From Candidatus Bathyarchaeia archaeon (GTDB taxonomy: Archaea; Thermoproteota; Bathyarchaeia; Bathyarchaeales; Bathycorpusculaceae), in assembly GCA_038883795.1 (NCBI GenBank), contig JAVZLK010000010.1, forward strand, positions 1-43,251: a stretch of DNA of 43,251 nucleotides. The letters are read 5' to 3'. The position numbers were made by a program, and so were the translations under genes. Below, piece by piece: positions 1-43,251 of the stretch (positions within the stretch are counted from its first letter, which is position 1; each line of letters opens with the position of its first letter). Below the pieces are notes generated by a model, which had not been told where the DNA came from, searched no databases, and worked only from the letters and a program-made list of their open reading frames with translations.

Positions 1-56
1 ATACGCCATAAACAATCAGAAACTCTAAATTCAGCAAAAAACATCATTCATTAAAG

Positions 57-131
57 GGGCCGGTAGTTCAGTCTGGTATGAACGCCTGATTCGCAATCAG
101 GAGGTCGCGGGTTCAAATCCCGCCCGGTCCA
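57..131 (+). tRNA. tRNA-Ala (anticodon CGC)
   Basis: Full cloverleaf: acceptor GGGCCGG/CCGGTCC with G3:U70 Ala identity pair, anticodon arm CCTGA-TTCGCAA-TCAGG, T-loop TTCAAAT, discriminator A. Confidence 0.97.
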
Positions 132-173
132 CAAATCTTTCACACTAAAAGAATTAACTCTGAGGTTCAGAAA

Positions 174-473
174 GTGGAAGTTGAATGCTTTCCCAAACTT
201 TCACAGGAACAGCAGAAAGTTTTGCCAAAGAATTATTGTCCCCCTCCAATTGAAGGAATGTATTCTATCGATGACAAACATCCAGAAGGCGCCATCTACG
301 TATATGTAGGTTACTGTGATTGGGAAAAGAACTTTGACTATTGCTTAAAAGAATTTATTCTGACAATTTTCCATGAAGCCATGCACATTATAGTTCCAGA
401 AATAGAAGACTACATTCCCTACGCAGAAAAAATACTTGCAGACATTCTTGAAAGAAAATCTAAAAGAAAATAA
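174..473 (+). CDS. small hypothetical protein with HExxH (zincin-like) motif
   Basis: ORF contains IFHEAMH followed by Glu residues; lies just outside the att repeat. Start uncertain (GTG 174 or ATG 258). Confidence 0.5.
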   Translation: MEVECFPKLSQEQQKVLPKNYCPPPIEGMYSIDDKHPEGAIYVYVGYCDWEKNFDYCLKEFILTIFHEAMHIIVPEIEDYIPYAEKILADILERKSKRK

Positions 474-480
474 TTGGAAT

Positions 481-505
481 GCGGGCCCGGTGGGATTTAA
501 ACCCA
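481..505 (-). repeat. att direct repeat: copy of tRNA-Arg 3' end (distal end of element)
   Basis: GCGGGCCCGGTGGGATTTAAACCCA matches 41928-41952 (GCGGGCCCGGTGGGATTTGAACCCA) at 24/25 nt. Confidence 0.93.
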
Positions 506-828
506 AAAGGGTTCGAGTCCTTCTCATTGATGATTGCTGAGACTGCTGGGAGAGGTTGTGGCTGCGTAATTGCTTTTTATCGGCAGTTAATTATCAAGTC
601 GCTTGCATATATTCTAATAGTTCTATTGATATTAACAAGTCCTTTCTTTTCCCATTTTTGTGAGGGATTGCCTAATAAAGAGTTTAGATAGTTTCAAGGA
701 TCTGCCGAAGGAACAGGGCGTTAAGTTTTGCGTAAGGTGCGTTCTCTTGAGCAGACACTGCTAAAGGAGAGTGCTTGATTAGGAAATACATACTAAAAGA
801 TAATGAAATCGGCTACTCGTTCTTTGAC

Positions 829-2049
829 TTATATCCCGAGGTAAATATCTGTTCTTTGTCCTAAGCGATCAACTACTTCATCATCTATTCGTTCTTTTTT
901 CATGGTGAGGCCTTCCTCGATAGAATAATGGCAAATTTTGAGGAAGTTCCTGATATTTGCCCTCTTCCGTTCCTCAAGTAGTCTAAACATTTTTACTAGG
1001 ATTTCTTTGCTAAATGGAAAAAGGGGGTCTTCAAATTTTTCGGTTCTATAACTATTGATGTAAGCTTCTACGTATGTACTCAAGTTTTCCTCACTTAATT
1101 CTTCTAAGAACACTCTTAATGAGATTCTTTCTAGAGGCTCATATTTTGCTATAAGCTCCAATGCTTCAGGGCTGCAACTTAGTATCAATGTTAATCCTGT
1201 GGGGTTCCAATCCATAATATGCCGTATAGAATCTAAAAAGTTAACCCTTTGCTCTGCAGGGAAAAGAGTTATTTTTTCGACCTCATCGATACATATAAAT
1301 AACATTCGGAAGCCAATGCTTTCAAGCAATTTTCTGAAATTTACGATAACAGCAAGTGCTTTTTCATCACTATCTAATCGACTAGTAATACCGCATTTTC
1401 GCAATGTGAAAAGGTCTATCCATTTTCCACAAATCCATTCATACCCGATTCTGAGCCCTTCCTCAGAGTAAAACATATTCATTAAGGCGGACACTAAATC
1501 TGAATCGCTTATTGTACTGAAGAGGAATTTTTGCAACGACTTTTGGGCGGCGATTTTATCATCGGCTTGCATTTCATTCAAGAACAAACTAGTCATTAAT
1601 GCGCGGATGGCAGAATAATTTTCTTTTTGAGTCTGTGATGTTAATTGTAGGATTTTTAATTTTAATTCTTCAAAAAATTCCATTCCAAGATCGTGCATAA
1701 AACCCTGATATATCGTCAGAAGAGACCAACCCCTAGCAGAGGTATATCCGGCCACTGCAATATTTTCAGGGTACAGTTGATCAAGAATACTAGTTCGGAT
1801 TACTTTTAAAGCATGACTTTTTCCGTTACCGTAGCCTCCAACAATAAGCAAATGGCTTGGTCTTCTGTCTTCGCTGTAAACAGAATTTGAGATAGATTCC
1901 AATATTTGCCTTTTTGCATTTTCTTGATCAGCAAAAATTCGCGGAGATTCCTCTGGGACAGGTGAAGCAGGGAAAGGATTACTTCTAAGTTTGTAAATAG
2001 CATACTCTTCGGCCTTTCGTCTTACAGTTATAGTAAAGTCAGCGCTCAA
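829..2049 (-). CDS. AAA+ P-loop ATPase, BrxD/DUF2791- or Orc/Cdc6-like (paralogue 1)
   Basis: N-terminal NPF, Walker A GGYGNGKSH, Walker B ICIDEVE, LFPFS and sensor-II-like NIRNFL; closely parallels 16625-17887. Confidence 0.85.
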   Translation of the reverse strand: MSADFTITVRRKAEEYAIYKLRSNPFPASPVPEESPRIFADQENAKRQILESISNSVYSEDRRPSHLLIVGGYGNGKSHALKVIRTSILDQLYPENIAVAGYTSARGWSLLTIYQGFMHDLGMEFFEELKLKILQLTSQTQKENYSAIRALMTSLFLNEMQADDKIAAQKSLQKFLFSTISDSDLVSALMNMFYSEEGLRIGYEWICGKWIDLFTLRKCGITSRLDSDEKALAVIVNFRKLLESIGFRMLFICIDEVEKITLFPAEQRVNFLDSIRHIMDWNPTGLTLILSCSPEALELIAKYEPLERISLRVFLEELSEENLSTYVEAYINSYRTEKFEDPLFPFSKEILVKMFRLLEERKRANIRNFLKICHYSIEEGLTMKKERIDDEVVDRLGQRTDIYLGI

Positions 2050-2930
2050 AGCTTATCCACTTCTAAATGTACATAGTAAAATGTGCTATTATTTAGTTTT
2101 AACCCATACAACGGAGATCGATTAACCTCAATTACGTCATTCTCTTGATATTCAATTTGTCTAATTTTGCGTGCACCCTCTAAAGAGATTGTTGTTTCAG
2201 GTGCACTAAATAAACGAACGCATTCAGGCTTCTCTTCATATAAATTGATAAGTATAGTATCGAATAAATTCCTAGGAATTCTGAGGAGTTCACATGAATA
2301 TTCCCTGAAGGATGCTATAGGCAGATAATACTTTTCACCTAAACCCTTTCCAGCTAATGCTTGATACATATTCTTTAGAAGCACATGCGCCCTTTCAGGG
2401 CTCTTTTGTTCGGCCAACAAATAAAGTCGCGATGGCTCTGACAATTTGTTTTCCATTATGCCTCCTAAACGTTCCCCCCAATCGACAAGAAAAGCGAGGA
2501 TTACCTTATTTTTGACGAATGTCTCTTTGACATATCCCTCTTCTAGAAGGCGCTTTTCAAAATTGGTAACATCGTTTATAGGAATACCTTTTTCGTTGCC
2601 AAATTCGTACCATTTAATGATTATATCTTTAAGCCTTCTGTAGGCGGGATGATGTTTCGTTAAATAATGATCAATACTGAGCCATTGCCTTTGCCTAATC
2701 CATTGGAGCACTTGTTGACCTCTGCTGGACAACTCGAAGGTGTTTCCACTTCTGCTTACCAACTCAATTTGGATTAACATGTCCAATATCTTTTTGGCCC
2801 TTGTTATGGTAAACCCTAGCCTATTCAACACGCTTTCATGAATAGGGCTCTTGCTTAAAAGTAGAACCATTTTTAGGAAAGGTTTTAGATTTATCGGTTC
2901 CATTTGTTCACCAAAAGAAGGCATTTTCAC
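2046..2930 (-). CDS. multi winged-helix protein, ATPase partner (paralogue of 17892-18752)
   Basis: N-terminal wHTH pattern (RAKKILDML..IELV...GNTFELSSRG); shares DWGERLG, REY.CE.L.I.R..FD and L..AP.T with 17892-18752; overlaps the ATPase start by 4 nt. Confidence 0.7.
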   Translation of the reverse strand: MKMPSFGEQMEPINLKPFLKMVLLLSKSPIHESVLNRLGFTITRAKKILDMLIQIELVSRSGNTFELSSRGQQVLQWIRQRQWLSIDHYLTKHHPAYRRLKDIIIKWYEFGNEKGIPINDVTNFEKRLLEEGYVKETFVKNKVILAFLVDWGERLGGIMENKLSEPSRLYLLAEQKSPERAHVLLKNMYQALAGKGLGEKYYLPIASFREYSCELLRIPRNLFDTILINLYEEKPECVRLFSAPETTISLEGARKIRQIEYQENDVIEVNRSPLYGLKLNNSTFYYVHLEVDKL

Positions 2931-4068
2931 GTACTTTTTTAATGTTGTCAGAAGGCGTATGAAGGTCTTCTTTCAAGCTCTCTATATTGCCTCTCCGTAA
3001 ATCCACTTGCACAAGTCCACGGATCCAATCATCTGCTTTTTTATTCGGGAAATCACCATAAATCCATATCTCCAAATTCTCCTTACTGTTAATTCTTACG
3101 CTTCCGTACTGAATCGCTAATTCGTACACAAGTGTTGACATTGGAGTATACACTTTTCCAAATAATAAGTCCCAACTAGGTACTTTAATGCGGCTTGGAA
3201 TTGTGAATAAGTCGCCTATAGAAAGGCAGTAGGATTTGATTCCTTCAAGCTGGGCAATAGCAAAACTCGTTTTGTCGCAAGTGATAAACCATGCGTCTGC
3301 CAGTGGAGAAAACGCTCGCGCGTATTCTCTTATTTGCAGTCTTATTAGAGCATCTGAGGAAAGCCTGCTACCCTCTTTGGAAGGTAGGATATAGGAAGCG
3401 GGCGTTGGTATGTCAAAAATATGACTAGAATATTTTCTAAGCGCGTTTATCTCTTGCAAACCTCTATATCCTTTACGTTTTCTGAGGGCGTCTTTCGAAT
3501 CTGAAGCCATGTTCTCTAATTCCCACAGACATAATCGAGGCAAAGCTACGAAAAACCTTTCTGCACCTAAGACAACAATCCTGTTCAATATGTGCTTAGA
3601 TAAAATTGCCCTCTGGATAACGCCCGAATCGGGTATAAGGGCAAGACGCGTCGAAGAGGGTTCAAAGACAAAATAATCAGCTTCCTGAGGTCGATATAAA
3701 CCAGAACAAATTAGAACATCTCTTAAGCCTTGTCTAAAAAGATTATCGAGGTGTTCCAAGAACTTTTTTCGTTTATCGACAAATTCAGCTTTGAAATAGT
3801 TCTTTAGATACTCCTTTTGTTCACCTTTATATCCATCAATCATTATACTTTCCTTTTCTTTTAAAATGGTTAAAAGATGATCATCTAGACATAGTGATAT
3901 CTCATATCTCCCCAAAGATGAACTGGAAATATTATTCAACTTCAAAACCTTGATAGGATCAACCTGAGTTCCATTCTTCACGAAAACATTTAGCTCTCCA
4001 CAACTTCTTAAAGTTTCACCCTCAAATAAATTAATTAACTGCATAAAATCTATATTTATTGGATCCAT
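2908..4068 (-). CDS. PIN-domain nuclease-like protein
   Basis: PIN acidic pattern: LIPDSG (D1), WELEN (E), SDALI (D), FITCDK (T-x-D); first gene of a PIN-wHTH-ATPase operon. Confidence 0.72.
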   Translation of the reverse strand: MDPINIDFMQLINLFEGETLRSCGELNVFVKNGTQVDPIKVLKLNNISSSSLGRYEISLCLDDHLLTILKEKESIMIDGYKGEQKEYLKNYFKAEFVDKRKKFLEHLDNLFRQGLRDVLICSGLYRPQEADYFVFEPSSTRLALIPDSGVIQRAILSKHILNRIVVLGAERFFVALPRLCLWELENMASDSKDALRKRKGYRGLQEINALRKYSSHIFDIPTPASYILPSKEGSRLSSDALIRLQIREYARAFSPLADAWFITCDKTSFAIAQLEGIKSYCLSIGDLFTIPSRIKVPSWDLLFGKVYTPMSTLVYELAIQYGSVRINSKENLEIWIYGDFPNKKADDWIRGLVQVDLRRGNIESLKEDLHTPSDNIKKVRENAFFW

Positions 4069-4089
4069 CTTCAGCGCCGTGGGATAAAA

Positions 4090-4632
4090 ATGCCTTTAGA
4101 AATATATTTACTTTCTTACCCTGACAGTGTCCAGGAAAAACGAAGACAATTAGGAGTCGATGTAAGAGAGAAAAGGATACGTGACCTAATTTCTTGCATC
4201 AATATAATATCTCATCGTAAATTTTACGAGCATGAGGGACTTCCTAATGCTATACCGTTGTATTCGCAAGATAAAGGGGACACTGTCAATTTCGATGTAG
4301 TTGATAAAATTCAGATTTTAGGCGATCCTGTGGACTGGATCGAGAAAATCTCCGCATCCTTTAAAGAACTGGGCATAATTACTAAAACTAAAAGCTACAT
4401 ATCACCACAACAGAATATTAATTTAACGGAAGAAGTCAGAAAATTAAGGAGTTCTATAGGAGAGGGCGAGCGACAAGAAGTGGAGGATATATGCTTCGGT
4501 ACAAAAATCAGAGTACAAGATGGAGTCTGGTCTCAGTTTTGGGATGCATTAGAATATTTTATTGATGTATCACAAAAATACGATCTATTCCTTTACATTC
4601 CAACTCTGGCCGCTGCCTTAGCTAAAGAGTGA
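4090..4632 (+). CDS. hypothetical protein
   Basis: 180-aa ORF with protein-like composition and no recognisable motif. Only 21 nt from the divergent PIN start, so the true start may lie further downstream. Confidence 0.6.
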   Translation: MPLEIYLLSYPDSVQEKRRQLGVDVREKRIRDLISCINIISHRKFYEHEGLPNAIPLYSQDKGDTVNFDVVDKIQILGDPVDWIEKISASFKELGIITKTKSYISPQQNINLTEEVRKLRSSIGEGERQEVEDICFGTKIRVQDGVWSQFWDALEYFIDVSQKYDLFLYIPTLAAALAKE

Positions 4633-4706
4633 TCTGTGGCTTTTAATACGAAAGAACGCGATAAAGGAGATTCTTGCTCGATGTGAAGTTTTTGATTTTA
4701 AACAAA

Positions 4707-5870
4707 CTAGCGAGGCAGAAGGTTCAATTTGATGGCGTAATAGGTTGCTAAGAAAATAGAGGCGAGAGCATGTCTTGCTTCATCAATGGTTGGGGGTTCG
4801 AATCCCGTAAGGTCGCTCGGATGAGCGCCTTTTTTATCGCGAAGCCATTTGACTGAAGACAGTAGAGAAAGAACAAACTCCAGCGGTGTTGTTATTTGAC
4901 CTGGTACTTCAGTTTTCCAAAGTTTTGAAAGCTGATTACCCATTTGTGGTGTCCTTTTTGCATTTTCCTCTCCTTTTAAACATACGAATATCCCGGCGAC
5001 TAATATTTCAGCAGCACGGCCGCAGCTGCTAATTGTGTCATAACAGTTTCCACGCTGAAATTGTTCAAATGAATTCAATAAATGGTTAGTTAACTCTTCT
5101 TTGCCGCGTATTGCGTGAGTGGAGACCATACGGATTACCATATTTTTTAGTTTTTGAAAATCGTAAATTTCTTTAAAGTTTAAAAACGTCCTACTTATAT
5201 CTTCTTTTTCGCTTCTAAGTTTAGCTATCGCATCATTAATTTCCCTTAACATTACAGTGTATTGTTGAAAAACGAAGTCTATTGCGAAGTCCGGTAAACT
5301 TAGCAATTTTCCTTTTCGGCTAATCAGTCCAAATTCTTGCATATAATTTAGCTCGCGTGGAATGACCGTATATTTTGCCTCTGATATCGATGCGTAATCC
5401 TGAAAAGGTCCTATTCGATCTTCTGCATCCTTCTGCAATTCTTTCATGACTAATTCTAGTTCCACATTGTTACCAAGAATGAAAATCTTTCTGATAATAT
5501 ACTGCCATAAAGGTTCGACGTAATGTAGATCTCCTCCACCCCATTTCTGAAGTAGAATCCGGTTTATGTCCTCCTCTTCTTCGAAGAACAGTTTGCCTAT
5601 AACTGAGGAAAAGGTAAGAGTACACTTAAGATTTCCATTCTGAATTATTAAGCCAGCCTCTATTAGTGAATCTAGACTTTTTCCGATCCAAGCATAGGGT
5701 AAATCTGGGTAGTAGGATTTTGCAATGAATGATATAAGCTGATCGCGAGACATTTCACCTTTATCAAGAAGGACTTTCAAAATTGCCAATTTACTTTTAT
5801 CATTCGACCTAACAAAGTTTAAAATCATTGAATATATTTTTGATTTTGCAGTATCTTTATCATAAAACAT
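4707..5870 (-). CDS. multi-wHTH protein with C-terminal HEPN (DUF4145/Abi-C-like) domain
   Basis: Two wHTH-like segments (SLDSLIEAGLI; ELNYMQEFGLISRKG), a coiled linker, then GRAAE...RDKKGAH (Rx5H HEPN-type motif). Confidence 0.7.
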   Translation of the reverse strand: MFYDKDTAKSKIYSMILNFVRSNDKSKLAILKVLLDKGEMSRDQLISFIAKSYYPDLPYAWIGKSLDSLIEAGLIIQNGNLKCTLTFSSVIGKLFFEEEEDINRILLQKWGGGDLHYVEPLWQYIIRKIFILGNNVELELVMKELQKDAEDRIGPFQDYASISEAKYTVIPRELNYMQEFGLISRKGKLLSLPDFAIDFVFQQYTVMLREINDAIAKLRSEKEDISRTFLNFKEIYDFQKLKNMVIRMVSTHAIRGKEELTNHLLNSFEQFQRGNCYDTISSCGRAAEILVAGIFVCLKGEENAKRTPQMGNQLSKLWKTEVPGQITTPLEFVLSLLSSVKWLRDKKGAHPSDLTGFEPPTIDEARHALASIFLATYYAIKLNLLPR

Positions 5871-5880
5871 TTCTTTTAAC

Positions 5881-7071
5881 CTAATTTATGATGGCTGCTC
5901 CTGTTTTAATTTGTTTTCGTTGTATCGAAATCTTTTGTGAATGGATGGGTACTAAGTCAACTATGATGTCCCAGTGTTCTTTTGGAGAAGAAATTACATA
6001 CTGTGGTCGTCGCATTTTAGCTACGTTTTTCACTACCGAGTATAGCGCCACATCATTTCTTGTTCGATATTTCAACGTTTCCGCGGAAGCGAGCGCTAAA
6101 GATTTAAGATCAAAAATTTGTTCCTTAGGCAAAGCAAGGTAAGTATTCAGTGTTGCCAGCCCCCAATCTGGCTTATTAAGGAAAGAGTATCTTGGCTGAA
6201 TATCAAATAAGGCTAAGATCATGAGAATAAACCTGCGAATGTCATCGTCACGTACAAATGTGTAGAATTTGATCAGCCCACCTCTGCTTATTTTAGCCCT
6301 AGAATCCAGCACACCTTCGATAAATTGTTTAATAACATTTGTTGGAGATGTACGTATGCACAGAGGCATTTTTTGTGGATGTGTCCGTGAAAAGTCATGT
6401 GTGTCTTCTGGTTCAAACAATTGTGAAATCATTCTTGTTATAAATCCGTCGCTAGACTCATCGATTACAATGATTTTTTTGCGATCTGGTCTGTAAAAAA
6501 TTTTGTAGTCAAAATCATAGCGAAGCCCTATTTCTTGGAACGTCTGTTTTAGGTTGCTGCATATTTTTCTATAATTGACATCACTTTCCAAAAACATTAC
6601 AATTTTATGCATAACCCATTTTTGTACGACGGCCTGCGTGCCAAGCAAATAAGCAAAATTTTCTGTAACATTAATTTTCTTGGAGTCTATGCATATCTGT
6701 TGTAATGTATTAGAGCAATATAATTCTCTGAGCATGTCAAATGTTTTGGGTCTATAGAAAATATCTAATTGGTCTCCTTCAACGATTTTTGAAGCAATCT
6801 TTTTGCCGTCAATTAAATAAAGTTTTGTTCTTTCTGGAACTATAATCTCATTGACATCTGTTATAATTCTAATAGACTTATCCTCTGTTAACTTCAGTGG
6901 GCGGGAGGCTAATTGTTGAAATGAAGGTTCACGCTTTTCAATATCCAGCCCTAGGATATGGTCTGTCTCCTCCAATTCTTGAACTTTCAAAATTCCCCTT
7001 TTTGTCCATAAATAACTATCTTTGCACACAATGTATCCTATGACTTCTTGTTGTACCGTTTTTTCATTCAA
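5881..7071 (-). CDS. free-standing degenerate intein-like protein (Hint + DOD/LAGLIDADG)
   Basis: Intein blocks in order: A IVCKDSYLWTKRGILKVQEL, B IRIITDVNEIIV...ASKIVEGD, C FAYLLG, D/E MPLCIRTSPTNVIKQFIEGVLDS, H ILALFDI, F/G SVVKNV...VPIHSQ. Start reassigned to TTG 7071 because the ORF-track start overlaps the divergent gene. Confidence 0.75.
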   Translation of the reverse strand: MNEKTVQQEVIGYIVCKDSYLWTKRGILKVQELEETDHILGLDIEKREPSFQQLASRPLKLTEDKSIRIITDVNEIIVPERTKLYLIDGKKIASKIVEGDQLDIFYRPKTFDMLRELYCSNTLQQICIDSKKINVTENFAYLLGTQAVVQKWVMHKIVMFLESDVNYRKICSNLKQTFQEIGLRYDFDYKIFYRPDRKKIIVIDESSDGFITRMISQLFEPEDTHDFSRTHPQKMPLCIRTSPTNVIKQFIEGVLDSRAKISRGGLIKFYTFVRDDDIRRFILMILALFDIQPRYSFLNKPDWGLATLNTYLALPKEQIFDLKSLALASAETLKYRTRNDVALYSVVKNVAKMRRPQYVISSPKEHWDIIVDLVPIHSQKISIQRKQIKTGAAIIN

Positions 7072-7085
7072 GTGTACAACCAGAT

Positions 7086-7096
7086 TTTTTATAAGG
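7086..7096. promoter_or_regulatory. TATA-box-like element in the divergent intergenic region
   Basis: TTTTTATAAGG lies between divergent starts at 7071 and 7136. Confidence 0.45.
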
Positions 7097-7135
7097 AAAC
7101 TTCTAAATAATAATATTTCACTAAAGGGATCAGAG

Positions 7136-8272
7136 ATGTATTTTAAGAAGTGGCCATATGCAATAGTTCCAGAGGAACATGCTAACATATGGGCTGACAG
7201 GCGCCTACTATTCAGTCAGATAAAGGAATTATTCGAAAATTTTGAACAAAAAAATTCTTCATTTATCCAACTATTGTGGGGATACCTAGGTGCAGGTAAA
7301 ACCCATACACTTAAGCATTTTCAGTATGCACTTGGAAACAAAGAAAACATGGTGTTTGTATATTCAAGATTCCCTACGCAGGCAAGAAACTTTTATGAGC
7401 TTTACAGAGATGGATTTATTCAGTCTTTAAATTTTGGTTTATTCGTGAAGAGATGTTCAGCCATATGGAAAGCTTTATTGAGTGATAAGGAAGAAGAAGA
7501 TGCCTTCTTTTGGATTCTAGAACATATAGCTCATAAATCCTATGATTTTGCGCAAGTCGTGTATAATTTTGCCAAACTTTGGAGCGTCTCGCCTGCTGAG
7601 GGCTTTAGGCATCCCTATTTTGGTTTGTCGAGGATGTGGTTACAAGGTGCAAGACTGGGCATGCGGAATATGAAAGATATAGGTGTTACAAAAAACATTA
7701 AAAGTGATGAAGATGCGGTCTCAATGATGGGAGGAATACTTAGGCTAATGACCCTTAAGGAAGCGCAAGGTAAAGTTACTTCGGTTATATGGATGTTGGA
7801 CGACTGCCAAGCGCTCCTTAATAAAGAAGCGATTCAACGTGGGTTGCGTAGAGTTATCGATGAATGCCCAAGAAACTTGTTAGTTCTTATCAGTTTTGCC
7901 ACAACTGACCCTGAAAAAATACACCTCGGGCTCATCGATGAACTCAGAACTGTCTGTGCTCCATCTTTGTTAGAGGTTCCTCCTCTAAACGAGGTTGAGG
8001 CATCCGAATTTATTATAGATCTTATAAACAACAAGGATTTTAAAGAACCAGGTAAAGACAAGTTTTATCCTTATACTGAAGAAGCAATTTTGGAGATTAT
8101 AGCTCAAATGAAAAATAAAGGAATAGATTTGCTACCAAGATGTATAAACCGTTGTGCTGATCATTTAACTAGTGAGGCAGAAAAAGATTCAATTGATAGA
8201 ATTGACGCGCAATATGTAAAACAATTCTTTGGTCATAAATGCCAATCAAGCTGCCCCATCTTCTCTGAATAA
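7136..8272 (+). CDS. AAA+ P-loop ATPase, BrxD/Orc-like (paralogue 2; Walker B LDDCQ)
   Basis: Walker A LWGYLGAGKTH, WMLDDCQ, FYPYTEEAI, LPRCI. Start set at ATG 7136 (MYFKKWPY). Confidence 0.82.
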   Translation: MYFKKWPYAIVPEEHANIWADRRLLFSQIKELFENFEQKNSSFIQLLWGYLGAGKTHTLKHFQYALGNKENMVFVYSRFPTQARNFYELYRDGFIQSLNFGLFVKRCSAIWKALLSDKEEEDAFFWILEHIAHKSYDFAQVVYNFAKLWSVSPAEGFRHPYFGLSRMWLQGARLGMRNMKDIGVTKNIKSDEDAVSMMGGILRLMTLKEAQGKVTSVIWMLDDCQALLNKEAIQRGLRRVIDECPRNLLVLISFATTDPEKIHLGLIDELRTVCAPSLLEVPPLNEVEASEFIIDLINNKDFKEPGKDKFYPYTEEAILEIIAQMKNKGIDLLPRCINRCADHLTSEAEKDSIDRIDAQYVKQFFGHKCQSSCPIFSE

Positions 8273-8277
8273 AATAA

Positions 8278-9390
8278 CTAAAGCTTTTCAGTTGATGCAG
8301 TTAAGATTGGAAAATCTTTGCTTAAAGAAAAATATCTTATTCTCCCTCTTGTGTCCACGTGAAGTTTAATATAATCCTGGTATTTCTTTTGATAATCAAA
8401 CAATACCTCTCTGGCTCTATTAATCTCCACGATCTTAGCTGGAACCGAAGCCAAGGCCTTAATTGCGACTAATAGGCAAACTTCATCTATACCTGCAAGT
8501 CCATAAGCTGCGGTTACATGTTGAAAGTTGTTCACTATCATGTGAAAGACTTCTTCATCACTTGCTGGCTTAGCATTTAATTCATATAAATAGGCGCATC
8601 TTTCAAAAAAATCATAGCTAATGCTCTGCGTATCTTCATCTATATCTTTAAATTTCTCGGTAAACCTAATTGAATATTCGTTTCTGCAGTAAGTGTATGA
8701 ATCTTTTTTGTTTTCTGGTTTGTCAATTATGGATAAATCTACTAACACCTCCAACCTAGGGGTAACTCTTAGCTCTTTAGTTCCAACCACTCCTTCCCGC
8801 GCGTTTTTCATGCGCTCAGCGAGTTTTAGGATTTCATTAGCTTTGGCATATTCAGAGGATGTCTGTGCGAAGCGTTTACATTTTTGGCCATATAATTGAT
8901 ATGCTTCTTGCAGTAGGACCGCTGCTTCCTTTCTACTCCATGTCTTTGCAGATTTAAGTCCATTCATTATATGTACAAACGCAACACCATCGTTTATTAA
9001 GAATTTGTAAAGAAAGAAAAATCTTTCAGGCCACGTTATTTCTAATGGATTATAGGGTGAAATCCCTTGAAAGGCATCATATTCTTCGTCACTTATTAGA
9101 TGTTCGAGCAGTCTTGCTTCAGGTCGCCAAGAAAATGTCGATGGAAATAATAGTTCTAATGGAGGGCTTGTAGCCCAGTCTACTATATCACCAGCTGTTT
9201 TAGCGGAAATTGCTCCAGTGCTTGATCGGTAATTTTTAAGCCATATTTCTTGCTTGTCTTTGACGCATTCAAATAATTTTCTAGCAAGAGTTTCTCGTGA
9301 TGTAAATGAGTCTGGCGAGGTTAAGGTGATAATTGCATTAACAAAACCGAGTCTTTGCTGGACTCCTGTGTAGAATAAGGATAAATTCAA
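8278..9390 (-). CDS. hypothetical protein, probably multi-wHTH
   Basis: Last gene of the PLD-ATPase-HerA operon (4-nt overlap); wHTH-like segments (SRETLARKL, PRLEVLVDLSII). Confidence 0.6.
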   Translation of the reverse strand: MNLSLFYTGVQQRLGFVNAIITLTSPDSFTSRETLARKLFECVKDKQEIWLKNYRSSTGAISAKTAGDIVDWATSPPLELLFPSTFSWRPEARLLEHLISDEEYDAFQGISPYNPLEITWPERFFFLYKFLINDGVAFVHIMNGLKSAKTWSRKEAAVLLQEAYQLYGQKCKRFAQTSSEYAKANEILKLAERMKNAREGVVGTKELRVTPRLEVLVDLSIIDKPENKKDSYTYCRNEYSIRFTEKFKDIDEDTQSISYDFFERCAYLYELNAKPASDEEVFHMIVNNFQHVTAAYGLAGIDEVCLLVAIKALASVPAKIVEINRAREVLFDYQKKYQDYIKLHVDTRGRIRYFSLSKDFPILTASTEKL

Positions 9391-10784
9391 AGTTCAAACC
9401 CACCGTGTACTGTGACTCTTGGACGTATAAGCAGTACAAATGATCTATCTACATCTGTGCTTGAGACGAATGCGTATCCCACAGGCAAGTCTCTTATAAG
9501 TTCCTCTGTAGATAAAATTTCGCCTTTGTATGTTATTTCAGAAGGGTCTTTGCTTTTCAAATTTTGTGTAACGTATTGCAAATCCGCAAGCGAAACTAGT
9601 TTGTGACTAATTATCGTATCCACTTGAGCCATAACGCGACTATCGATTGCTGTTGGTTGTTGCGTCGTCATTATGACTGAAATACCGTAATTTCGTCCTT
9701 CTCTAACCAGTTTAACCATTATCTCATTAAACATTGTTTTCATCGTAGATGGTAGCAGGTTTTGGGCTTCATCTATTAATAAAGTGACCCTAGGAATGCC
9801 TCTTTCAATAGATTCTTTTAGTTTCTTCTCATTGCCTGCTTGAACAAGAAGAGCCTTCTCATAGTAAGAAGTTTCGGATCTTAACTTCAACAAATTCTTA
9901 ACAAAAACGCTTACAATCGCGGCTCTTATATCGCTCGGGACGCTTCCTAAGAGGAGAATTGTTAGTTTTCCTGAGGTAAACATCTCTTTTAGAGGCGTGC
10001 CCTTAATAGCAAAAAGTGGATATTTAGATAAAACTCGCATGTTATTGATTACTGCACGTCTAGTTTGGATTGCATAGCCCTCAGTTTTGGATGTTATCTC
10101 TTTGTCATGTTGTATACATTGGATAAGATCATCAATAGAATATTGTTCCTTAGGTAACACTTCCTTTTCTTGTACAATGTTGTCGTCTGCGTCGCGTTCG
10201 ACCCAAGTCCAACCAGAACTCTTCACTTTGTCTATAACTTCCAGGATCAATTGACCTCCAAGATCTCTAAACATGTCGTAGCCTAAAAGGTAGCACCAGT
10301 CAGATGCTTCAAGATCCGGTATGCTTAACTTAAATGTTTTAAAGGCAGTTCCAGGGATTTCAAATCCGGCAGGAATCCAAACGTCGACATTCACATCCGC
10401 GGGAGATAATTGCCATTCTTCTAATAGTTGCTTTTGTTTAGCTATGTCTTTTTGAGGCTGATTGCTTGGAATATATTCCATAGTCCAGAATATGTTAATC
10501 GTGTCAAAAAGCAAACTTGCACGATTAATTTTGCCTCGCACTATCTGTTCAGAGTTTGTTGCTAGAGATTCGGCAAAACATCCTAATGTATATGACTTGC
10601 CACTACCTCTCTTTCCAACGATTGAAATTACATGCTCTTTTTCAACGTCAAACCATACATCAGTCTCTGATAATTCTTCAGCGAGTTTGCCCAGAAAGAC
10701 GCTACACTTTGAATCTTCTGCTCCGACTAACAAAGTTCTTTTAGAGAAGCGTGGAATAACGCGAAATCTAGCAGCGCCTGACAT
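9387..10784 (-). CDS. HerA/FtsK-family ATPase (DUF87-like)
   Basis: Walker A GKRGSGKSYT, Walker B LLIDEAQ, VREGRNYG arginine finger, TTQQP glutamine sensor, IRPRVT tail. Confidence 0.88.
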   Translation of the reverse strand: MSGAARFRVIPRFSKRTLLVGAEDSKCSVFLGKLAEELSETDVWFDVEKEHVISIVGKRGSGKSYTLGCFAESLATNSEQIVRGKINRASLLFDTINIFWTMEYIPSNQPQKDIAKQKQLLEEWQLSPADVNVDVWIPAGFEIPGTAFKTFKLSIPDLEASDWCYLLGYDMFRDLGGQLILEVIDKVKSSGWTWVERDADDNIVQEKEVLPKEQYSIDDLIQCIQHDKEITSKTEGYAIQTRRAVINNMRVLSKYPLFAIKGTPLKEMFTSGKLTILLLGSVPSDIRAAIVSVFVKNLLKLRSETSYYEKALLVQAGNEKKLKESIERGIPRVTLLIDEAQNLLPSTMKTMFNEIMVKLVREGRNYGISVIMTTQQPTAIDSRVMAQVDTIISHKLVSLADLQYVTQNLKSKDPSEITYKGEILSTEELIRDLPVGYAFVSSTDVDRSFVLLIRPRVTVHGGFEL

Positions 10785-10793
10785 TTGCTTTAT

Positions 10794-11981
10794 CTACCTT
10801 CGCCTTCTGCGAGGAATTTCTCCAGGTCGTGGGGCCCTCTCTTGTTTCTTAATAGCATTAGCTACTGCCTCTTTGTCAACAAGATCTTTGCCCATCTTTT
10901 TTGATTCTGTTGCGGCATCATTAAGAAGGTCGGATATTGTCCTTGGTGTTTTCCGTCTCGGGTCCTCAGCAACGTGTGTTACAATAAGTTTGATTGCTTC
11001 CTCAGTAAATGGATAGAACTCTTCGTTTACAGTTAACCCTTTTTCTTCTAACCTCCTTATTCTTTTCTCTTTTTCCTTTGGATCCACAACGTAACCCAAA
11101 AGATCTTTTATGAATGGCTCTAATTCCTCATCTTTCAGTTGGCTAATTTGCAGGTAATTTCCTTCCCCAATTCTACCGGAAACTGCCCCGCTGGACAATG
11201 GTGTAACAATTGCTTCATAATCCGCAGCGGTACACGCACAAATGAAACCAAGATGTCTCTGAAGTTTTTCTGAGATCTCTCTAAACGCGGTTATAAATGT
11301 ACCTTGAGCATAAGGATCTGTAACATCTATTAGTTTTTCACATTCATCTATGAGTAGTACCAGTCGCTTTTTCATTATTTCATTGTAGATTTCGCCAAGT
11401 TTTATAAGAAAGCGCGCTGAGTCCCTAGGAGTTATCGCTGATGTAGCACCAAGACCTATTGCTTCGCTCGATGAAACTTGCTCTCCACAAAGCCATCGCC
11501 AAGCACGTATAAGGTCCTCACTACCCTTGGTAGCTACTACAAGTTTCAAACAAACATTCGCTGTATCTGGATTTCCAAAGAACTCCTTAAATTTAGCGTC
11601 CCCTACTTTCAGAAGAAATTTCTGTAATAAATCTTTTATTTGATCACTTCCCATCGTCATTAAAATTTCTTTATAAAGATCCAAGAAAGTAGCGTTTCTT
11701 GCTAAATCAGGACATATAACATATATGGAGTCGTTACCGTATTCCTTTAGAAGTTTCTTGCCGGCATAAAATTGAGTGTGGGTCTTGCCTCCGCCATATA
11801 CCCCCCACAGAACTAATCGCGGGGCACTCTCAATATCTGAAGCCGCTTGTATTCTATCTAACAATAGGCTCTTCTCATCGCTTCTACCTGCATAACATTC
11901 ATAATCGGTTTGCGGATCAAGCATAAAACTAGGTCTTTGTAGCCCAAAGTATTCTCTTATCGTCGCACTTCTTTCAATCAT
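10794..11981 (-). CDS. AAA+ P-loop ATPase, BrxD/Orc-like (paralogue 3)
   Basis: Walker A LWGVYGGGKTH, AWRWLCG, Walker B LLIDECE, FYPFTEEAI, TPRTI. Confidence 0.85.
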   Translation of the reverse strand: MIERSATIREYFGLQRPSFMLDPQTDYECYAGRSDEKSLLLDRIQAASDIESAPRLVLWGVYGGGKTHTQFYAGKKLLKEYGNDSIYVICPDLARNATFLDLYKEILMTMGSDQIKDLLQKFLLKVGDAKFKEFFGNPDTANVCLKLVVATKGSEDLIRAWRWLCGEQVSSSEAIGLGATSAITPRDSARFLIKLGEIYNEIMKKRLVLLIDECEKLIDVTDPYAQGTFITAFREISEKLQRHLGFICACTAADYEAIVTPLSSGAVSGRIGEGNYLQISQLKDEELEPFIKDLLGYVVDPKEKEKRIRRLEEKGLTVNEEFYPFTEEAIKLIVTHVAEDPRRKTPRTISDLLNDAATESKKMGKDLVDKEAVANAIKKQERAPRPGEIPRRRRR

Positions 11982-11992
11982 CTATCTCACTC

Positions 11993-12454
11993 TCATTTCA
12001 GATGATATGCATATAATGTTAACCTTTCTAGTATATTTTTTCCCTCTCCCTTACCCTTTATAAAGATGACTGCATCATCCGTAAAATTAGCATTATAAGT
12101 TAAGTTTGCTGTGCCGAAAAAGCCATATTCAAAGTTAACGCTTTTCACGAGGATTATTTTCGCATGAAGGTTATCATTGTAATATATTCTGGCTCCGGCT
12201 TTCTCAAGCATAGAAACAGCTTTCTTATGCCATGCAGCTGTAGGCGTTCTCGTAATCACTAAAGTATTAATTTTTTCTCGTCTAATTCTTCTACATAGGA
12301 TTTCCAGAAGTGGCTCATCCCTTTGAGGAGTGATCCAAGGTGAAACGATTATGAGTTTTATAATCTCTCTTGTGAGGATTATCTGGTTAAATATTCTTGT
12401 CGGAATTTCGTTAGTCCATAACTCTAATATGCTGGCACTCATGCTTGAATTCAA
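11993..12454 (-). CDS. single-domain phospholipase D-family nuclease (DpdK/Nuc-like)
   Basis: IVSPWI, LHAKIILV and GTANLT are the hallmark HKD-family motifs. Confidence 0.85.
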   Translation of the reverse strand: MNSSMSASILELWTNEIPTRIFNQIILTREIIKLIIVSPWITPQRDEPLLEILCRRIRREKINTLVITRTPTAAWHKKAVSMLEKAGARIYYNDNLHAKIILVKSVNFEYGFFGTANLTYNANFTDDAVIFIKGKGEGKNILERLTLYAYHLK

Positions 12455-12592
12455 TCCTCAGCATGCTCTCAAAAACAATTTAATGAAATATAGAATATAT
12501 GTTTGTAGTTTGCTTTCATTAGTCTGGTTCGGCTTAACTTTTATTTATTTGGACAGAACAATGTTGCTTTAATAGTTACTATCCTTGAGCTG

Positions 12593-13843
12593 ATGCATAT
12601 GCCCTTAAACGCTACCATCGAACGAATTAATGTATCCTTCAAAAATAACTGGAACAAGCCTGTTCATCGATGGTACCGTTTCCATGCGGGCTGTTCTTCA
12701 GATTTTCCGGAAAAGATAATCAGTTTACTGAAAATTGAACAGGGAAAAACCATCATGGATCCCTTCACAGGCTCGGGAACCATACTCGTAAGCGCAAAAG
12801 AAAGAGGTGTTAACTCTATTGGTATTGACATAAATCCCTTTTATGTTTTTATGGCGAAAGTGAAAACTTACTGGGAGTTTGATATGAAATATCTTTTTGG
12901 GAATCTGAAAATTTTTACAGAACAAATAAGATTATTAAGTAAAAAAATCAATCCTTGCGGTGAAAAGTCATCACAGACGGTCAGTAATATCCCAAAGTAT
13001 ATTTGGAGGTATTTCAATTCGGATGTTTTGAAAATATTATCTACCCTAAAGGAAGCAGTTTTGGAATTTGAAGATGAAAACATTAAAGATTTTTTGCTTT
13101 TTGCCCTAGCCTCCATTTTAATAGATGTGTCAAAAGTACATTATGTAGGAGAGACTATCGTTTTTAATAAAAATACAAAAACAAATAATGCTCAAGTTTA
13201 CGACATATACATTAATAAAATTTGGGAAATGTATTCGGATCTTGAAGCTAAACAACACTTAAGGAATAAAGGCACGGTAGAAATTAGAAAAGCAGACGCT
13301 AGAAATCTAAAAAATCTGGTTCCAGATGAAAGCATTGATCACGTAATTACTCATCCGCCATATCTAAACAATTATAACTACCTACTACGTGACCGGCTTC
13401 CATTGTTTTTCTTGGAATATTTCAAGACTTTGTCTGACGAGAAAAAAATGCGGGAGTTAATAGTTGGCAGTGTAACCAATAACAAAGCTTTTGCTGAGCC
13501 TGCTTTAAATATTCAGGAGTTTTATGAAATTGTTGAGAGGGTCAAGAACACTGGGGACGTAGAACGTTATTATGCAGTATTGAAGTATTTTCATTTTATG
13601 GATTTATTTTTAACGGATCTTCATAACAAATTAAAAAGAAATGGGTACTGTGCTATGCTTGTTGGGAACTCGTATATTAGAGGGGTTATGATACCGCTTG
13701 ATGTTATTATCGCAAAATTGGCTGAGAAAAGTGGTTTTAAGGTTTTTGCCAATTCAATGGTTAGGGATAGAGGAAATGGCGCTTTCCAACATCTTTATAA
13801 CGGAAGATTATATGAGAACATTTTGATATTAAAACGACCATAG
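12593..13843 (+). CDS. amino-DNA methyltransferase (m4C/m6A, alpha-type motif order)
   Basis: HRWYRFHAG, motif I DPFTGSGT, GIDINP, motif IV ITHPPY, GNS, C-terminal ENILIL. Confidence 0.88.
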   Translation: MHMPLNATIERINVSFKNNWNKPVHRWYRFHAGCSSDFPEKIISLLKIEQGKTIMDPFTGSGTILVSAKERGVNSIGIDINPFYVFMAKVKTYWEFDMKYLFGNLKIFTEQIRLLSKKINPCGEKSSQTVSNIPKYIWRYFNSDVLKILSTLKEAVLEFEDENIKDFLLFALASILIDVSKVHYVGETIVFNKNTKTNNAQVYDIYINKIWEMYSDLEAKQHLRNKGTVEIRKADARNLKNLVPDESIDHVITHPPYLNNYNYLLRDRLPLFFLEYFKTLSDEKKMRELIVGSVTNNKAFAEPALNIQEFYEIVERVKNTGDVERYYAVLKYFHFMDLFLTDLHNKLKRNGYCAMLVGNSYIRGVMIPLDVIIAKLAEKSGFKVFANSMVRDRGNGAFQHLYNGRLYENILILKRP

Positions 13844-13859
13844 AATAGGTTGAAATATT

Positions 13860-14924
13860 ATGCGGATTACTGTTCAGCCAGTTGAAATACCCGAATTAAT
13901 TGAGGCAATGAAGATAATTATCAAATTCGTAGACCAAAATAGAAAACCTCTATCTGTAGAAGACCTTCAAAACGAGTTTTTAAAGGAAGGTTATAAAAAG
14001 GGAAAGCCAAAAGTAAGGAACATAATAGGGACTCTTGTCGAATGGAGACTTATCAATCGCATAGAACGTTCAAAGTATGAGCCCTCCTTTACATCCAAAA
14101 AGCTCTTCTCATTGCCAAACAAGAGACTAGAAATGGAAATTAAGAAGATTATTCTTAAAAACGAACCTAAATTTCTTGAAATGTTATATCTTCTAGAAGG
14201 TTCACGCTTAACGGTGGAAGAATTGTCTAACATGTTGGGAACAACTATTGTAACTACAAATGTTTTTCTTAGATGGGGATTATATTTCAAAGAAATTGAA
14301 AAAAAGGAAAACTTCTTCACTAAACGACTTACGAAAGATGACATTACATTACCTCATAAGCAACTTGCTCGTTGTGTGGCATCTGAATTAGCAAGAGTAG
14401 GATTCAACATTTCTTTTGAGCAAGGGAAACCACCGACAGATTTAATCGCTGAGAGCCAAGATAAGCAACGTAAGATCTATGTAGAATGTAAATCGTCAAT
14501 AAGTGAAGTTACCAAAGGAATTGGTCAGCTAGTTGTATCAGAACGCAAAAAGACCGATGAACTCTGGCTAGTTTTACCTACTTCTGTAATATCTGAGATA
14601 ACGTATAGCCGACTTTTTAAAATTCTAGAAGGCTTGAATAACATTAAAATGGATTTAGTATTGTACAATCTTGAGAAATTTCTAAACGGAGAAGCGGCGT
14701 TTCGGGAAAGAATAAGATTATTTGGAAGACGTTGGAAAGCGGACAAAGATTTTCTCCACAAACTAATTGAGGCTGATTTTAAGCATGATTTTGACGAAAA
14801 GATCGTAGCCGAATTTCTACAGATCAAGCAAAGAAGAGCGAAGAAAACATTAAATCGATTATTTTATCGAGGTTTATTGTCGAAGAGAAACGGAAAGTAT
14901 TCTTTTAGATGTAAAACTAAGTAA
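13860..14924 (+). CDS. putative restriction endonuclease (wHTH domains + PD-(D/E)xK)
   Basis: PTDLIA...YVECK...GIGQL nuclease motifs flanked by wHTH segments; directly downstream of the MTase. Confidence 0.72.
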   Translation: MRITVQPVEIPELIEAMKIIIKFVDQNRKPLSVEDLQNEFLKEGYKKGKPKVRNIIGTLVEWRLINRIERSKYEPSFTSKKLFSLPNKRLEMEIKKIILKNEPKFLEMLYLLEGSRLTVEELSNMLGTTIVTTNVFLRWGLYFKEIEKKENFFTKRLTKDDITLPHKQLARCVASELARVGFNISFEQGKPPTDLIAESQDKQRKIYVECKSSISEVTKGIGQLVVSERKKTDELWLVLPTSVISEITYSRLFKILEGLNNIKMDLVLYNLEKFLNGEAAFRERIRLFGRRWKADKDFLHKLIEADFKHDFDEKIVAEFLQIKQRRAKKTLNRLFYRGLLSKRNGKYSFRCKTK

Positions 14925-16599
14925 CTAATGTTGTTTGTTTGTATTTTTTATGCTGTACGTTTTTATTTGAAAACAGCTCATAGTAGGATTTAATTTCATT
15001 TAATATAGCCTCTCTAAAATTTTTCATTTGTCTATTATATTCTATTACATCTAGTTTTCCTCTACTCAATTCTACCTTAGGGAAAATCTCGATAGGAACA
15101 TCTAAAGATAATGAAGCCTTTTCAATTGCTTCACGATAAGGACCTAACCCTATGAAGAAAATCTTGTCATAGAAGCGTAGTTTATTCTTTAGGTCTCTTA
15201 TGACATTCAAAAGTTTTTCTGATGTTAAACGTTGTTCATAATAGGGTATTATTGTATCCCAACTTATTAGCATATATTTACCCGAAAGAATGCCAATTTC
15301 TATTGGAAGATCGTGTACATTTTCCCAGAATGTTTTGAAAAGGTTAGATTTTGCATATCGCATGTATGCAGGTAAGAGTCTTTCGCTGGGGTCTTTTTCA
15401 CCTGTGCACCAAGTTAATGCCAAAATCCTAGGATATTTCTTTTTTAGAATTCTGTGGAAATGGTATACGTTGTGAAAGCCTCTGCGCATGTTTCGTTCGC
15501 ATCCTCTAAAAATACACACATGTAATCCAATTTCTGTGCAGATTGGACAATCACACTTCTCCCAGGGTTTATCATTCAACGTCCTTAATACATCCTTCTC
15601 TCTAAAAGAGAAGCCTTGGGGGTCATAGTCTTTTAATATGGTGGCAAATTCCTCTGCTGTAACTCTTCCCTGAGTAAATTCTCTAAGCTTTTGAAAAACA
15701 ATTTTTTCCTGCAGTTTTTCTTTTTCATTTTTAGCTTCACGAATTCTGATTGCCGTATAAAAATGTTCATTCATCATGTAGTTCTTGGTACCAGAGGTCC
15801 AAGCCATTCTGAGTGGTGAAGCAGAATCAAATGATGTTACTCCACATTGTAACATTGTAGTGAAGAGGTCTTTTCTTGCCACTCCGAATAAATGAAGCCC
15901 TATTCTTGGCCAGTAGTGGATTTTCTCTTTTCTTTTCTTTAAATGTTCCTTTATTTCCTTATGAACTCTGAATAATACTTTTTGTATTGTAATTGTAGGT
16001 TTTTTAGCTAGCCCACCTAACCCAACATAATTAAATCCATGTTCTAATAATTCACGAATACCTCTAGCATAAGATTCCTCGTCCCATCCCTGTGTAATCC
16101 CAATAAGGCGTATGCCTTCGTATCTAGTTTTTTGTGCTTCATCATACATTTTCTTGGCATTTTCGATTGTTAGATTCCATCTCTCCTCCTTTTCTGCATC
16201 TGTCAAGGGCCGCCTTTCTTTATCCGATACTTTTACAGTCTTTACTATCAAATGGTCAACCGTAACTCCAATGTCAAATCCTAGGTCTTTGTAAAAAGAT
16301 AGGGTTTGGAGGGCCTCATAGCGCGGCTTCTGGTCGTCTACATAGCTAAACGCCCCACAATCGCCCATTATTTGCCCATAAAACCCCAATGCGGCATGAA
16401 TTCCTTCCTTTTCTGCTTTCTGTCTTATATGATTTGTCCGCTCGATGTTTATCCTAGAAACTAGAACGCCGTCGATTGGAGGTTTACTAAAGCACTCCCA
16501 TATTCTTTTCTGTGTTCCGCTATACTTGTCAGTCCATGGATTGAATGTTTCATAGATGTCGTCACCTGGCCAAAATGGGATAAAATACTGCATAGTCAT
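14917..16599 (-). CDS. dpdA: DNA 7-deazaguanine transglycosylase DpdA fused to a C-terminal DUF6884/YaaA-like domain
   Basis: DpdA signatures: PIDGVLVSR, GDCGAFSY, VDHLI, TQGWD, GLGGL, LHLFG, SFDSASPLR, PWEKCDCPIC, IFRGCERNMRRGFHN. C-terminal domain has WCTGEK...PAYMRY...ILSGKYMLI...IIPYYEQRL. Confidence 0.88.
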   Translation of the reverse strand: MTMQYFIPFWPGDDIYETFNPWTDKYSGTQKRIWECFSKPPIDGVLVSRINIERTNHIRQKAEKEGIHAALGFYGQIMGDCGAFSYVDDQKPRYEALQTLSFYKDLGFDIGVTVDHLIVKTVKVSDKERRPLTDAEKEERWNLTIENAKKMYDEAQKTRYEGIRLIGITQGWDEESYARGIRELLEHGFNYVGLGGLAKKPTITIQKVLFRVHKEIKEHLKKRKEKIHYWPRIGLHLFGVARKDLFTTMLQCGVTSFDSASPLRMAWTSGTKNYMMNEHFYTAIRIREAKNEKEKLQEKIVFQKLREFTQGRVTAEEFATILKDYDPQGFSFREKDVLRTLNDKPWEKCDCPICTEIGLHVCIFRGCERNMRRGFHNVYHFHRILKKKYPRILALTWCTGEKDPSERLLPAYMRYAKSNLFKTFWENVHDLPIEIGILSGKYMLISWDTIIPYYEQRLTSEKLLNVIRDLKNKLRFYDKIFFIGLGPYREAIEKASLSLDVPIEIFPKVELSRGKLDVIEYNRQMKNFREAILNEIKSYYELFSNKNVQHKKYKQTTLVT

Positions 16600-16624
16600 C
16601 AGCTAGGTTTTCATTCTTACTTTC

Positions 16625-17887
16625 CTAGAATACATCTGTTAGTGATTTCTTTAAAACATCTTCGTTAATTAATGAGTTGCGCATCATCGAACATGTATCG
16701 ATGGCAATGTTACATAGGCTTAGCGTTCTCCGTATATTTCCTTGGGATATTTGCAGAATCATCTTGAGTGCGCCATCAGTAAATGGGTAAAGGCAAGGAT
16801 CCTCTATGCATATTTTCTCTTTTTCTAATTTTCGCATAAGCTTTTCTTCACTAATGCTCCTGGAGTTTCGCAGGTATTCTTTTACGAATTGGTTTATGTT
16901 TTGCTCATTTAGAGGCCTTAATGTGATTTCCTTGAATATCCTCTCCGAAAAAGCATGGTACTCTCTAATTATGTTTGCCCATGTTTCTGGTGTGCATGCT
17001 ATTATAAGGGATAAACCCTTAGGATTGAGATCTATGAGGTGTCGGATACTATTTAGTAGAGCTTGCCTTTTTGGTGGAATTAGCATATCAATAGACTCAA
17101 ATTCGTCGAGAAGTAAACATACTAAATCGTAACCTAGTATTTTTAATATCTTTCGCAAACACATGAAAAGCTGTAGAGCTCTATCGTCTGTGTCAATTGG
17201 TGTGACTATACCAAGGTCACGCCTTTGTTCCGAATAGGTAGGGTCTCCACTAAGCCATCTCCAAGCTAAAAGTCCCGTTTCTTCCATTGTTAATTGCAGA
17301 AACGCTGTAAGAAAGTCCTGCCATTTTACTATGGGCAAGAATTCATCTTTGGATTCTTTGATTAATGTTGATAAAATTACAGTGCCATCGTCTACTAATC
17401 TCTTTATGCTTAACAAGTCTTTATTGAGACTCTCAGCTACTTTTTTTGGCTCTTCAGTGAATTGCATTTTTTTCCTTTCAATAAGTTTTGAAGCTGTGTA
17501 TCCTAAAACCTGCCATGAAAGATTATGAAAGAAGTCATAACCTACATCATACATAAAACCTCGGTAGATATCGCGGAATGATGTACCCGAACAGCTGACG
17601 TATCCGACTAATATTTTCTCTGACTCCTTTTCAAGCAATTTTCCTATCTCTTTTTTTATATACTTTAGCAAGTGTGTCTTACCGTTTCCATAACCAGCAA
17701 CTATCGACAAATGCGTTGAAAAGCCGCGAAGGGATGAAACCAAAGAGCGATAAACGATGTCTACTTCCTCTTCTCGATTAATACAAAATGGGGGATCGTC
17801 CTCTGGAACACCAACGCTCGGGAAGGGATTTTTCGTCAAGAAATAAAACCGGTGATCTTTTTCACCCTCTAAAGTTAGTTTACTCAT
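16625..17887 (-). CDS. AAA+ P-loop ATPase, BrxD/Orc-like (paralogue 4)
   Basis: NPFP, Walker A AGYGNGKTH, AWRWLSG, Walker B LLDEFE, LYPFT, GNIRRTL. Confidence 0.86.
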   Translation of the reverse strand: MSKLTLEGEKDHRFYFLTKNPFPSVGVPEDDPPFCINREEEVDIVYRSLVSSLRGFSTHLSIVAGYGNGKTHLLKYIKKEIGKLLEKESEKILVGYVSCSGTSFRDIYRGFMYDVGYDFFHNLSWQVLGYTASKLIERKKMQFTEEPKKVAESLNKDLLSIKRLVDDGTVILSTLIKESKDEFLPIVKWQDFLTAFLQLTMEETGLLAWRWLSGDPTYSEQRRDLGIVTPIDTDDRALQLFMCLRKILKILGYDLVCLLLDEFESIDMLIPPKRQALLNSIRHLIDLNPKGLSLIIACTPETWANIIREYHAFSERIFKEITLRPLNEQNINQFVKEYLRNSRSISEEKLMRKLEKEKICIEDPCLYPFTDGALKMILQISQGNIRRTLSLCNIAIDTCSMMRNSLINEDVLKKSLTDVF

Positions 17888-17891
17888 TGTA

Positions 17892-18752
17892 TTATCCCTT
17901 CAATGGCTCAAAAATAGCGACATAGCGATACTCTTTACCGTCTATTTCGATGCCTTTACTCTCCTTCAAGCATACAAACTGAGGCGATAGAATGGAATCT
18001 TTCAGTCCCTTTTTCACTTTCTTCAGAGAGAAAGGGTTTTTCTTGGTAACGCTAGTTATTGGTGCTCCGCACAACTCCATTTTTCCATATGACTTTTTAA
18101 AAGTGCTGACGAATAGAAAATCAAAAGTTTCCCTTTTTATTTTCAGCTTCTCACATACGTATTCCCTCAATTTTGCGATTTCTACATATTTTTGTTTAAG
18201 ACCAGGTCTTGGTTTGATATTTAGTTCCTCGTAAGTTGCTTGAAGAAACGAAATAAAATCTGTAAAGCCATTAACATTGTTCGCCAAATAATATTTGTTG
18301 GTGTAAAGGTTACGTTGAACCACACCTAATCGTTCCGCCCAATCGCATAGAACGTCAACAGCAGTCACATTGAAATTCAGTAGAGGATCATTAGCAAGAA
18401 TTTTTAATAAATCACTTTTTGTGAAACTACTGAAAAGCACATTTCTTCCAAAAGCTTCCATAAAGGTTTTGTAGAATGAATAATTGCTAAACAGTAGAGT
18501 ATGCATTTTTTCCCAATTTTCATGCTCAAAAGCCTCTATAAAATCGTATGCGTTTTTGTTTGGAATGAATTTGCCATTATTATATTCTAAGAATTTTATT
18601 CGTTCAGCTTCTAATAGAATTTCTTGCGCTCTTTTTTGTGTAGTTTTTAACTTAGCTGCCAACTTAGAAGAGTCAAGGTATCCTTCTTTAATGCTTAAGT
18701 CAATAGTTTCTATAATCCTTCTTAAAGTTACAGGCCTTATGGAAATTTTCAT
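17892..18752 (-). CDS. multi winged-helix protein, ATPase partner (paralogue of 2046-2930)
   Basis: HTH LAAKLKTTQKRAQEIL; DWAERLG, LREYVCEKLKIKRETFD, LCGAPIT. Confidence 0.72.
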   Translation of the reverse strand: MKISIRPVTLRRIIETIDLSIKEGYLDSSKLAAKLKTTQKRAQEILLEAERIKFLEYNNGKFIPNKNAYDFIEAFEHENWEKMHTLLFSNYSFYKTFMEAFGRNVLFSSFTKSDLLKILANDPLLNFNVTAVDVLCDWAERLGVVQRNLYTNKYYLANNVNGFTDFISFLQATYEELNIKPRPGLKQKYVEIAKLREYVCEKLKIKRETFDFLFVSTFKKSYGKMELCGAPITSVTKKNPFSLKKVKKGLKDSILSPQFVCLKESKGIEIDGKEYRYVAIFEPLKG

Positions 18753-18763
18753 GTTCTTTCCTC

Positions 18764-19834
18764 CTAAAAGATTCGTTTAACTTTACGCTTTGCATATTCA
18801 AAAGCCTTTAAGGCTATCGAGTTTCGTGTGTAACGTTCTTTAATGTAGCTTTCAAGCCGTCGTTCAGCAATAGCAAATTGAATCTGCTTTAACTCGTGCC
18901 ATAAAACCCAAAGGTTATGAAGAGAGATTAAAGACCTGTTCTTTCTAATTTCCTCTATAGTTTTCGAACTACAAATTGTACACGCGCAGGGGAGTGCATC
19001 GAGCTTAGCTATGTATTTCATTGACACATAAGTATAGTTTGGGACAAAGTATTGTCGTTTTCCGCCACAAATTATGAAAGAAGTAGAGTCAAAAGAATCT
19101 GCTCCTAAATATATTAGTAGAGGTGTTGATAGAATTCCCCCCAGTCCATAAACATGTAAGGGTTTTTCAGGCACTGCTTGCCGAGCAGAAAAAATTAAGT
19201 CAACAAGAAGTCGAAGATTGCTGCGGATAGGTATCATGCTTCCCACAGCAAAGCCATCAAAAATTGAGTATTTTGCTAAATGTTTCAAAACATTACTAAT
19301 TATCATCGGGTCATTTCCATGAACAGAAGCGTATAACAGCATTTCTTTCCGTTTTTTAAGTCTCGCAGCTTCCTTTGCGCTTTCAATGCTTCTAGCAATG
19401 CTATTCACGATGTTTCCTGCAGTATTCTTAATTACAAATGGGAAATCAAAAGTCGAGGCGATGTCAGCTCCACAAATTTCTTGTATTCGCAATATTTCCT
19501 CGGTTTTCACTGACACATGCTTTCTAAGAGTAAGAAACCCCCCACTATCAACGAAAGCTACACCAGGAAAACCAAGAAAATTATGTATACCGCCAGCAAA
19601 ACTGATTTTTTCCTTTATTTTCCTATAATTATGAAAAATATAGTATGCATTAAACATCGCAGTTTTTATGTTTGGAAAGAGTTCCCAATATTTAGGCGTA
19701 TTCCACCCTCCTTGCGCTCCAAGATTATGTACTGGAAAAATTATTGGTGTCTTTAAACATCCGTGAGGTGTTTTTAGTTCTCCTATTCTAGCTAACTGAT
19801 CTTGTTGGGCTATTCGAAACAATTTATTTTTCAC
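18764..19834 (-). CDS. tRNA-guanine transglycosylase family protein (ArcTGT-like catalytic domain only, no PUA)
   Basis: ARIGELKTPHG..KTP, DSGGF, FDFP, VHG, FAVGSMIP, LHVYG, GADSFDS, zinc site PCACTIC...LHN; 356 aa. Confidence 0.9.
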   Translation of the reverse strand: MKNKLFRIAQQDQLARIGELKTPHGCLKTPIIFPVHNLGAQGGWNTPKYWELFPNIKTAMFNAYYIFHNYRKIKEKISFAGGIHNFLGFPGVAFVDSGGFLTLRKHVSVKTEEILRIQEICGADIASTFDFPFVIKNTAGNIVNSIARSIESAKEAARLKKRKEMLLYASVHGNDPMIISNVLKHLAKYSIFDGFAVGSMIPIRSNLRLLVDLIFSARQAVPEKPLHVYGLGGILSTPLLIYLGADSFDSTSFIICGGKRQYFVPNYTYVSMKYIAKLDALPCACTICSSKTIEEIRKNRSLISLHNLWVLWHELKQIQFAIAERRLESYIKERYTRNSIALKAFEYAKRKVKRIF

Positions 19835-19872
19835 ACCTTTTTAATCTCACAATGTTGGTGAGCGCTTATATG

Positions 19873-19894
19873 CCTTACTTTCCTTACTTTCCTT
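19873..19894. repeat. tandem direct repeat (CCTTACTTT)x2+ between divergent TATA boxes
   Basis: CCTTACTTT CCTTACTTT CCTT lies between CTTATAT (~19865) and CTTATAAAG (~19902). Confidence 0.55.
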
Positions 19895-19945
19895 GTGCAA
19901 GCTTATAAAGATTTCGCGACATTCTTACCATTAAGGTGAAGCAAC

Positions 19946-20098
19946 TTGTCCAGAATCTTAGGTTCTAGTAAAGTAACAGCCAAATTTCAGGTTACTATTC
20001 CAGAGGAAGTTAGAAAATTCTTGGGAATCAAAGTAGGGGATGTGATAGCTTTCGTTAAAGAAAAAAATGACAAAATTTATATTACTACAGAAATTTGA
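19946..20098 (+). CDS. AbrB/MazE/SpoVT-family DNA-binding protein (50 aa; missing from the ORF track)
   Basis: Hand translation MSRILGSSKVTAKFQVTIPEEVRKFLGIKVGDVIAFVKEKNDKIYITTEI; AGGTGA ribosome-binding site upstream of TTG. Confidence 0.9.
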   Translation: MSRILGSSKVTAKFQVTIPEEVRKFLGIKVGDVIAFVKEKNDKIYITTEI

Positions 20099-20206
20099 TT
20101 TTGAAAGGATTATTTCCAAGAGTAAAAATAAAGCCTTTAATTTCTTTCTTTTCTTCATGGCATATTCAATTTCATCGGGCGTGGCTTGAACGAGAAAATG
20201 CCTAGT

Positions 20207-20866
20207 TTAAAAATATTTAGGTATTGTTTTTATAAGAACAAGAATTAATAAAGAGCCCCCAAGAGTTCCTATGATTCTTTCGTATATCATTAGAGGCAAA
20301 ATTCCTGGAAAAACTTGCCATGGAAGGCCAAGCAGATGTACCGCGAATATCATCATCACTCCTTGCTCCGTCATTGTTGATATATATGTGTACATTGGTA
20401 TCTTCATGTGTAATGGTGTCATTTTCTTAACCGCGCTAACTACTGCAAGAATTACAGCAATTGAATGTGGCACTATAAAGTATGGAAATAGATAATTTTT
20501 AATCAGGTAAGCTGATATGGCGAATACAAGAAATAGCGAGGTTGCTGATGCGCCTAATTTTGACTTATGATAGGTTAGGCTTCCGAAGGTTGCCCCAACC
20601 ATCGGTAGTAGTATTGTGTAAGGTCCAAACATGGCTTGCATAGGTGCAACATAAAAGGCTATTACTCCTCCAAACAAAGAGGCAAATAAAGCTTCAACTG
20701 GCGATAAAAGGATTGCCATAACGGGCGTTATGATTAAGTTCAGCGCAAGAAAACTTGGTGCCCCAATAAACATGCTTATGGGTATAAGGCTCGTTACAAC
20801 ATAAAGAGCCGCAAACACTCCGATTTTCGCTGTTCTCACAGCTTTAGCGTTAAGAATGTCGTTCAA
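20207..20866 (-). CDS. ECF-transporter S-component-like membrane protein
   Basis: About 6-7 hydrophobic helices, N-terminal VFAALYVV (AxxxA-type helix), GP/SP..A..A...GG pattern typical of S components. Confidence 0.65.
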   Translation of the reverse strand: MNDILNAKAVRTAKIGVFAALYVVTSLIPISMFIGAPSFLALNLIITPVMAILLSPVEALFASLFGGVIAFYVAPMQAMFGPYTILLPMVGATFGSLTYHKSKLGASATSLFLVFAISAYLIKNYLFPYFIVPHSIAVILAVVSAVKKMTPLHMKIPMYTYISTMTEQGVMMIFAVHLLGLPWQVFPGILPLMIYERIIGTLGGSLLILVLIKTIPKYF

Positions 20867-21204
20867 CTTTTCTTCACCCTGCCCCCTAACAAGTCCTCAT
20901 AAACTCTTCTCATGTGAAAAACAGCTACAGCCGTATCATCGTCTAAACCGCATCGGCAGGTTCCGCATTTAGGACATTTAAGCCAACCACATTTAGCGCA
21001 AAGCTCTGCATCAGCATAAAACTTCTCACCGCACTTGAAACAGTAAATCCAAGGCTTAACAAAGAATTCAAGAAAGTTCTCGATAACCCCAGAAAGGGGT
21101 ATATGTTTAGCATCGCATGATTTCTTAGCGTCATCTAAAATGTTCTTATCTAATGTTATTGTCTGTCTAACTTTAGAAGGGGTCCGGATTTTATACTTAT
21201 TCAT
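20863..21204 (-). CDS. ribbon-helix-helix regulator with C-terminal Cys-rich zinc ribbons
   Basis: RQTITLDKNILDDAKK...LSGVIENFL (RHH) followed by CFKC, CAKC, CPKC, CRC. Confidence 0.75.
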   Translation of the reverse strand: MNKYKIRTPSKVRQTITLDKNILDDAKKSCDAKHIPLSGVIENFLEFFVKPWIYCFKCGEKFYADAELCAKCGWLKCPKCGTCRCGLDDDTAVAVFHMRRVYEDLLGGRVKKS

Positions 21205-21213
21205 GCATACAAG

Positions 21214-21225
21214 TATTAATTAATA
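21214..21225. promoter_or_regulatory. perfect palindrome, candidate operator of the RHH gene
   Basis: TATTAATTAATA lies between the TATA-like box and the ATG of 20863-21204. Confidence 0.4.
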
Positions 21226-21247
21226 TGTATTTAAAACTTTCGCAATA

Positions 21248-22174
21248 TTATGGATAGGATAATTGAAAAGGTTTTGATTTCCAAGATGGACAACTCCAAC
21301 GCAGGTCACAAATTACGCAAGTATCCATTATCTCTTTTGCTTTTCTCGGGCTTGGAGGATCCCATTTTCCAAGTTCCTTACTTTTTATGATTTGTTTTGC
21401 TATTTTATCAAATTCCTTAAGTGCCTTATTGATTTCTTTAGGGGATATTTTAATTTCAAGAATAGCTGTAGACGGCCTGACATTGGTTGAATTTGTCAAC
21501 TCGTTCAGAAAGTAGATTTTGGCAGCTTTTGGTAAACAACCATTCTTAATTTTGAAAAGTGCGGAATATACCAACATTTGGTACGCATAATACTGCAGCT
21601 CACTGCCACCTTTTCTTGGTCTTCTCTGCCCCTTGTAATCCCAAATTTCCCATTCCGAGGGGTCATTGGGAGGATTATTAGGGTCGGTTCCCGGGCCTAT
21701 TAACACATCAACTACTCCCTCCATAATATAGCCTCTCCTTATGCCTCTAACTCTGTGCTCCGTATCAATGACAAGGGGATATAGACATCGACCTTCAATA
21801 TTATTAAAACGCTTCAATACCTCAAGAGCTTGATCCCGTAAATGTTTATTAATTGCTCTAATTCCGCGAGTTTTCAGCGAACTTTCAACTTCGATGAAAT
21901 ATCTTTCTATTTCTTTATCCGTAGGTATTTTACCTTTAGTCTTCGGATCCTCAAATCCTTTGTAGTGATGGTGCGCTCGATCTAATACTTCATGAATTAT
22001 CGTCCCATAGAATATTTGGATGGTGTGTGCTGGAACAAATCCTTTTTCAACAAAGTAACCATATTGTCTCGGACACCTTTGGTATCCAATAATGTCAGCG
22101 GTCAAACTAAAACTAGGAAGCATTTTAACCTCTGGTTTAGATGCAATTTTCATTGGCAAAAATTCTTTGAGCAT
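21248..22174 (-). CDS. RecB/Cas4-like PD-(D/E)xK nuclease with 4-Cys Fe-S staple
   Basis: YQRCPRQY, GTIIH, GVVDV, WDYKG, QMLVY, CVICDLRWSC. Confidence 0.85.
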   Translation of the reverse strand: MLKEFLPMKIASKPEVKMLPSFSLTADIIGYQRCPRQYGYFVEKGFVPAHTIQIFYGTIIHEVLDRAHHHYKGFEDPKTKGKIPTDKEIERYFIEVESSLKTRGIRAINKHLRDQALEVLKRFNNIEGRCLYPLVIDTEHRVRGIRRGYIMEGVVDVLIGPGTDPNNPPNDPSEWEIWDYKGQRRPRKGGSELQYYAYQMLVYSALFKIKNGCLPKAAKIYFLNELTNSTNVRPSTAILEIKISPKEINKALKEFDKIAKQIIKSKELGKWDPPSPRKAKEIMDTCVICDLRWSCPSWKSKPFQLSYP

Positions 22175-24486
22175 TCGTTAAACTCTCCACATAGTAACTG
22201 ATTTTTTAGCCACTTAAGATTGCGACCTCCTAATCCAATAATTTTGCCATGTTCTTCTCCAGGGTTTAACTCGTTTGATTTTAACAATAAAAATAATGCG
22301 TACTGCGCACGGGAGTATGCCACATAATAGAATCGAATCTTATCTTCCTTCGCCCTTTGATTTAAGGGCGACAAGAGAATACAAGATTTGCGGAATTGCC
22401 TTATTTCATCTTCAATGATGTGCTCAGCGCAAGGTTCAGCTTTCTCATCGATCTTTGCCACAAATACTATAGGAAATTCAAGTCCTTTAGCCTGATGGAC
22501 TGTCATAAAAGGGACATGACCTTTCGGGCACATTATTTCCTCTTCTTCAGGATCGCTTATTCCCTGCTGCACAAGCAGAGTGACCAATGCATTATACAGT
22601 TGAGATAGCCATAGTGAGTCAATTTTTCCGTCTCCTGTCTTATCAATACGAAGTAAGCCTCGGTCTAGTCCAGGACTACCGGGTATAGGTGTTGAAGTGT
22701 ACGCTTCAATTATAGAGGTAAGGTAACCGATTCTAAGTGCGCGTTCCGGATCTTGACACCAGTGAATGAAGGGTTCATGATTAATTATATGATAAAAAAT
22801 ATCTGGAAGACGCGAAGGTAAATATCCTCCATGTTTGGTTTTCGCTATACAATACGCTGCTTTTTTTACGTAATCTTGCAATTTTTTATATTTGCATATT
22901 TCATTAGAGTAAAATTCGCGCCATTTTTCACATGTTTTCTTAACCCATCCTGGTGTCATGGGGTATTCTTTTCTCTCATCTAATATTGCCAACAATGCGC
23001 CCAAAGCAAGTTTTATTTCTTCTTGTTCTAAAAATTTCCTAGCTCGAGGGTTATAGATAGAAATACCTTTTTCTCTTAACGCCTCAGCGTAAGGTTTAGT
23101 CCATCTGCTTGTTTCTCTAGTGCTATGAATTAGTAAAACGCAGTTAGAATAGTCCCGAATGATCCTTTTATTATAGAAGTATTCAATTAGGTTTGCAACA
23201 GCTTCTGCGAGTTTATTTTCAGAACCTGATATTATCAAAGTTACTGCAGGCCAATTGCCCTTTATTCCGGATTTCGCGATAAGTTGTGGTTTTCTAGCGA
23301 CACGTGCTCCTGGCTGTTTCATTAGTTTAAAGGAGTTGATATAACTATTACACCAAGCCACTATTTTTGGGTGGGATCTGTAATTTTCAACTAAACTTAT
23401 CTTCTTAGGCCTTACGCCATAATGCTTCTTGCACATTTTATCAAAAGTTATCATTGATTCTACGGTGCCGCCTCTAAAACGATAAAGAGCCTGATCATCG
23501 TCTCCCACAACTACAAGATTATGGGGTTCTCTTGAAGCAAGTTGAAAATATATCTCTGCCTGAATAGGATTTGTATCTTGATACTCGTCGACAAAAACGT
23601 GCAGTATGCCTGGATCATTGGGTTTCGCTCCGCCTTTAATAAAAAGTTTTCCACGAGGAGTAGACAGAAACTCTAACAATTTTGATTGCATATGGGCGAA
23701 ATCAACACGAGAATACTCTTTTAATGCCTTTTCATATTCAAGAAACTCACGAGCTAATGTCTTCCAAATTCCTCCTTTTGATATCATTAAATTTATATCA
23801 AGCCTAAATTCGACGATTCTGTTAAACAATGACTGCGCAACTCTAGCACGAGACCACCTGTTCGGTATTCCGCCAGACTTAACTACCTTTAGCGAAATAG
23901 GATCGAGCATATAATCAAAATATTTAAACATCTTCTTGTGCTGAGAAGCTAACTTACTCGTAGGTCCAGCGATTCTGGAGTGGAAGTAAATAAACAGAAG
24001 CTGCTCCATATCATCCATGGGTCTGCAATTGCGGTATCCTGGAAAGCGATACTCTAAGAGAATATCATTACATAAACTATGAAGTGTACCGACCCTTAAC
24101 TGAGTCAAATCAACATCCTTTGCTGAAGGAAATCTTTTAGCAATCCATTCCTTATAAAGTATTAAGCGATATTGCAGGTTTCGCCCTGCCTTCTCCGTAA
24201 ACGTAGTAACAATGATTCCTCGAGGGTCGACACGATCTATAAGAAGAAGTTTTAAGCAACGCAAAACGAGAACCTCAGTTTTACCAGAACCCGGTCCAGC
24301 AATTATCCATAAAGGCCCCTCATTATGATTAACAACTTTCATTTGTGCTTCACTTACCTTAATATTTCGTCCCGGGAGATTTTCCAAGGATTTCAACATG
24401 TTTTTGACGGATAACGAGGATTGAGGCAAAACATCATCCCTATAGAAAATAACTACTTCTTTCGAAATCTTATAAAATTTTACCAT
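22150..24486 (-). CDS. UvrD/PcrA-family SF1 helicase
   Basis: AGPGSGKT, TFTEKA, GTLHS, VDEYQDTN, VGDDDQALYRFRG, NYRS, MTVHQAKGLEFPIV, YVAYSRA. Confidence 0.95.
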   Translation of the reverse strand: MVKFYKISKEVVIFYRDDVLPQSSLSVKNMLKSLENLPGRNIKVSEAQMKVVNHNEGPLWIIAGPGSGKTEVLVLRCLKLLLIDRVDPRGIIVTTFTEKAGRNLQYRLILYKEWIAKRFPSAKDVDLTQLRVGTLHSLCNDILLEYRFPGYRNCRPMDDMEQLLFIYFHSRIAGPTSKLASQHKKMFKYFDYMLDPISLKVVKSGGIPNRWSRARVAQSLFNRIVEFRLDINLMISKGGIWKTLAREFLEYEKALKEYSRVDFAHMQSKLLEFLSTPRGKLFIKGGAKPNDPGILHVFVDEYQDTNPIQAEIYFQLASREPHNLVVVGDDDQALYRFRGGTVESMITFDKMCKKHYGVRPKKISLVENYRSHPKIVAWCNSYINSFKLMKQPGARVARKPQLIAKSGIKGNWPAVTLIISGSENKLAEAVANLIEYFYNKRIIRDYSNCVLLIHSTRETSRWTKPYAEALREKGISIYNPRARKFLEQEEIKLALGALLAILDERKEYPMTPGWVKKTCEKWREFYSNEICKYKKLQDYVKKAAYCIAKTKHGGYLPSRLPDIFYHIINHEPFIHWCQDPERALRIGYLTSIIEAYTSTPIPGSPGLDRGLLRIDKTGDGKIDSLWLSQLYNALVTLLVQQGISDPEEEEIMCPKGHVPFMTVHQAKGLEFPIVFVAKIDEKAEPCAEHIIEDEIRQFRKSCILLSPLNQRAKEDKIRFYYVAYSRAQYALFLLLKSNELNPGEEHGKIIGLGGRNLKWLKNQLLCGEFNECSKNFCQ

Positions 24487-24487
24487 G

Positions 24488-24532
24488 TAAGGCTTTCAGC
24501 TTAGCAGAACATTCTGCCTACTGAAAGCCTTA
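24488..24532. repeat. 45-bp imperfect inverted repeat
   Basis: Perfect 12-bp outer arms TAAGGCTTTCAG/CTGAAAGCCTTA and perfect 6-bp inner arms GCAGAA/TTCTGC around a central CA. Confidence 0.85.
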
Positions 24533-24576
24533 ATTTTTAGCGCAAGCGAAAGTCAACCTCAGTTTTTGTGTGTGCA

Positions 24577-24780
24577 TTATTTTTTAATTGTAGTATACAT
24601 TTTTGCTCTGCCAATTTTTCTTGAAATTCGTACTTTTCCTTCTTTTTCTAATCCCCATATGTACTTTGAAACGGTATTTCGATGCACCCCGATCTTTGCA
24701 GCTATCTCTTCAATTGATAAGTCTTTAGGGTATTCCATCTCTAGGCATTTTAGGATTTTCTGTTCAATGTCTCGAAACAT
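24577..24780 (-). CDS. small winged-helix transcriptional regulator
   Basis: LSIEEIAAKIGVHRNTVSKYIWGLEKEG; start set at ATG 24780 (MFRDIEQ). Confidence 0.85.
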   Translation of the reverse strand: MFRDIEQKILKCLEMEYPKDLSIEEIAAKIGVHRNTVSKYIWGLEKEGKVRISRKIGRAKMYTTIKK

Positions 24781-24863
24781 CGATGCCACTATGAGCAATA
24801 TTGTTGAAAAAGGTTTAAATATTTCACTGTTCATTAATATTGTTCATAAATAAACAACATTAA

Positions 24864-25676
24864 TTGAGGCTTACGTTGAACATGACTTCCTCTCTAAACG
24901 AAATAAAATCAATTTCCTTAGCATTAACCAATAGCAATTTTGAGGAAAACAAAATATTACTTGACAACATTTGTTCGGAAATAGCATCACGCTTCAATTT
25001 GTACCAATCAAACGGAAAACCACACAAAAGCACAATCATCGAGACTCTCGCAAAATCCACGTGCCTCGCATGTGTAGCTAAATGGTTCTCCGACCACGTA
25101 AACAATAAAGTGGACACCATATACAAAGAGTGCCACAAATTAGCAGTTAATGTTCTAGTAGAAGAACTTTACCATTTCCTTAATCAATTAGGCTATAAAG
25201 TTGTGATTTCAACAGAGGAAGAGTTAGAGTATGGCAAGGCCGATATCTTAATCGAAGTAACCAATTATGGTTTAAACCTAAAAAGTAAGGCTAAAGAACT
25301 TCTAATTGAAGTTAAAACTGGAGATTCTTTATCGCTTATCCAGATTTTCAGATATCTCTGGGATTCTAGAAGCAACGCAATAGTAGTCTGGAGAGTGAGA
25401 AAACGTCAAGTATTAACATTCGACCCTCAAAAAATTGAGCCTCTTCTTACAGAATCCATGCGAATGATTTGCTTGAGAGGCATCAGGCTATTATCATCAC
25501 CACAGATACACTCCTGCCAACATCTCGCAAGGGCAACTCATCAACCAGCTGCTACAGAACTCGAACTAATGTTTCAAGACTTCGCAAAGGCAATAATTGA
25601 AACTTTACCATCAGTTTTGCAAAGGGTTCTTGAACAATTAGCTATAAACAAAACCGGGGTAGTTGGACAAACGTGA
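24864..25676 (+). CDS. PD-(D/E)xK-fold protein
   Basis: YGKADILI...LIEVKTG...QIFRY nuclease-like motifs; 4-nt overlap with the recombinase gene. Confidence 0.6.
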   Translation: MRLTLNMTSSLNEIKSISLALTNSNFEENKILLDNICSEIASRFNLYQSNGKPHKSTIIETLAKSTCLACVAKWFSDHVNNKVDTIYKECHKLAVNVLVEELYHFLNQLGYKVVISTEEELEYGKADILIEVTNYGLNLKSKAKELLIEVKTGDSLSLIQIFRYLWDSRSNAIVVWRVRKRQVLTFDPQKIEPLLTESMRMICLRGIRLLSSPQIHSCQHLARATHQPAATELELMFQDFAKAIIETLPSVLQRVLEQLAINKTGVVGQT

Positions 25677-26647
25677 AAGATGAAAAAAGCAACAGGAATC
25701 AACCTTTATTTGCGGCAATATACGCACGTACATCCTCTCCAAATCAAAAAAATAACTACAGCGTAAAAGAGCAGGTTAGTAGTTGCTTGGAGTTTTGCAC
25801 AAAGAGAGGATGGATTGTGAGGTATATTTTCGTTGATGAAGGTGAGAGTGGAAAAACGGTAGAAAGACCGAAATTTCAGCAGATGCTTGAAAAGGCTAAG
25901 GAAGGAGCGTTTAAGGTAATTGTTTTTTGGAAACTTGATAGATTTTGCCGGTCACTGGTAGACCTGGTAAACATAGAAAAAATGTTGCGCACTTGGAATA
26001 TAGGTCTATGCAGCGTAACAGAATTCATCGACACGACTACCTCTGTTGGGCGGTTTAACTTCAGAAACTTAGCATCAGTTGCTGAACTTGAACGGGAACT
26101 TATTGGCGAAAGGGCAAAATTGGGATTGTACGCTCTTGTTAAAGAGCACAAGTGGCCTAATCCGCATCCCCCTATAGGATATGATAAGAGTGAGAGTGGA
26201 CATCTAGTAGTTAATGTAACAGAGGCTAAACTTGTTAATAGGATATTTTTTATGTACAAACGGCTAAAATCAATGCCGCAAGTGGCTTTCGAACTCAATA
26301 AGGAAGGCATTAGAACAAAGAAAGGAAAAGAGTGGAACGCCCGGGCTGTCAAAGATGTAATCACAAATGAGTTGTATATAGGGAAGTTCAATGTATCTGG
26401 AGTTAAGGACTATGTGCCGGAATACCATATCGTTGAGGAAAAGGTCTTTAGAAGCGTCAATAAGATTAGGCTCAGATATCGCAATGGTCATGCTAAGAGA
26501 CCGCCAATGCCTAAGGATAGAAGAAAATCCAAAATCGCTAAAATTTTTGATCGATATATGAAATTTATTGAGAAACATGAGGCTTATTCTAGTAAAAGTA
26601 TACGCGAAAGGGAACAAACCAATGGTTTTCAAAACATCCACTTCTAA
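25673..26647 (+). CDS. serine recombinase (resolvase + recombinase domain)
   Basis: YARTSS catalytic serine, GESG, RPKFQQM, KLDRFCR, ERELIGER, PPIGY, NELYIG. Confidence 0.93.
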   Translation: MKDEKSNRNQPLFAAIYARTSSPNQKNNYSVKEQVSSCLEFCTKRGWIVRYIFVDEGESGKTVERPKFQQMLEKAKEGAFKVIVFWKLDRFCRSLVDLVNIEKMLRTWNIGLCSVTEFIDTTTSVGRFNFRNLASVAELERELIGERAKLGLYALVKEHKWPNPHPPIGYDKSESGHLVVNVTEAKLVNRIFFMYKRLKSMPQVAFELNKEGIRTKKGKEWNARAVKDVITNELYIGKFNVSGVKDYVPEYHIVEEKVFRSVNKIRLRYRNGHAKRPPMPKDRRKSKIAKIFDRYMKFIEKHEAYSSKSIREREQTNGFQNIHF

Positions 26648-27476
26648 GACGGTTACTCAATGTTTTGAATGCGGAAGTACAGAATTGATTGAATATGGAG
26701 AGATGACAGTATGTCAAAACTGCGGTTTAGTTTTAACTTCACAAATCACTCAACAAGTCATAGAAATGCCTCCAAAATTTGCATTTTCAAAAAAGGGTGT
26801 TCGCTCAAGTTTATTTCAAACTTATGATGGCAAGCTTATAGAAGATAGGGCAACTTTCAAGAAATGGCAAAAGCTATTTCAAGTGTCTGATGCTACGGAG
26901 AAGAATTTGGCATCAGCCCTTTTTGAGATAACAAAAATTGGCAACAAAATTGATATTTCAAATGAAATTCTTATGGCAGCTGCAAGCATATACAAAAAAG
27001 CTGTTGAGAAGAGGCTTACTAAACGAAGATCGATACGAGCACTTAGTGCCGCTATTGTTTATATGGCATGCAGACAATGTGGTATTCCAAGAACCTTGAA
27101 GGAAGTGGCTTATGCCGCTGGATTGCATTCGATGGAAATTATGCGTAGCTACAGGGTTCTTTTGAGGAGACTAAAATTTCCAACTCATTCTTTTGATGTC
27201 AGTCAATTTGTACATAGACTTGCAGATCAGCTTTCGATGCACGAAACGACCAAAGAGATTGTAGATAAGATTGTAGAGAGCGCAGAAAGTTCCCGCTTTT
27301 CTCAAGGGAAAAACCCAATTGGATTAGTTGCGGCAGCATGCTACATAGCGTCTATACTTGCAGGAGAAGCGAAGACTCAGAGAGAGATAGCCGAAATAGC
27401 CCGTATAACCGAGGCGACGATACGAAACCAATGTAAAGAGCTAACTAAAAACCTTATTTTTACGATTTCTTTGTAA
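26622..27476 (+). CDS. tfb: transcription initiation factor IIB (TFB) homologue
   Basis: Zn ribbon CFECGS...CQNCGLV, EKNL..A, YMACRQCGIPRTLKEVA, GKNPIGLVAAACY, TQREIA...TEATIRN; start ATG 26622. Confidence 0.92.
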   Translation: MVFKTSTSKTVTQCFECGSTELIEYGEMTVCQNCGLVLTSQITQQVIEMPPKFAFSKKGVRSSLFQTYDGKLIEDRATFKKWQKLFQVSDATEKNLASALFEITKIGNKIDISNEILMAAASIYKKAVEKRLTKRRSIRALSAAIVYMACRQCGIPRTLKEVAYAAGLHSMEIMRSYRVLLRRLKFPTHSFDVSQFVHRLADQLSMHETTKEIVDKIVESAESSRFSQGKNPIGLVAAACYIASILAGEAKTQREIAEIARITEATIRNQCKELTKNLIFTISL

Positions 27477-27508
27477 ACAAAAAATGTACAGCAGGAAAGA
27501 TATCTAAG

Positions 27509-29065
27509 TCACGAGTATGAATCATTGCCTTCTTGAATCCCTTCTAGAGTGTGTTCAAGGTCCTCGTCTTGCCACTTCTTTTTTTTCTTTCTGTAGCGCT
27601 TATATATCCTCATTATGGTCTCAATAGCTTTGTCTCTTTTAAGCACCCATTCTCTGATTCTTTCAATCGCTTTTTTCTTGATGGCTCTCAGTTGTCTTCC
27701 GCAGTTTTTGCAGATGTAGACTTGTCCGTTTCTCACCATTTTGTTTTGACAATCTGGACAAAGGAGTGCTACATTAGGCAGGTAATCCAAAATATCTAGC
27801 CCACAGTTCGCTAGGAGTTCCTCTAATTCGTCTTCTCTACGTTTGTATCTCTTGCTTAAAATTGAAATTATTTTTGCTGCCTTTTGAAAGCTTTCCTCAT
27901 CGATATAAGCCAGGTTGGGATCGTTAACGGCAACTTCTCCAAACTTCCTATTCACAACCTCCCCAAAGTACCTTGGCTTGCCTATATACACAGGATTTCC
28001 TAAAATTTGTCTGATTTGTTGGCGAGTTAATGGTTTCTTCAAAACAGAACTGTGAAGCCTATTTACAATATCTGCCACAACTCCATAGTTTTTATAGCGC
28101 AAGAAGAGTGTAAACACGTCCTTAATCACACAGTCCCAACCGAAGTTTTTCTCAATCCATTGCTTTTTCTTCTTATATCCCAAGGGAACTGGCAGATTCC
28201 ATATACGATTTAGGAAAGATTGTACTTTGGAACGCAGCGCATAATAACCTCTTAACTCATTTTGCTCTTCAGCCCCAAATGCTTTGACGGTCGTCGCAAC
28301 CAAGTCTGCAAGCTTTTCTAAGTCAAGCTCTCCGGTTGGAGTAACAATCAGCACACCATAGCTTCTAAGTTGCAGAAGAAAACCCAGAAGCTTGAGGGAT
28401 CTCCTTCCAACTCTATCAATTTCAGAAACTACCAACTTATCTATCTTTCCAGCTGCAGCCAAGGCAAGGATTACTCCAAGTTTTCGGCTGCTGAAATCCC
28501 TTCCACTTTTCCCAGCATCGATTAGGAAAATGGCACGGGAGGCTCCTATCTTTTTGGCAACGGTTCTGAGCTCCATTTCTTGAGCCTTCAAGCTTTTCCC
28601 TTCTTTCGCTTGCTTTGGGGTGCTTACTCTTATGTAAACTGCAACGGTGACTCCTTCTTTTCCATACCGCTCTATCTTGTCGATAGATGGAAAAACAGCT
28701 TGTAAAAGACTGTCATCCTTTCCCTCTTTTCTAGCAGCTCTCCTTATCCTAGTGCCCTTTGGTTTATTAATTGTCTTTTTGAAATTTTTAGGCTCAGTTT
28801 TTCTGTCATGAGAGTTTTGCTTGATAAAGCCTACTACGAAAGCGCCAAAGAAATGTAAGGGAAAAATCACTTGGTTCTGCAAAAATATCAGAAAGCATGC
28901 GAGAAAAATATATGATGCAACATGTCCCTTAAAAGTAAGATGTGACCACTCCAATGTTGACTTAAAAGATTTTCTGAAAATTTTTATGGTTTTTATTATG
29001 CGGGCAACGAAGACAGAAAGAATCATATTTTTCGTAAAAAGTTTGCGCAAAACTAAAAAGTACAT
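27509..29065 (-). CDS. serine recombinase with C-terminal zinc ribbon (true start probably downstream of 29065)
   Basis: VYIRVST..Q, GKSG, EIDRVGR, VPLGY, NPVYIG, CPDC...CKNC. The first ~130 aa are unassigned. Confidence 0.85.
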   Translation of the reverse strand: MYFLVLRKLFTKNMILSVFVARIIKTIKIFRKSFKSTLEWSHLTFKGHVASYIFLACFLIFLQNQVIFPLHFFGAFVVGFIKQNSHDRKTEPKNFKKTINKPKGTRIRRAARKEGKDDSLLQAVFPSIDKIERYGKEGVTVAVYIRVSTPKQAKEGKSLKAQEMELRTVAKKIGASRAIFLIDAGKSGRDFSSRKLGVILALAAAGKIDKLVVSEIDRVGRRSLKLLGFLLQLRSYGVLIVTPTGELDLEKLADLVATTVKAFGAEEQNELRGYYALRSKVQSFLNRIWNLPVPLGYKKKKQWIEKNFGWDCVIKDVFTLFLRYKNYGVVADIVNRLHSSVLKKPLTRQQIRQILGNPVYIGKPRYFGEVVNRKFGEVAVNDPNLAYIDEESFQKAAKIISILSKRYKRREDELEELLANCGLDILDYLPNVALLCPDCQNKMVRNGQVYICKNCGRQLRAIKKKAIERIREWVLKRDKAIETIMRIYKRYRKKKKKWQDEDLEHTLEGIQEGNDSYS

Positions 29066-29247
29066 TCTTAATCCTCATCCTTCAGAAATCTACTTAACTT
29101 TAACCAGACAGGTAACCGTGCTAAGAAAACGTTGATATCTAGTTCATTTTCTTCGGATATGAGGATCTCTCTGAGGGCACTATTTTTAGGAAGTTTGTAG
29201 ATAGCGAACTCTTTTAATTTCTTAATGCTTACCCTGGCAGGAGGCAT

Positions 29248-29811
29248 TTGTATCCTCCTCTTCCTTCGATAATTTTTTATCCAAAAACGCCCCTTTATTG
29301 TCCAATGTGGATAAGTGGTGAAATGAAAGGAACAACTTTATTGAGTTGTATGAGACAACATCTGAAAGATCGGTGGGTTACTGCGAATGATGTTAGGACA
29401 TATTGCGCTAGAGCTGGAGGATATACTAGGGAAGTTCTTGACGAAGCTGCAAAGAAGGGTCTAATAGAAAAAAGAGAAGAGGTAGAATACAAGGTTTATT
29501 ATAGAATTGATCCGCCTTTAGGACATGATAGTCCACTATGCCCATTTGAACCAAATGTTCCTTATGAAAAAAGTGTTTGCGTATTTTTTGAGAAGAGAAT
29601 AGAAGATTGCGTGGGATGGAAACATGGTAGCGGACGCCCAGAGAGTTGTGATTTATTAGACCATTTTGAAAGAGAAACATCTTCGCAGTTTACTTATACA
29701 TCCCTAACAAGCGATTCTGAATTTTTTAATGATTTTCCAGGAACCCCGCTGGATTCCTTCCCGTATAAAGAGGAGTCGCATATTAATATTAAGACTAGCC
29801 TAGTGGTTTAA
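29248..29811 (+). CDS. hypothetical protein (wHTH-like N-terminus, Cys cluster)
   Basis: WVTANDV...TREVLDEAAKKGLIEKR...VYYRI resembles a wHTH; start uncertain. Confidence 0.45.
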   Translation: MYPPLPSIIFYPKTPLYCPMWISGEMKGTTLLSCMRQHLKDRWVTANDVRTYCARAGGYTREVLDEAAKKGLIEKREEVEYKVYYRIDPPLGHDSPLCPFEPNVPYEKSVCVFFEKRIEDCVGWKHGSGRPESCDLLDHFERETSSQFTYTSLTSDSEFFNDFPGTPLDSFPYKEESHINIKTSLVV

Positions 29812-30069
29812 AATGCGTTGCTCTTTGAAACTCAAGCATCCGATGTGTTGAGTTATACTTGCAAAGTCAACTGTTTAAATAATTAACTTTTAGAATTAGC
29901 TGTTGAATAGAAGAAACTTTGTAGCCTTAGGGGACGTCAATATTATTTTAAGCGCTGCTATTCCCGAAGGAATTGTGTTCCGTGCGAGTGTTCCTAATGG
30001 GTTTGTGATTCGTGTTTGGTGTGCAATGAGCGAGGATGATATGATAGATGAGTTGATCGGAAATGGAAA

Positions 30070-30330
30070 TTGATTTTGAGACTTGGAAAAGGTTTGTTGA
30101 AGGCGCCAAAAATAATTAAGGTTGAGCTTAGGCGTCCCAATTCCTTGTTCTTTGAGTTTGACACTGGAATGGTAAGCTATGTTTGCTCTGAGAAACCTTT
30201 ACAGTTTGACTTTAACTGGATGCAGGGATACGAGTTTCTAAGCAGGAAAGCCCTTGGCATATGCCTCAAAAGGATGATGGAGCACTCTAAGGCGGAACAA
30301 AGAAAGAAGATAGTTAAAGAAAAACATTGA
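30070..30330 (+). CDS. hypothetical protein
   Basis: 86-aa ORF with no motif; may be part of a degenerate region. Confidence 0.3.
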   Translation: MILRLGKGLLKAPKIIKVELRRPNSLFFEFDTGMVSYVCSEKPLQFDFNWMQGYEFLSRKALGICLKRMMEHSKAEQRKKIVKEKH

Positions 30331-30685
30331 GTCAAGAGATACCAAAGATAAGAAGAGGTCTAACAAGTGATGGCTTTTCAATGTTTGCAGGTTGAAGCAT
30401 AAAACCAGAGAAAATAGAAAAAGTAGCAGTAAGAGTCGAGGAAATGATCGAATTAAATGGGAAGAAGCTTTCAAGGCAGAGAATAAAAAACCTTTTAGTA
30501 ATGACTTAGTGGAAATTCCTTGCTTACATGCTTGCTCCTAGTAATAAAAATCGTTCCTTTCCATTCCCCCTTACACTACATCGGTTATCTTCTTTCAGCC
30601 TCTTACTCATCATAGCTAAAAACCTTGAAAGCGGAGCAAAGATGAGTCAAAAAATAAAAAAGCGCCAATTGAATTTAGTATTTTC

Positions 30686-31504
30686 ATGGTGATGCCTTTG
30701 GTTGATATCACACCCAAAAGGGCCTTGGCTAACATTGCAGATTTTATAGTTAAAAAAAGGTATCATACTAATTGGGTTCTTATGGCAGGTTTAGTTGATT
30801 ATAATTTAGAAAAAAATCCTAGGCTTATAAGAAGTCAAAGCTTTGGAGATCCAGACTATCCTGGTTGTGTTTTAAAATTCTTAGAAGATGTTTACAAACA
30901 AAATCCAGAGGATGCAAAATTTGTAATAAGTCGCATAGTGCGTGACGAAGATGAAAATGATGTATTAGACTCAGAGTACAGGCCCGCGTTTGAAGCGCTT
31001 GAAATCATTCCTAAATCAGGGATTACCACACCCATCCTAGTACCAATAATAAGAACGAAGTACTTAGATGTCAGCAGCTTTCCCCATGATTTCTATAAAG
31101 AGCTAATTGAACAAATTAACGCGTGCTATCAGCATGGACTTTATCCTGCTGCACAAATTTTGATTCGTAAGTTGCTTGAAAATTGCCTGATTGACATTTT
31201 AAGGAGAAGGTATGGCATGGCTGGTATTGATTTATTCTTTAATACCCGAAAGGGACACTTCCATGATTTTTCCGTACTTTTAGACAACGTGTCTAAGAAT
31301 ATTAGAGACTTCATATATGTAAGAGATTCTTTCAATGAAGATTTGATAAAGCGTATTGATGGATTTAGGGAACAAGGAAATGCTAGTGCCCATAATATTA
31401 ATCTGAACACCGAAAGTGTTAGGTCGGAGCTGGATAAAAGTAGAGGTGAATTAAATTTTATTGTAAAATCACTTTTTAGAACCATAGACAACCTTTCCAC
31501 TTAA
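30686..31504 (+). CDS. HEPN (DUF4145-like) domain protein
   Basis: EQINACY..GLYPAA.ILIRKLLEN...FREQGNASAH, with an uncharacterised N-terminal domain. Confidence 0.75.
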   Translation: MVMPLVDITPKRALANIADFIVKKRYHTNWVLMAGLVDYNLEKNPRLIRSQSFGDPDYPGCVLKFLEDVYKQNPEDAKFVISRIVRDEDENDVLDSEYRPAFEALEIIPKSGITTPILVPIIRTKYLDVSSFPHDFYKELIEQINACYQHGLYPAAQILIRKLLENCLIDILRRRYGMAGIDLFFNTRKGHFHDFSVLLDNVSKNIRDFIYVRDSFNEDLIKRIDGFREQGNASAHNINLNTESVRSELDKSRGELNFIVKSLFRTIDNLST

Positions 31505-31540
31505 ATTTACTTTATGTGAATATAGATATAGGGAATCTTC

Positions 31541-32593
31541 ATGACTAACATTAATAAAACACTTTTAGCGGAAATTAAGCCACATTTTGGGCGATACAAC
31601 TGTGACTTTTATGAGATGGAACATTTTCTGAACCATCGTGGAAGTTTTCTTGAAAGACAAGCAGAAGCTATATGCATCATTGAGGGCATTATGACGGCGC
31701 ATGGAAAAGAGAAGTTAATTCGTCATGTATCTGAACTGGCTCGTGTTGAGCACGGGATTCATGAGTTAGAACCGTGGGTTCGGGATCATGTTGTGCACGC
31801 TTTACTTAGTTTTATTTTAGGAATTTATATCAATGAGAAAATTCTAAGACCTCACCATATCCCTGTTGATGATTTTCAGTGGAAATTAGCGGGAATGTTT
31901 CACGATATCGGATACCCCGCAGAAATAGCAAATGGCATATTGAAACCTTTTATAGAAAAGATTAATGATATTAAAAGAACTCTTTTGGGTCGTTTTAAAC
32001 GTCCAGATGTTCGTTTTAAAGTTATTCCAGTCGGACTTGAAAGTCTTCAGAACAATGTTAATAGCTTTGACTTAATCCAAAACCGTTTGAACGAATGGGA
32101 TCTCAAAATTGATGCGAGAAGAGAATATGATCTGATCGTCGAGTCTGGAAATGTAGATCACGGAATTATAAGCTCACTGGCCATTTTATATGTAATTGAT
32201 CTTATGTATCAAAAGCACAATCCAAAAAGAGAATATAAAGATAGATTCATTCCTGGAACCAATATAAGTTTTAACCAAAAATATTTTGAAGAGGATGTTG
32301 TCTCCGCATGCACGGCTATTTACATTCACAATCTTCCAAAAAGATCTTTTTGTAATTCAAAAATTGATAGAATTAAGGCTCCTGTAGCATTTCTTCTAAA
32401 ACTTTCAGATTGTCTCCAAGAGTGGGAACGACCTTCTTTTACTAATAAATTTGGTTTTCCGGCGAATAAGTTTGATGTCAATGTCTCTAACAAACAGCTA
32501 ATCTTTCATGCAGATATACCGTACGAGAAAAAGAAGAAAATTAGAGATGATATTTCATCATTTCTAATTGCTCAAGATGTGCAAATTTGTTAA
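31541..32593 (+). CDS. HD-superfamily phosphohydrolase (HD-CE-like)
   Basis: RDHVVH, FHDIGYP, DHGIIS, IYIHN, LSDCLQEWER. Confidence 0.8.
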   Translation: MTNINKTLLAEIKPHFGRYNCDFYEMEHFLNHRGSFLERQAEAICIIEGIMTAHGKEKLIRHVSELARVEHGIHELEPWVRDHVVHALLSFILGIYINEKILRPHHIPVDDFQWKLAGMFHDIGYPAEIANGILKPFIEKINDIKRTLLGRFKRPDVRFKVIPVGLESLQNNVNSFDLIQNRLNEWDLKIDARREYDLIVESGNVDHGIISSLAILYVIDLMYQKHNPKREYKDRFIPGTNISFNQKYFEEDVVSACTAIYIHNLPKRSFCNSKIDRIKAPVAFLLKLSDCLQEWERPSFTNKFGFPANKFDVNVSNKQLIFHADIPYEKKKKIRDDISSFLIAQDVQIC

Positions 32594-32676
32594 TGTTTAA
32601 ACAAAACAAATATTTGGCAAAAGTAAAGGCTAAAACCTAGGTTTGAAAAATATCAGTGAACGGTTTGCCGGTAAAT

Positions 32677-32701
32677 TTGGGTTCAAATCCCGACTGGAGC
32701 A
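32677..32701 (+). other. relic tRNA 3' half (tRNA-Glu-like), possible old att site
   Basis: TTGGG-TTCAAAT-CCCGA-CTGGAGC-A = T arm plus 3' acceptor strand resembling archaeal tRNA-Glu (CCGGAGCA); no 5' half upstream. Confidence 0.6.
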
Positions 32702-32964
32702 AATCAGAAAAATTTAGAAAACTATGGTTATAGCTTTGCCATTTACTTTCGCTCTTCTTTAAAGCAGGTCTATGAAAGCGACCAAAGTGATAGCTTCGTA
32801 ATTATTGTTTTCTATAGAAATGGTCAGATAGTTTTCTTAGGTATAGTTGTACTTTTCCGCATTTTATTATTCTAATACTTTTCAAAAACTTTGCGAGAAG
32901 TAAAAGCAAAAATTTAAGCCTTTTATATAGATTTAACTCTAAATTATTCTACGAAGGATTTGAA

Positions 32965-33240
32965 ATGAGTGACGAAGGTAAAGAACTGCTCAAGAAGTTG
33001 GATATTCTGGCAAAGAAGATAGATGTTTTAACGACGGTCACAGCGGCTTGTGCTTTTCAAGGTAAACAGTTGACGGAAAGTGTTTCAGTTCTTTTGGGCT
33101 TGGGCCTTGAACCAAGTGAAATAGCAAAAATATTAGGAACAAAACCAAATATAGTGCGGGCAATCAAATCTCAACTTACTAAGAAAATCAAAGAAAAGGA
33201 ACCGAGAAGGGGGCAAACCAAAAGTGATAGGAAAAGGTGA
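32965..33240 (+). CDS. small HTH protein (tandem paralogue 1)
   Basis: LGLEPSEIAKILGTKPNIV. Confidence 0.8.
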   Translation: MSDEGKELLKKLDILAKKIDVLTTVTAACAFQGKQLTESVSVLLGLGLEPSEIAKILGTKPNIVRAIKSQLTKKIKEKEPRRGQTKSDRKR

Positions 33241-33249
33241 ACAAATATA

Positions 33250-33513
33250 ATGATGAGCAGAGAACAATTTGAGCAAATAGTAAGCAGACTTGACACACTA
33301 ATCAAAATAACAGCTATAAATGCTTTTCAAGGTAAATCAAGAGCAGATGTAGTCCGTATTCTTTCAGAACTTGGTTTCAAAAACAAAGATATTGCCATGA
33401 TTTTAGGGACTACAACTGCCTATGTTGCAAAGGTGAAGTATGAGTTTAAAAAACAACGGAAAAAAGAAGAGGTTGCTGAAAAGTCAGATAAAAAAGAAGC
33501 TGAACAAAGATGA
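33250..33513 (+). CDS. small HTH protein (tandem paralogue 2)
   Basis: LGFKNKDIAMILGTTTAYV; shares AFQGK with paralogue 1. Confidence 0.8.
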   Translation: MMSREQFEQIVSRLDTLIKITAINAFQGKSRADVVRILSELGFKNKDIAMILGTTTAYVAKVKYEFKKQRKKEEVAEKSDKKEAEQR

Positions 33514-33773
33514 TGAGCAAGGAGCAGTTTGAAGAACTGTCTCAGAAACTTGATACAATAATTAAATTACTCGCTGGCAACTTGTTGAAAGATGTTAAAA
33601 CTAAGACGCAAAAAGTTGAAATCTTATATAATTTAGGGATTTCCACAAAGGAAATAGCACAAATCATAGACGCAAGCGAAGCGAGCGTTGAAACCTTGAA
33701 AACTCGTTTAAGAAAGAGAACAGGAGAGGTTGCACTAAAAAGTGGAAAGAAATCTGACAAGAATCAACCCTAA
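33510..33773 (+). CDS. small HTH protein (tandem paralogue 3)
   Basis: LGISTKEIAQIIDASEASV; N-terminus MMSKEQFEEL..KLDTIIK is close to paralogue 2. Confidence 0.8.
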   Translation: MMSKEQFEELSQKLDTIIKLLAGNLLKDVKTKTQKVEILYNLGISTKEIAQIIDASEASVETLKTRLRKRTGEVALKSGKKSDKNQP

Positions 33774-34623
33774 GATATTTGAAGCTATTTTGAACAAGGC
33801 AAGGGAAAACCAACCTAAGATAACAGAAAGAGCTATCTACAATAGAATTCATGCTGTAAGAAAAGAATATGACAACCTGATTTCTCTACGAATGGCAGCT
33901 AATTTACTTGCATCAAGAATGGGGATAGATGTTTACAGAATTATCAAAGACAAAAATGAATTAGCTGAACTAAGAGATCTATCACGAATACTGGTTCGAG
34001 GTTATCTGAAAGAAACTGTTCCGCAAGTCGTTGAAAAGAGAAAAAAAGTCATTCCAAAAAAGAAACTTAGTAAGAAAGTCTTCATAGCTCATGGTAGAGA
34101 TTACAAACCGGTTAGAGAATTAAAGGCGATGCTTGAAAAATTCGGTTTAAAACCCATCGTTTTAGCCGAGCAACCGAGCGGAAGTAGAACAGTTGTTGAA
34201 AAACTGGAGAAGTATTCGAAAGATGTGAACTATGCTTTTGTCATACTTACGCCAGATGATGGTTCCTTCAACTTTGCCGCCTTAATGGAAATAGCTGAGA
34301 AAAGTGAAGCGCAAACATTAAGTCGAAAGGAGAAAGATGAACTTTTCTTGAAACTTTTCGGAAATATCGTAAAAAAAGTAGCTCGGCAGAATGTTATTTT
34401 AGAATTCGGCTATTTTATAGGCAAATTAGGTCGTGACCATGTGTGCTGTTTATATAAGGGTGATGTCCAACTTCCATCAGATATGCAAGGCATAGTCTAT
34501 GTGCCATTTAGGAATTCGGTAAGAGAAGCAGAAAACGATATTATAAAAGAGTTAGAAGCCGTGGGTTATGATTTACAAACTAAAAAAAGGCAAAAAAGCA
34601 GAATTCATGCTTTGCGAAGTTGA
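33742..34623 (+). CDS. CAP12/Pycsar-type TIR-domain protein with helical N-terminal domain
   Basis: KVFIAHGRD, LEKY, YAFVILTPDD, ARQNVILEFGYFIGKLGR, LPSDMQG. Confidence 0.9.
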   Translation: MERNLTRINPKIFEAILNKARENQPKITERAIYNRIHAVRKEYDNLISLRMAANLLASRMGIDVYRIIKDKNELAELRDLSRILVRGYLKETVPQVVEKRKKVIPKKKLSKKVFIAHGRDYKPVRELKAMLEKFGLKPIVLAEQPSGSRTVVEKLEKYSKDVNYAFVILTPDDGSFNFAALMEIAEKSEAQTLSRKEKDELFLKLFGNIVKKVARQNVILEFGYFIGKLGRDHVCCLYKGDVQLPSDMQGIVYVPFRNSVREAENDIIKELEAVGYDLQTKKRQKSRIHALRS

Positions 34624-34775
34624 CAGCTTAACACTTTAACCAAATCAAAAACATGGTTAATTATACTCAGTTTGTTGCTGTTCTAAGCTTAAAAGGCGTC
34701 ATAGAAGTAGCCCTAAGTCACGGAGAATCTGATTTTTAAGCGTTGTAATAATCAAGTATATTGAGGGTGAGTGGT

Positions 34776-34910
34776 GTGAAATCTGATGAGTATATGGAGT
34801 TGAAGGCTGAAATTGAAACTGTTAAAAAGCAAATTGCTAAGCTGGAAAAGGAGTTGTTGAATGTTAAACGATTAGCCCAAGAGGCTTTGGACACAGCTGC
34901 AATGCTTTAA
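34776..34910 (+). CDS. small coiled-coil protein (44 aa; missing from the ORF track)
   Basis: MKSDEYMELKAEIETVKKQIAKLEKELLNVKRLAQEALDTAAML with GGTGA ribosome-binding site upstream. Confidence 0.55.
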   Translation: MKSDEYMELKAEIETVKKQIAKLEKELLNVKRLAQEALDTAAML

Positions 34911-35003
34911 AAGCCTAGTATTACTACATGCGTTCCAAGTTTTCTTTTTTCGAAAATGATTTAAGTTATCTTATACATGTTATTTTTAGTTTGGTGCAGG
35001 CAA

Positions 35004-35246
35004 ATGAGTTCAGTTGTTGCTGTTCTTTCAAGGTATGAGGAGAATGCAAAGTGGGTCAGTAGGCATTATGAAGAGTTGAAGAAAAAGTATGTAGATGAAT
35101 GGATCGCGGTTTCAGATGAAACTGTTATCGATCATGACCGCGATTTAGGCAAACTCGTTAAGAGGCTACGTAAGAATTATACAGAAAGTTACAACGAAAT
35201 CGCCATAGCGTATGTGACTGCAAAGGAAATAGAGCTCATCCTTTGA
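35004..35246 (+). CDS. DUF5678-family protein
   Basis: N.KW...YEELKKKYVDEWIAV....VID.D.DL; start ATG 35004. Confidence 0.75.
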   Translation: MSSVVAVLSRYEENAKWVSRHYEELKKKYVDEWIAVSDETVIDHDRDLGKLVKRLRKNYTESYNEIAIAYVTAKEIELIL

Positions 35247-35257
35247 GAAGTGATTTC

Positions 35258-35502
35258 TTGCGAATTTCATGCTTCTTTAAGCCGGGAATTTTTGAAGCAG
35301 CCTACGTGGTTGCCATACTCAGATCTAAAGCCACTTAGAAAACATGGAAAGAATATACATCTTATAACACGCTGTCCCGGATGAACGTATAATGCGAATC
35401 CCAAGCATCCTCGGAAGAGACATCCTAAACAAGTACGCCCTCATATACGATAAAAGACATGAAACCGCCTACATAACCGACGAAGAACCACCTTCACGCT
35501 AG
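35258..35502 (+). pseudogene. truncated retropepsin-like aspartic protease remnant
   Basis: The N-terminal piece stops after ~26 codons; the C-terminal piece IPSILGRDILNKY survives; no DTG catalytic motif is visible. Confidence 0.6.
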
Positions 35503-35598
35503 CTGTTAAACCGCCCCATTTATAAGCGAGTTAATTTCCGCACTTAAATATGGATTGTAGGCAAAATTTTTCTACCGGGTTATATGCATTTAATTTTC

Positions 35599-36255
35599 AT
35601 GAAGAAGAAAACTTTGTTATATCTTGACAGCGATTTAGTTGAGAAGGCAAAGAAAGAGAACCTGGACATTTCAAAGCTTACCGAAGAAGCAATCAAAGAA
35701 ACCTTAAAAGTAACCATTCCCAAGACAGCCCGCAACTATCTTCAAATAATACTTGCAGAGGCTGGACGCGAAGAAGCACGTTACTGCGAAGTTCATCTAC
35801 TGCCATTCCAGATTGAATCGTTAAAACTTGAGAACGTAGGTCCGTTTAAAGAGTTTGAGGCAAAATTCAAAAAAGACGCAATAAACGTCATCTATGGACC
35901 GTGCGGTTCTGGAAAATCAACCATCGTGAGAGCTATTCTATTGGCGTTCGGCATTCGCCATAAATACTTCTTTTCCAAAACAGTAAACGGAAAAATAACC
36001 CTCAAACTGGTTCCAGAACAAGATTCAATCCATATTATGGTAAATAAGGAGAACCCATCAGATGCCGCAAAAAGTTATAGATGCCTTATCGGAGACAACT
36101 TTTTTGACAGAATACCCAAACGCATGGTCACAGAAATCTGCAAAGAAATGAAAAACCTCCAACTACAAGCTATAATCACATCTTTGCCGATGATTGATCT
36201 TTCTATGTTTCCTAAGGATGCGAACGTGATTTCTTTAAAAAATTTGGAAGTATAG
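35599..36255 (+). CDS. RHH/CcdA-like N-terminal domain fused to a minimal ABC/SMC-type ATPase head
   Basis: KKTLLYLDSDLVEKAKKENLDISKLTEEAI; IESLKLENVGPF; GPCGSGKST; degenerate Walker B LIGDN; IITS. Confidence 0.7.
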   Translation: MKKKTLLYLDSDLVEKAKKENLDISKLTEEAIKETLKVTIPKTARNYLQIILAEAGREEARYCEVHLLPFQIESLKLENVGPFKEFEAKFKKDAINVIYGPCGSGKSTIVRAILLAFGIRHKYFFSKTVNGKITLKLVPEQDSIHIMVNKENPSDAAKSYRCLIGDNFFDRIPKRMVTEICKEMKNLQLQAIITSLPMIDLSMFPKDANVISLKNLEV

Positions 36256-36413
36256 AAAAGTGGTCTCCGATGGGATTGTGAAATTGTTTCATGTATCCAT
36301 ATAAAAGCAGTACACAGGAACTATCAAAAGCATAGTAGAAGTAGTTTTCATAAAATTTAAATTAACTATAAGTTTAATTATAATTACAAAGGAGAAGGGA
36401 GCAAAGATTTCAA

Positions 36414-39400
36414 TTGTTAAGAAAAGCTCTCTCCGTTATGATGCTGACGCTTTTGCTTATAAGTATGCCACCTTTGGTTTTTGCTGCTAAGTTTAGTTTA
36501 GGCGATACTGTAGAGGTAATTAATACTGGTGCTTCTGGTCTCGTTGTTCGTGATGCTCCTGCCGGAAATGCTATTGGTAAGAAGTATGATGGGAGTCGTG
36601 GGATGGTTCTTGCTGGGCCGCAGAGTGCTTCTCTTGGTGGGGTTGTTTATACTTGGTGGAAGGTACGTTGGGGAGACGATGCGTTAGAAGGGTGGTCGGC
36701 TGAGGGTTACCCTGGCGGTGTTGATTACCTCAAGAAGGTGACAATCTCTCCGTCAACAAAGTTTAGCATAGGCGATTTCGTGAAGGTCTATAATACTGGT
36801 GGCAGTCTGATTGTTCGGACTGACCCGCCAGCTTTGTCGTATAAGGATAGTGAAGTTGATGGCACTTTCGGAAAGGTTGAAGGTGGACCGTTTTATGGTG
36901 TAGCTGCGGGAACGCCAGGGTTTTATCATTTTTGGAAGGTCAATTATGGGAGTGTTGTTGGTTGGTCGGCTGAAAACTGGCTGATGAAGGCTACGCCTTC
37001 TGATCTTACCGTTGAAGACATATGGGTTGACCCGGCATCATTTAATCCAGGTAGCACCGTAACCATCTATTGGCGGATTAAGAACATAGGCGCTTCCGCT
37101 GCCATAAGTGACCAAGGCTTATGGATAAAAGCCTATTTCGATGGGGCACTCTATCATCAAGAGGGCATAGAAGGTCTGGGCGCTGGATATACTTACACTT
37201 CTCAGCGTAGTTATACGTGGCCATCAGATACAAATTCGCATACTGTTAGAGTGGAGGTGGATCCGAGCAATTACATAATTGAGTCTAACGAAGGGAACAA
37301 CATTAGATCAGAATCGTTTAATGCTACTGCGCCTCCACAATTTGATTTCAGGGTTGGGGTAAGTCCTTCTTCGGGTTCTGTCCAACAAGGTGGAAGTGTT
37401 AGCGCGACAGTTACGGTGACGCTTACGAGTGGTTCAACTCAGACTGTTACTCTTACAGCTTCAGGGCTTCCTTCGGGTGCTTATGCCACTTTCAGCCCAT
37501 CTTCTGGGTATCCTACTTTTGCAAGTACATTTACTATTTCAACGTCAACAACGATTCCTACTGGAACATTTTATATAACGATAATGGGCTCGGGAGGAGG
37601 CTTAACAAGAACAACCACATACGCATTAACTGTAACCCCCTTACCCGCGCCCGACTTTTCAATCTCAGCTTCTCCATCATCGGTAACCATTCAGCAAGGC
37701 AGTTCAGGATCATCGACAATCACTGTAACATCGATAAATGGTTTTAATCAACCTGTTCAGCTAAGCGTTTCTGGAGCCCCTTCAGGAGTTACGGCAACAC
37801 TGAGCCCTTCACAGGTTACTCCTCCAGCAGGCGGCACAGCAACCTCTACTTTAACAGTTTCAGTATCCACAACAGCAACGACTGGAAGTTATACCTTAAC
37901 CGTTACCGGAACCAGTGGTGCACTAAACCATAACACATACGTATCCTTAGAAATCACAGCGGTACCAAATCAACCACCCAACACACCAACTGAGGTTTCT
38001 CAGTTAAGATATGAAACTGTTGTTGTGACCGTTATTCCTGAAGGAGGGATGACTCCAGAGCCAAGAGTTGTTTTCAAAGCAACAGTTAGCGATCCTGATG
38101 GAGATTCTGTTAGACTTGAAATTGAGCTTCGTCAGATAGGTGAAGCTTTTACCGGTGAACCCACTCCGGAAACTATTAGTGAATTTGTTCCAAGTGGAAC
38201 TGAAGTAACTATAACTCGTTTCGGTTTAGTTAATGGAGGTTATCATTGGCAGTATAGGACAAAAGACTCGAAAGGAGCCATCAGCCATTGGGTGGAATTT
38301 GGGACCTCAGGAAACTTGGATTTCACTGTTTCATTCCCAGATATCGGTTATGCCATAATAGTAGAAGGACAGGGAGGGTGGAGGGAACAATGGATAATTG
38401 ACCTCAATGTTAAGATAGCATATCGAGCTTTACGTAGCCTTGGTTTTGATGATGAACGTATCCTTTACTTCAGTAATTCACTACGGGATGCTGACGGCGA
38501 TGGAGACAATGACGTTGATATGACTTGTACACATGCAAACTTTGAACTGGCAATAAAGAGATGGGCTGCTATGCGAGTAGGAGAGTATAGTCCACTTATC
38601 CTTTATTTGTCGGGTCACGGCGTAAGCCAACCAGATACATTCTTTCTGGATGTGAAACAAAATGAAGCCTTTACCCCAGTTCAACTGAATGATTGGTTGC
38701 AGTTCTGTCCTCAGAATACTCCAATGCTCATTATTATTGATGCTTGTTACTCAGGTTGTTTCGTCACTGCTCCTGAAACCATTTCAGCCTCAAAGAGAAT
38801 CATAATAACTTCAACCCACGATGATAAAGAAGGCTACCCGTATTTCGACTTTTTCTCCCGTGAGTTCTGGCGAAAATTAGCACAGGGTAAGAATGTCAAA
38901 CAAGCGTTTGTCGAAGGAGCCGAAGATGCCAACAAGCTAATGACCCGCACCCTTTGGGTAGGTGTGCTTCCTCCACCTGAGCCTGGCAAGTTTTCTCAAC
39001 CTTGGCTCGATGATAATGGGGATGCGGTAGGGCACTCTCCAGAGTCCTTGAGTGATGATGGTTTCTTTGCCGAAACAATGAAGATAGGTGTTTCAGGGGC
39101 ACCTCTTTCAGTAGATCTAATATTTGCACATTTATGTAGCCCGAGCGAACTTCGAGTTTATGATTCTCAGGGAAGGGTTACCGGTGTCATAAATGGAGAG
39201 GTAAAAGAGGAAATTCCAAACTCGGTTTACCTTAGGGAATATGATATTGGTATAATGATTTTTCCGACCAGTCCCTATCTCTATGAATTAGCAGGAACAA
39301 ATTACGCAATCTATGGGTTAATCTTGAATTCTATTCTGGAGGACAATGTTAGCAATTTCAGTGCAACTGACATCCCAACATTAGTTAATGCTATCCATCA

Positions 39401-40505
39401 ATACAGCGTTGATTGGGATGCGCTCTCTCGTGGTGAAGAAGGCGTCACTGTGCAAATAGATTCTAATGGTGACGGCATATTTGAGCACGCTTTTACTTCT
39501 GACAGTGAGCTTACCCAAACTGAATTCATGACTGAAACCGGCACGTCTGCAATCTTTTTTGAAATCGTTTGGGGGGAGGAAATTTTCGTAGTGTCTATTG
39601 GAAGCAATTCAACAGTTTCCCAATTCTACTTTGATCACGCGATGAAAGAGATTGGATTTAACGTTACTGGAGAAGTTGGCAGCATTGGCTTGTGCAACGT
39701 GACGATTCCGAAGGCACTTTTGTATGGTGAACCTTGGACGGTGTTAATAGATGGCGCACCAGTGCCGGCTACAATAACGGAAAATGCAACTCACAGCTTT
39801 CTCTACTTCACGTATACCCACAGCACTCATCTAATCCAAATAATAGGCACATGGGTAATCGCGCAGACCTATAGCATAACAATCACAACAACTGTCGGCG
39901 GAACAACTAATCCAACCCCCGGAACATACACTTACACAGCCAACTCACCCGTTCAAGTTACAGCAATCCCAGACGCAAACTACATTTTCGACCACTGGGA
40001 ACTCGACACAATAAATGTTGGCTCAGCAAACCCCTACACTGTCCTAATGGATAACAACCACACACTAAAAGCAGTATTCACATACTCGCCTCCTCCACCG
40101 CCACTTTCAGTTTCCATAAGTCCGCTTTCAGCCTCAATCCTCGTAGGCCAATCAGTAACCTTCACATCAACAGTTTCAGGCGGATACACACCATACACCT
40201 ACCAATGGTACCTAAACGGCAATCCAGTTTCAGAAGCAACATCACCATCATGGACATTCACACCAACCACAAGCGGAATCTACTACATACACCTCAAAGT
40301 CACAGACGATAAAGGCAACACGGCCCAATCAGACGCTGCCCGCATAACAGTCACAACGGTACCAGTCGGAGGCTACTCAATCCCAATACAAATTCCCAAA
40401 AAGACAGAACCAATCATACCCTACATAACCTTAACAACGATCCTAACAATAGTCTTCACAACAATCAAACGCAAAACAACCAAGAAGACAAAAAAGCCAC
40501 AGTGA
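36414..40505 (+). CDS. secreted membrane-anchored multidomain protein (2x SH3b-like, CARDB, Ig-like repeats, caspase/legumain-like clan CD peptidase, PKD)
   Basis: Signal peptide; repeated WWKV..GWSAE; DLTV...ESNEGNN (CARDB); Ser/Thr-rich Ig repeats; LSGHG and IIDACYSG dyad; C-terminal PVGGY + TM + basic tail. Confidence 0.88.
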   Translation: MLRKALSVMMLTLLLISMPPLVFAAKFSLGDTVEVINTGASGLVVRDAPAGNAIGKKYDGSRGMVLAGPQSASLGGVVYTWWKVRWGDDALEGWSAEGYPGGVDYLKKVTISPSTKFSIGDFVKVYNTGGSLIVRTDPPALSYKDSEVDGTFGKVEGGPFYGVAAGTPGFYHFWKVNYGSVVGWSAENWLMKATPSDLTVEDIWVDPASFNPGSTVTIYWRIKNIGASAAISDQGLWIKAYFDGALYHQEGIEGLGAGYTYTSQRSYTWPSDTNSHTVRVEVDPSNYIIESNEGNNIRSESFNATAPPQFDFRVGVSPSSGSVQQGGSVSATVTVTLTSGSTQTVTLTASGLPSGAYATFSPSSGYPTFASTFTISTSTTIPTGTFYITIMGSGGGLTRTTTYALTVTPLPAPDFSISASPSSVTIQQGSSGSSTITVTSINGFNQPVQLSVSGAPSGVTATLSPSQVTPPAGGTATSTLTVSVSTTATTGSYTLTVTGTSGALNHNTYVSLEITAVPNQPPNTPTEVSQLRYETVVVTVIPEGGMTPEPRVVFKATVSDPDGDSVRLEIELRQIGEAFTGEPTPETISEFVPSGTEVTITRFGLVNGGYHWQYRTKDSKGAISHWVEFGTSGNLDFTVSFPDIGYAIIVEGQGGWREQWIIDLNVKIAYRALRSLGFDDERILYFSNSLRDADGDGDNDVDMTCTHANFELAIKRWAAMRVGEYSPLILYLSGHGVSQPDTFFLDVKQNEAFTPVQLNDWLQFCPQNTPMLIIIDACYSGCFVTAPETISASKRIIITSTHDDKEGYPYFDFFSREFWRKLAQGKNVKQAFVEGAEDANKLMTRTLWVGVLPPPEPGKFSQPWLDDNGDAVGHSPESLSDDGFFAETMKIGVSGAPLSVDLIFAHLCSPSELRVYDSQGRVTGVINGEVKEEIPNSVYLREYDIGIMIFPTSPYLYELAGTNYAIYGLILNSILEDNVSNFSATDIPTLVNAIHQYSVDWDALSRGEEGVTVQIDSNGDGIFEHAFTSDSELTQTEFMTETGTSAIFFEIVWGEEIFVVSIGSNSTVSQFYFDHAMKEIGFNVTGEVGSIGLCNVTIPKALLYGEPWTVLIDGAPVPATITENATHSFLYFTYTHSTHLIQIIGTWVIAQTYSITITTTVGGTTNPTPGTYTYTANSPVQVTAIPDANYIFDHWELDTINVGSANPYTVLMDNNHTLKAVFTYSPPPPPLSVSISPLSASILVGQSVTFTSTVSGGYTPYTYQWYLNGNPVSEATSPSWTFTPTTSGIYYIHLKVTDDKGNTAQSDAARITVTTVPVGGYSIPIQIPKKTEPIIPYITLTTILTIVFTTIKRKTTKKTKKPQ

Positions 40506-40586
40506 CTATCCCGGCGGAACAGCGATTTTAGCAGTAGATAAATCCGTTTTTAAAACTCTTAAAATAACTAACATTGCAGCATGCCA

Positions 40587-41867
40587 CTATTGTGAGCTTT
40601 TAAGTTTGACTATTACTTTGCCGTTTGGCAAAGCTGCTACATACTCCCATCCATGCTCCAAGTAGTTTTCAACCTCGTCCGTCGACACCACTTTCTGTAC
40701 GCAATCGTTTGCCTTTTCTCCCAGAAGCCTCTTCCGTATCATTGTTTGCAGTTCTTCATCGCTGATTGCTGAGACGTCCATTTTATCAATTTCGCTTTGT
40801 GTAAACCCAGCAACTAATAGAAGTTGTTTCCTGAAGGCTTGTCGCAATTCTTCTTCGCTCGTTTTTCCAACTTTAGTCGTATGAAGGTGTTCTTGGCTTC
40901 TTTTGTAGGCTTCTCTCATGTCTTCTATAACGTTTTCTGGAAGCCTACACTTGTTTGTTGTGTAACGGTTTTCTATATCGCCCTTATGTCCCATCCAAAA
41001 CTGCCTATAATCGCGTAATACTAAGCCTTTAGACTCTGCCAGCATCAGCTGCGTGTCAAAGTAAGCCCTCAAAACATATGGTCTCCACTTGAAACCAGCC
41101 TTTCTTATGGCAGCCCTTATCATGTCGCCAATGTTTGTTGATCTTATGAAGGGCTTAGGCGCAACCTTAGGCGTCAGCACTGGCGAATCTGGCGTGAGCT
41201 TCTCACCTTCTTTCAATCGGCTTTCCAGATAGTCTTTCAAATATTCGCATCCCTCTTCGCCTAGAAAAGTGAAGTACTGGTGTCCAGCTTTGCTCAACTC
41301 CTTGCGCACAACAACCATTGTAGGCACTTTTTCAAAGACTACCTCGCCCTTTTCTATCTTCATTTCTGGTAAGTCCCTAATCCTTAACCCGTCTGTTCCT
41401 TCATAGTTGCCTAAGGTTTCAATTCTTAACCCGCTATGTGCAAGCAAGACGCATGCGCTTCTAGCTCTCAAGTCTCCGCAGAGGAAAATTTTTCTAAGCT
41501 CCTGCTGATTTGGAACCCGCTCATCGCGAAGAGTCGGCGTGTCATCCGCATCCTTAATCTTAATTTTAACCTTAACCTCAACCATGTTGAAGGAAAGCCA
41601 AGACTTAACAGCCTTCAAACATGATTTAATGTAGCTGCCAGCCTTTCCTTCACGCTCCAAATAAGAGACAAGATCGGCGAGAAGCATCCCAAGCTCTTTC
41701 TCGCTCTTCCCAAGGAGTTCCTTAGGCTTTAGGCTCAAGTGCTTACACACCCATCCAAGTCTGCGCAGATAAACATCAGCCGTAACCCTCGAGCCCCTCG
41801 CCACATTCTCATACCAACGCTTAACGTCCGCGTCCTTAAGCAGATAGGCGTAGGTGGCTTTCGCCAT
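40587..41867 (-). CDS. tyrosine recombinase/integrase
   Basis: SGLR, SKAG, YVLRAYF, MGHKG, RYT catalytic residues; directly adjacent to the target tRNA. Confidence 0.93.
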   Translation of the reverse strand: MAKATYAYLLKDADVKRWYENVARGSRVTADVYLRRLGWVCKHLSLKPKELLGKSEKELGMLLADLVSYLEREGKAGSYIKSCLKAVKSWLSFNMVEVKVKIKIKDADDTPTLRDERVPNQQELRKIFLCGDLRARSACVLLAHSGLRIETLGNYEGTDGLRIRDLPEMKIEKGEVVFEKVPTMVVVRKELSKAGHQYFTFLGEEGCEYLKDYLESRLKEGEKLTPDSPVLTPKVAPKPFIRSTNIGDMIRAAIRKAGFKWRPYVLRAYFDTQLMLAESKGLVLRDYRQFWMGHKGDIENRYTTNKCRLPENVIEDMREAYKRSQEHLHTTKVGKTSEEELRQAFRKQLLLVAGFTQSEIDKMDVSAISDEELQTMIRKRLLGEKANDCVQKVVSTDEVENYLEHGWEYVAALPNGKVIVKLKSSQ

Positions 41868-41925
41868 AGACCATCAATAAATATTAGGTGTGATCGTCTC
41901 ATATAAAGGTTCCGAACCCAGAAGG

Positions 41926-42004
41926 TGGCGGGCCCGGTGGGATTTGAACCCACGTTCTCCGGCTCCGAAGGCCGACGCCTTGATCCATACTGGGCTACGG
42001 GCCC
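41926..42004 (-). tRNA. tRNA-Arg (anticodon TCG), integration target
   Basis: Reverse complement GGGCCCG...TCGGC-CTTCGGA-GCCGG...GTGGG-TTCAAAT-CCCAC-CGGGCCC-G-CCA. Confidence 0.97.
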
Positions 42005-42091
42005 TCAGAGAAGACAATAGCCCAATAACAATTAAAAGGGCTTCGGAAAACCCTTAAAAATGGTTGTTGATTAATATTTTGTTGTTGTTTG

Positions 42092-42166
42092 GGGCCGGTA
42101 GCTCAGCTTGGTTGGAGCGTTCGGCTGATAACCGAAAGGTCGAGAGTTCAAATCTCTCCCGGCCCA
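42092..42166 (+). tRNA. tRNA-Ile (anticodon GAT)
   Basis: GGGCCGG/CCGGCCC acceptor, TTCGG-CTGATAA-CCGAA anticodon arm, GAGAG-TTCAAAT-CTCTC T arm. Confidence 0.97.
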
Positions 42167-42175
42167 TCAAAATGG

Positions 42176-42358
42176 TTATTTTTCTTTTTTCTTTTCTTCT
42201 TCGCTCTTGACGCCTTTTACTAAGCCTTTTCCGACGCCCTTTACTATTCCGAAGCCTTTCTTTACGCCTTTGCCTACAACTTCGCCTGTTTTTTCTGCTG
42301 CTGCTTCAGCTTTGCCTTTTTCTTCCTTTTTCTTTTCTTTCTCGCTCACGAAAATCAC
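42176..42358 (-). CDS. small Lys/Gly/Glu-rich hypothetical protein
   Basis: Repeated GKGVK/KGFG units; GGAGGTG ribosome-binding site suggests a start at the GTG near 42349. Confidence 0.6.
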   Translation of the reverse strand: MIFVSEKEKKKEEKGKAEAAAEKTGEVVGKGVKKGFGIVKGVGKGLVKGVKSEEEKKKEK

Positions 42359-42473
42359 CTCCCATAAAGCAACAATACTTTATTCTGTTTGTGAGCGGTT
42401 AAAACTTTCGAAATTGCCATCCTCTAGTAAGTTTTAAATGCATTTTGCAATATAAAAGGGATTGGTGAATTGT

Positions 42474-42911
42474 GTGCCTAAAGATGAGGAAATTTTGGAA
42501 GTTCTGAAAGAAATTAAGGCTTTGTTGGAACCGAAACCTGCGTCGCCTGCACCGCCGCCGAAGAAGGGTTTGTGGAATGAGTTTATAGATTTTATTTCTA
42601 AGTATAAGGTGTTGGGTTTGGCTGTGGCTTTCATTATGGGTGTTTATGTTGGTCAAGTCATCCAATCCCTTGTTAAAGACATATTGATGCCGATAATAGG
42701 TTTGGCAATACCAGGTCTTGGAAACTTGTCCACTTTTAAGATTGCTGTTCCGCCAACGGCTTTAGATGCTCAAGGAAATCCGATAGATTCAACTTGGACT
42801 GGACAGTTGTTTGGTATTGGAAACTTTTTGGTGGCTATAATAACGTTCATAATAGTTGCCTTCGTAATTTTCCTAATTGTGAAGATAACTAAGAAGTGGG
42901 GCATTGAATAG
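42474..42911 (+). CDS. mscL: large-conductance mechanosensitive channel MscL
   Basis: EFIDFI..YKVLGLAVAFIMG, SLVKDILMPII, GNFL.AIITFIIVAFVIF; start GTG 42474 after GGTGA. Confidence 0.92.
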   Translation: MPKDEEILEVLKEIKALLEPKPASPAPPPKKGLWNEFIDFISKYKVLGLAVAFIMGVYVGQVIQSLVKDILMPIIGLAIPGLGNLSTFKIAVPPTALDAQGNPIDSTWTGQLFGIGNFLVAIITFIIVAFVIFLIVKITKKWGIE

Positions 42912-42917
42912 GCATAG

Positions 42918-43103
42918 TTAAACTTTTGAAAAACTTCCTACTTTCCGCATTTCAAGGGTGTTTGTGTCTTCGTTTTTTATGTATGTCTTTAGTCCAAGTC
43001 TTATTAGGTGTTCTATGAATGTGCTGCGTTTTTCTCTTCCTCTGAGTTGTTCTATTTCTTTTAGGAGTTTTGAGTCTATTGTTAGGCCTATGTGGTGTTT
43101 CAA
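42918..43103 (-). CDS. CopG/RHH-family regulator
   Basis: HIGLTIDSKLLKEIEQLRGREKRSTFIEHLI. Confidence 0.8.
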   Translation of the reverse strand: MKHHIGLTIDSKLLKEIEQLRGREKRSTFIEHLIRLGLKTYIKNEDTNTLEMRKVGSFSKV

Positions 43104-43195
43104 TTTTTATGCCTCGTGTATTTTGTATATTTATTATACCGAAAAGCTTTATTAGTCTTATCCTACAAGTTATACTTTCGGCGAAGGCGATTTAC

Positions 43196-43251
43196 ATGAA
43201 GACTTTGAGGATTTCGGATGATGCTCATCAGAGGTTGACGGCTTTGCTTGG
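43196..43251 (+). CDS. RHH/VapB-like small protein (partial, runs off the window)
   Basis: MKTLRISDDAHQRLTALL. Confidence 0.6.
   Translation, partial: MKTLRISDDAHQRLTALL

What the first reader, a model, noticed from the sequence alone, without database searches (positions are those of the whole stretch)
829..19834. Candidate new archaeal 7-deazaguanine defence system: two transglycosylases, four BrxD/Orc-like AAA+ ATPases and nuclease effectors
Seen: dpdA and a second intact TGT co-occur with four paralogous AAA+ ATPases, wHTH proteins, PIN, PLD, HerA, HEPN and a degenerate intein, in tightly coupled operons. Established: bacterial Dpd systems modify DNA with DpdA + DpdB (DndB-like) + DpdC and restrict with DpdD-K, which include helicases. 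None of dpdB or dpdD-J is recognisable here. Inference: a distinct architecture in which a BREX/Orc-like ATPase-wHTH platform delivers the base-exchange enzyme to self DNA, while sister platforms carry nucleases against unmodified DNA.
Basis: partly seen in the sequence, partly recalled or inferred. Interest (0 to 1): 0.9.

Follow-up and report, generated by a model that had tools for sequence, protein, structure and literature searches.

The report
Archaeal Dpd-like deazaguanine defence island
A mobile island in a hot-spring archaeon carries a conserved but untested relative of the bacterial Dpd system, which probably marks the cell's own DNA with a 7-deazaguanine base and pairs that mark with DNA-cutting machines.

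Summary
The observation largely holds. The window has a true DpdA (NCBIfam 276 bits, cut-off 200). It also has a second, catalytically intact ArcTGT-like enzyme without tRNA-binding domains, four paralogous ORC/BrxD-like ATPases, HerA and a PLD nuclease, in tight operons. PIN is only a lead; HEPN and the "intein" matched no profile.

DpdA is fused to DUF6884, a distant relative of the DpdC family. The module DpdA::DUF6884 + TGT2 + ATPase + tandem winged-helix protein recurs in 13 of 85 DpdA loci examined, including a diverged second copy in this genome (contig C27). The PLD-ATPase-HerA operon lies beside dpdA in 8 of the 85. In two other archaeal genomes the same module sits next to DpdJ- and DpdK-like genes.

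The system reaches beyond the given end, to about 24486: a regulator, a likely deazaguanine-precursor transporter, and a UvrD/PD-(D/E)XK pair. The PIN cassette was found only here, and the methyltransferase pair looks like a separate type II R-M.

Verdict: a new variant of Dpd restriction-modification, on a 41-kb element integrated at tRNA-Arg. My six literature searches found no description; the BRC systems (NAR 2026) are the nearest precedent. Earlier notes of this scan report kindred DpdA/DUF6884 cassettes in other genomes. The chemistry is untested.

The parts
481..505 (.). 25-nt direct repeat: a copy of the end of tRNA-Arg and the putative left attachment site of the integrated element
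   Evidence: family D4: 481-505 against 41928-41952, 96% identical. The second copy lies inside tRNA-Arg(TCG) at 41926-42004(-).
829..2049 (-). ATPase A': an ORC/BrxD-like AAA+ ATPase, paralogue of 16625-17887
   Evidence: 30% identity, E 3.8e-55 to ATPase A. Pfam BrxC_BrxD 4e-9. Walker A and Walker B (DE) present.
2046..2930 (-). wHTH': paralogue of the winged-helix protein 17892-18752
   Evidence: 28% identity over 130 aa, E 6.5e-11. Weak HTH_45 and wHTH-PRTase_assc hits. Overlaps the ATPase gene by 4 nt.
2908..4068 (-). 386-aa 'cargo' of the duplicated cassette: a possible PIN_4-like nuclease, seen only in this window
   Evidence: Atlas score 0.96 to archaeal clusters in which 25-49% of members carry PIN_4. 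PDB 3ix7 E 0.03. No Pfam hit. A singleton among the 85 loci.
4707..5870 (-). 387-aa protein with an N-terminal HTH-like region; HEPN not confirmed
   Evidence: PADLOC HTH_IX 4.3e-4. No Pfam hit. RDKKGAH at residues 344-350. One homologue, in L016.
5881..7188 (-). 435-aa protein of unknown fold; recurs in 5 of 85 DpdA loci
   Evidence: Family X435 in WIN, L016, L022, L031 and L053. No intein or other profile match.
7022..8272 (+). ATPase C: an ORC-like ATPase with a DD Walker B; the likely true start is at about 7136
   Evidence: Paralogy E 1e-6 to 9e-8. LDD in place of LDE. Present with the HerA operon in L016, L017, L018, L022 and L059.
8278..9390 (-). 370-aa helical protein, last gene of the PLD-ATPase-HerA operon; function unknown
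   Evidence: Family in 6 of 85 loci, always next to HerA. Model pLDDT 79.4; no Foldseek match below E 0.4.
9387..10784 (-). HerA/FtsK-type translocase ATPase
   Evidence: Pfam HerA_C 6.3e-7 and DUF87 1.8e-6. PADLOC mad8 6.9e-22, HerA 1e-15. This subtype was found in 1 of 401 genomes of the phylum, the window's own, with both copies beside dpdA.
10794..11981 (-). ATPase B: an ORC/BrxD-like AAA+ ATPase of the HerA operon
   Evidence: BrxC_BrxD 4.1e-5. 24% identity, E 1.1e-14 to ATPase A. The C27 paralogue hits BrxC_BrxD at 6.7e-14.
11993..12454 (-). Single-HKD PLD-family nuclease; weak likeness to DpdK
   Evidence: PLDc_2 1.2e-4. PADLOC MkoC 1.6e-5, DpdK 1.9e-3. The C27 paralogue scores 34.5 bits. 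In 8 of 44 fusion-type loci and 0 of 41 others.
12593..13843 (+). Type II N6/N4 DNA methyltransferase; probably a separate R-M unit
   Evidence: PADLOC MTase_II 1.8e-42. Pfam N6_N4_Mtase 4.1e-15. Next to dpdA only in WIN and L016-L018.
13860..14924 (+). 354-aa protein with HTH-like ends and a D...ECK string; candidate restriction partner of the methyltransferase (inference)
   Evidence: 16 nt after the methyltransferase gene; 'IYVECKS' read in the translation. Only weak profile hits. Absent from L016-L018.
14917..16599 (-). DpdA DNA-guanine transglycosylase fused to a C-terminal DUF6884 (YaaA/DpdC-like) domain
   Evidence: for DpdA. DUF6884 at 7e-4 and 1.1e-4; the C27 paralogue scores 68.6-71.9 bits. 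CxxxK (C398, K402) and LSAxxG (S439, K441) are invariant in 15 sequences.
16625..17887 (-). ATPase A: an ORC/BrxD-like AAA+ ATPase of the dpdA operon, the proposed stand-in for DpdB
   Evidence: BrxC_BrxD 2e-11. PADLOC BrxD 1.9e-9. NCBIfam BrxD 35.6 bits against a cut-off of 350, and ORC1-type 2.7e-4. Next to dpdA in 13 triad loci.
17892..18752 (-). Tandem winged-helix protein, partner of ATPase A
   Evidence: Model pLDDT 82.7, pTM 0.77. Best Foldseek matches are tandem-WH proteins: RPC62 1.5e-3, SelB C-terminal part 2.9e-3, FokI 1.6e-2. Family in 14 of 85 loci.
18764..19834 (-). TGT2: an ArcTGT-like transglycosylase without PUA domain, catalytic and zinc residues intact
   Evidence: The genome has a separate 543-aa ArcTGT on C3. 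The 15 best library representatives are all 380 aa or shorter.
20207..20866 (-). 219-aa membrane protein like an ECF S component; proposed importer of the 7-deazaguanine precursor
   Evidence: Atlas 0.96 'ECF transporter S component family'. Pfam ECF-ribofla_trS 4.5e-3. It occupies the place that QueT or Vut_1 transporters hold behind the same small regulator in other dpdA loci.
20863..21204 (-). 113-aa ribbon-helix-helix (DUF6364) plus zinc-ribbon protein; likely regulator
   Evidence: DUF6364 9.8e-6; the C27 copy 1.9e-9 and 38.3 bits. In 15 of 44 fusion-type loci against 1 of 41 others.
21248..22174 (-). PD-(D/E)XK nuclease
   Evidence: PDDEXK_1 4.2e-13. Homologues sit beside dpdA in 20 of 85 loci.
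22150..24486 (-). UvrD-family helicase, overlapping the nuclease gene by 25 nt
   Evidence: UvrD-helicase 3.4e-44. The UvrD + PD-(D/E)XK pair is in 16 of 85 dpdA loci, up to 763 bits.
41926..42004 (-). tRNA-Arg(TCG) holding the right copy of the 25-nt repeat, next to an integrase-like gene at 40587-41867
   Evidence: Phage_integrase 1e-4, below the cut-off.

Best explanation
The window holds an archaeal variant of the Dpd (7-deazaguanine) restriction-modification system. It is carried on a ~41-kb element integrated at tRNA-Arg.

Modification arm (14917-21204, inferred steps). The cell has no recognisable QueC, so the precursor base preQ0 is probably salvaged through the ECF-S-like membrane protein, under the small RHH/zinc-ribbon regulator. 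DpdA exchanges guanine in DNA for the deazaguanine. The ATP-dependent helper, which in bacteria is the ParB-like DpdB, is replaced here by an ORC/BrxD-like AAA+ ATPase with a tandem winged-helix DNA-binding partner. The DUF6884 domain fused to DpdA, a distant relative of DpdC, then converts the inserted nitrile base (to dADG or another derivative). TGT2, a second intact ArcTGT-like enzyme without tRNA-binding domains, belongs to this unit. Most likely it is a second DNA base-exchange subunit, for another sequence context, strand or base.

Restriction arm (inferred). The first part is the PLD nuclease + ORC-like ATPase B + HerA translocase + 370-aa protein, with the Walker-B-variant ATPase C. 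The second is the UvrD + PD-(D/E)XK pair. Both would attack DNA that lacks the mark.

What is shown: gene identities, intact catalytic residues, purifying selection, and recurrent linkage. What is inferred: the chemistry, the division into modification and restriction arms, and the role of TGT2.
For: IDENTITY. DpdA scores 275.9 bits against a cut-off of 200, 2.7e-73 in PADLOC and 7.5e-43 to PDB 7ui4. Its catalytic Asp and zinc columns are invariant. The DUF6884 motifs CxxxK and LSAxxG are invariant. Pfam's authors state that the family is distantly related to YaaA/PF03883 (PMC11701544, passages), and a standalone DUF6884 from locus L080 also hits PF03883 at 6e-5. The TGT2 catalytic and zinc residues are invariant in 17 sequences.

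LINKAGE, in 85 dpdA loci:
- Fusion-type dpdA is in 44 of them.
- TGT2 is in 23 of the 44 against 4 of the other 41.
- The ORC-like ATPase is in 15 of 44 against 3 of 41.
- PLD is in 8 of 44 against 0 of 41.
- The regulator is in 15 of 44 against 1 of 41.
- The ATPase + wHTH pair is with dpdA in 13 loci.
- HerA + PLD + ATPase is with dpdA in 8 loci.
- Both modules are together in 5 loci (window, C27, L016-L018). The other three of the eight contigs start at or inside dpdA.

OTHER LINKAGE EVIDENCE. A second copy on contig C27 of the same genome has nine shared genes at 29-75% identity in a different order. This HerA subtype was found in 1 of 401 genomes of the phylum, and both of its copies lie beside dpdA. 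In G380, dpdA::DUF6884 + wHTH + ATPase + a short TGT lies beside a DpdJ-like helicase (196.6 bits) and a DpdK-like PLD (33.8 bits). G115 has homologues of the same neighbours by clustering.

SUPPLY. No QueC was found in this genome, which is 87% complete. QueC was found in 7 of 26 genomes of the family. Behind the same regulator, other loci carry QueT (8e-19) or Vut_1 (2.1e-34) transporters.

SELECTION. Against the near-identical record L005, dN/dS is 0.07-0.17 for all five genes compared.

PRECEDENT. DpdB's ATPase activity is necessary for preQ0 insertion, and DpdC acts independently on preQ0-DNA (PMC10164549, abstract and passages). An ORC-clade ATPase SspC with the triple-wHTH protein SspB serves a DNA-modification system (PMC10853773, passages).
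Against: - No chemistry was measured; no modified base is shown.
- The modules are separable. Of the 13 loci with the ATPase + wHTH pair, 8 lack the PLD-ATPase-HerA operon in the DNA held. The closest relatives L016-L018 lack UvrD/PD-(D/E)XK upstream of the regulator.
- Many loci are short contigs, and all were chosen by DpdA, so the linkage counts are one-sided lower bounds. Related loci are not independent.
- The DUF6884 domain of the window's own copy is below Pfam's cut-off (20-23 bits against 30).
- The ATPases match BrxD and ORC models far below the family cut-offs (35.6 against 350).
- The PLD match to DpdK is weak (E 0.0019).
- The transporter role rests on positional equivalence and a language-model look-alike only.
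- The role of TGT2 is open.
- The whole region is a mobile defence island that also holds AbiJ-like and TIR proteins, so hitch-hiking of unrelated systems is plausible.
Confidence: 0.6

Rival explanations
1. This is a defence island of independent systems. The dpdA/TGT2/ATPase/wHTH module would be a self-contained DNA-modification unit, perhaps protecting the mobile element's own DNA from host restriction. The PLD-ATPase-HerA operon would be a separate HerA/ORC 'capture' system. UvrD/PD-(D/E)XK, the PIN cassette and the methyltransferase pair would be further unrelated systems that travel together only because islands accrete.
For: The region lies on an integrated element with an integrase-like gene, two serine recombinases, a TFB, and AbiJ-like and TIR proteins. 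HerA + ORC/Cdc6 ATPase + nuclease + wHTH neighbourhoods are described as stand-alone systems without any TGT (PMC10853773, passages). Eight of the 13 ATPase + wHTH loci lack the PLD-HerA operon. Gene order between the modules differs among the window, C27 and L017/L018. The PIN cassette is unique to the window.
Against: PLD, the 370-aa protein and this HerA subtype were seen only with fusion-type dpdA: 8 of 44, 6 of 44 and 8 of 44 loci, against 0 of 41 for PLD and the 370-aa protein. The linkage persists from 35% to 68% DpdA identity and through rearrangement. HerA of this type was in 1 of 401 genomes of the phylum, both copies beside dpdA. The same modification module is linked to DpdJ/DpdK-like restriction genes elsewhere. 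Only 6 viral contigs matched, none with the fusion.
Confidence: 0.25
2. One or both transglycosylases do not act on DNA. TGT2 would modify a tRNA or other RNA, or would attach a deazaguanine to a protein as a regulatory switch, as reported for a TGT-like enzyme acting on a SMODS cyclase. The ATPase/wHTH pair would then be a sensor-effector unit in which TGT2, like the PIN protein of the paralogous cassette, is the effector.
For: TGT2 is closer to ArcTGT than to DpdA: TgtA model 190 bits against DpdA model 26 bits. In a FastTree of 132 sequences rooted on the genome's own ArcTGT, its clade branches nearest the root (no support values shown). The paralogous cassette carries a nuclease-like cargo in the same position. 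Covalent modification of a SMODS enzyme by a deazaguanine transferase is cited in preprint 10.64898/2026.10.19.760177 (passages).
Against: TGT2 lacks every C-terminal tRNA-binding domain of ArcTGT (356 against 582 aa). The genome keeps a full 543-aa ArcTGT elsewhere. TGT2-family genes sit directly beside dpdA in many loci that have no ATPase or wHTH gene, for example L006, L034, L044, L051 and L090. PADLOC's 'TGT' model scores only 16 bits.
Confidence: 0.1

Closest known systems
Dpd restriction-modification system of bacteria (dpdA-K; Salmonella Montevideo; PMC10164549 read in passages; Thiaville 2016 recalled, not read)
   Same: A bona fide DpdA above the curated cut-off. A YaaA/DpdC-related domain for a second chemical step. 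An ATPase encoded next to DpdA. A PLD-family nuclease with a weak DpdK match. Island-borne. In related archaeal loci (G380), real DpdJ- and DpdK-like genes lie next to the same modification module.
   Different: There is no ParB/DndB-like DpdB; an ORC/BrxD-like AAA+ ATPase plus a tandem-wHTH protein stand in its place. The DpdC-like domain belongs to DUF6884 rather than DUF328, and it is fused to DpdA. A second intact TGT is present. No DpdD-J is present. The putative restriction genes are HerA, ORC-like ATPases, a PLD and UvrD/PD-(D/E)XK. The host is an archaeon.
BREX-Related Capture (BRC) systems (computational proposal, PMC12839542, NAR 2026; passages read, supplements closed)
   Same: They combine a TGT homologue with a HerA/FtsK translocase and ORC/Cdc6-like AAA+ ATPases, without DpdB or DpdC. 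They are found in some archaea. They were proposed to mark self DNA with a 7-deazaguanine.
   Different: BRC is defined around PglZ, the large BrxC-like DUF6079, a STAND NTPase, DUF4007 and often a GNAT. None of these was found here. Here DpdA is fused to DUF6884, there are two TGTs, the ATPases are about 400 aa, and the nuclease is a PLD.
HerA/FtsK + Orc/CDC6 ATPase 'capture' neighbourhoods related to DndFGH (PMC10853773; passages read)
   Same: The operon 8278-12454 joins a HerA/FtsK ATPase, an ORC-clade ATPase and a nuclease. A second ORC-like ATPase has an altered Walker B, a pairing that the paper also mentions for related neighbourhoods.
   Different: The nuclease here is PLD-family, not a restriction-endonuclease fold. 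Whether an inactive REase insert lies in the ATPase was not examined. The paper's text has no occurrence of TGT or deazaguanine, whereas here the operon is linked to dpdA.
SspABCD phosphorothioation: SspC (ORC-clade AAA+) with SspB (triple wHTH) (as described in PMC10853773, passages)
   Same: A works-like analogy. In place of a ParB- or ABC-type partner, an ORC-clade ATPase plus a multi-wHTH protein is thought to scan DNA and bring a modification enzyme to its sites.
   Different: The chemistry differs (sulfur in the backbone against base exchange). No sequence relation was tested here. FokI-type triple-wHTH likeness of the wHTH protein is only Foldseek E 1.6e-2.
Archaeosine tRNA-guanine transglycosylase ArcTGT (PDB 1iq8)
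   Same: TGT2 shares the catalytic TIM-barrel domain, the three Asp and the zinc site.
   Different: TGT2 has 356 aa and lacks the C-terminal domains including PUA. It scores below the TgtA equivalog cut-off (190 against 350) and lies in a dpdA operon. The housekeeping ArcTGT is elsewhere in the genome.

Membership tests
Dpd system (canonical dpdA-K) | DpdA, a DNA-guanine transglycosylase | tested here: met
   NF041059 275.9 bits against a cut-off of 200. PADLOC DpdA 2.7e-73. PDB 7ui4 7.5e-43.
Dpd system (canonical dpdA-K) | DpdB, a ParB/DndB-like ATPase required for insertion | tested here: not met
   No PADLOC DpdB hit in 21 ORFs. PF14072 DndB has 0 matches in the genome, which is 87% complete.
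Dpd system (canonical dpdA-K) | DpdC, a DUF328/YaaA-family protein that converts dPreQ0 to dADG | tested here: inconclusive
   PF03883 has 0 matches in the genome. DpdA carries DUF6884, stated to be distantly related to YaaA (PMC11701544), with its motifs invariant. A standalone DUF6884 of L080 hits PF03883 at 6e-5.
Dpd system (canonical dpdA-K) | Restriction genes DpdD-K | tested here: not met
   PADLOC gave no DpdD-J hit, only DpdK at E 1.9e-3 for the PLD. DpdJ (196.6 bits) and DpdK (33.8 bits) relatives do occur beside the same module in G380.
Dpd system (canonical dpdA-K) | dPreQ0/dADG present in genomic DNA | not testable with these tools
   Needs mass spectrometry of DNA.
BRC (BREX-Related Capture) system | PglZ effector | tested here: not met
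   PF08665 has 0 matches in the genome. No PglZ hit in the Pfam scans of window ORFs.
BRC (BREX-Related Capture) system | Large BrxC-like DUF6079, STAND NTPase, DUF4007, GNAT | tested here: not met
   None among the Pfam hits at E <= 0.01. The ATPases are 395-420 aa, with partial BrxC_BrxD matches only.
BRC (BREX-Related Capture) system | HerA/FtsK translocase and a TGT homologue | tested here: met
HerA/FtsK-Orc/CDC6 capture neighbourhoods (PMC10853773) | HerA/FtsK plus an Orc/CDC6-clade ATPase in one operon | tested here: met
   9387-10784 and 10794-11981 are 9 nt apart. ORC-clade assignment rests on weak matches (BrxC_BrxD 4.1e-5; the C27 copy 6.7e-14).
HerA/FtsK-Orc/CDC6 capture neighbourhoods (PMC10853773) | An active restriction-endonuclease-fold nuclease and an inactive REase inserted in the ATPase | tested here: not met
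   The operon's nuclease is PLD-family. No REase domain was hit in ATPase B. The insert itself was not examined by structure.
BREX BrxD | Equivalog-level match to BrxD, and a BREX context (PglX, PglZ, BrxC) | tested here: not met
   NF033438 scores 35.6 and 20.5 bits against a cut-off of 350. No BREX partner genes were found.
ArcTGT (tRNA G15 transglycosylase) | Catalytic domain with the Asp triad and zinc site | tested here: met
   for TGT2. The residue roles are recalled from the ArcTGT literature, not from a call.
ArcTGT (tRNA G15 transglycosylase) | C-terminal tRNA-binding domains including PUA; equivalog score | tested here: not met
   356 aa; TIGR00432 scores 190 against a cut-off of 350, matching model positions 1-342 of 441. 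1iq8 has 582 aa.

The most novel reading that the evidence does not exclude
The TGT2 - tandem-wHTH - ORC-like ATPase triad would be a programmable DNA base-exchange machine of its own, distinct from DpdA/DpdB. The island would then write two different 7-deazaguanine marks, or mark two sequence contexts or strands, using two transglycosylases. The wHTH/TGT2 pair would be a specificity cassette that recombination swaps. In support, against a near-identical relative dS jumps from 0.02-0.05 in dpdA and the ATPase to 0.5-0.8 in wHTH and TGT2. The paralogous PIN-wHTH-ATPase cassette would use the same scanning chassis to deliver a nuclease.
Probability: 0.17. Interest if true: 0.85.

Novelty: new variant of a known kind. 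Interest (0 to 1): 0.68.

Why it matters
DNA 7-deazaguanine systems have been worked out only in bacteria and phages. There DpdA needs the ParB-like ATPase DpdB, for reasons still unclear.

A conserved archaeal form offers a natural experiment on what the ATPase does. It replaces DpdB with an ORC-like ATPase plus a winged-helix protein, fuses a DpdC-like domain to DpdA, and adds a second transglycosylase. It would also test whether archaeal chromosomes carry deazaguanine marks at all.

It also links base-exchange marking to HerA/ORC 'capture' machinery and to UvrD/PD-(D/E)XK pairs. That would widen the known kinds of restriction partners. If the sequence specificity lies in a swappable wHTH/TGT unit, it could be of use as a site-directed base-exchange tool.

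Tried and rejected
Contexts were taken instead from the search for related loci and the genome search.
- The genome-contig scan gave only 2 loci.
- The viral-contig scan gave 6 loci, all matching DpdA residues 1-387 only. They were not analysed further.
- Complex prediction of DpdA(1-392) with TGT2 returned 'no answer' (score 0.00). This is no evidence either way.
- No RNA holder was listed for 14917-19834. Contigs of four runs were laid on 8000-25000. They show only that the locus and variants of it occur in hot-spring metagenome assemblies. One run labelled metatranscriptomic is marked 'probably DNA', so nothing can be said on expression.

PROTEINS LEFT UNEXPLAINED.
- The 370-aa protein has no Foldseek match below E 0.4.
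- The 435-aa protein: the 'intein' reading found no support.
- The 387-aa protein: HEPN is not supported by any profile.

SEARCHES THAT LED NOWHERE.
- The search for further cargo-wHTH-ATPase cassettes, with ATPase A' in 401 genomes, found only the window's own genome and four weak hits (34-36 bits) in one genus.

READINGS REJECTED.
- TGT2 as the housekeeping ArcTGT: a 543-aa ArcTGT is on C3.
- Decaying pseudogenes: dN/dS is 0.07-0.17.
- Membership in BRC: no PglZ.

LITERATURE. I ran six paper runs. The five that used DpdA or DUF6884 as terms (DpdA+archaea+7-deazaguanine; DUF6884; DpdA+HerA; DpdA+AAA+; DpdA+UvrD) found no description of this architecture. One search, on HerA capture systems, located PMC10853773, whose text has no TGT or deazaguanine. 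Supplements were closed. Supplementary Data S1 of PMC12839542 and of PMC10853773 list loci that I could not see and that might include relatives. Thiaville 2016 and Yuan 2018 were not read (recalled or cited in passages). Cui 2023 was seen only in the search listing.

ROWS DROPPED. L005, near-identical to the window, was left out of the 85-locus count. L013 and L015 were merged into L012 and L014. The viral loci L103-L108 were not included.

Full report
WHAT IS IN THE WINDOW. The window is a whole contig (C10) of an archaeal metagenome-assembled genome of 2.18 Mb in 81 contigs, 87% complete. A TFIIB-family gene at 26568-27476 marks it as archaeal. A near-identical public record is titled Candidatus Bathyarchaeia (L005).

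ORF listing and family scans give a co-directional array on the minus strand from 24486 down to 14917:
- UvrD helicase (22150-24486)
- PD-(D/E)XK nuclease (21248-22174)
- a 113-aa RHH/zinc-ribbon protein (20863-21204)
- a 219-aa membrane protein (20207-20866)
- a 372-nt gap
- TGT2 (18764-19834)
- a 286-aa protein (17892-18752)
- ATPase A (16625-17887)
- DpdA (14917-16599)

A type II methyltransferase (12593-13843) and a 354-aa ORF converge on dpdA. Next comes the minus-strand operon of PLD (11993-12454), ATPase B (10794-11981), HerA (9387-10784) and a 370-aa protein (8278-9390). ATPase C follows on the plus strand (7022-8272; likely start 7136). Then come 435-aa and 387-aa proteins, a 180-aa ORF, and a second cassette of a 386-aa protein, wHTH' and ATPase A' (4068 down to 829). 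Gaps inside the operons run from -23 to +25 nt.

CHECK OF THE OBSERVATION.
- DpdA is secure: NCBIfam 275.9 bits against a cut-off of 200, PADLOC 2.7e-73, and the Salmonella DpdA structure 7ui4 at 7.5e-43.
- TGT2 aligns over its whole length with the catalytic domain of P. horikoshii ArcTGT (1e-35).
- In 17 TGT2-family sequences the columns D96, D130, D249, C283, C285, C288 and H306 are invariant. That these are the catalytic and zinc residues is recalled from the ArcTGT literature.
- TGT2 has 356 aa and no C-terminal domains.
- The genome has a separate 543-aa ArcTGT on contig C3.
- In a library of 1.84 billion representatives only 53 proteins reach E <= 1e-30. The 15 best are all 380 aa or shorter, and full-length ArcTGTs follow after them.
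- The four ATPases are true paralogues, with Walker A in all and a DD Walker B in ATPase C.
- The two 286/294-aa proteins are paralogues too (E 6.5e-11).
- PIN is a lead only.
- HEPN and the 'intein' found no support.

THE DpdC QUESTION. The C-terminal 170 residues of DpdA match Pfam DUF6884 weakly in the window copy (7e-4; 1.1e-4). They match clearly in the paralogue on C27 (68.6-71.9 bits). The Pfam 2024 paper says that DUF6884 has conserved CxxxK and LSAxxG motifs and is distantly related to YaaA/PF03883 (PMC11701544, passages). Both motifs are invariant in my alignment of 15 fusion proteins. PF03883/DUF328 is the family of DpdC (PMC12839542 and PMC5699537, passages). A standalone DUF6884 protein from locus L080 hits PF03883 itself at 6e-5. 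So DpdC is not simply absent; a distant relative is fused to DpdA. The fusion is common: a word-indexed search listed many 535-590-aa homologues, some named by their sources as from Nitrososphaerota, Bathyarchaeia, Odinarchaeota and Aenigmarchaeota.

IS THE GENE SET MORE THAN CHANCE? First, the same genome holds a second, diverged copy on contig C27. It has HerA (34% identity), PLD (31%) and ATPase B (29%) on one strand. It has DpdA::DUF6884 (35%) on the other, and then ATPase A (40%), TGT2 (50%) and wHTH (39%). The membrane protein (75%) and the regulator (62%) follow. That is nine shared genes in a different order.

Second, a metagenome scan with the DpdA alignment found 541 relatives among 599 pattern matches, of which the best 80 loci were kept. 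I clustered the ORFs of these 80 loci with those of five more: the window, C27, L006, G380 and G115. The results over the 85 loci are:
- 44 have the DpdA::DUF6884 fusion.
- TGT2-family genes are in 23 of the 44 against 4 of the other 41.
- ORC-like ATPases are in 15 of 44 against 3 of 41.
- The wHTH family is in 11 against 3.
- PLD is in 8 against 0.
- The 370-aa protein is in 6 against 0.
- The regulator is in 15 against 1.
- The membrane protein is in 8 against 0.
- The ATPase + wHTH pair occurs with dpdA in 13 loci.
- HerA + PLD + ATPase occurs with dpdA in 8 loci.

Both modules occur together in the window, C27, L016, L017 and L018. In the other three HerA-bearing contigs (L020, L022, L059) the contig begins at or inside dpdA, so the other side is not on record. 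L016 reproduces the window's order over 14 genes. L017 and L018 have the same modification genes, with a far more diverged and inverted HerA operon.

Third, in 401 genomes sampled from the phylum, DpdA of this kind was found in 3. This HerA subtype was found in 1, the window's own genome, with both copies beside dpdA.

These counts are one-sided, because the loci were chosen by DpdA. Many contigs are short, and related loci are not independent.

LINK TO CANONICAL Dpd. Two other genomes of the phylum, from different families, are G380 and the single-contig G115. In both, dpdA::DUF6884 lies beside a wHTH protein, an ORC-like ATPase and a short TGT. In G380 it is divergent from a five-gene operon. 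That operon holds a DpdJ-like helicase (PADLOC 196.6 bits) and a DpdK-like PLD (33.8 bits; Pfam PLDc_2 2e-11). G115 has homologues of these neighbours by clustering. So the ATPase/wHTH/TGT module is used together with recognisable Dpd restriction genes. This places the window's system within the Dpd kind and makes the PLD a plausible DpdK counterpart.

THE SYSTEM REACHES BEYOND 19834. The regulator (DUF6364 RHH plus zinc ribbon) is followed in the window and seven other loci by the 219-aa membrane protein. In five loci it is followed by a QueT transporter (Pfam 8e-19). In four it is followed by a DUF5591 protein and a Vut_1 transporter (2.1e-34). That Vut_1 is the family of YhhQ is recalled. 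PMC6884629 calls YhhQ the specific preQ0 transporter (passage).

The membrane protein resembles ECF S components (Atlas 0.96; Pfam 4.5e-3). The genome shows no real QueC, only partial PP-loop matches, and QueC was found in 7 of 26 genomes of the family. Salvage of the precursor base through this protein is therefore a reasonable inference.

Close homologues of the window's UvrD/PD-(D/E)XK pair lie beside dpdA in 16 of the 85 loci. Nine of those also have a standalone DUF6884 gene, in the order DUF6884-UvrD-PD-(D/E)XK-DpdA. The window thus combines two kinds of putative restriction partner.

WHAT THE wHTH AND 370-aa PROTEINS LOOK LIKE. The wHTH model is confident (pLDDT 82.7, pTM 0.77). Its best Foldseek matches are proteins made of tandem winged helices (RPC62, the SelB C-terminal part, UFL1/DDRGK1, FokI). 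None is at E <= 0.001 and the TM-scores are low. I read this as a multi-wHTH DNA-binding protein, not as membership of any family. The 370-aa protein is helical with a possible C-terminal winged helix and has no significant match.

SELECTION AND MOSAICISM. Against L005, dS is 0.018 in dpdA, 0.050 in ATPase A, 0.49 in wHTH, 0.78 in TGT2 and 2.1 in the membrane gene. dN/dS is 0.07-0.17 throughout. All five genes are under purifying selection. A recombination boundary lies between the ATPase and wHTH genes.

MECHANISM PROPOSED. The steps are given under Best explanation. Published work establishes the following:
- DpdA exchanges guanine for preQ0.
- DpdC acts separately on preQ0-DNA (PMC10164549, abstract and passages).
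- An ORC-clade ATPase with a triple-wHTH partner serves the Ssp modification system.
- HerA + ORC-like ATPase + nuclease neighbourhoods are proposed capture systems (PMC10853773, passages).

For this locus everything else is inferred: the substitution of DpdB, the chemistry of DUF6884, the role of TGT2 and the restriction roles.

COMPARISON AND NOVELTY. The locus fails the membership tests for canonical Dpd: no DpdB, no DUF328 and no DpdD-J. It also fails those for BRC: no PglZ, DUF6079, DUF4007 or GNAT. It works like both in outline. Six literature searches found no description of a DpdA::DUF6884 fusion, of DpdA with an ORC-like ATPase and wHTH protein, or of DpdA with UvrD/PD-(D/E)XK. Supplements were closed.

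Earlier notes of this scan describe kindred cassettes in other genomes. They include NurA-HerA with DpdA and DUF6884, a helicase + HKD nuclease with a DpdA-DUF6884 fusion, and a giant ORC-like ATPase with a TGT. These are unchecked leads. They fit the picture of one modification core joined to many restriction partners.

I rate the finding a new variant of a known kind, of good but not top interest. The chemistry is untested, the nearest precedent (BRC) is already in print, and part of the 19-kb region is not conserved with the rest.

CONTEXT. A 25-nt direct repeat lies at 481-505 and at 41928-41952. The second copy is inside tRNA-Arg(TCG), next to an integrase-like gene. This suggests that about 41 kb, holding everything described, is an integrated element. 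G+C is 0.34-0.40 up to about 36 kb and 0.43-0.46 after.

Noticed in passing
window 481-505 and 41928-41952; tRNA-Arg 41926-42004(-); 40587-41867(-): A 25-nt direct repeat (96% identical) has one copy inside tRNA-Arg(TCG), next to an integrase-like gene. About 41 kb of the contig looks like an element integrated at this tRNA.
   Followed up: partly
L011 (contig C27 of the same genome) 1514-14917: A second, diverged copy of the system. Here an AGOG-like HhH DNA glycosylase (7786-8754; Pfam AGOG 2e-6) lies directly downstream of dpdA. A homologue follows dpdA in L070 too.
   Followed up: partly
L018 8212-9915; also L021, L030-L032, L035; window 26568-27476: Proteins of 540-660 aa with a C-terminal TFIIB repeat (2.8e-14) sit inside dpdA/ATPase operons in six loci. 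Ordinary-length TFB genes like the window's lie at the ends of L017 and L018. A basal transcription factor fold thus recurs with these systems.
   Followed up: no
L056, L061, L063, L065, L073, L078, L080, L082, L088: A compact cassette of standalone DUF6884 - UvrD - PD-(D/E)XK - DpdA recurs in nine metagenome loci. A search for DpdA+UvrD found one paper, on a phage genome, judged unrelated from its listing only.
   Followed up: partly
window 16625-19834 against L005: Synonymous divergence jumps about tenfold between the ATPase gene and the wHTH/TGT2 genes, while dN/dS stays near 0.15. This is a recombination joint inside the operon.
   Followed up: yes
window 12593-14924: A type II N6/N4 methyltransferase is followed after 16 nt by a 354-aa ORF with a D...ECK string and HTH-like ends. 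This is a candidate ordinary type II R-M pair wedged between the two arms.
   Followed up: no
window 30686-31504 and 33742-34623: Further defence-type genes on the same element: an AbiJ N-terminal domain 5 protein (4.9e-13) and a CAP12/Pycsar-type TIR protein (4e-33).
   Followed up: no
window 25673-26647 and 27509-29065: Two serine recombinases flank the TFB gene, which may be a nested sub-element.
   Followed up: no
whole genome G000 and 25 genomes of its family: QueC was not found in this genome. It was found in only 7 of 26 genomes of the family, although ArcTGT is present here. Many of these archaea may depend on salvaged preQ0.
   Followed up: partly
window 36414-40505: A 1363-aa protein with CARDB, caspase-like (Peptidase_C14/C13) and PKD domains lies in a stretch of higher G+C (0.43-0.45) inside the putative element.
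   Followed up: no
L023, L025, L026, L027, L041, L052, L054, L058, L064: JAB/MPN-domain (5.9e-14) and MazG-like (4.6e-14) small proteins, and a second unfused DpdA paralogue, recur next to fusion-type dpdA in another group of loci.
   Followed up: no

What the first reader, a model, noticed from the sequence alone, without database searches (positions are those of the whole stretch)
18764..19834. Second, PUA-less ArcTGT-like enzyme heads the dpdA operon
Seen: catalytic aspartates (DSGG, FD.P, SFDS) and the zinc site are intact, the pocket motif AVGSMIP is ArcTGT-like, and the C-terminal tRNA-binding domains are absent. Two active transglycosylases in one operon is not the canonical Dpd layout. 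Inference, alternatives: modifying the second strand of an asymmetric site, a heterodimeric partner, scavenging the deazaguanine base from tRNA, or a glycosylase attacking invader DNA.
Basis: partly seen in the sequence, partly recalled or inferred. Interest (0 to 1): 0.7.

Follow-up and report, generated by a model that had tools for sequence, protein, structure and literature searches.

The report
Second transglycosylase in archaeal Dpd island
An archaeal defence island encodes, beside the known DNA guanine-swapping enzyme DpdA, a second short but intact enzyme of the same superfamily that always travels with a DNA-binding protein and an ATP-driven motor, and probably writes 7-deazaguanine into DNA.

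Summary
Window 18764-19834 (-) encodes a 356-aa TGT-superfamily protein ("TGTs"). It keeps all three catalytic aspartates and the CxCxxC...H zinc site and lacks the C-terminal domains of archaeal TgtA.

It is not the housekeeping enzyme. The genome has a full-length 542-aa TgtA elsewhere, and in two trees TGTs lies outside the well-supported TgtA clade, which does contain the short TgtA fragments.

TGTs is the first gene of an invariant trio: TGTs, a triple winged-helix protein and a BrxD/ORC-like AAA+ ATPase. In 18 of 21 well-flanked related loci the trio sits beside a true DpdA joined to, or followed by, a DpdC-like DUF6884 domain. It often also sits beside either the full preQ0 pathway (QueC/D/E, FolE2) or an ECF S-component transporter. 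The module occurs twice in this genome at 50% identity, and in only 1 of 300 sampled genomes of the same class.

Best reading (confidence about 0.5): the trio is an ATP-dependent 7-deazaguanine writer on DNA, analogous to bacterial DpdA+DpdB, working beside DpdA-DpdC. The substrate is untested.

I found no paper describing it. Earlier reports of this scan noted the same trio in other archaeal genomes. New variant of a known kind; interest 0.62.

The parts
18764..19834 (-). TGTs: 356-aa short TgtA-like transglycosylase. Catalytic Asp96, Asp130 and Asp249 and the zinc site Cys283/Cys285/Cys288/His306 are intact. No C-terminal or PUA domains.
   Evidence: Outside the TgtA clade.
17892..18752 (-). 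286-aa tandem winged-helix protein, the fixed downstream neighbour of TGTs. It starts 11 nt after the TGTs stop codon.
   Evidence: No Pfam, NCBIfam or PADLOC family. AlphaFold2 model with pLDDT 86 and pTM 0.83 shows three helical winged-helix-like units plus a C-terminal beta domain. No PDB fold match at E <= 0.001. Present directly downstream in 62 of 66 loci by clustering; the other 4 are found by tblastn.
16625..17887 (-). 420-aa AAA+ ATPase, BrxD/ORC-Cdc6-like.
   Evidence: Pfam BrxC_BrxD 43.9 bits; NCBIfam BrxD 35.6 bits, far below its cut-off; PADLOC BrxD 35 bits. Adjacent to TGTs-wHTH in 21 of 21 well-flanked loci.
14917..16599 (-). 560-aa DpdA DNA-guanine transglycosylase fused to a C-terminal DUF6884 (YaaA/DpdC-like) domain.
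   Evidence: NF041059 276 bits, above the cut-off of 200. PDB 7ui4 E 7.5e-43. DUF6884 scores 20-23 bits here, below its cut-off, but 68.6-72 bits in the C27 paralogue. DUF6884 is related to YaaA according to passages of PMC11701544.
20207..20866 (-). 219-aa ECF-transporter S-component-like membrane protein, a candidate importer of a 7-deazaguanine precursor.
   Evidence: Pfam ECF-ribofla_trS 17 bits, below cut-off. Atlas clusters named 'ECF transporter S component' score 0.96 and 0.93. Only two copies in the genome, both beside a TGTs module. In related loci it occupies the place of QueE-QueC-QueD-FolE2.
20863..21204 (-). 113-aa DUF6364-like small protein. It overlaps the transporter gene by 4 nt and recurs with the module.
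   Evidence: Pfam DUF6364 26.4 bits, just below the cut-off of 27.3. The cluster is present in 23 of 83 loci.
829..4068 (-). Paralogous cassette: 386-aa PIN-like protein, 294-aa winged-helix protein and 406-aa ATPase. Same platform with a different first gene.
   Evidence: wHTH 28% identity, E 2e-12. ATPase 30% identity, E 2e-56. First genes unrelated. PIN_4-like by atlas at 0.96, plus PDB 3ix7 at E 0.03.

Best explanation
TGTs is the catalytic subunit of a three-protein, ATP-dependent guanine-to-7-deazaguanine base-exchange machine that most likely acts on DNA.

Proposed roles:
- The short TgtA-like enzyme removes a guanine through its Asp249-type nucleophile and inserts preQ0 or a close 7-deazaguanine. 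This is inferred from intact TGT chemistry and an ArcTGT-like pocket.
- The rapidly evolving triple winged-helix protein binds DNA and sets where the enzyme acts (inferred).
- The BrxD/ORC-like AAA+ ATPase supplies the ATP-dependent step that the unrelated DpdB supplies to DpdA in Salmonella (inferred by analogy).

The trio works inside an archaeal Dpd-like island, beside a canonical DpdA fused to a DpdC-like DUF6884 domain that would make dADG. The substrate comes from a linked preQ0 pathway or, as in this window, from an ECF-type importer. The island would therefore carry two writers, giving a second site, a second strand or a second mark.

Shown: gene content, conservation of the catalytic residues, linkage and phylogenetic position.
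Not shown: the substrate (DNA or RNA), the base inserted, and any physical contact between the three proteins.
For: 1. Chemistry is kept. The catalytic Asp and zinc residues are invariant across 19 members that fall to 39% identity. They align to ArcTGT 1iq8.

2. TGTs is not housekeeping.
- The genome has its own full-length TgtA (567 bits).
- The TgtA clade is supported at 99 and 100 SH-aLRT and excludes TGTs.
- Only 1 of 300 other genomes of the same class and 0 of 400 of the same phylum sample carry a TGTs.
- The module occurs twice in this genome.

3. Partners are fixed.
- wHTH lies directly downstream in 62 of 66 loci by clustering. The remaining 4 are found by tblastn.
- The ATPase is adjacent in 21 of 21 well-flanked loci.
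- Pairwise-identity matrices over 26 loci correlate at 0.97 (TGTs-ATPase) and 0.95 (TGTs-wHTH), against 0.88-0.89 with DpdA.

4. There is a deazaguanine and DNA context.
- DpdA and DUF6884 are present in 18 of 21 well-flanked loci.
- QueE, QueC, QueD and FolE2 lie next to the module in G229 and other loci.
- Elsewhere an ECF S component takes their place.
- No DpdB was found in the genome.
- DpdA needs DpdB's ATPase in vitro, according to passages of PMC10164549.

5. The trio can stand without DpdA. Three of 21 well-flanked loci have no DpdA or DUF6884 domain even in a six-frame HMM search. They carry nuclease-helicase genes instead.

6. The wHTH-ATPase pair also occurs with a PIN-like first gene. 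This fits a platform that carries an enzymatic head.
Against: - No experiment or computation here shows DNA rather than RNA as the substrate. Short bacterial TGTs of similar size act on tRNA.
- The sequence is closest to the tRNA enzyme TgtA (190 bits), not to DpdA (26 bits).
- Why a system with an intact DpdA needs a second intact transglycosylase is unexplained.
- The 21 well-flanked loci are not independent. Several are near-identical pairs (L094/L096, L095/L098, L105/L107).
- A DpdA could lie beyond the 10-kb flanks of the three 'no DpdA' loci.
- The DpdB search had a silent control, and the genome is only 87% complete.
- The careful tree search did not finish, so support values come from quick searches only.
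Confidence: 0.5

Rival explanations
1. Helper or heterodimer model. TGTs, wHTH and the ATPase do not write a mark of their own. They serve DpdA, for example as a QTRT2-like partner subunit plus a DpdB replacement that opens DNA and presents the base to DpdA.
For: - DpdA and DUF6884 lie beside the trio in 18 of 21 well-flanked loci.
- No DpdB was found.
- The eukaryotic TGT is a heterodimer of paralogues, according to passages of PMC10164549 and of bioRxiv 2025.04.06.647259 section 5.
- Earlier reports of this scan read the trio this way.
Against: - A non-catalytic partner has no need for invariant catalytic Asp and zinc residues. From recall, not from any call: QTRT2 has lost its catalytic residues.
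- Three of 21 loci lack DpdA.
- DpdA has a partly separate history. In L087 and L100, DpdA is 52% identical to the C27 copy, while their TGTs are only 38-41% identical.
Confidence: 0.17
2. Effector model. The wHTH-ATPase platform senses or loads onto foreign nucleic acid, and TGTs attacks it. It would excise guanine or a viral 7-deazaguanine, leaving a covalent adduct or an abasic site, or erasing a protective viral mark. This would be restriction rather than modification.
For: - The same platform carries a PIN-like nuclease in a paralogous cassette of this window.
- Loci without DpdA pair the trio with a PD-(D/E)XK-helicase protein and a protein with a below-cut-off match to the MrfA zinc-binding domain.
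- Glycosylases that excise 7-deazaguanines defend bacteria, according to passages of bioRxiv 2025.10.29.685425.
- An AGOG-like glycosylase lies beside the C27 copy.
Against: - The pocket and all residues used for base insertion are kept as in ArcTGT.
- The tight link to preQ0 supply genes fits a writer better.
- The PIN cassette was not found in any of the other 83 loci.
Confidence: 0.12
3. RNA model. TGTs is a mobile tRNA or other-RNA transglycosylase acting at a position other than G15. The wHTH protein would replace the lost C-terminal RNA-binding domains.
For: - The closest family and the closest structure are the tRNA enzyme.
- Tandem winged helices also bind RNA. SelB C-terminal domains are among the weak fold matches.
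- Bacterial TGTs of this size act on tRNA, as seen in the names of the PDB hits.
Against: - An accessory, sporadic distribution: 1 of 300 and 0 of 400.
- A duplicate in one genome.
- Constant linkage to DpdA, an AAA+ ATPase, nucleases and a DNA methyltransferase in defence-island settings.
Confidence: 0.1
4. Protein-modification model. Like Cap10 of type IV CBASS, TGTs binds or processes a 7-deazaguanine conjugated to a partner protein, here the wHTH protein or the ATPase.
For: - A TGT-family enzyme does this in type IV CBASS (bioRxiv 2025.04.06.647259, abstract and section 5).
- TGTs has a fixed protein neighbour.
- A weak PADLOC 'TGT' hit of 16 bits.
Against: - Cap10 lacks the zinc site and has a remodelled nucleic-acid surface. 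TGTs keeps an invariant zinc site.
- No CD-NTase or Cap9-type gene was seen in the Pfam scans of the window.
Confidence: 0.03
5. Split housekeeping TgtA that modifies only tRNA G15.
For: Best NCBIfam hit is TgtA.
Against: - A full-length TgtA is present in the genome.
- TGTs is excluded from the TgtA clade, which contains the short TgtA fragments.
- No separate C-terminal or PUA gene lies beside it.
- It is rare among relatives.
Confidence: 0.02

Closest known systems
Bacterial Dpd modification module DpdA + DpdB + DpdC (Salmonella enterica serovar Montevideo; PMC10164549, passages read; PDB 7ui4)
   Same: - A TGT-superfamily enzyme exchanges guanine in DNA for preQ0.
- An ATPase is required.
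- A YaaA-type enzyme converts dPreQ0 to dADG.
- The genes sit in a mobile defence island, sometimes with preQ0 synthesis genes.
- The window has a true DpdA (276 bits; 7ui4 E 7.5e-43) and a YaaA-related DUF6884 domain.
   Different: - No ParB-like DpdB was found.
- The ATPase is a BrxD/ORC-like AAA+ protein.
- The DpdC-like domain is DUF6884, not DUF328, and is fused to DpdA.
- There is a second, TgtA-like transglycosylase with its own winged-helix partner, which the bacterial system lacks.
Archaeal tRNA-guanine(15) transglycosylase TgtA / ArcTGT (TIGR00432; PDB 1iq8)
   Same: The catalytic TIM-barrel domain, the three aspartates, the zinc site and an ArcTGT-like pocket segment (G-S-M-I-P against G-G-V-V-P). 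33-36% identity to the housekeeping TgtAs of related genomes.
   Different: - No C-terminal or PUA domains.
- Scores 190 bits against the cut-off of 350.
- Has a family-specific invariant N-terminal motif (N45, T46, P47, Y49) where ArcTGT has a gap.
- Forms a separate clade.
- Accessory and sporadic, and sited in a defence island.
Viral DpdA subfamilies DpdA1-DpdA4 (PMC10516641, passages read)
   Same: Stand-alone TGT-superfamily enzymes proposed or shown to insert 7-deazaguanines into DNA. DpdA4 is specific to archaeal viruses.
   Different: - TGTs scores only 26 bits on the DpdA model and gives no DUF6610 (DpdA4) hit in Pfam.
- The best viral-contig relatives are only 21-31% identical.
- It is cellular and tied to a winged-helix protein and an ATPase.
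Cap10 of type IV CBASS (bioRxiv 2025.04.06.647259; abstract and section 5 read)
   Same: A short TGT-family protein in an anti-virus system that uses 7-deazaguanine chemistry.
   Different: Cap10 lacks the zinc site and binds a modified protein N-terminus. TGTs keeps the zinc site, and no CD-NTase is present.
TGT/GNAT component of BREX-related capture (BRC) systems (PMC12839542; passages read)
   Same: [quoted passage not shown] No DpdB or DpdC. An NTPase is proposed to replace DpdB.
   Different: The BRC system is defined by PglZ, DUF6079, DUF4007, a STAND NTPase and HerA. I saw no PglZ, DUF6079 or DUF4007 hit in the Pfam scans of this window. BRC is not described with a DpdA beside a second TGT.

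Membership tests
TGT superfamily (PF01702 / TIGR00449) | Score above the curated cut-off over the whole catalytic domain. | tested here: met
   PF01702 141.4 bits (cut-off 26.3), profile 2-354 of 357. TIGR00449 137.1 bits (cut-off 47.6)..
TGT superfamily (PF01702 / TIGR00449) | Three active-site aspartates and the Cys3-His zinc site. | tested here: met
   D96, D130 and D249, and C283, C285, C288 and H306, align to ArcTGT 1iq8 and are invariant in 19 sequences.
TgtA / ArcTGT (TIGR00432 equivalog) | Score at or above the equivalog cut-off of 350 bits. | tested here: not met
   190 bits. The genome's own TgtA scores 567.4 bits.
TgtA / ArcTGT (TIGR00432 equivalog) | C-terminal tRNA-binding domains (C1-C3/PUA). 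| tested here: not met
   The protein ends at profile position 342 of 441 and at residue 338 of the 582-residue 1iq8 chain.
TgtA / ArcTGT (TIGR00432 equivalog) | Falls inside the TgtA clade. | tested here: not met
   The TgtA clade has SH-aLRT 99 (104 rows) and 100 (26 rows, PMSF quick tree). TGTs is outside it. The careful search did not finish.
TgtA / ArcTGT (TIGR00432 equivalog) | Inserts preQ0 at G15 of tRNA. | not testable with these tools
   Needs an enzyme assay or complementation.
DpdA (NF041059 equivalog) | Score at or above the cut-off of 200 bits. | tested here: not met
   26 bits for TGTs. The neighbouring 560-aa protein scores 275.9 bits.
ArcS (NF040592) | Score at or above the cut-off of 440 bits. 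| tested here: not met
   61.2 bits.
Cap10-type TGT (type IV CBASS) | Loss of the zinc site, and partnership with a CD-NTase and a QueC-like Cap9. | tested here: not met
   The zinc site is invariant. No CD-NTase was seen in the Pfam scans of window ORFs. The features of Cap10 are taken from section 5 of bioRxiv 2025.04.06.647259.
Dpd system (bacterial dpdA-K) | DpdA present. | tested here: met
   Window 14917-16599: 276 bits and PDB 7ui4 E 7.5e-43.
Dpd system (bacterial dpdA-K) | ParB-like ATPase DpdB present. | tested here: inconclusive
   No NF041060 match in the 87%-complete genome, but the control genomes were silent too. No DpdB hit in PADLOC for the 10 ORFs around the finding.
Dpd system (bacterial dpdA-K) | DpdC (DUF328/YaaA) present. 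| tested here: inconclusive
   No DUF328 hit. A DUF6884 domain, described as distantly related to YaaA (PMC11701544), is fused to DpdA. It scores 20-23 bits here (below cut-off) and 68.6-72 bits in the C27 paralogue.
Dpd system (bacterial dpdA-K) | 7-deazaguanine (dPreQ0/dADG) in genomic DNA, and a restriction phenotype. | not testable with these tools
   Needs LC-MS/MS of DNA and virus or plasmid challenge.

The most novel reading that the evidence does not exclude
The TGTs-wHTH-ATPase trio is an autonomous, TgtA-derived class of DNA 7-deazaguanine transglycosylase machine, distinct from every DpdA subfamily. It can mark DNA without DpdA. Archaeal Dpd-like islands would then carry two independent writers, for two motifs, two strands or two different bases. 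The winged-helix/ATPase pair would be a reusable targeting platform that can also carry a PIN nuclease.
Probability: 0.3. Interest if true: 0.8.

Novelty: new variant of a known kind. Interest (0 to 1): 0.62.

Why it matters
In the literature I could read, 7-deazaguanine DNA modification is attributed to DpdA-family enzymes alone, with DpdB as the only known helper.

A second transglycosylase lineage, TgtA-like and catalytically intact, is bound to its own DNA-binding protein and AAA+ ATPase. It recurs across Bathyarchaeia, halophilic and other archaea. This would show that the tRNA enzyme was recruited to DNA-linked defence islands more than once. It would also give a testable candidate for how archaea, which lack DpdB, drive base exchange in duplex DNA.

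The finding offers a simple system for asking why one island needs two writers. It also identifies a likely importer for the base: an ECF S component that takes the place of the preQ0 pathway in some loci.

Tried and rejected
Tools that gave nothing usable
I took genomic contexts from the search for related loci and the genome search instead.
- The search for related loci on genome contigs with the single protein returned only one close Bathyarchaeia contig (L007).
- Complex prediction of TGTs with the wHTH protein, both as alignments, gave 'no answer' (score 0.00). I draw nothing from it.
- Foldseek of the wHTH model against the PDB gave no match at E <= 0.001. The only matches were weak ones to tandem winged-helix proteins.
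- Viral contigs held only 21-31% identical relatives, so I dropped a viral origin of this family as a lead.
- The 'careful' tree did not finish in two 300-s calls. I report the quick trees only and ran no AU test.

Readings I rejected
- Split housekeeping TgtA, Cap10-like and ArcS-like readings were considered and rejected on the membership tests.
- 'Scavenging the base from tRNA' was rejected as the main role because the preQ0 pathway or a transporter is linked to the module.
- The PIN cassette as a regular restriction partner was rejected: it is found in 0 of the other 83 loci within their flanks.

Literature
- Seven full-text searches found no description of a TgtA-like second transglycosylase with a wHTH protein and an ATPase beside DpdA.
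- Thiaville 2016 (PMC4801273) is not held. Supplementary tables of the Dpd, phage-DpdA and BREX papers were closed and may list such archaeal paralogues.

Rows dropped
- The context statistics use 83 loci: 80 metagenome loci plus L005, L038 and the window. L007 was left out of the clustering.
- The 21 'well-flanked' loci are those with at least 5 kb upstream and at least 7 kb downstream.
- The trees used representatives of 300 aa or more, cut to their first 400 residues.
Full report
**1. What is at the coordinates**

Window 18764-19834 on the minus strand is an open frame of 356 codons with a GTG start.

- It is a clear member of the tRNA-guanine transglycosylase superfamily: Pfam PF01702 141 bits, covering profile 2-354 of 357; NCBIfam tgt_general 137 bits.
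- Among the specific models the archaeal tRNA enzyme TgtA is best at 190 bits. That is far below its cut-off of 350, and only profile positions 1-342 of 441 are matched.
- The other models score less: bacterial Tgt 84, ArcS 61 and DpdA 26 bits.
- The best solved structure is P. horikoshii ArcTGT 1iq8 (E 1e-35), aligned to residues 9-338 of its 582.
- The alignment pairs DSGG, FD.P, FDS, CxCxxC and the LHNLW histidine of the query with the same elements of ArcTGT. AVGSMIP pairs with PIGGVVP.
- In an alignment of 19 family members that fall to 39% identity, all of these residues are invariant.

**2. The neighbours in the window**

The window is archaeal: a TFIIB gene lies at 26568-27476, and GC is about 0.37. 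Downstream of TGTs on the same strand lie three genes (coordinates):

- After 11 nt, a 286-aa protein with no family hit.
- After 4 nt, a 420-aa AAA+ ATPase with weak BrxC/BrxD and ORC-type hits.
- After 25 nt, a 560-aa protein that is a true DpdA: NF041059 276 bits against a cut-off of 200; PDB 7ui4 'DNA-guanine transglycosylase' E 7.5e-43 with the active-site motifs aligned. It carries a C-terminal DUF6884 domain.

Pfam's curators describe DUF6884 as distantly related to YaaA (PMC11701544, passages). DpdC, which converts dPreQ0 to dADG, is a YaaA/DUF328 protein (PMC12839542 and PMC5699537, passages).

Upstream, after a 372-nt gap, lie further co-directional genes: a 219-aa membrane protein, a 113-aa DUF6364-like protein, a PD-(D/E)XK nuclease and a UvrD helicase.

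**3. Not the housekeeping enzyme**

The genome (2.18 Mb, 81 contigs, 87% complete) has four TGT-family genes:

- A 542-aa TgtA on contig C3 that scores 567 bits and covers the whole TgtA profile.
- The window's TGTs and DpdA.
- A second TGTs on contig C27.

Distribution among relatives:

- In a sample of 300 other genomes of the same class, only one (G229) has a TGTs (368 bits). All other hits are 524-583-aa TgtAs at 157 bits or less.
- In a sample of 400 other genomes of the phylum, none has one.

A search of 1.84 billion representatives gave 1307 hits at E <= 0.001 and 53 at E <= 1e-30. I built two trees from the listed hits of 300 aa or more, the genome's own proteins, context-verified TGTs and DpdA outgroups:

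- 151 rows, LG+G4, quick search: the long TgtAs (104 rows, including the genome's own TgtA and four short fragments) form one clade with SH-aLRT 99. TGTs lies outside it, among short archaeal TGT-like lineages.
- 61 rows, PMSF mixture model, quick search: the TgtA group (26 rows) is one side of a branch with support 100. The 13 context-verified TGTs are one side of a branch with support 81.

The careful search did not finish, so no bootstrap values or AU test exist. The other short lineages are also archaeal (Methanofastidiosa, Thermoprotei), and I did not examine their contexts.

**4. A conserved module**

A profile-guided scan of metagenome contigs gave 386 relatives, of which the best 80 loci were kept. 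I analysed these together with the window, the genome's C27 locus (L005) and G229 (L038), using tblastn, clustering and home-built HMMs.

- The 286-aa protein's family lies immediately downstream of TGTs in 62 of 66 loci that have at least 900 bp of downstream sequence. In the other four my ORF filter failed, but tblastn finds it at the expected place.
- Among 21 loci with at least 5 kb upstream and 7 kb downstream:
  - the ATPase is adjacent in 21;
  - a DpdA domain and a DUF6884 domain are present in 18;
  - at least two preQ0-synthesis genes are present in 6;
  - the 219-aa membrane protein is present in 7.
- These loci are not independent. Several are near-identical pairs.

Four layouts recur:

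- (A) The window's order.
- (B) DpdA-DUF6884 divergent from ATPase-TGTs-wHTH, as in the genome's second copy and in G229.
- (C) A 40%-identity clade from brine and marine samples. Here a 970-aa DpdA with DUF6884, or a split 760-aa DpdA plus a 235-aa DUF6884 protein, precedes TGTs-wHTH-ATPase (NF041059 261-266 bits).
- (D) The trio with no DpdA or DUF6884 in the available flanks, even by six-frame HMM search. It is followed by a HEAT-repeat protein, a PD-(D/E)XK-helicase protein and a 686-aa protein with a weak, below-cut-off match to the MrfA zinc-binding domain.

In layout B the genes after wHTH are either QueE-QueC-QueD-FolE2 or the membrane protein, in each case followed by the small DUF6364-like protein. 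The enzymes were identified on G229:

- QueC: PF06508 203 bits and TIGR00364 177.6 bits (cut-off 150.3).
- QueD: 108 bits (cut-off 89).
- QueE: 196 bits on TIGR04349 (below that model's cut-off of 300).
- FolE2: PF02649 203 bits.

**5. The two copies in this genome and the substrate supply**

- The C27 copy has TGTs at 50% identity, wHTH at 39%, a 388-aa ATPase, a 573-aa DpdA-DUF6884 (340 bits; DUF6884 68.6 bits) and an AGOG-like glycosylase.
- The genome shows no credible QueC, QueD or QueE: only PP-loop or radical-SAM hits of 30 bits or less. This must be read with the 87% completeness in mind.
- The membrane protein has exactly two copies, 75% identical, both beside a TGTs module.
- Its nearest atlas clusters are 'ECF transporter S component' (0.96 and 0.93).
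- The swap of a biosynthetic pathway for this protein in the same position suggests that it imports preQ0 or a precursor (inference).

**6. The partners**

- The wHTH protein gives a confident model (pLDDT 86, pTM 0.83) of three helical winged-helix-like units and a beta-rich C-terminal domain. No solved structure matches at E <= 0.001.
- It is the fastest-evolving of the four proteins: 27-40% identity where TGTs keeps 39-50%.
- Over 26 loci with all four full-length proteins, pairwise-identity matrices correlate at 0.973 (TGTs-ATPase), 0.948 (TGTs-wHTH) and 0.88-0.89 (each with DpdA).
- In L087 and L100 the DpdA is 52% identical to the C27 DpdA, although their TGTs are only 38-41% identical.
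- The trio therefore behaves as the tighter unit, and DpdA as a frequently exchanged companion. This is descriptive; I made no test that allows for relatedness.

The window also holds a paralogous cassette at 829-4068:

- The same winged-helix family (28% identity, E 2e-12) and ATPase family (30%, E 2e-56) follow an unrelated 386-aa protein.
- That protein looks PIN-like: atlas 0.96 to clusters where 25-49% of members carry PIN_4, and PDB 3ix7 at E 0.03.
- It was not found in the other 83 loci.

**7. How it most likely works**

Established from the passages I read (PMC10164549):

- DpdA exchanges guanine in DNA for preQ0 by the TGT double-displacement mechanism, using Asp95, Asp130 and Asp256.
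- It needs ATP hydrolysis by the ParB-like DpdB.
- DpdC then makes dADG independently.

Here no DpdB was found (with a silent control). An AAA+ ATPase and a multi-winged-helix protein are instead bound to a second, intact transglycosylase.

- My best reading (0.5) is that TGTs-wHTH-ATPase is an ATP-dependent base-exchange machine on DNA that writes a 7-deazaguanine mark beside that of DpdA-DUF6884.
- The helper or heterodimer reading (0.17) fits the frequent DpdA linkage. It fits poorly with invariant catalytic residues and with the loci lacking DpdA.
- An effector role on foreign DNA (0.12), an RNA substrate (0.10), a Cap10-like protein role (0.03) and a split housekeeping TgtA (0.02) follow.

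**8. Comparison with what is known, and novelty**

- The closest system is the bacterial Dpd modification module. The differences are a different ATPase, a fused DUF6884 in place of DUF328, and an extra TgtA-like enzyme with its own DNA-binding partner.
- TGTs fails the membership tests for TgtA, DpdA, ArcS and Cap10, and passes only the superfamily test.
- The described DpdA subfamilies are bDpdA and DpdA1-4 (PMC10516641, passages). The BRC systems with a TGT/GNAT component (PMC12839542, passages) are different.
- Seven full-text searches found no description of this trio. Thiaville 2016 is not held, and supplements were closed.
- Earlier reports of this scan, on other genomes (halophiles, Methanoregula, Vulcanisaeta), noted the same trio and read it as a DpdB substitute. 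I list them as leads, not as evidence.

**9. Verdict**

- The finding is a real, conserved and apparently undescribed variant of the Dpd kind of system.
- The role of the second enzyme is still open.
- Interest 0.62.

Noticed in passing
G000 contig C27 (L005:3787-9899): A second copy of the whole module in the same genome: a 573-aa DpdA-DUF6884 divergent from a 388-aa ATPase, a 356-aa TGTs (50% identity) and a 285-aa wHTH (39% identity). A 322-aa AGOG-like N-glycosylase/DNA lyase lies next to DpdA. An AGOG-like homologue (48% identity by tblastn) also lies in L053.
   Followed up: partly
window 20207-21204; L038:6999-9889: The 219-aa ECF S-component-like protein plus the 113-aa DUF6364-like protein occupy the position that QueE-QueC-QueD-FolE2 plus the same small protein occupy in G229 and other loci. 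The genome has no credible QueC, QueD or QueE (87% complete), and its only two copies of the membrane protein are both beside TGTs modules. It is a candidate preQ0 importer.
   Followed up: partly
window 829-4068: A paralogous cassette: PIN-like 386-aa protein, winged-helix 294-aa protein and AAA+ ATPase 406 aa. It uses the same platform as the TGTs trio with a different first gene. It was not found beside TGTs in the other 83 loci.
   Followed up: partly
window 8278-12454: A co-directional set: PLD-like 153-aa protein, BrxC/D-like ATPase 395 aa, HerA-like 465-aa protein and a 370-aa unknown. HerA homologues recur near the TGTs module in 13 loci and PLD homologues in 7-10. This may be a restriction arm.
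   Followed up: partly
window 12593-13843: A type II-like DNA methyltransferase (PADLOC MTase_II 144 bits), convergent with DpdA. Its cluster recurs in 8 loci of the window-type layout. The island may carry a methyl mark as well.
   Followed up: no
L110:13089-19995 and kin (L085, L094-L096, L098, L103): A layout without DpdA. The trio is followed by a 554-aa HEAT-repeat protein, a 1062-aa PD-(D/E)XK plus helicase protein and a 686-aa protein with a weak, below-cut-off match to the MrfA zinc-binding domain. An 89-aa protein lies divergent upstream.
   Followed up: partly
L104:6952-9941; L105:6698-9610: In the 40%-identity clade, DpdA is 970 aa with insertions (the DpdA profile is matched in three stretches) and a C-terminal DUF6884. 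In other loci it is split into a 760-aa DpdA and a separate 235-aa DUF6884 protein. This shows that DUF6884 is a separable unit.
   Followed up: partly
window 24860-29065 and 40587-42166: Two serine recombinases flank an extra TFIIB gene. A tyrosine-integrase-like gene lies next to tRNA-Arg and tRNA-Ile, and tRNA-Ala lies at 57-132. The window looks like a mosaic of integrated elements.
   Followed up: no
window 33742-34623 and 30686-31504: A CAP12/Pycsar-type TIR-domain protein (114 bits) and an AbiJ N-terminal-domain protein. These are further defence genes in the same island.
   Followed up: no
proteins P0134, P0145, P0147, P0164, P0189: Several other clades of short (about 345-395 aa) archaeal TGT-like proteins lie outside the canonical TgtA clade (Methanofastidiosa, Thermoprotei and unnamed). 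Their contexts and roles were not examined.
   Followed up: no
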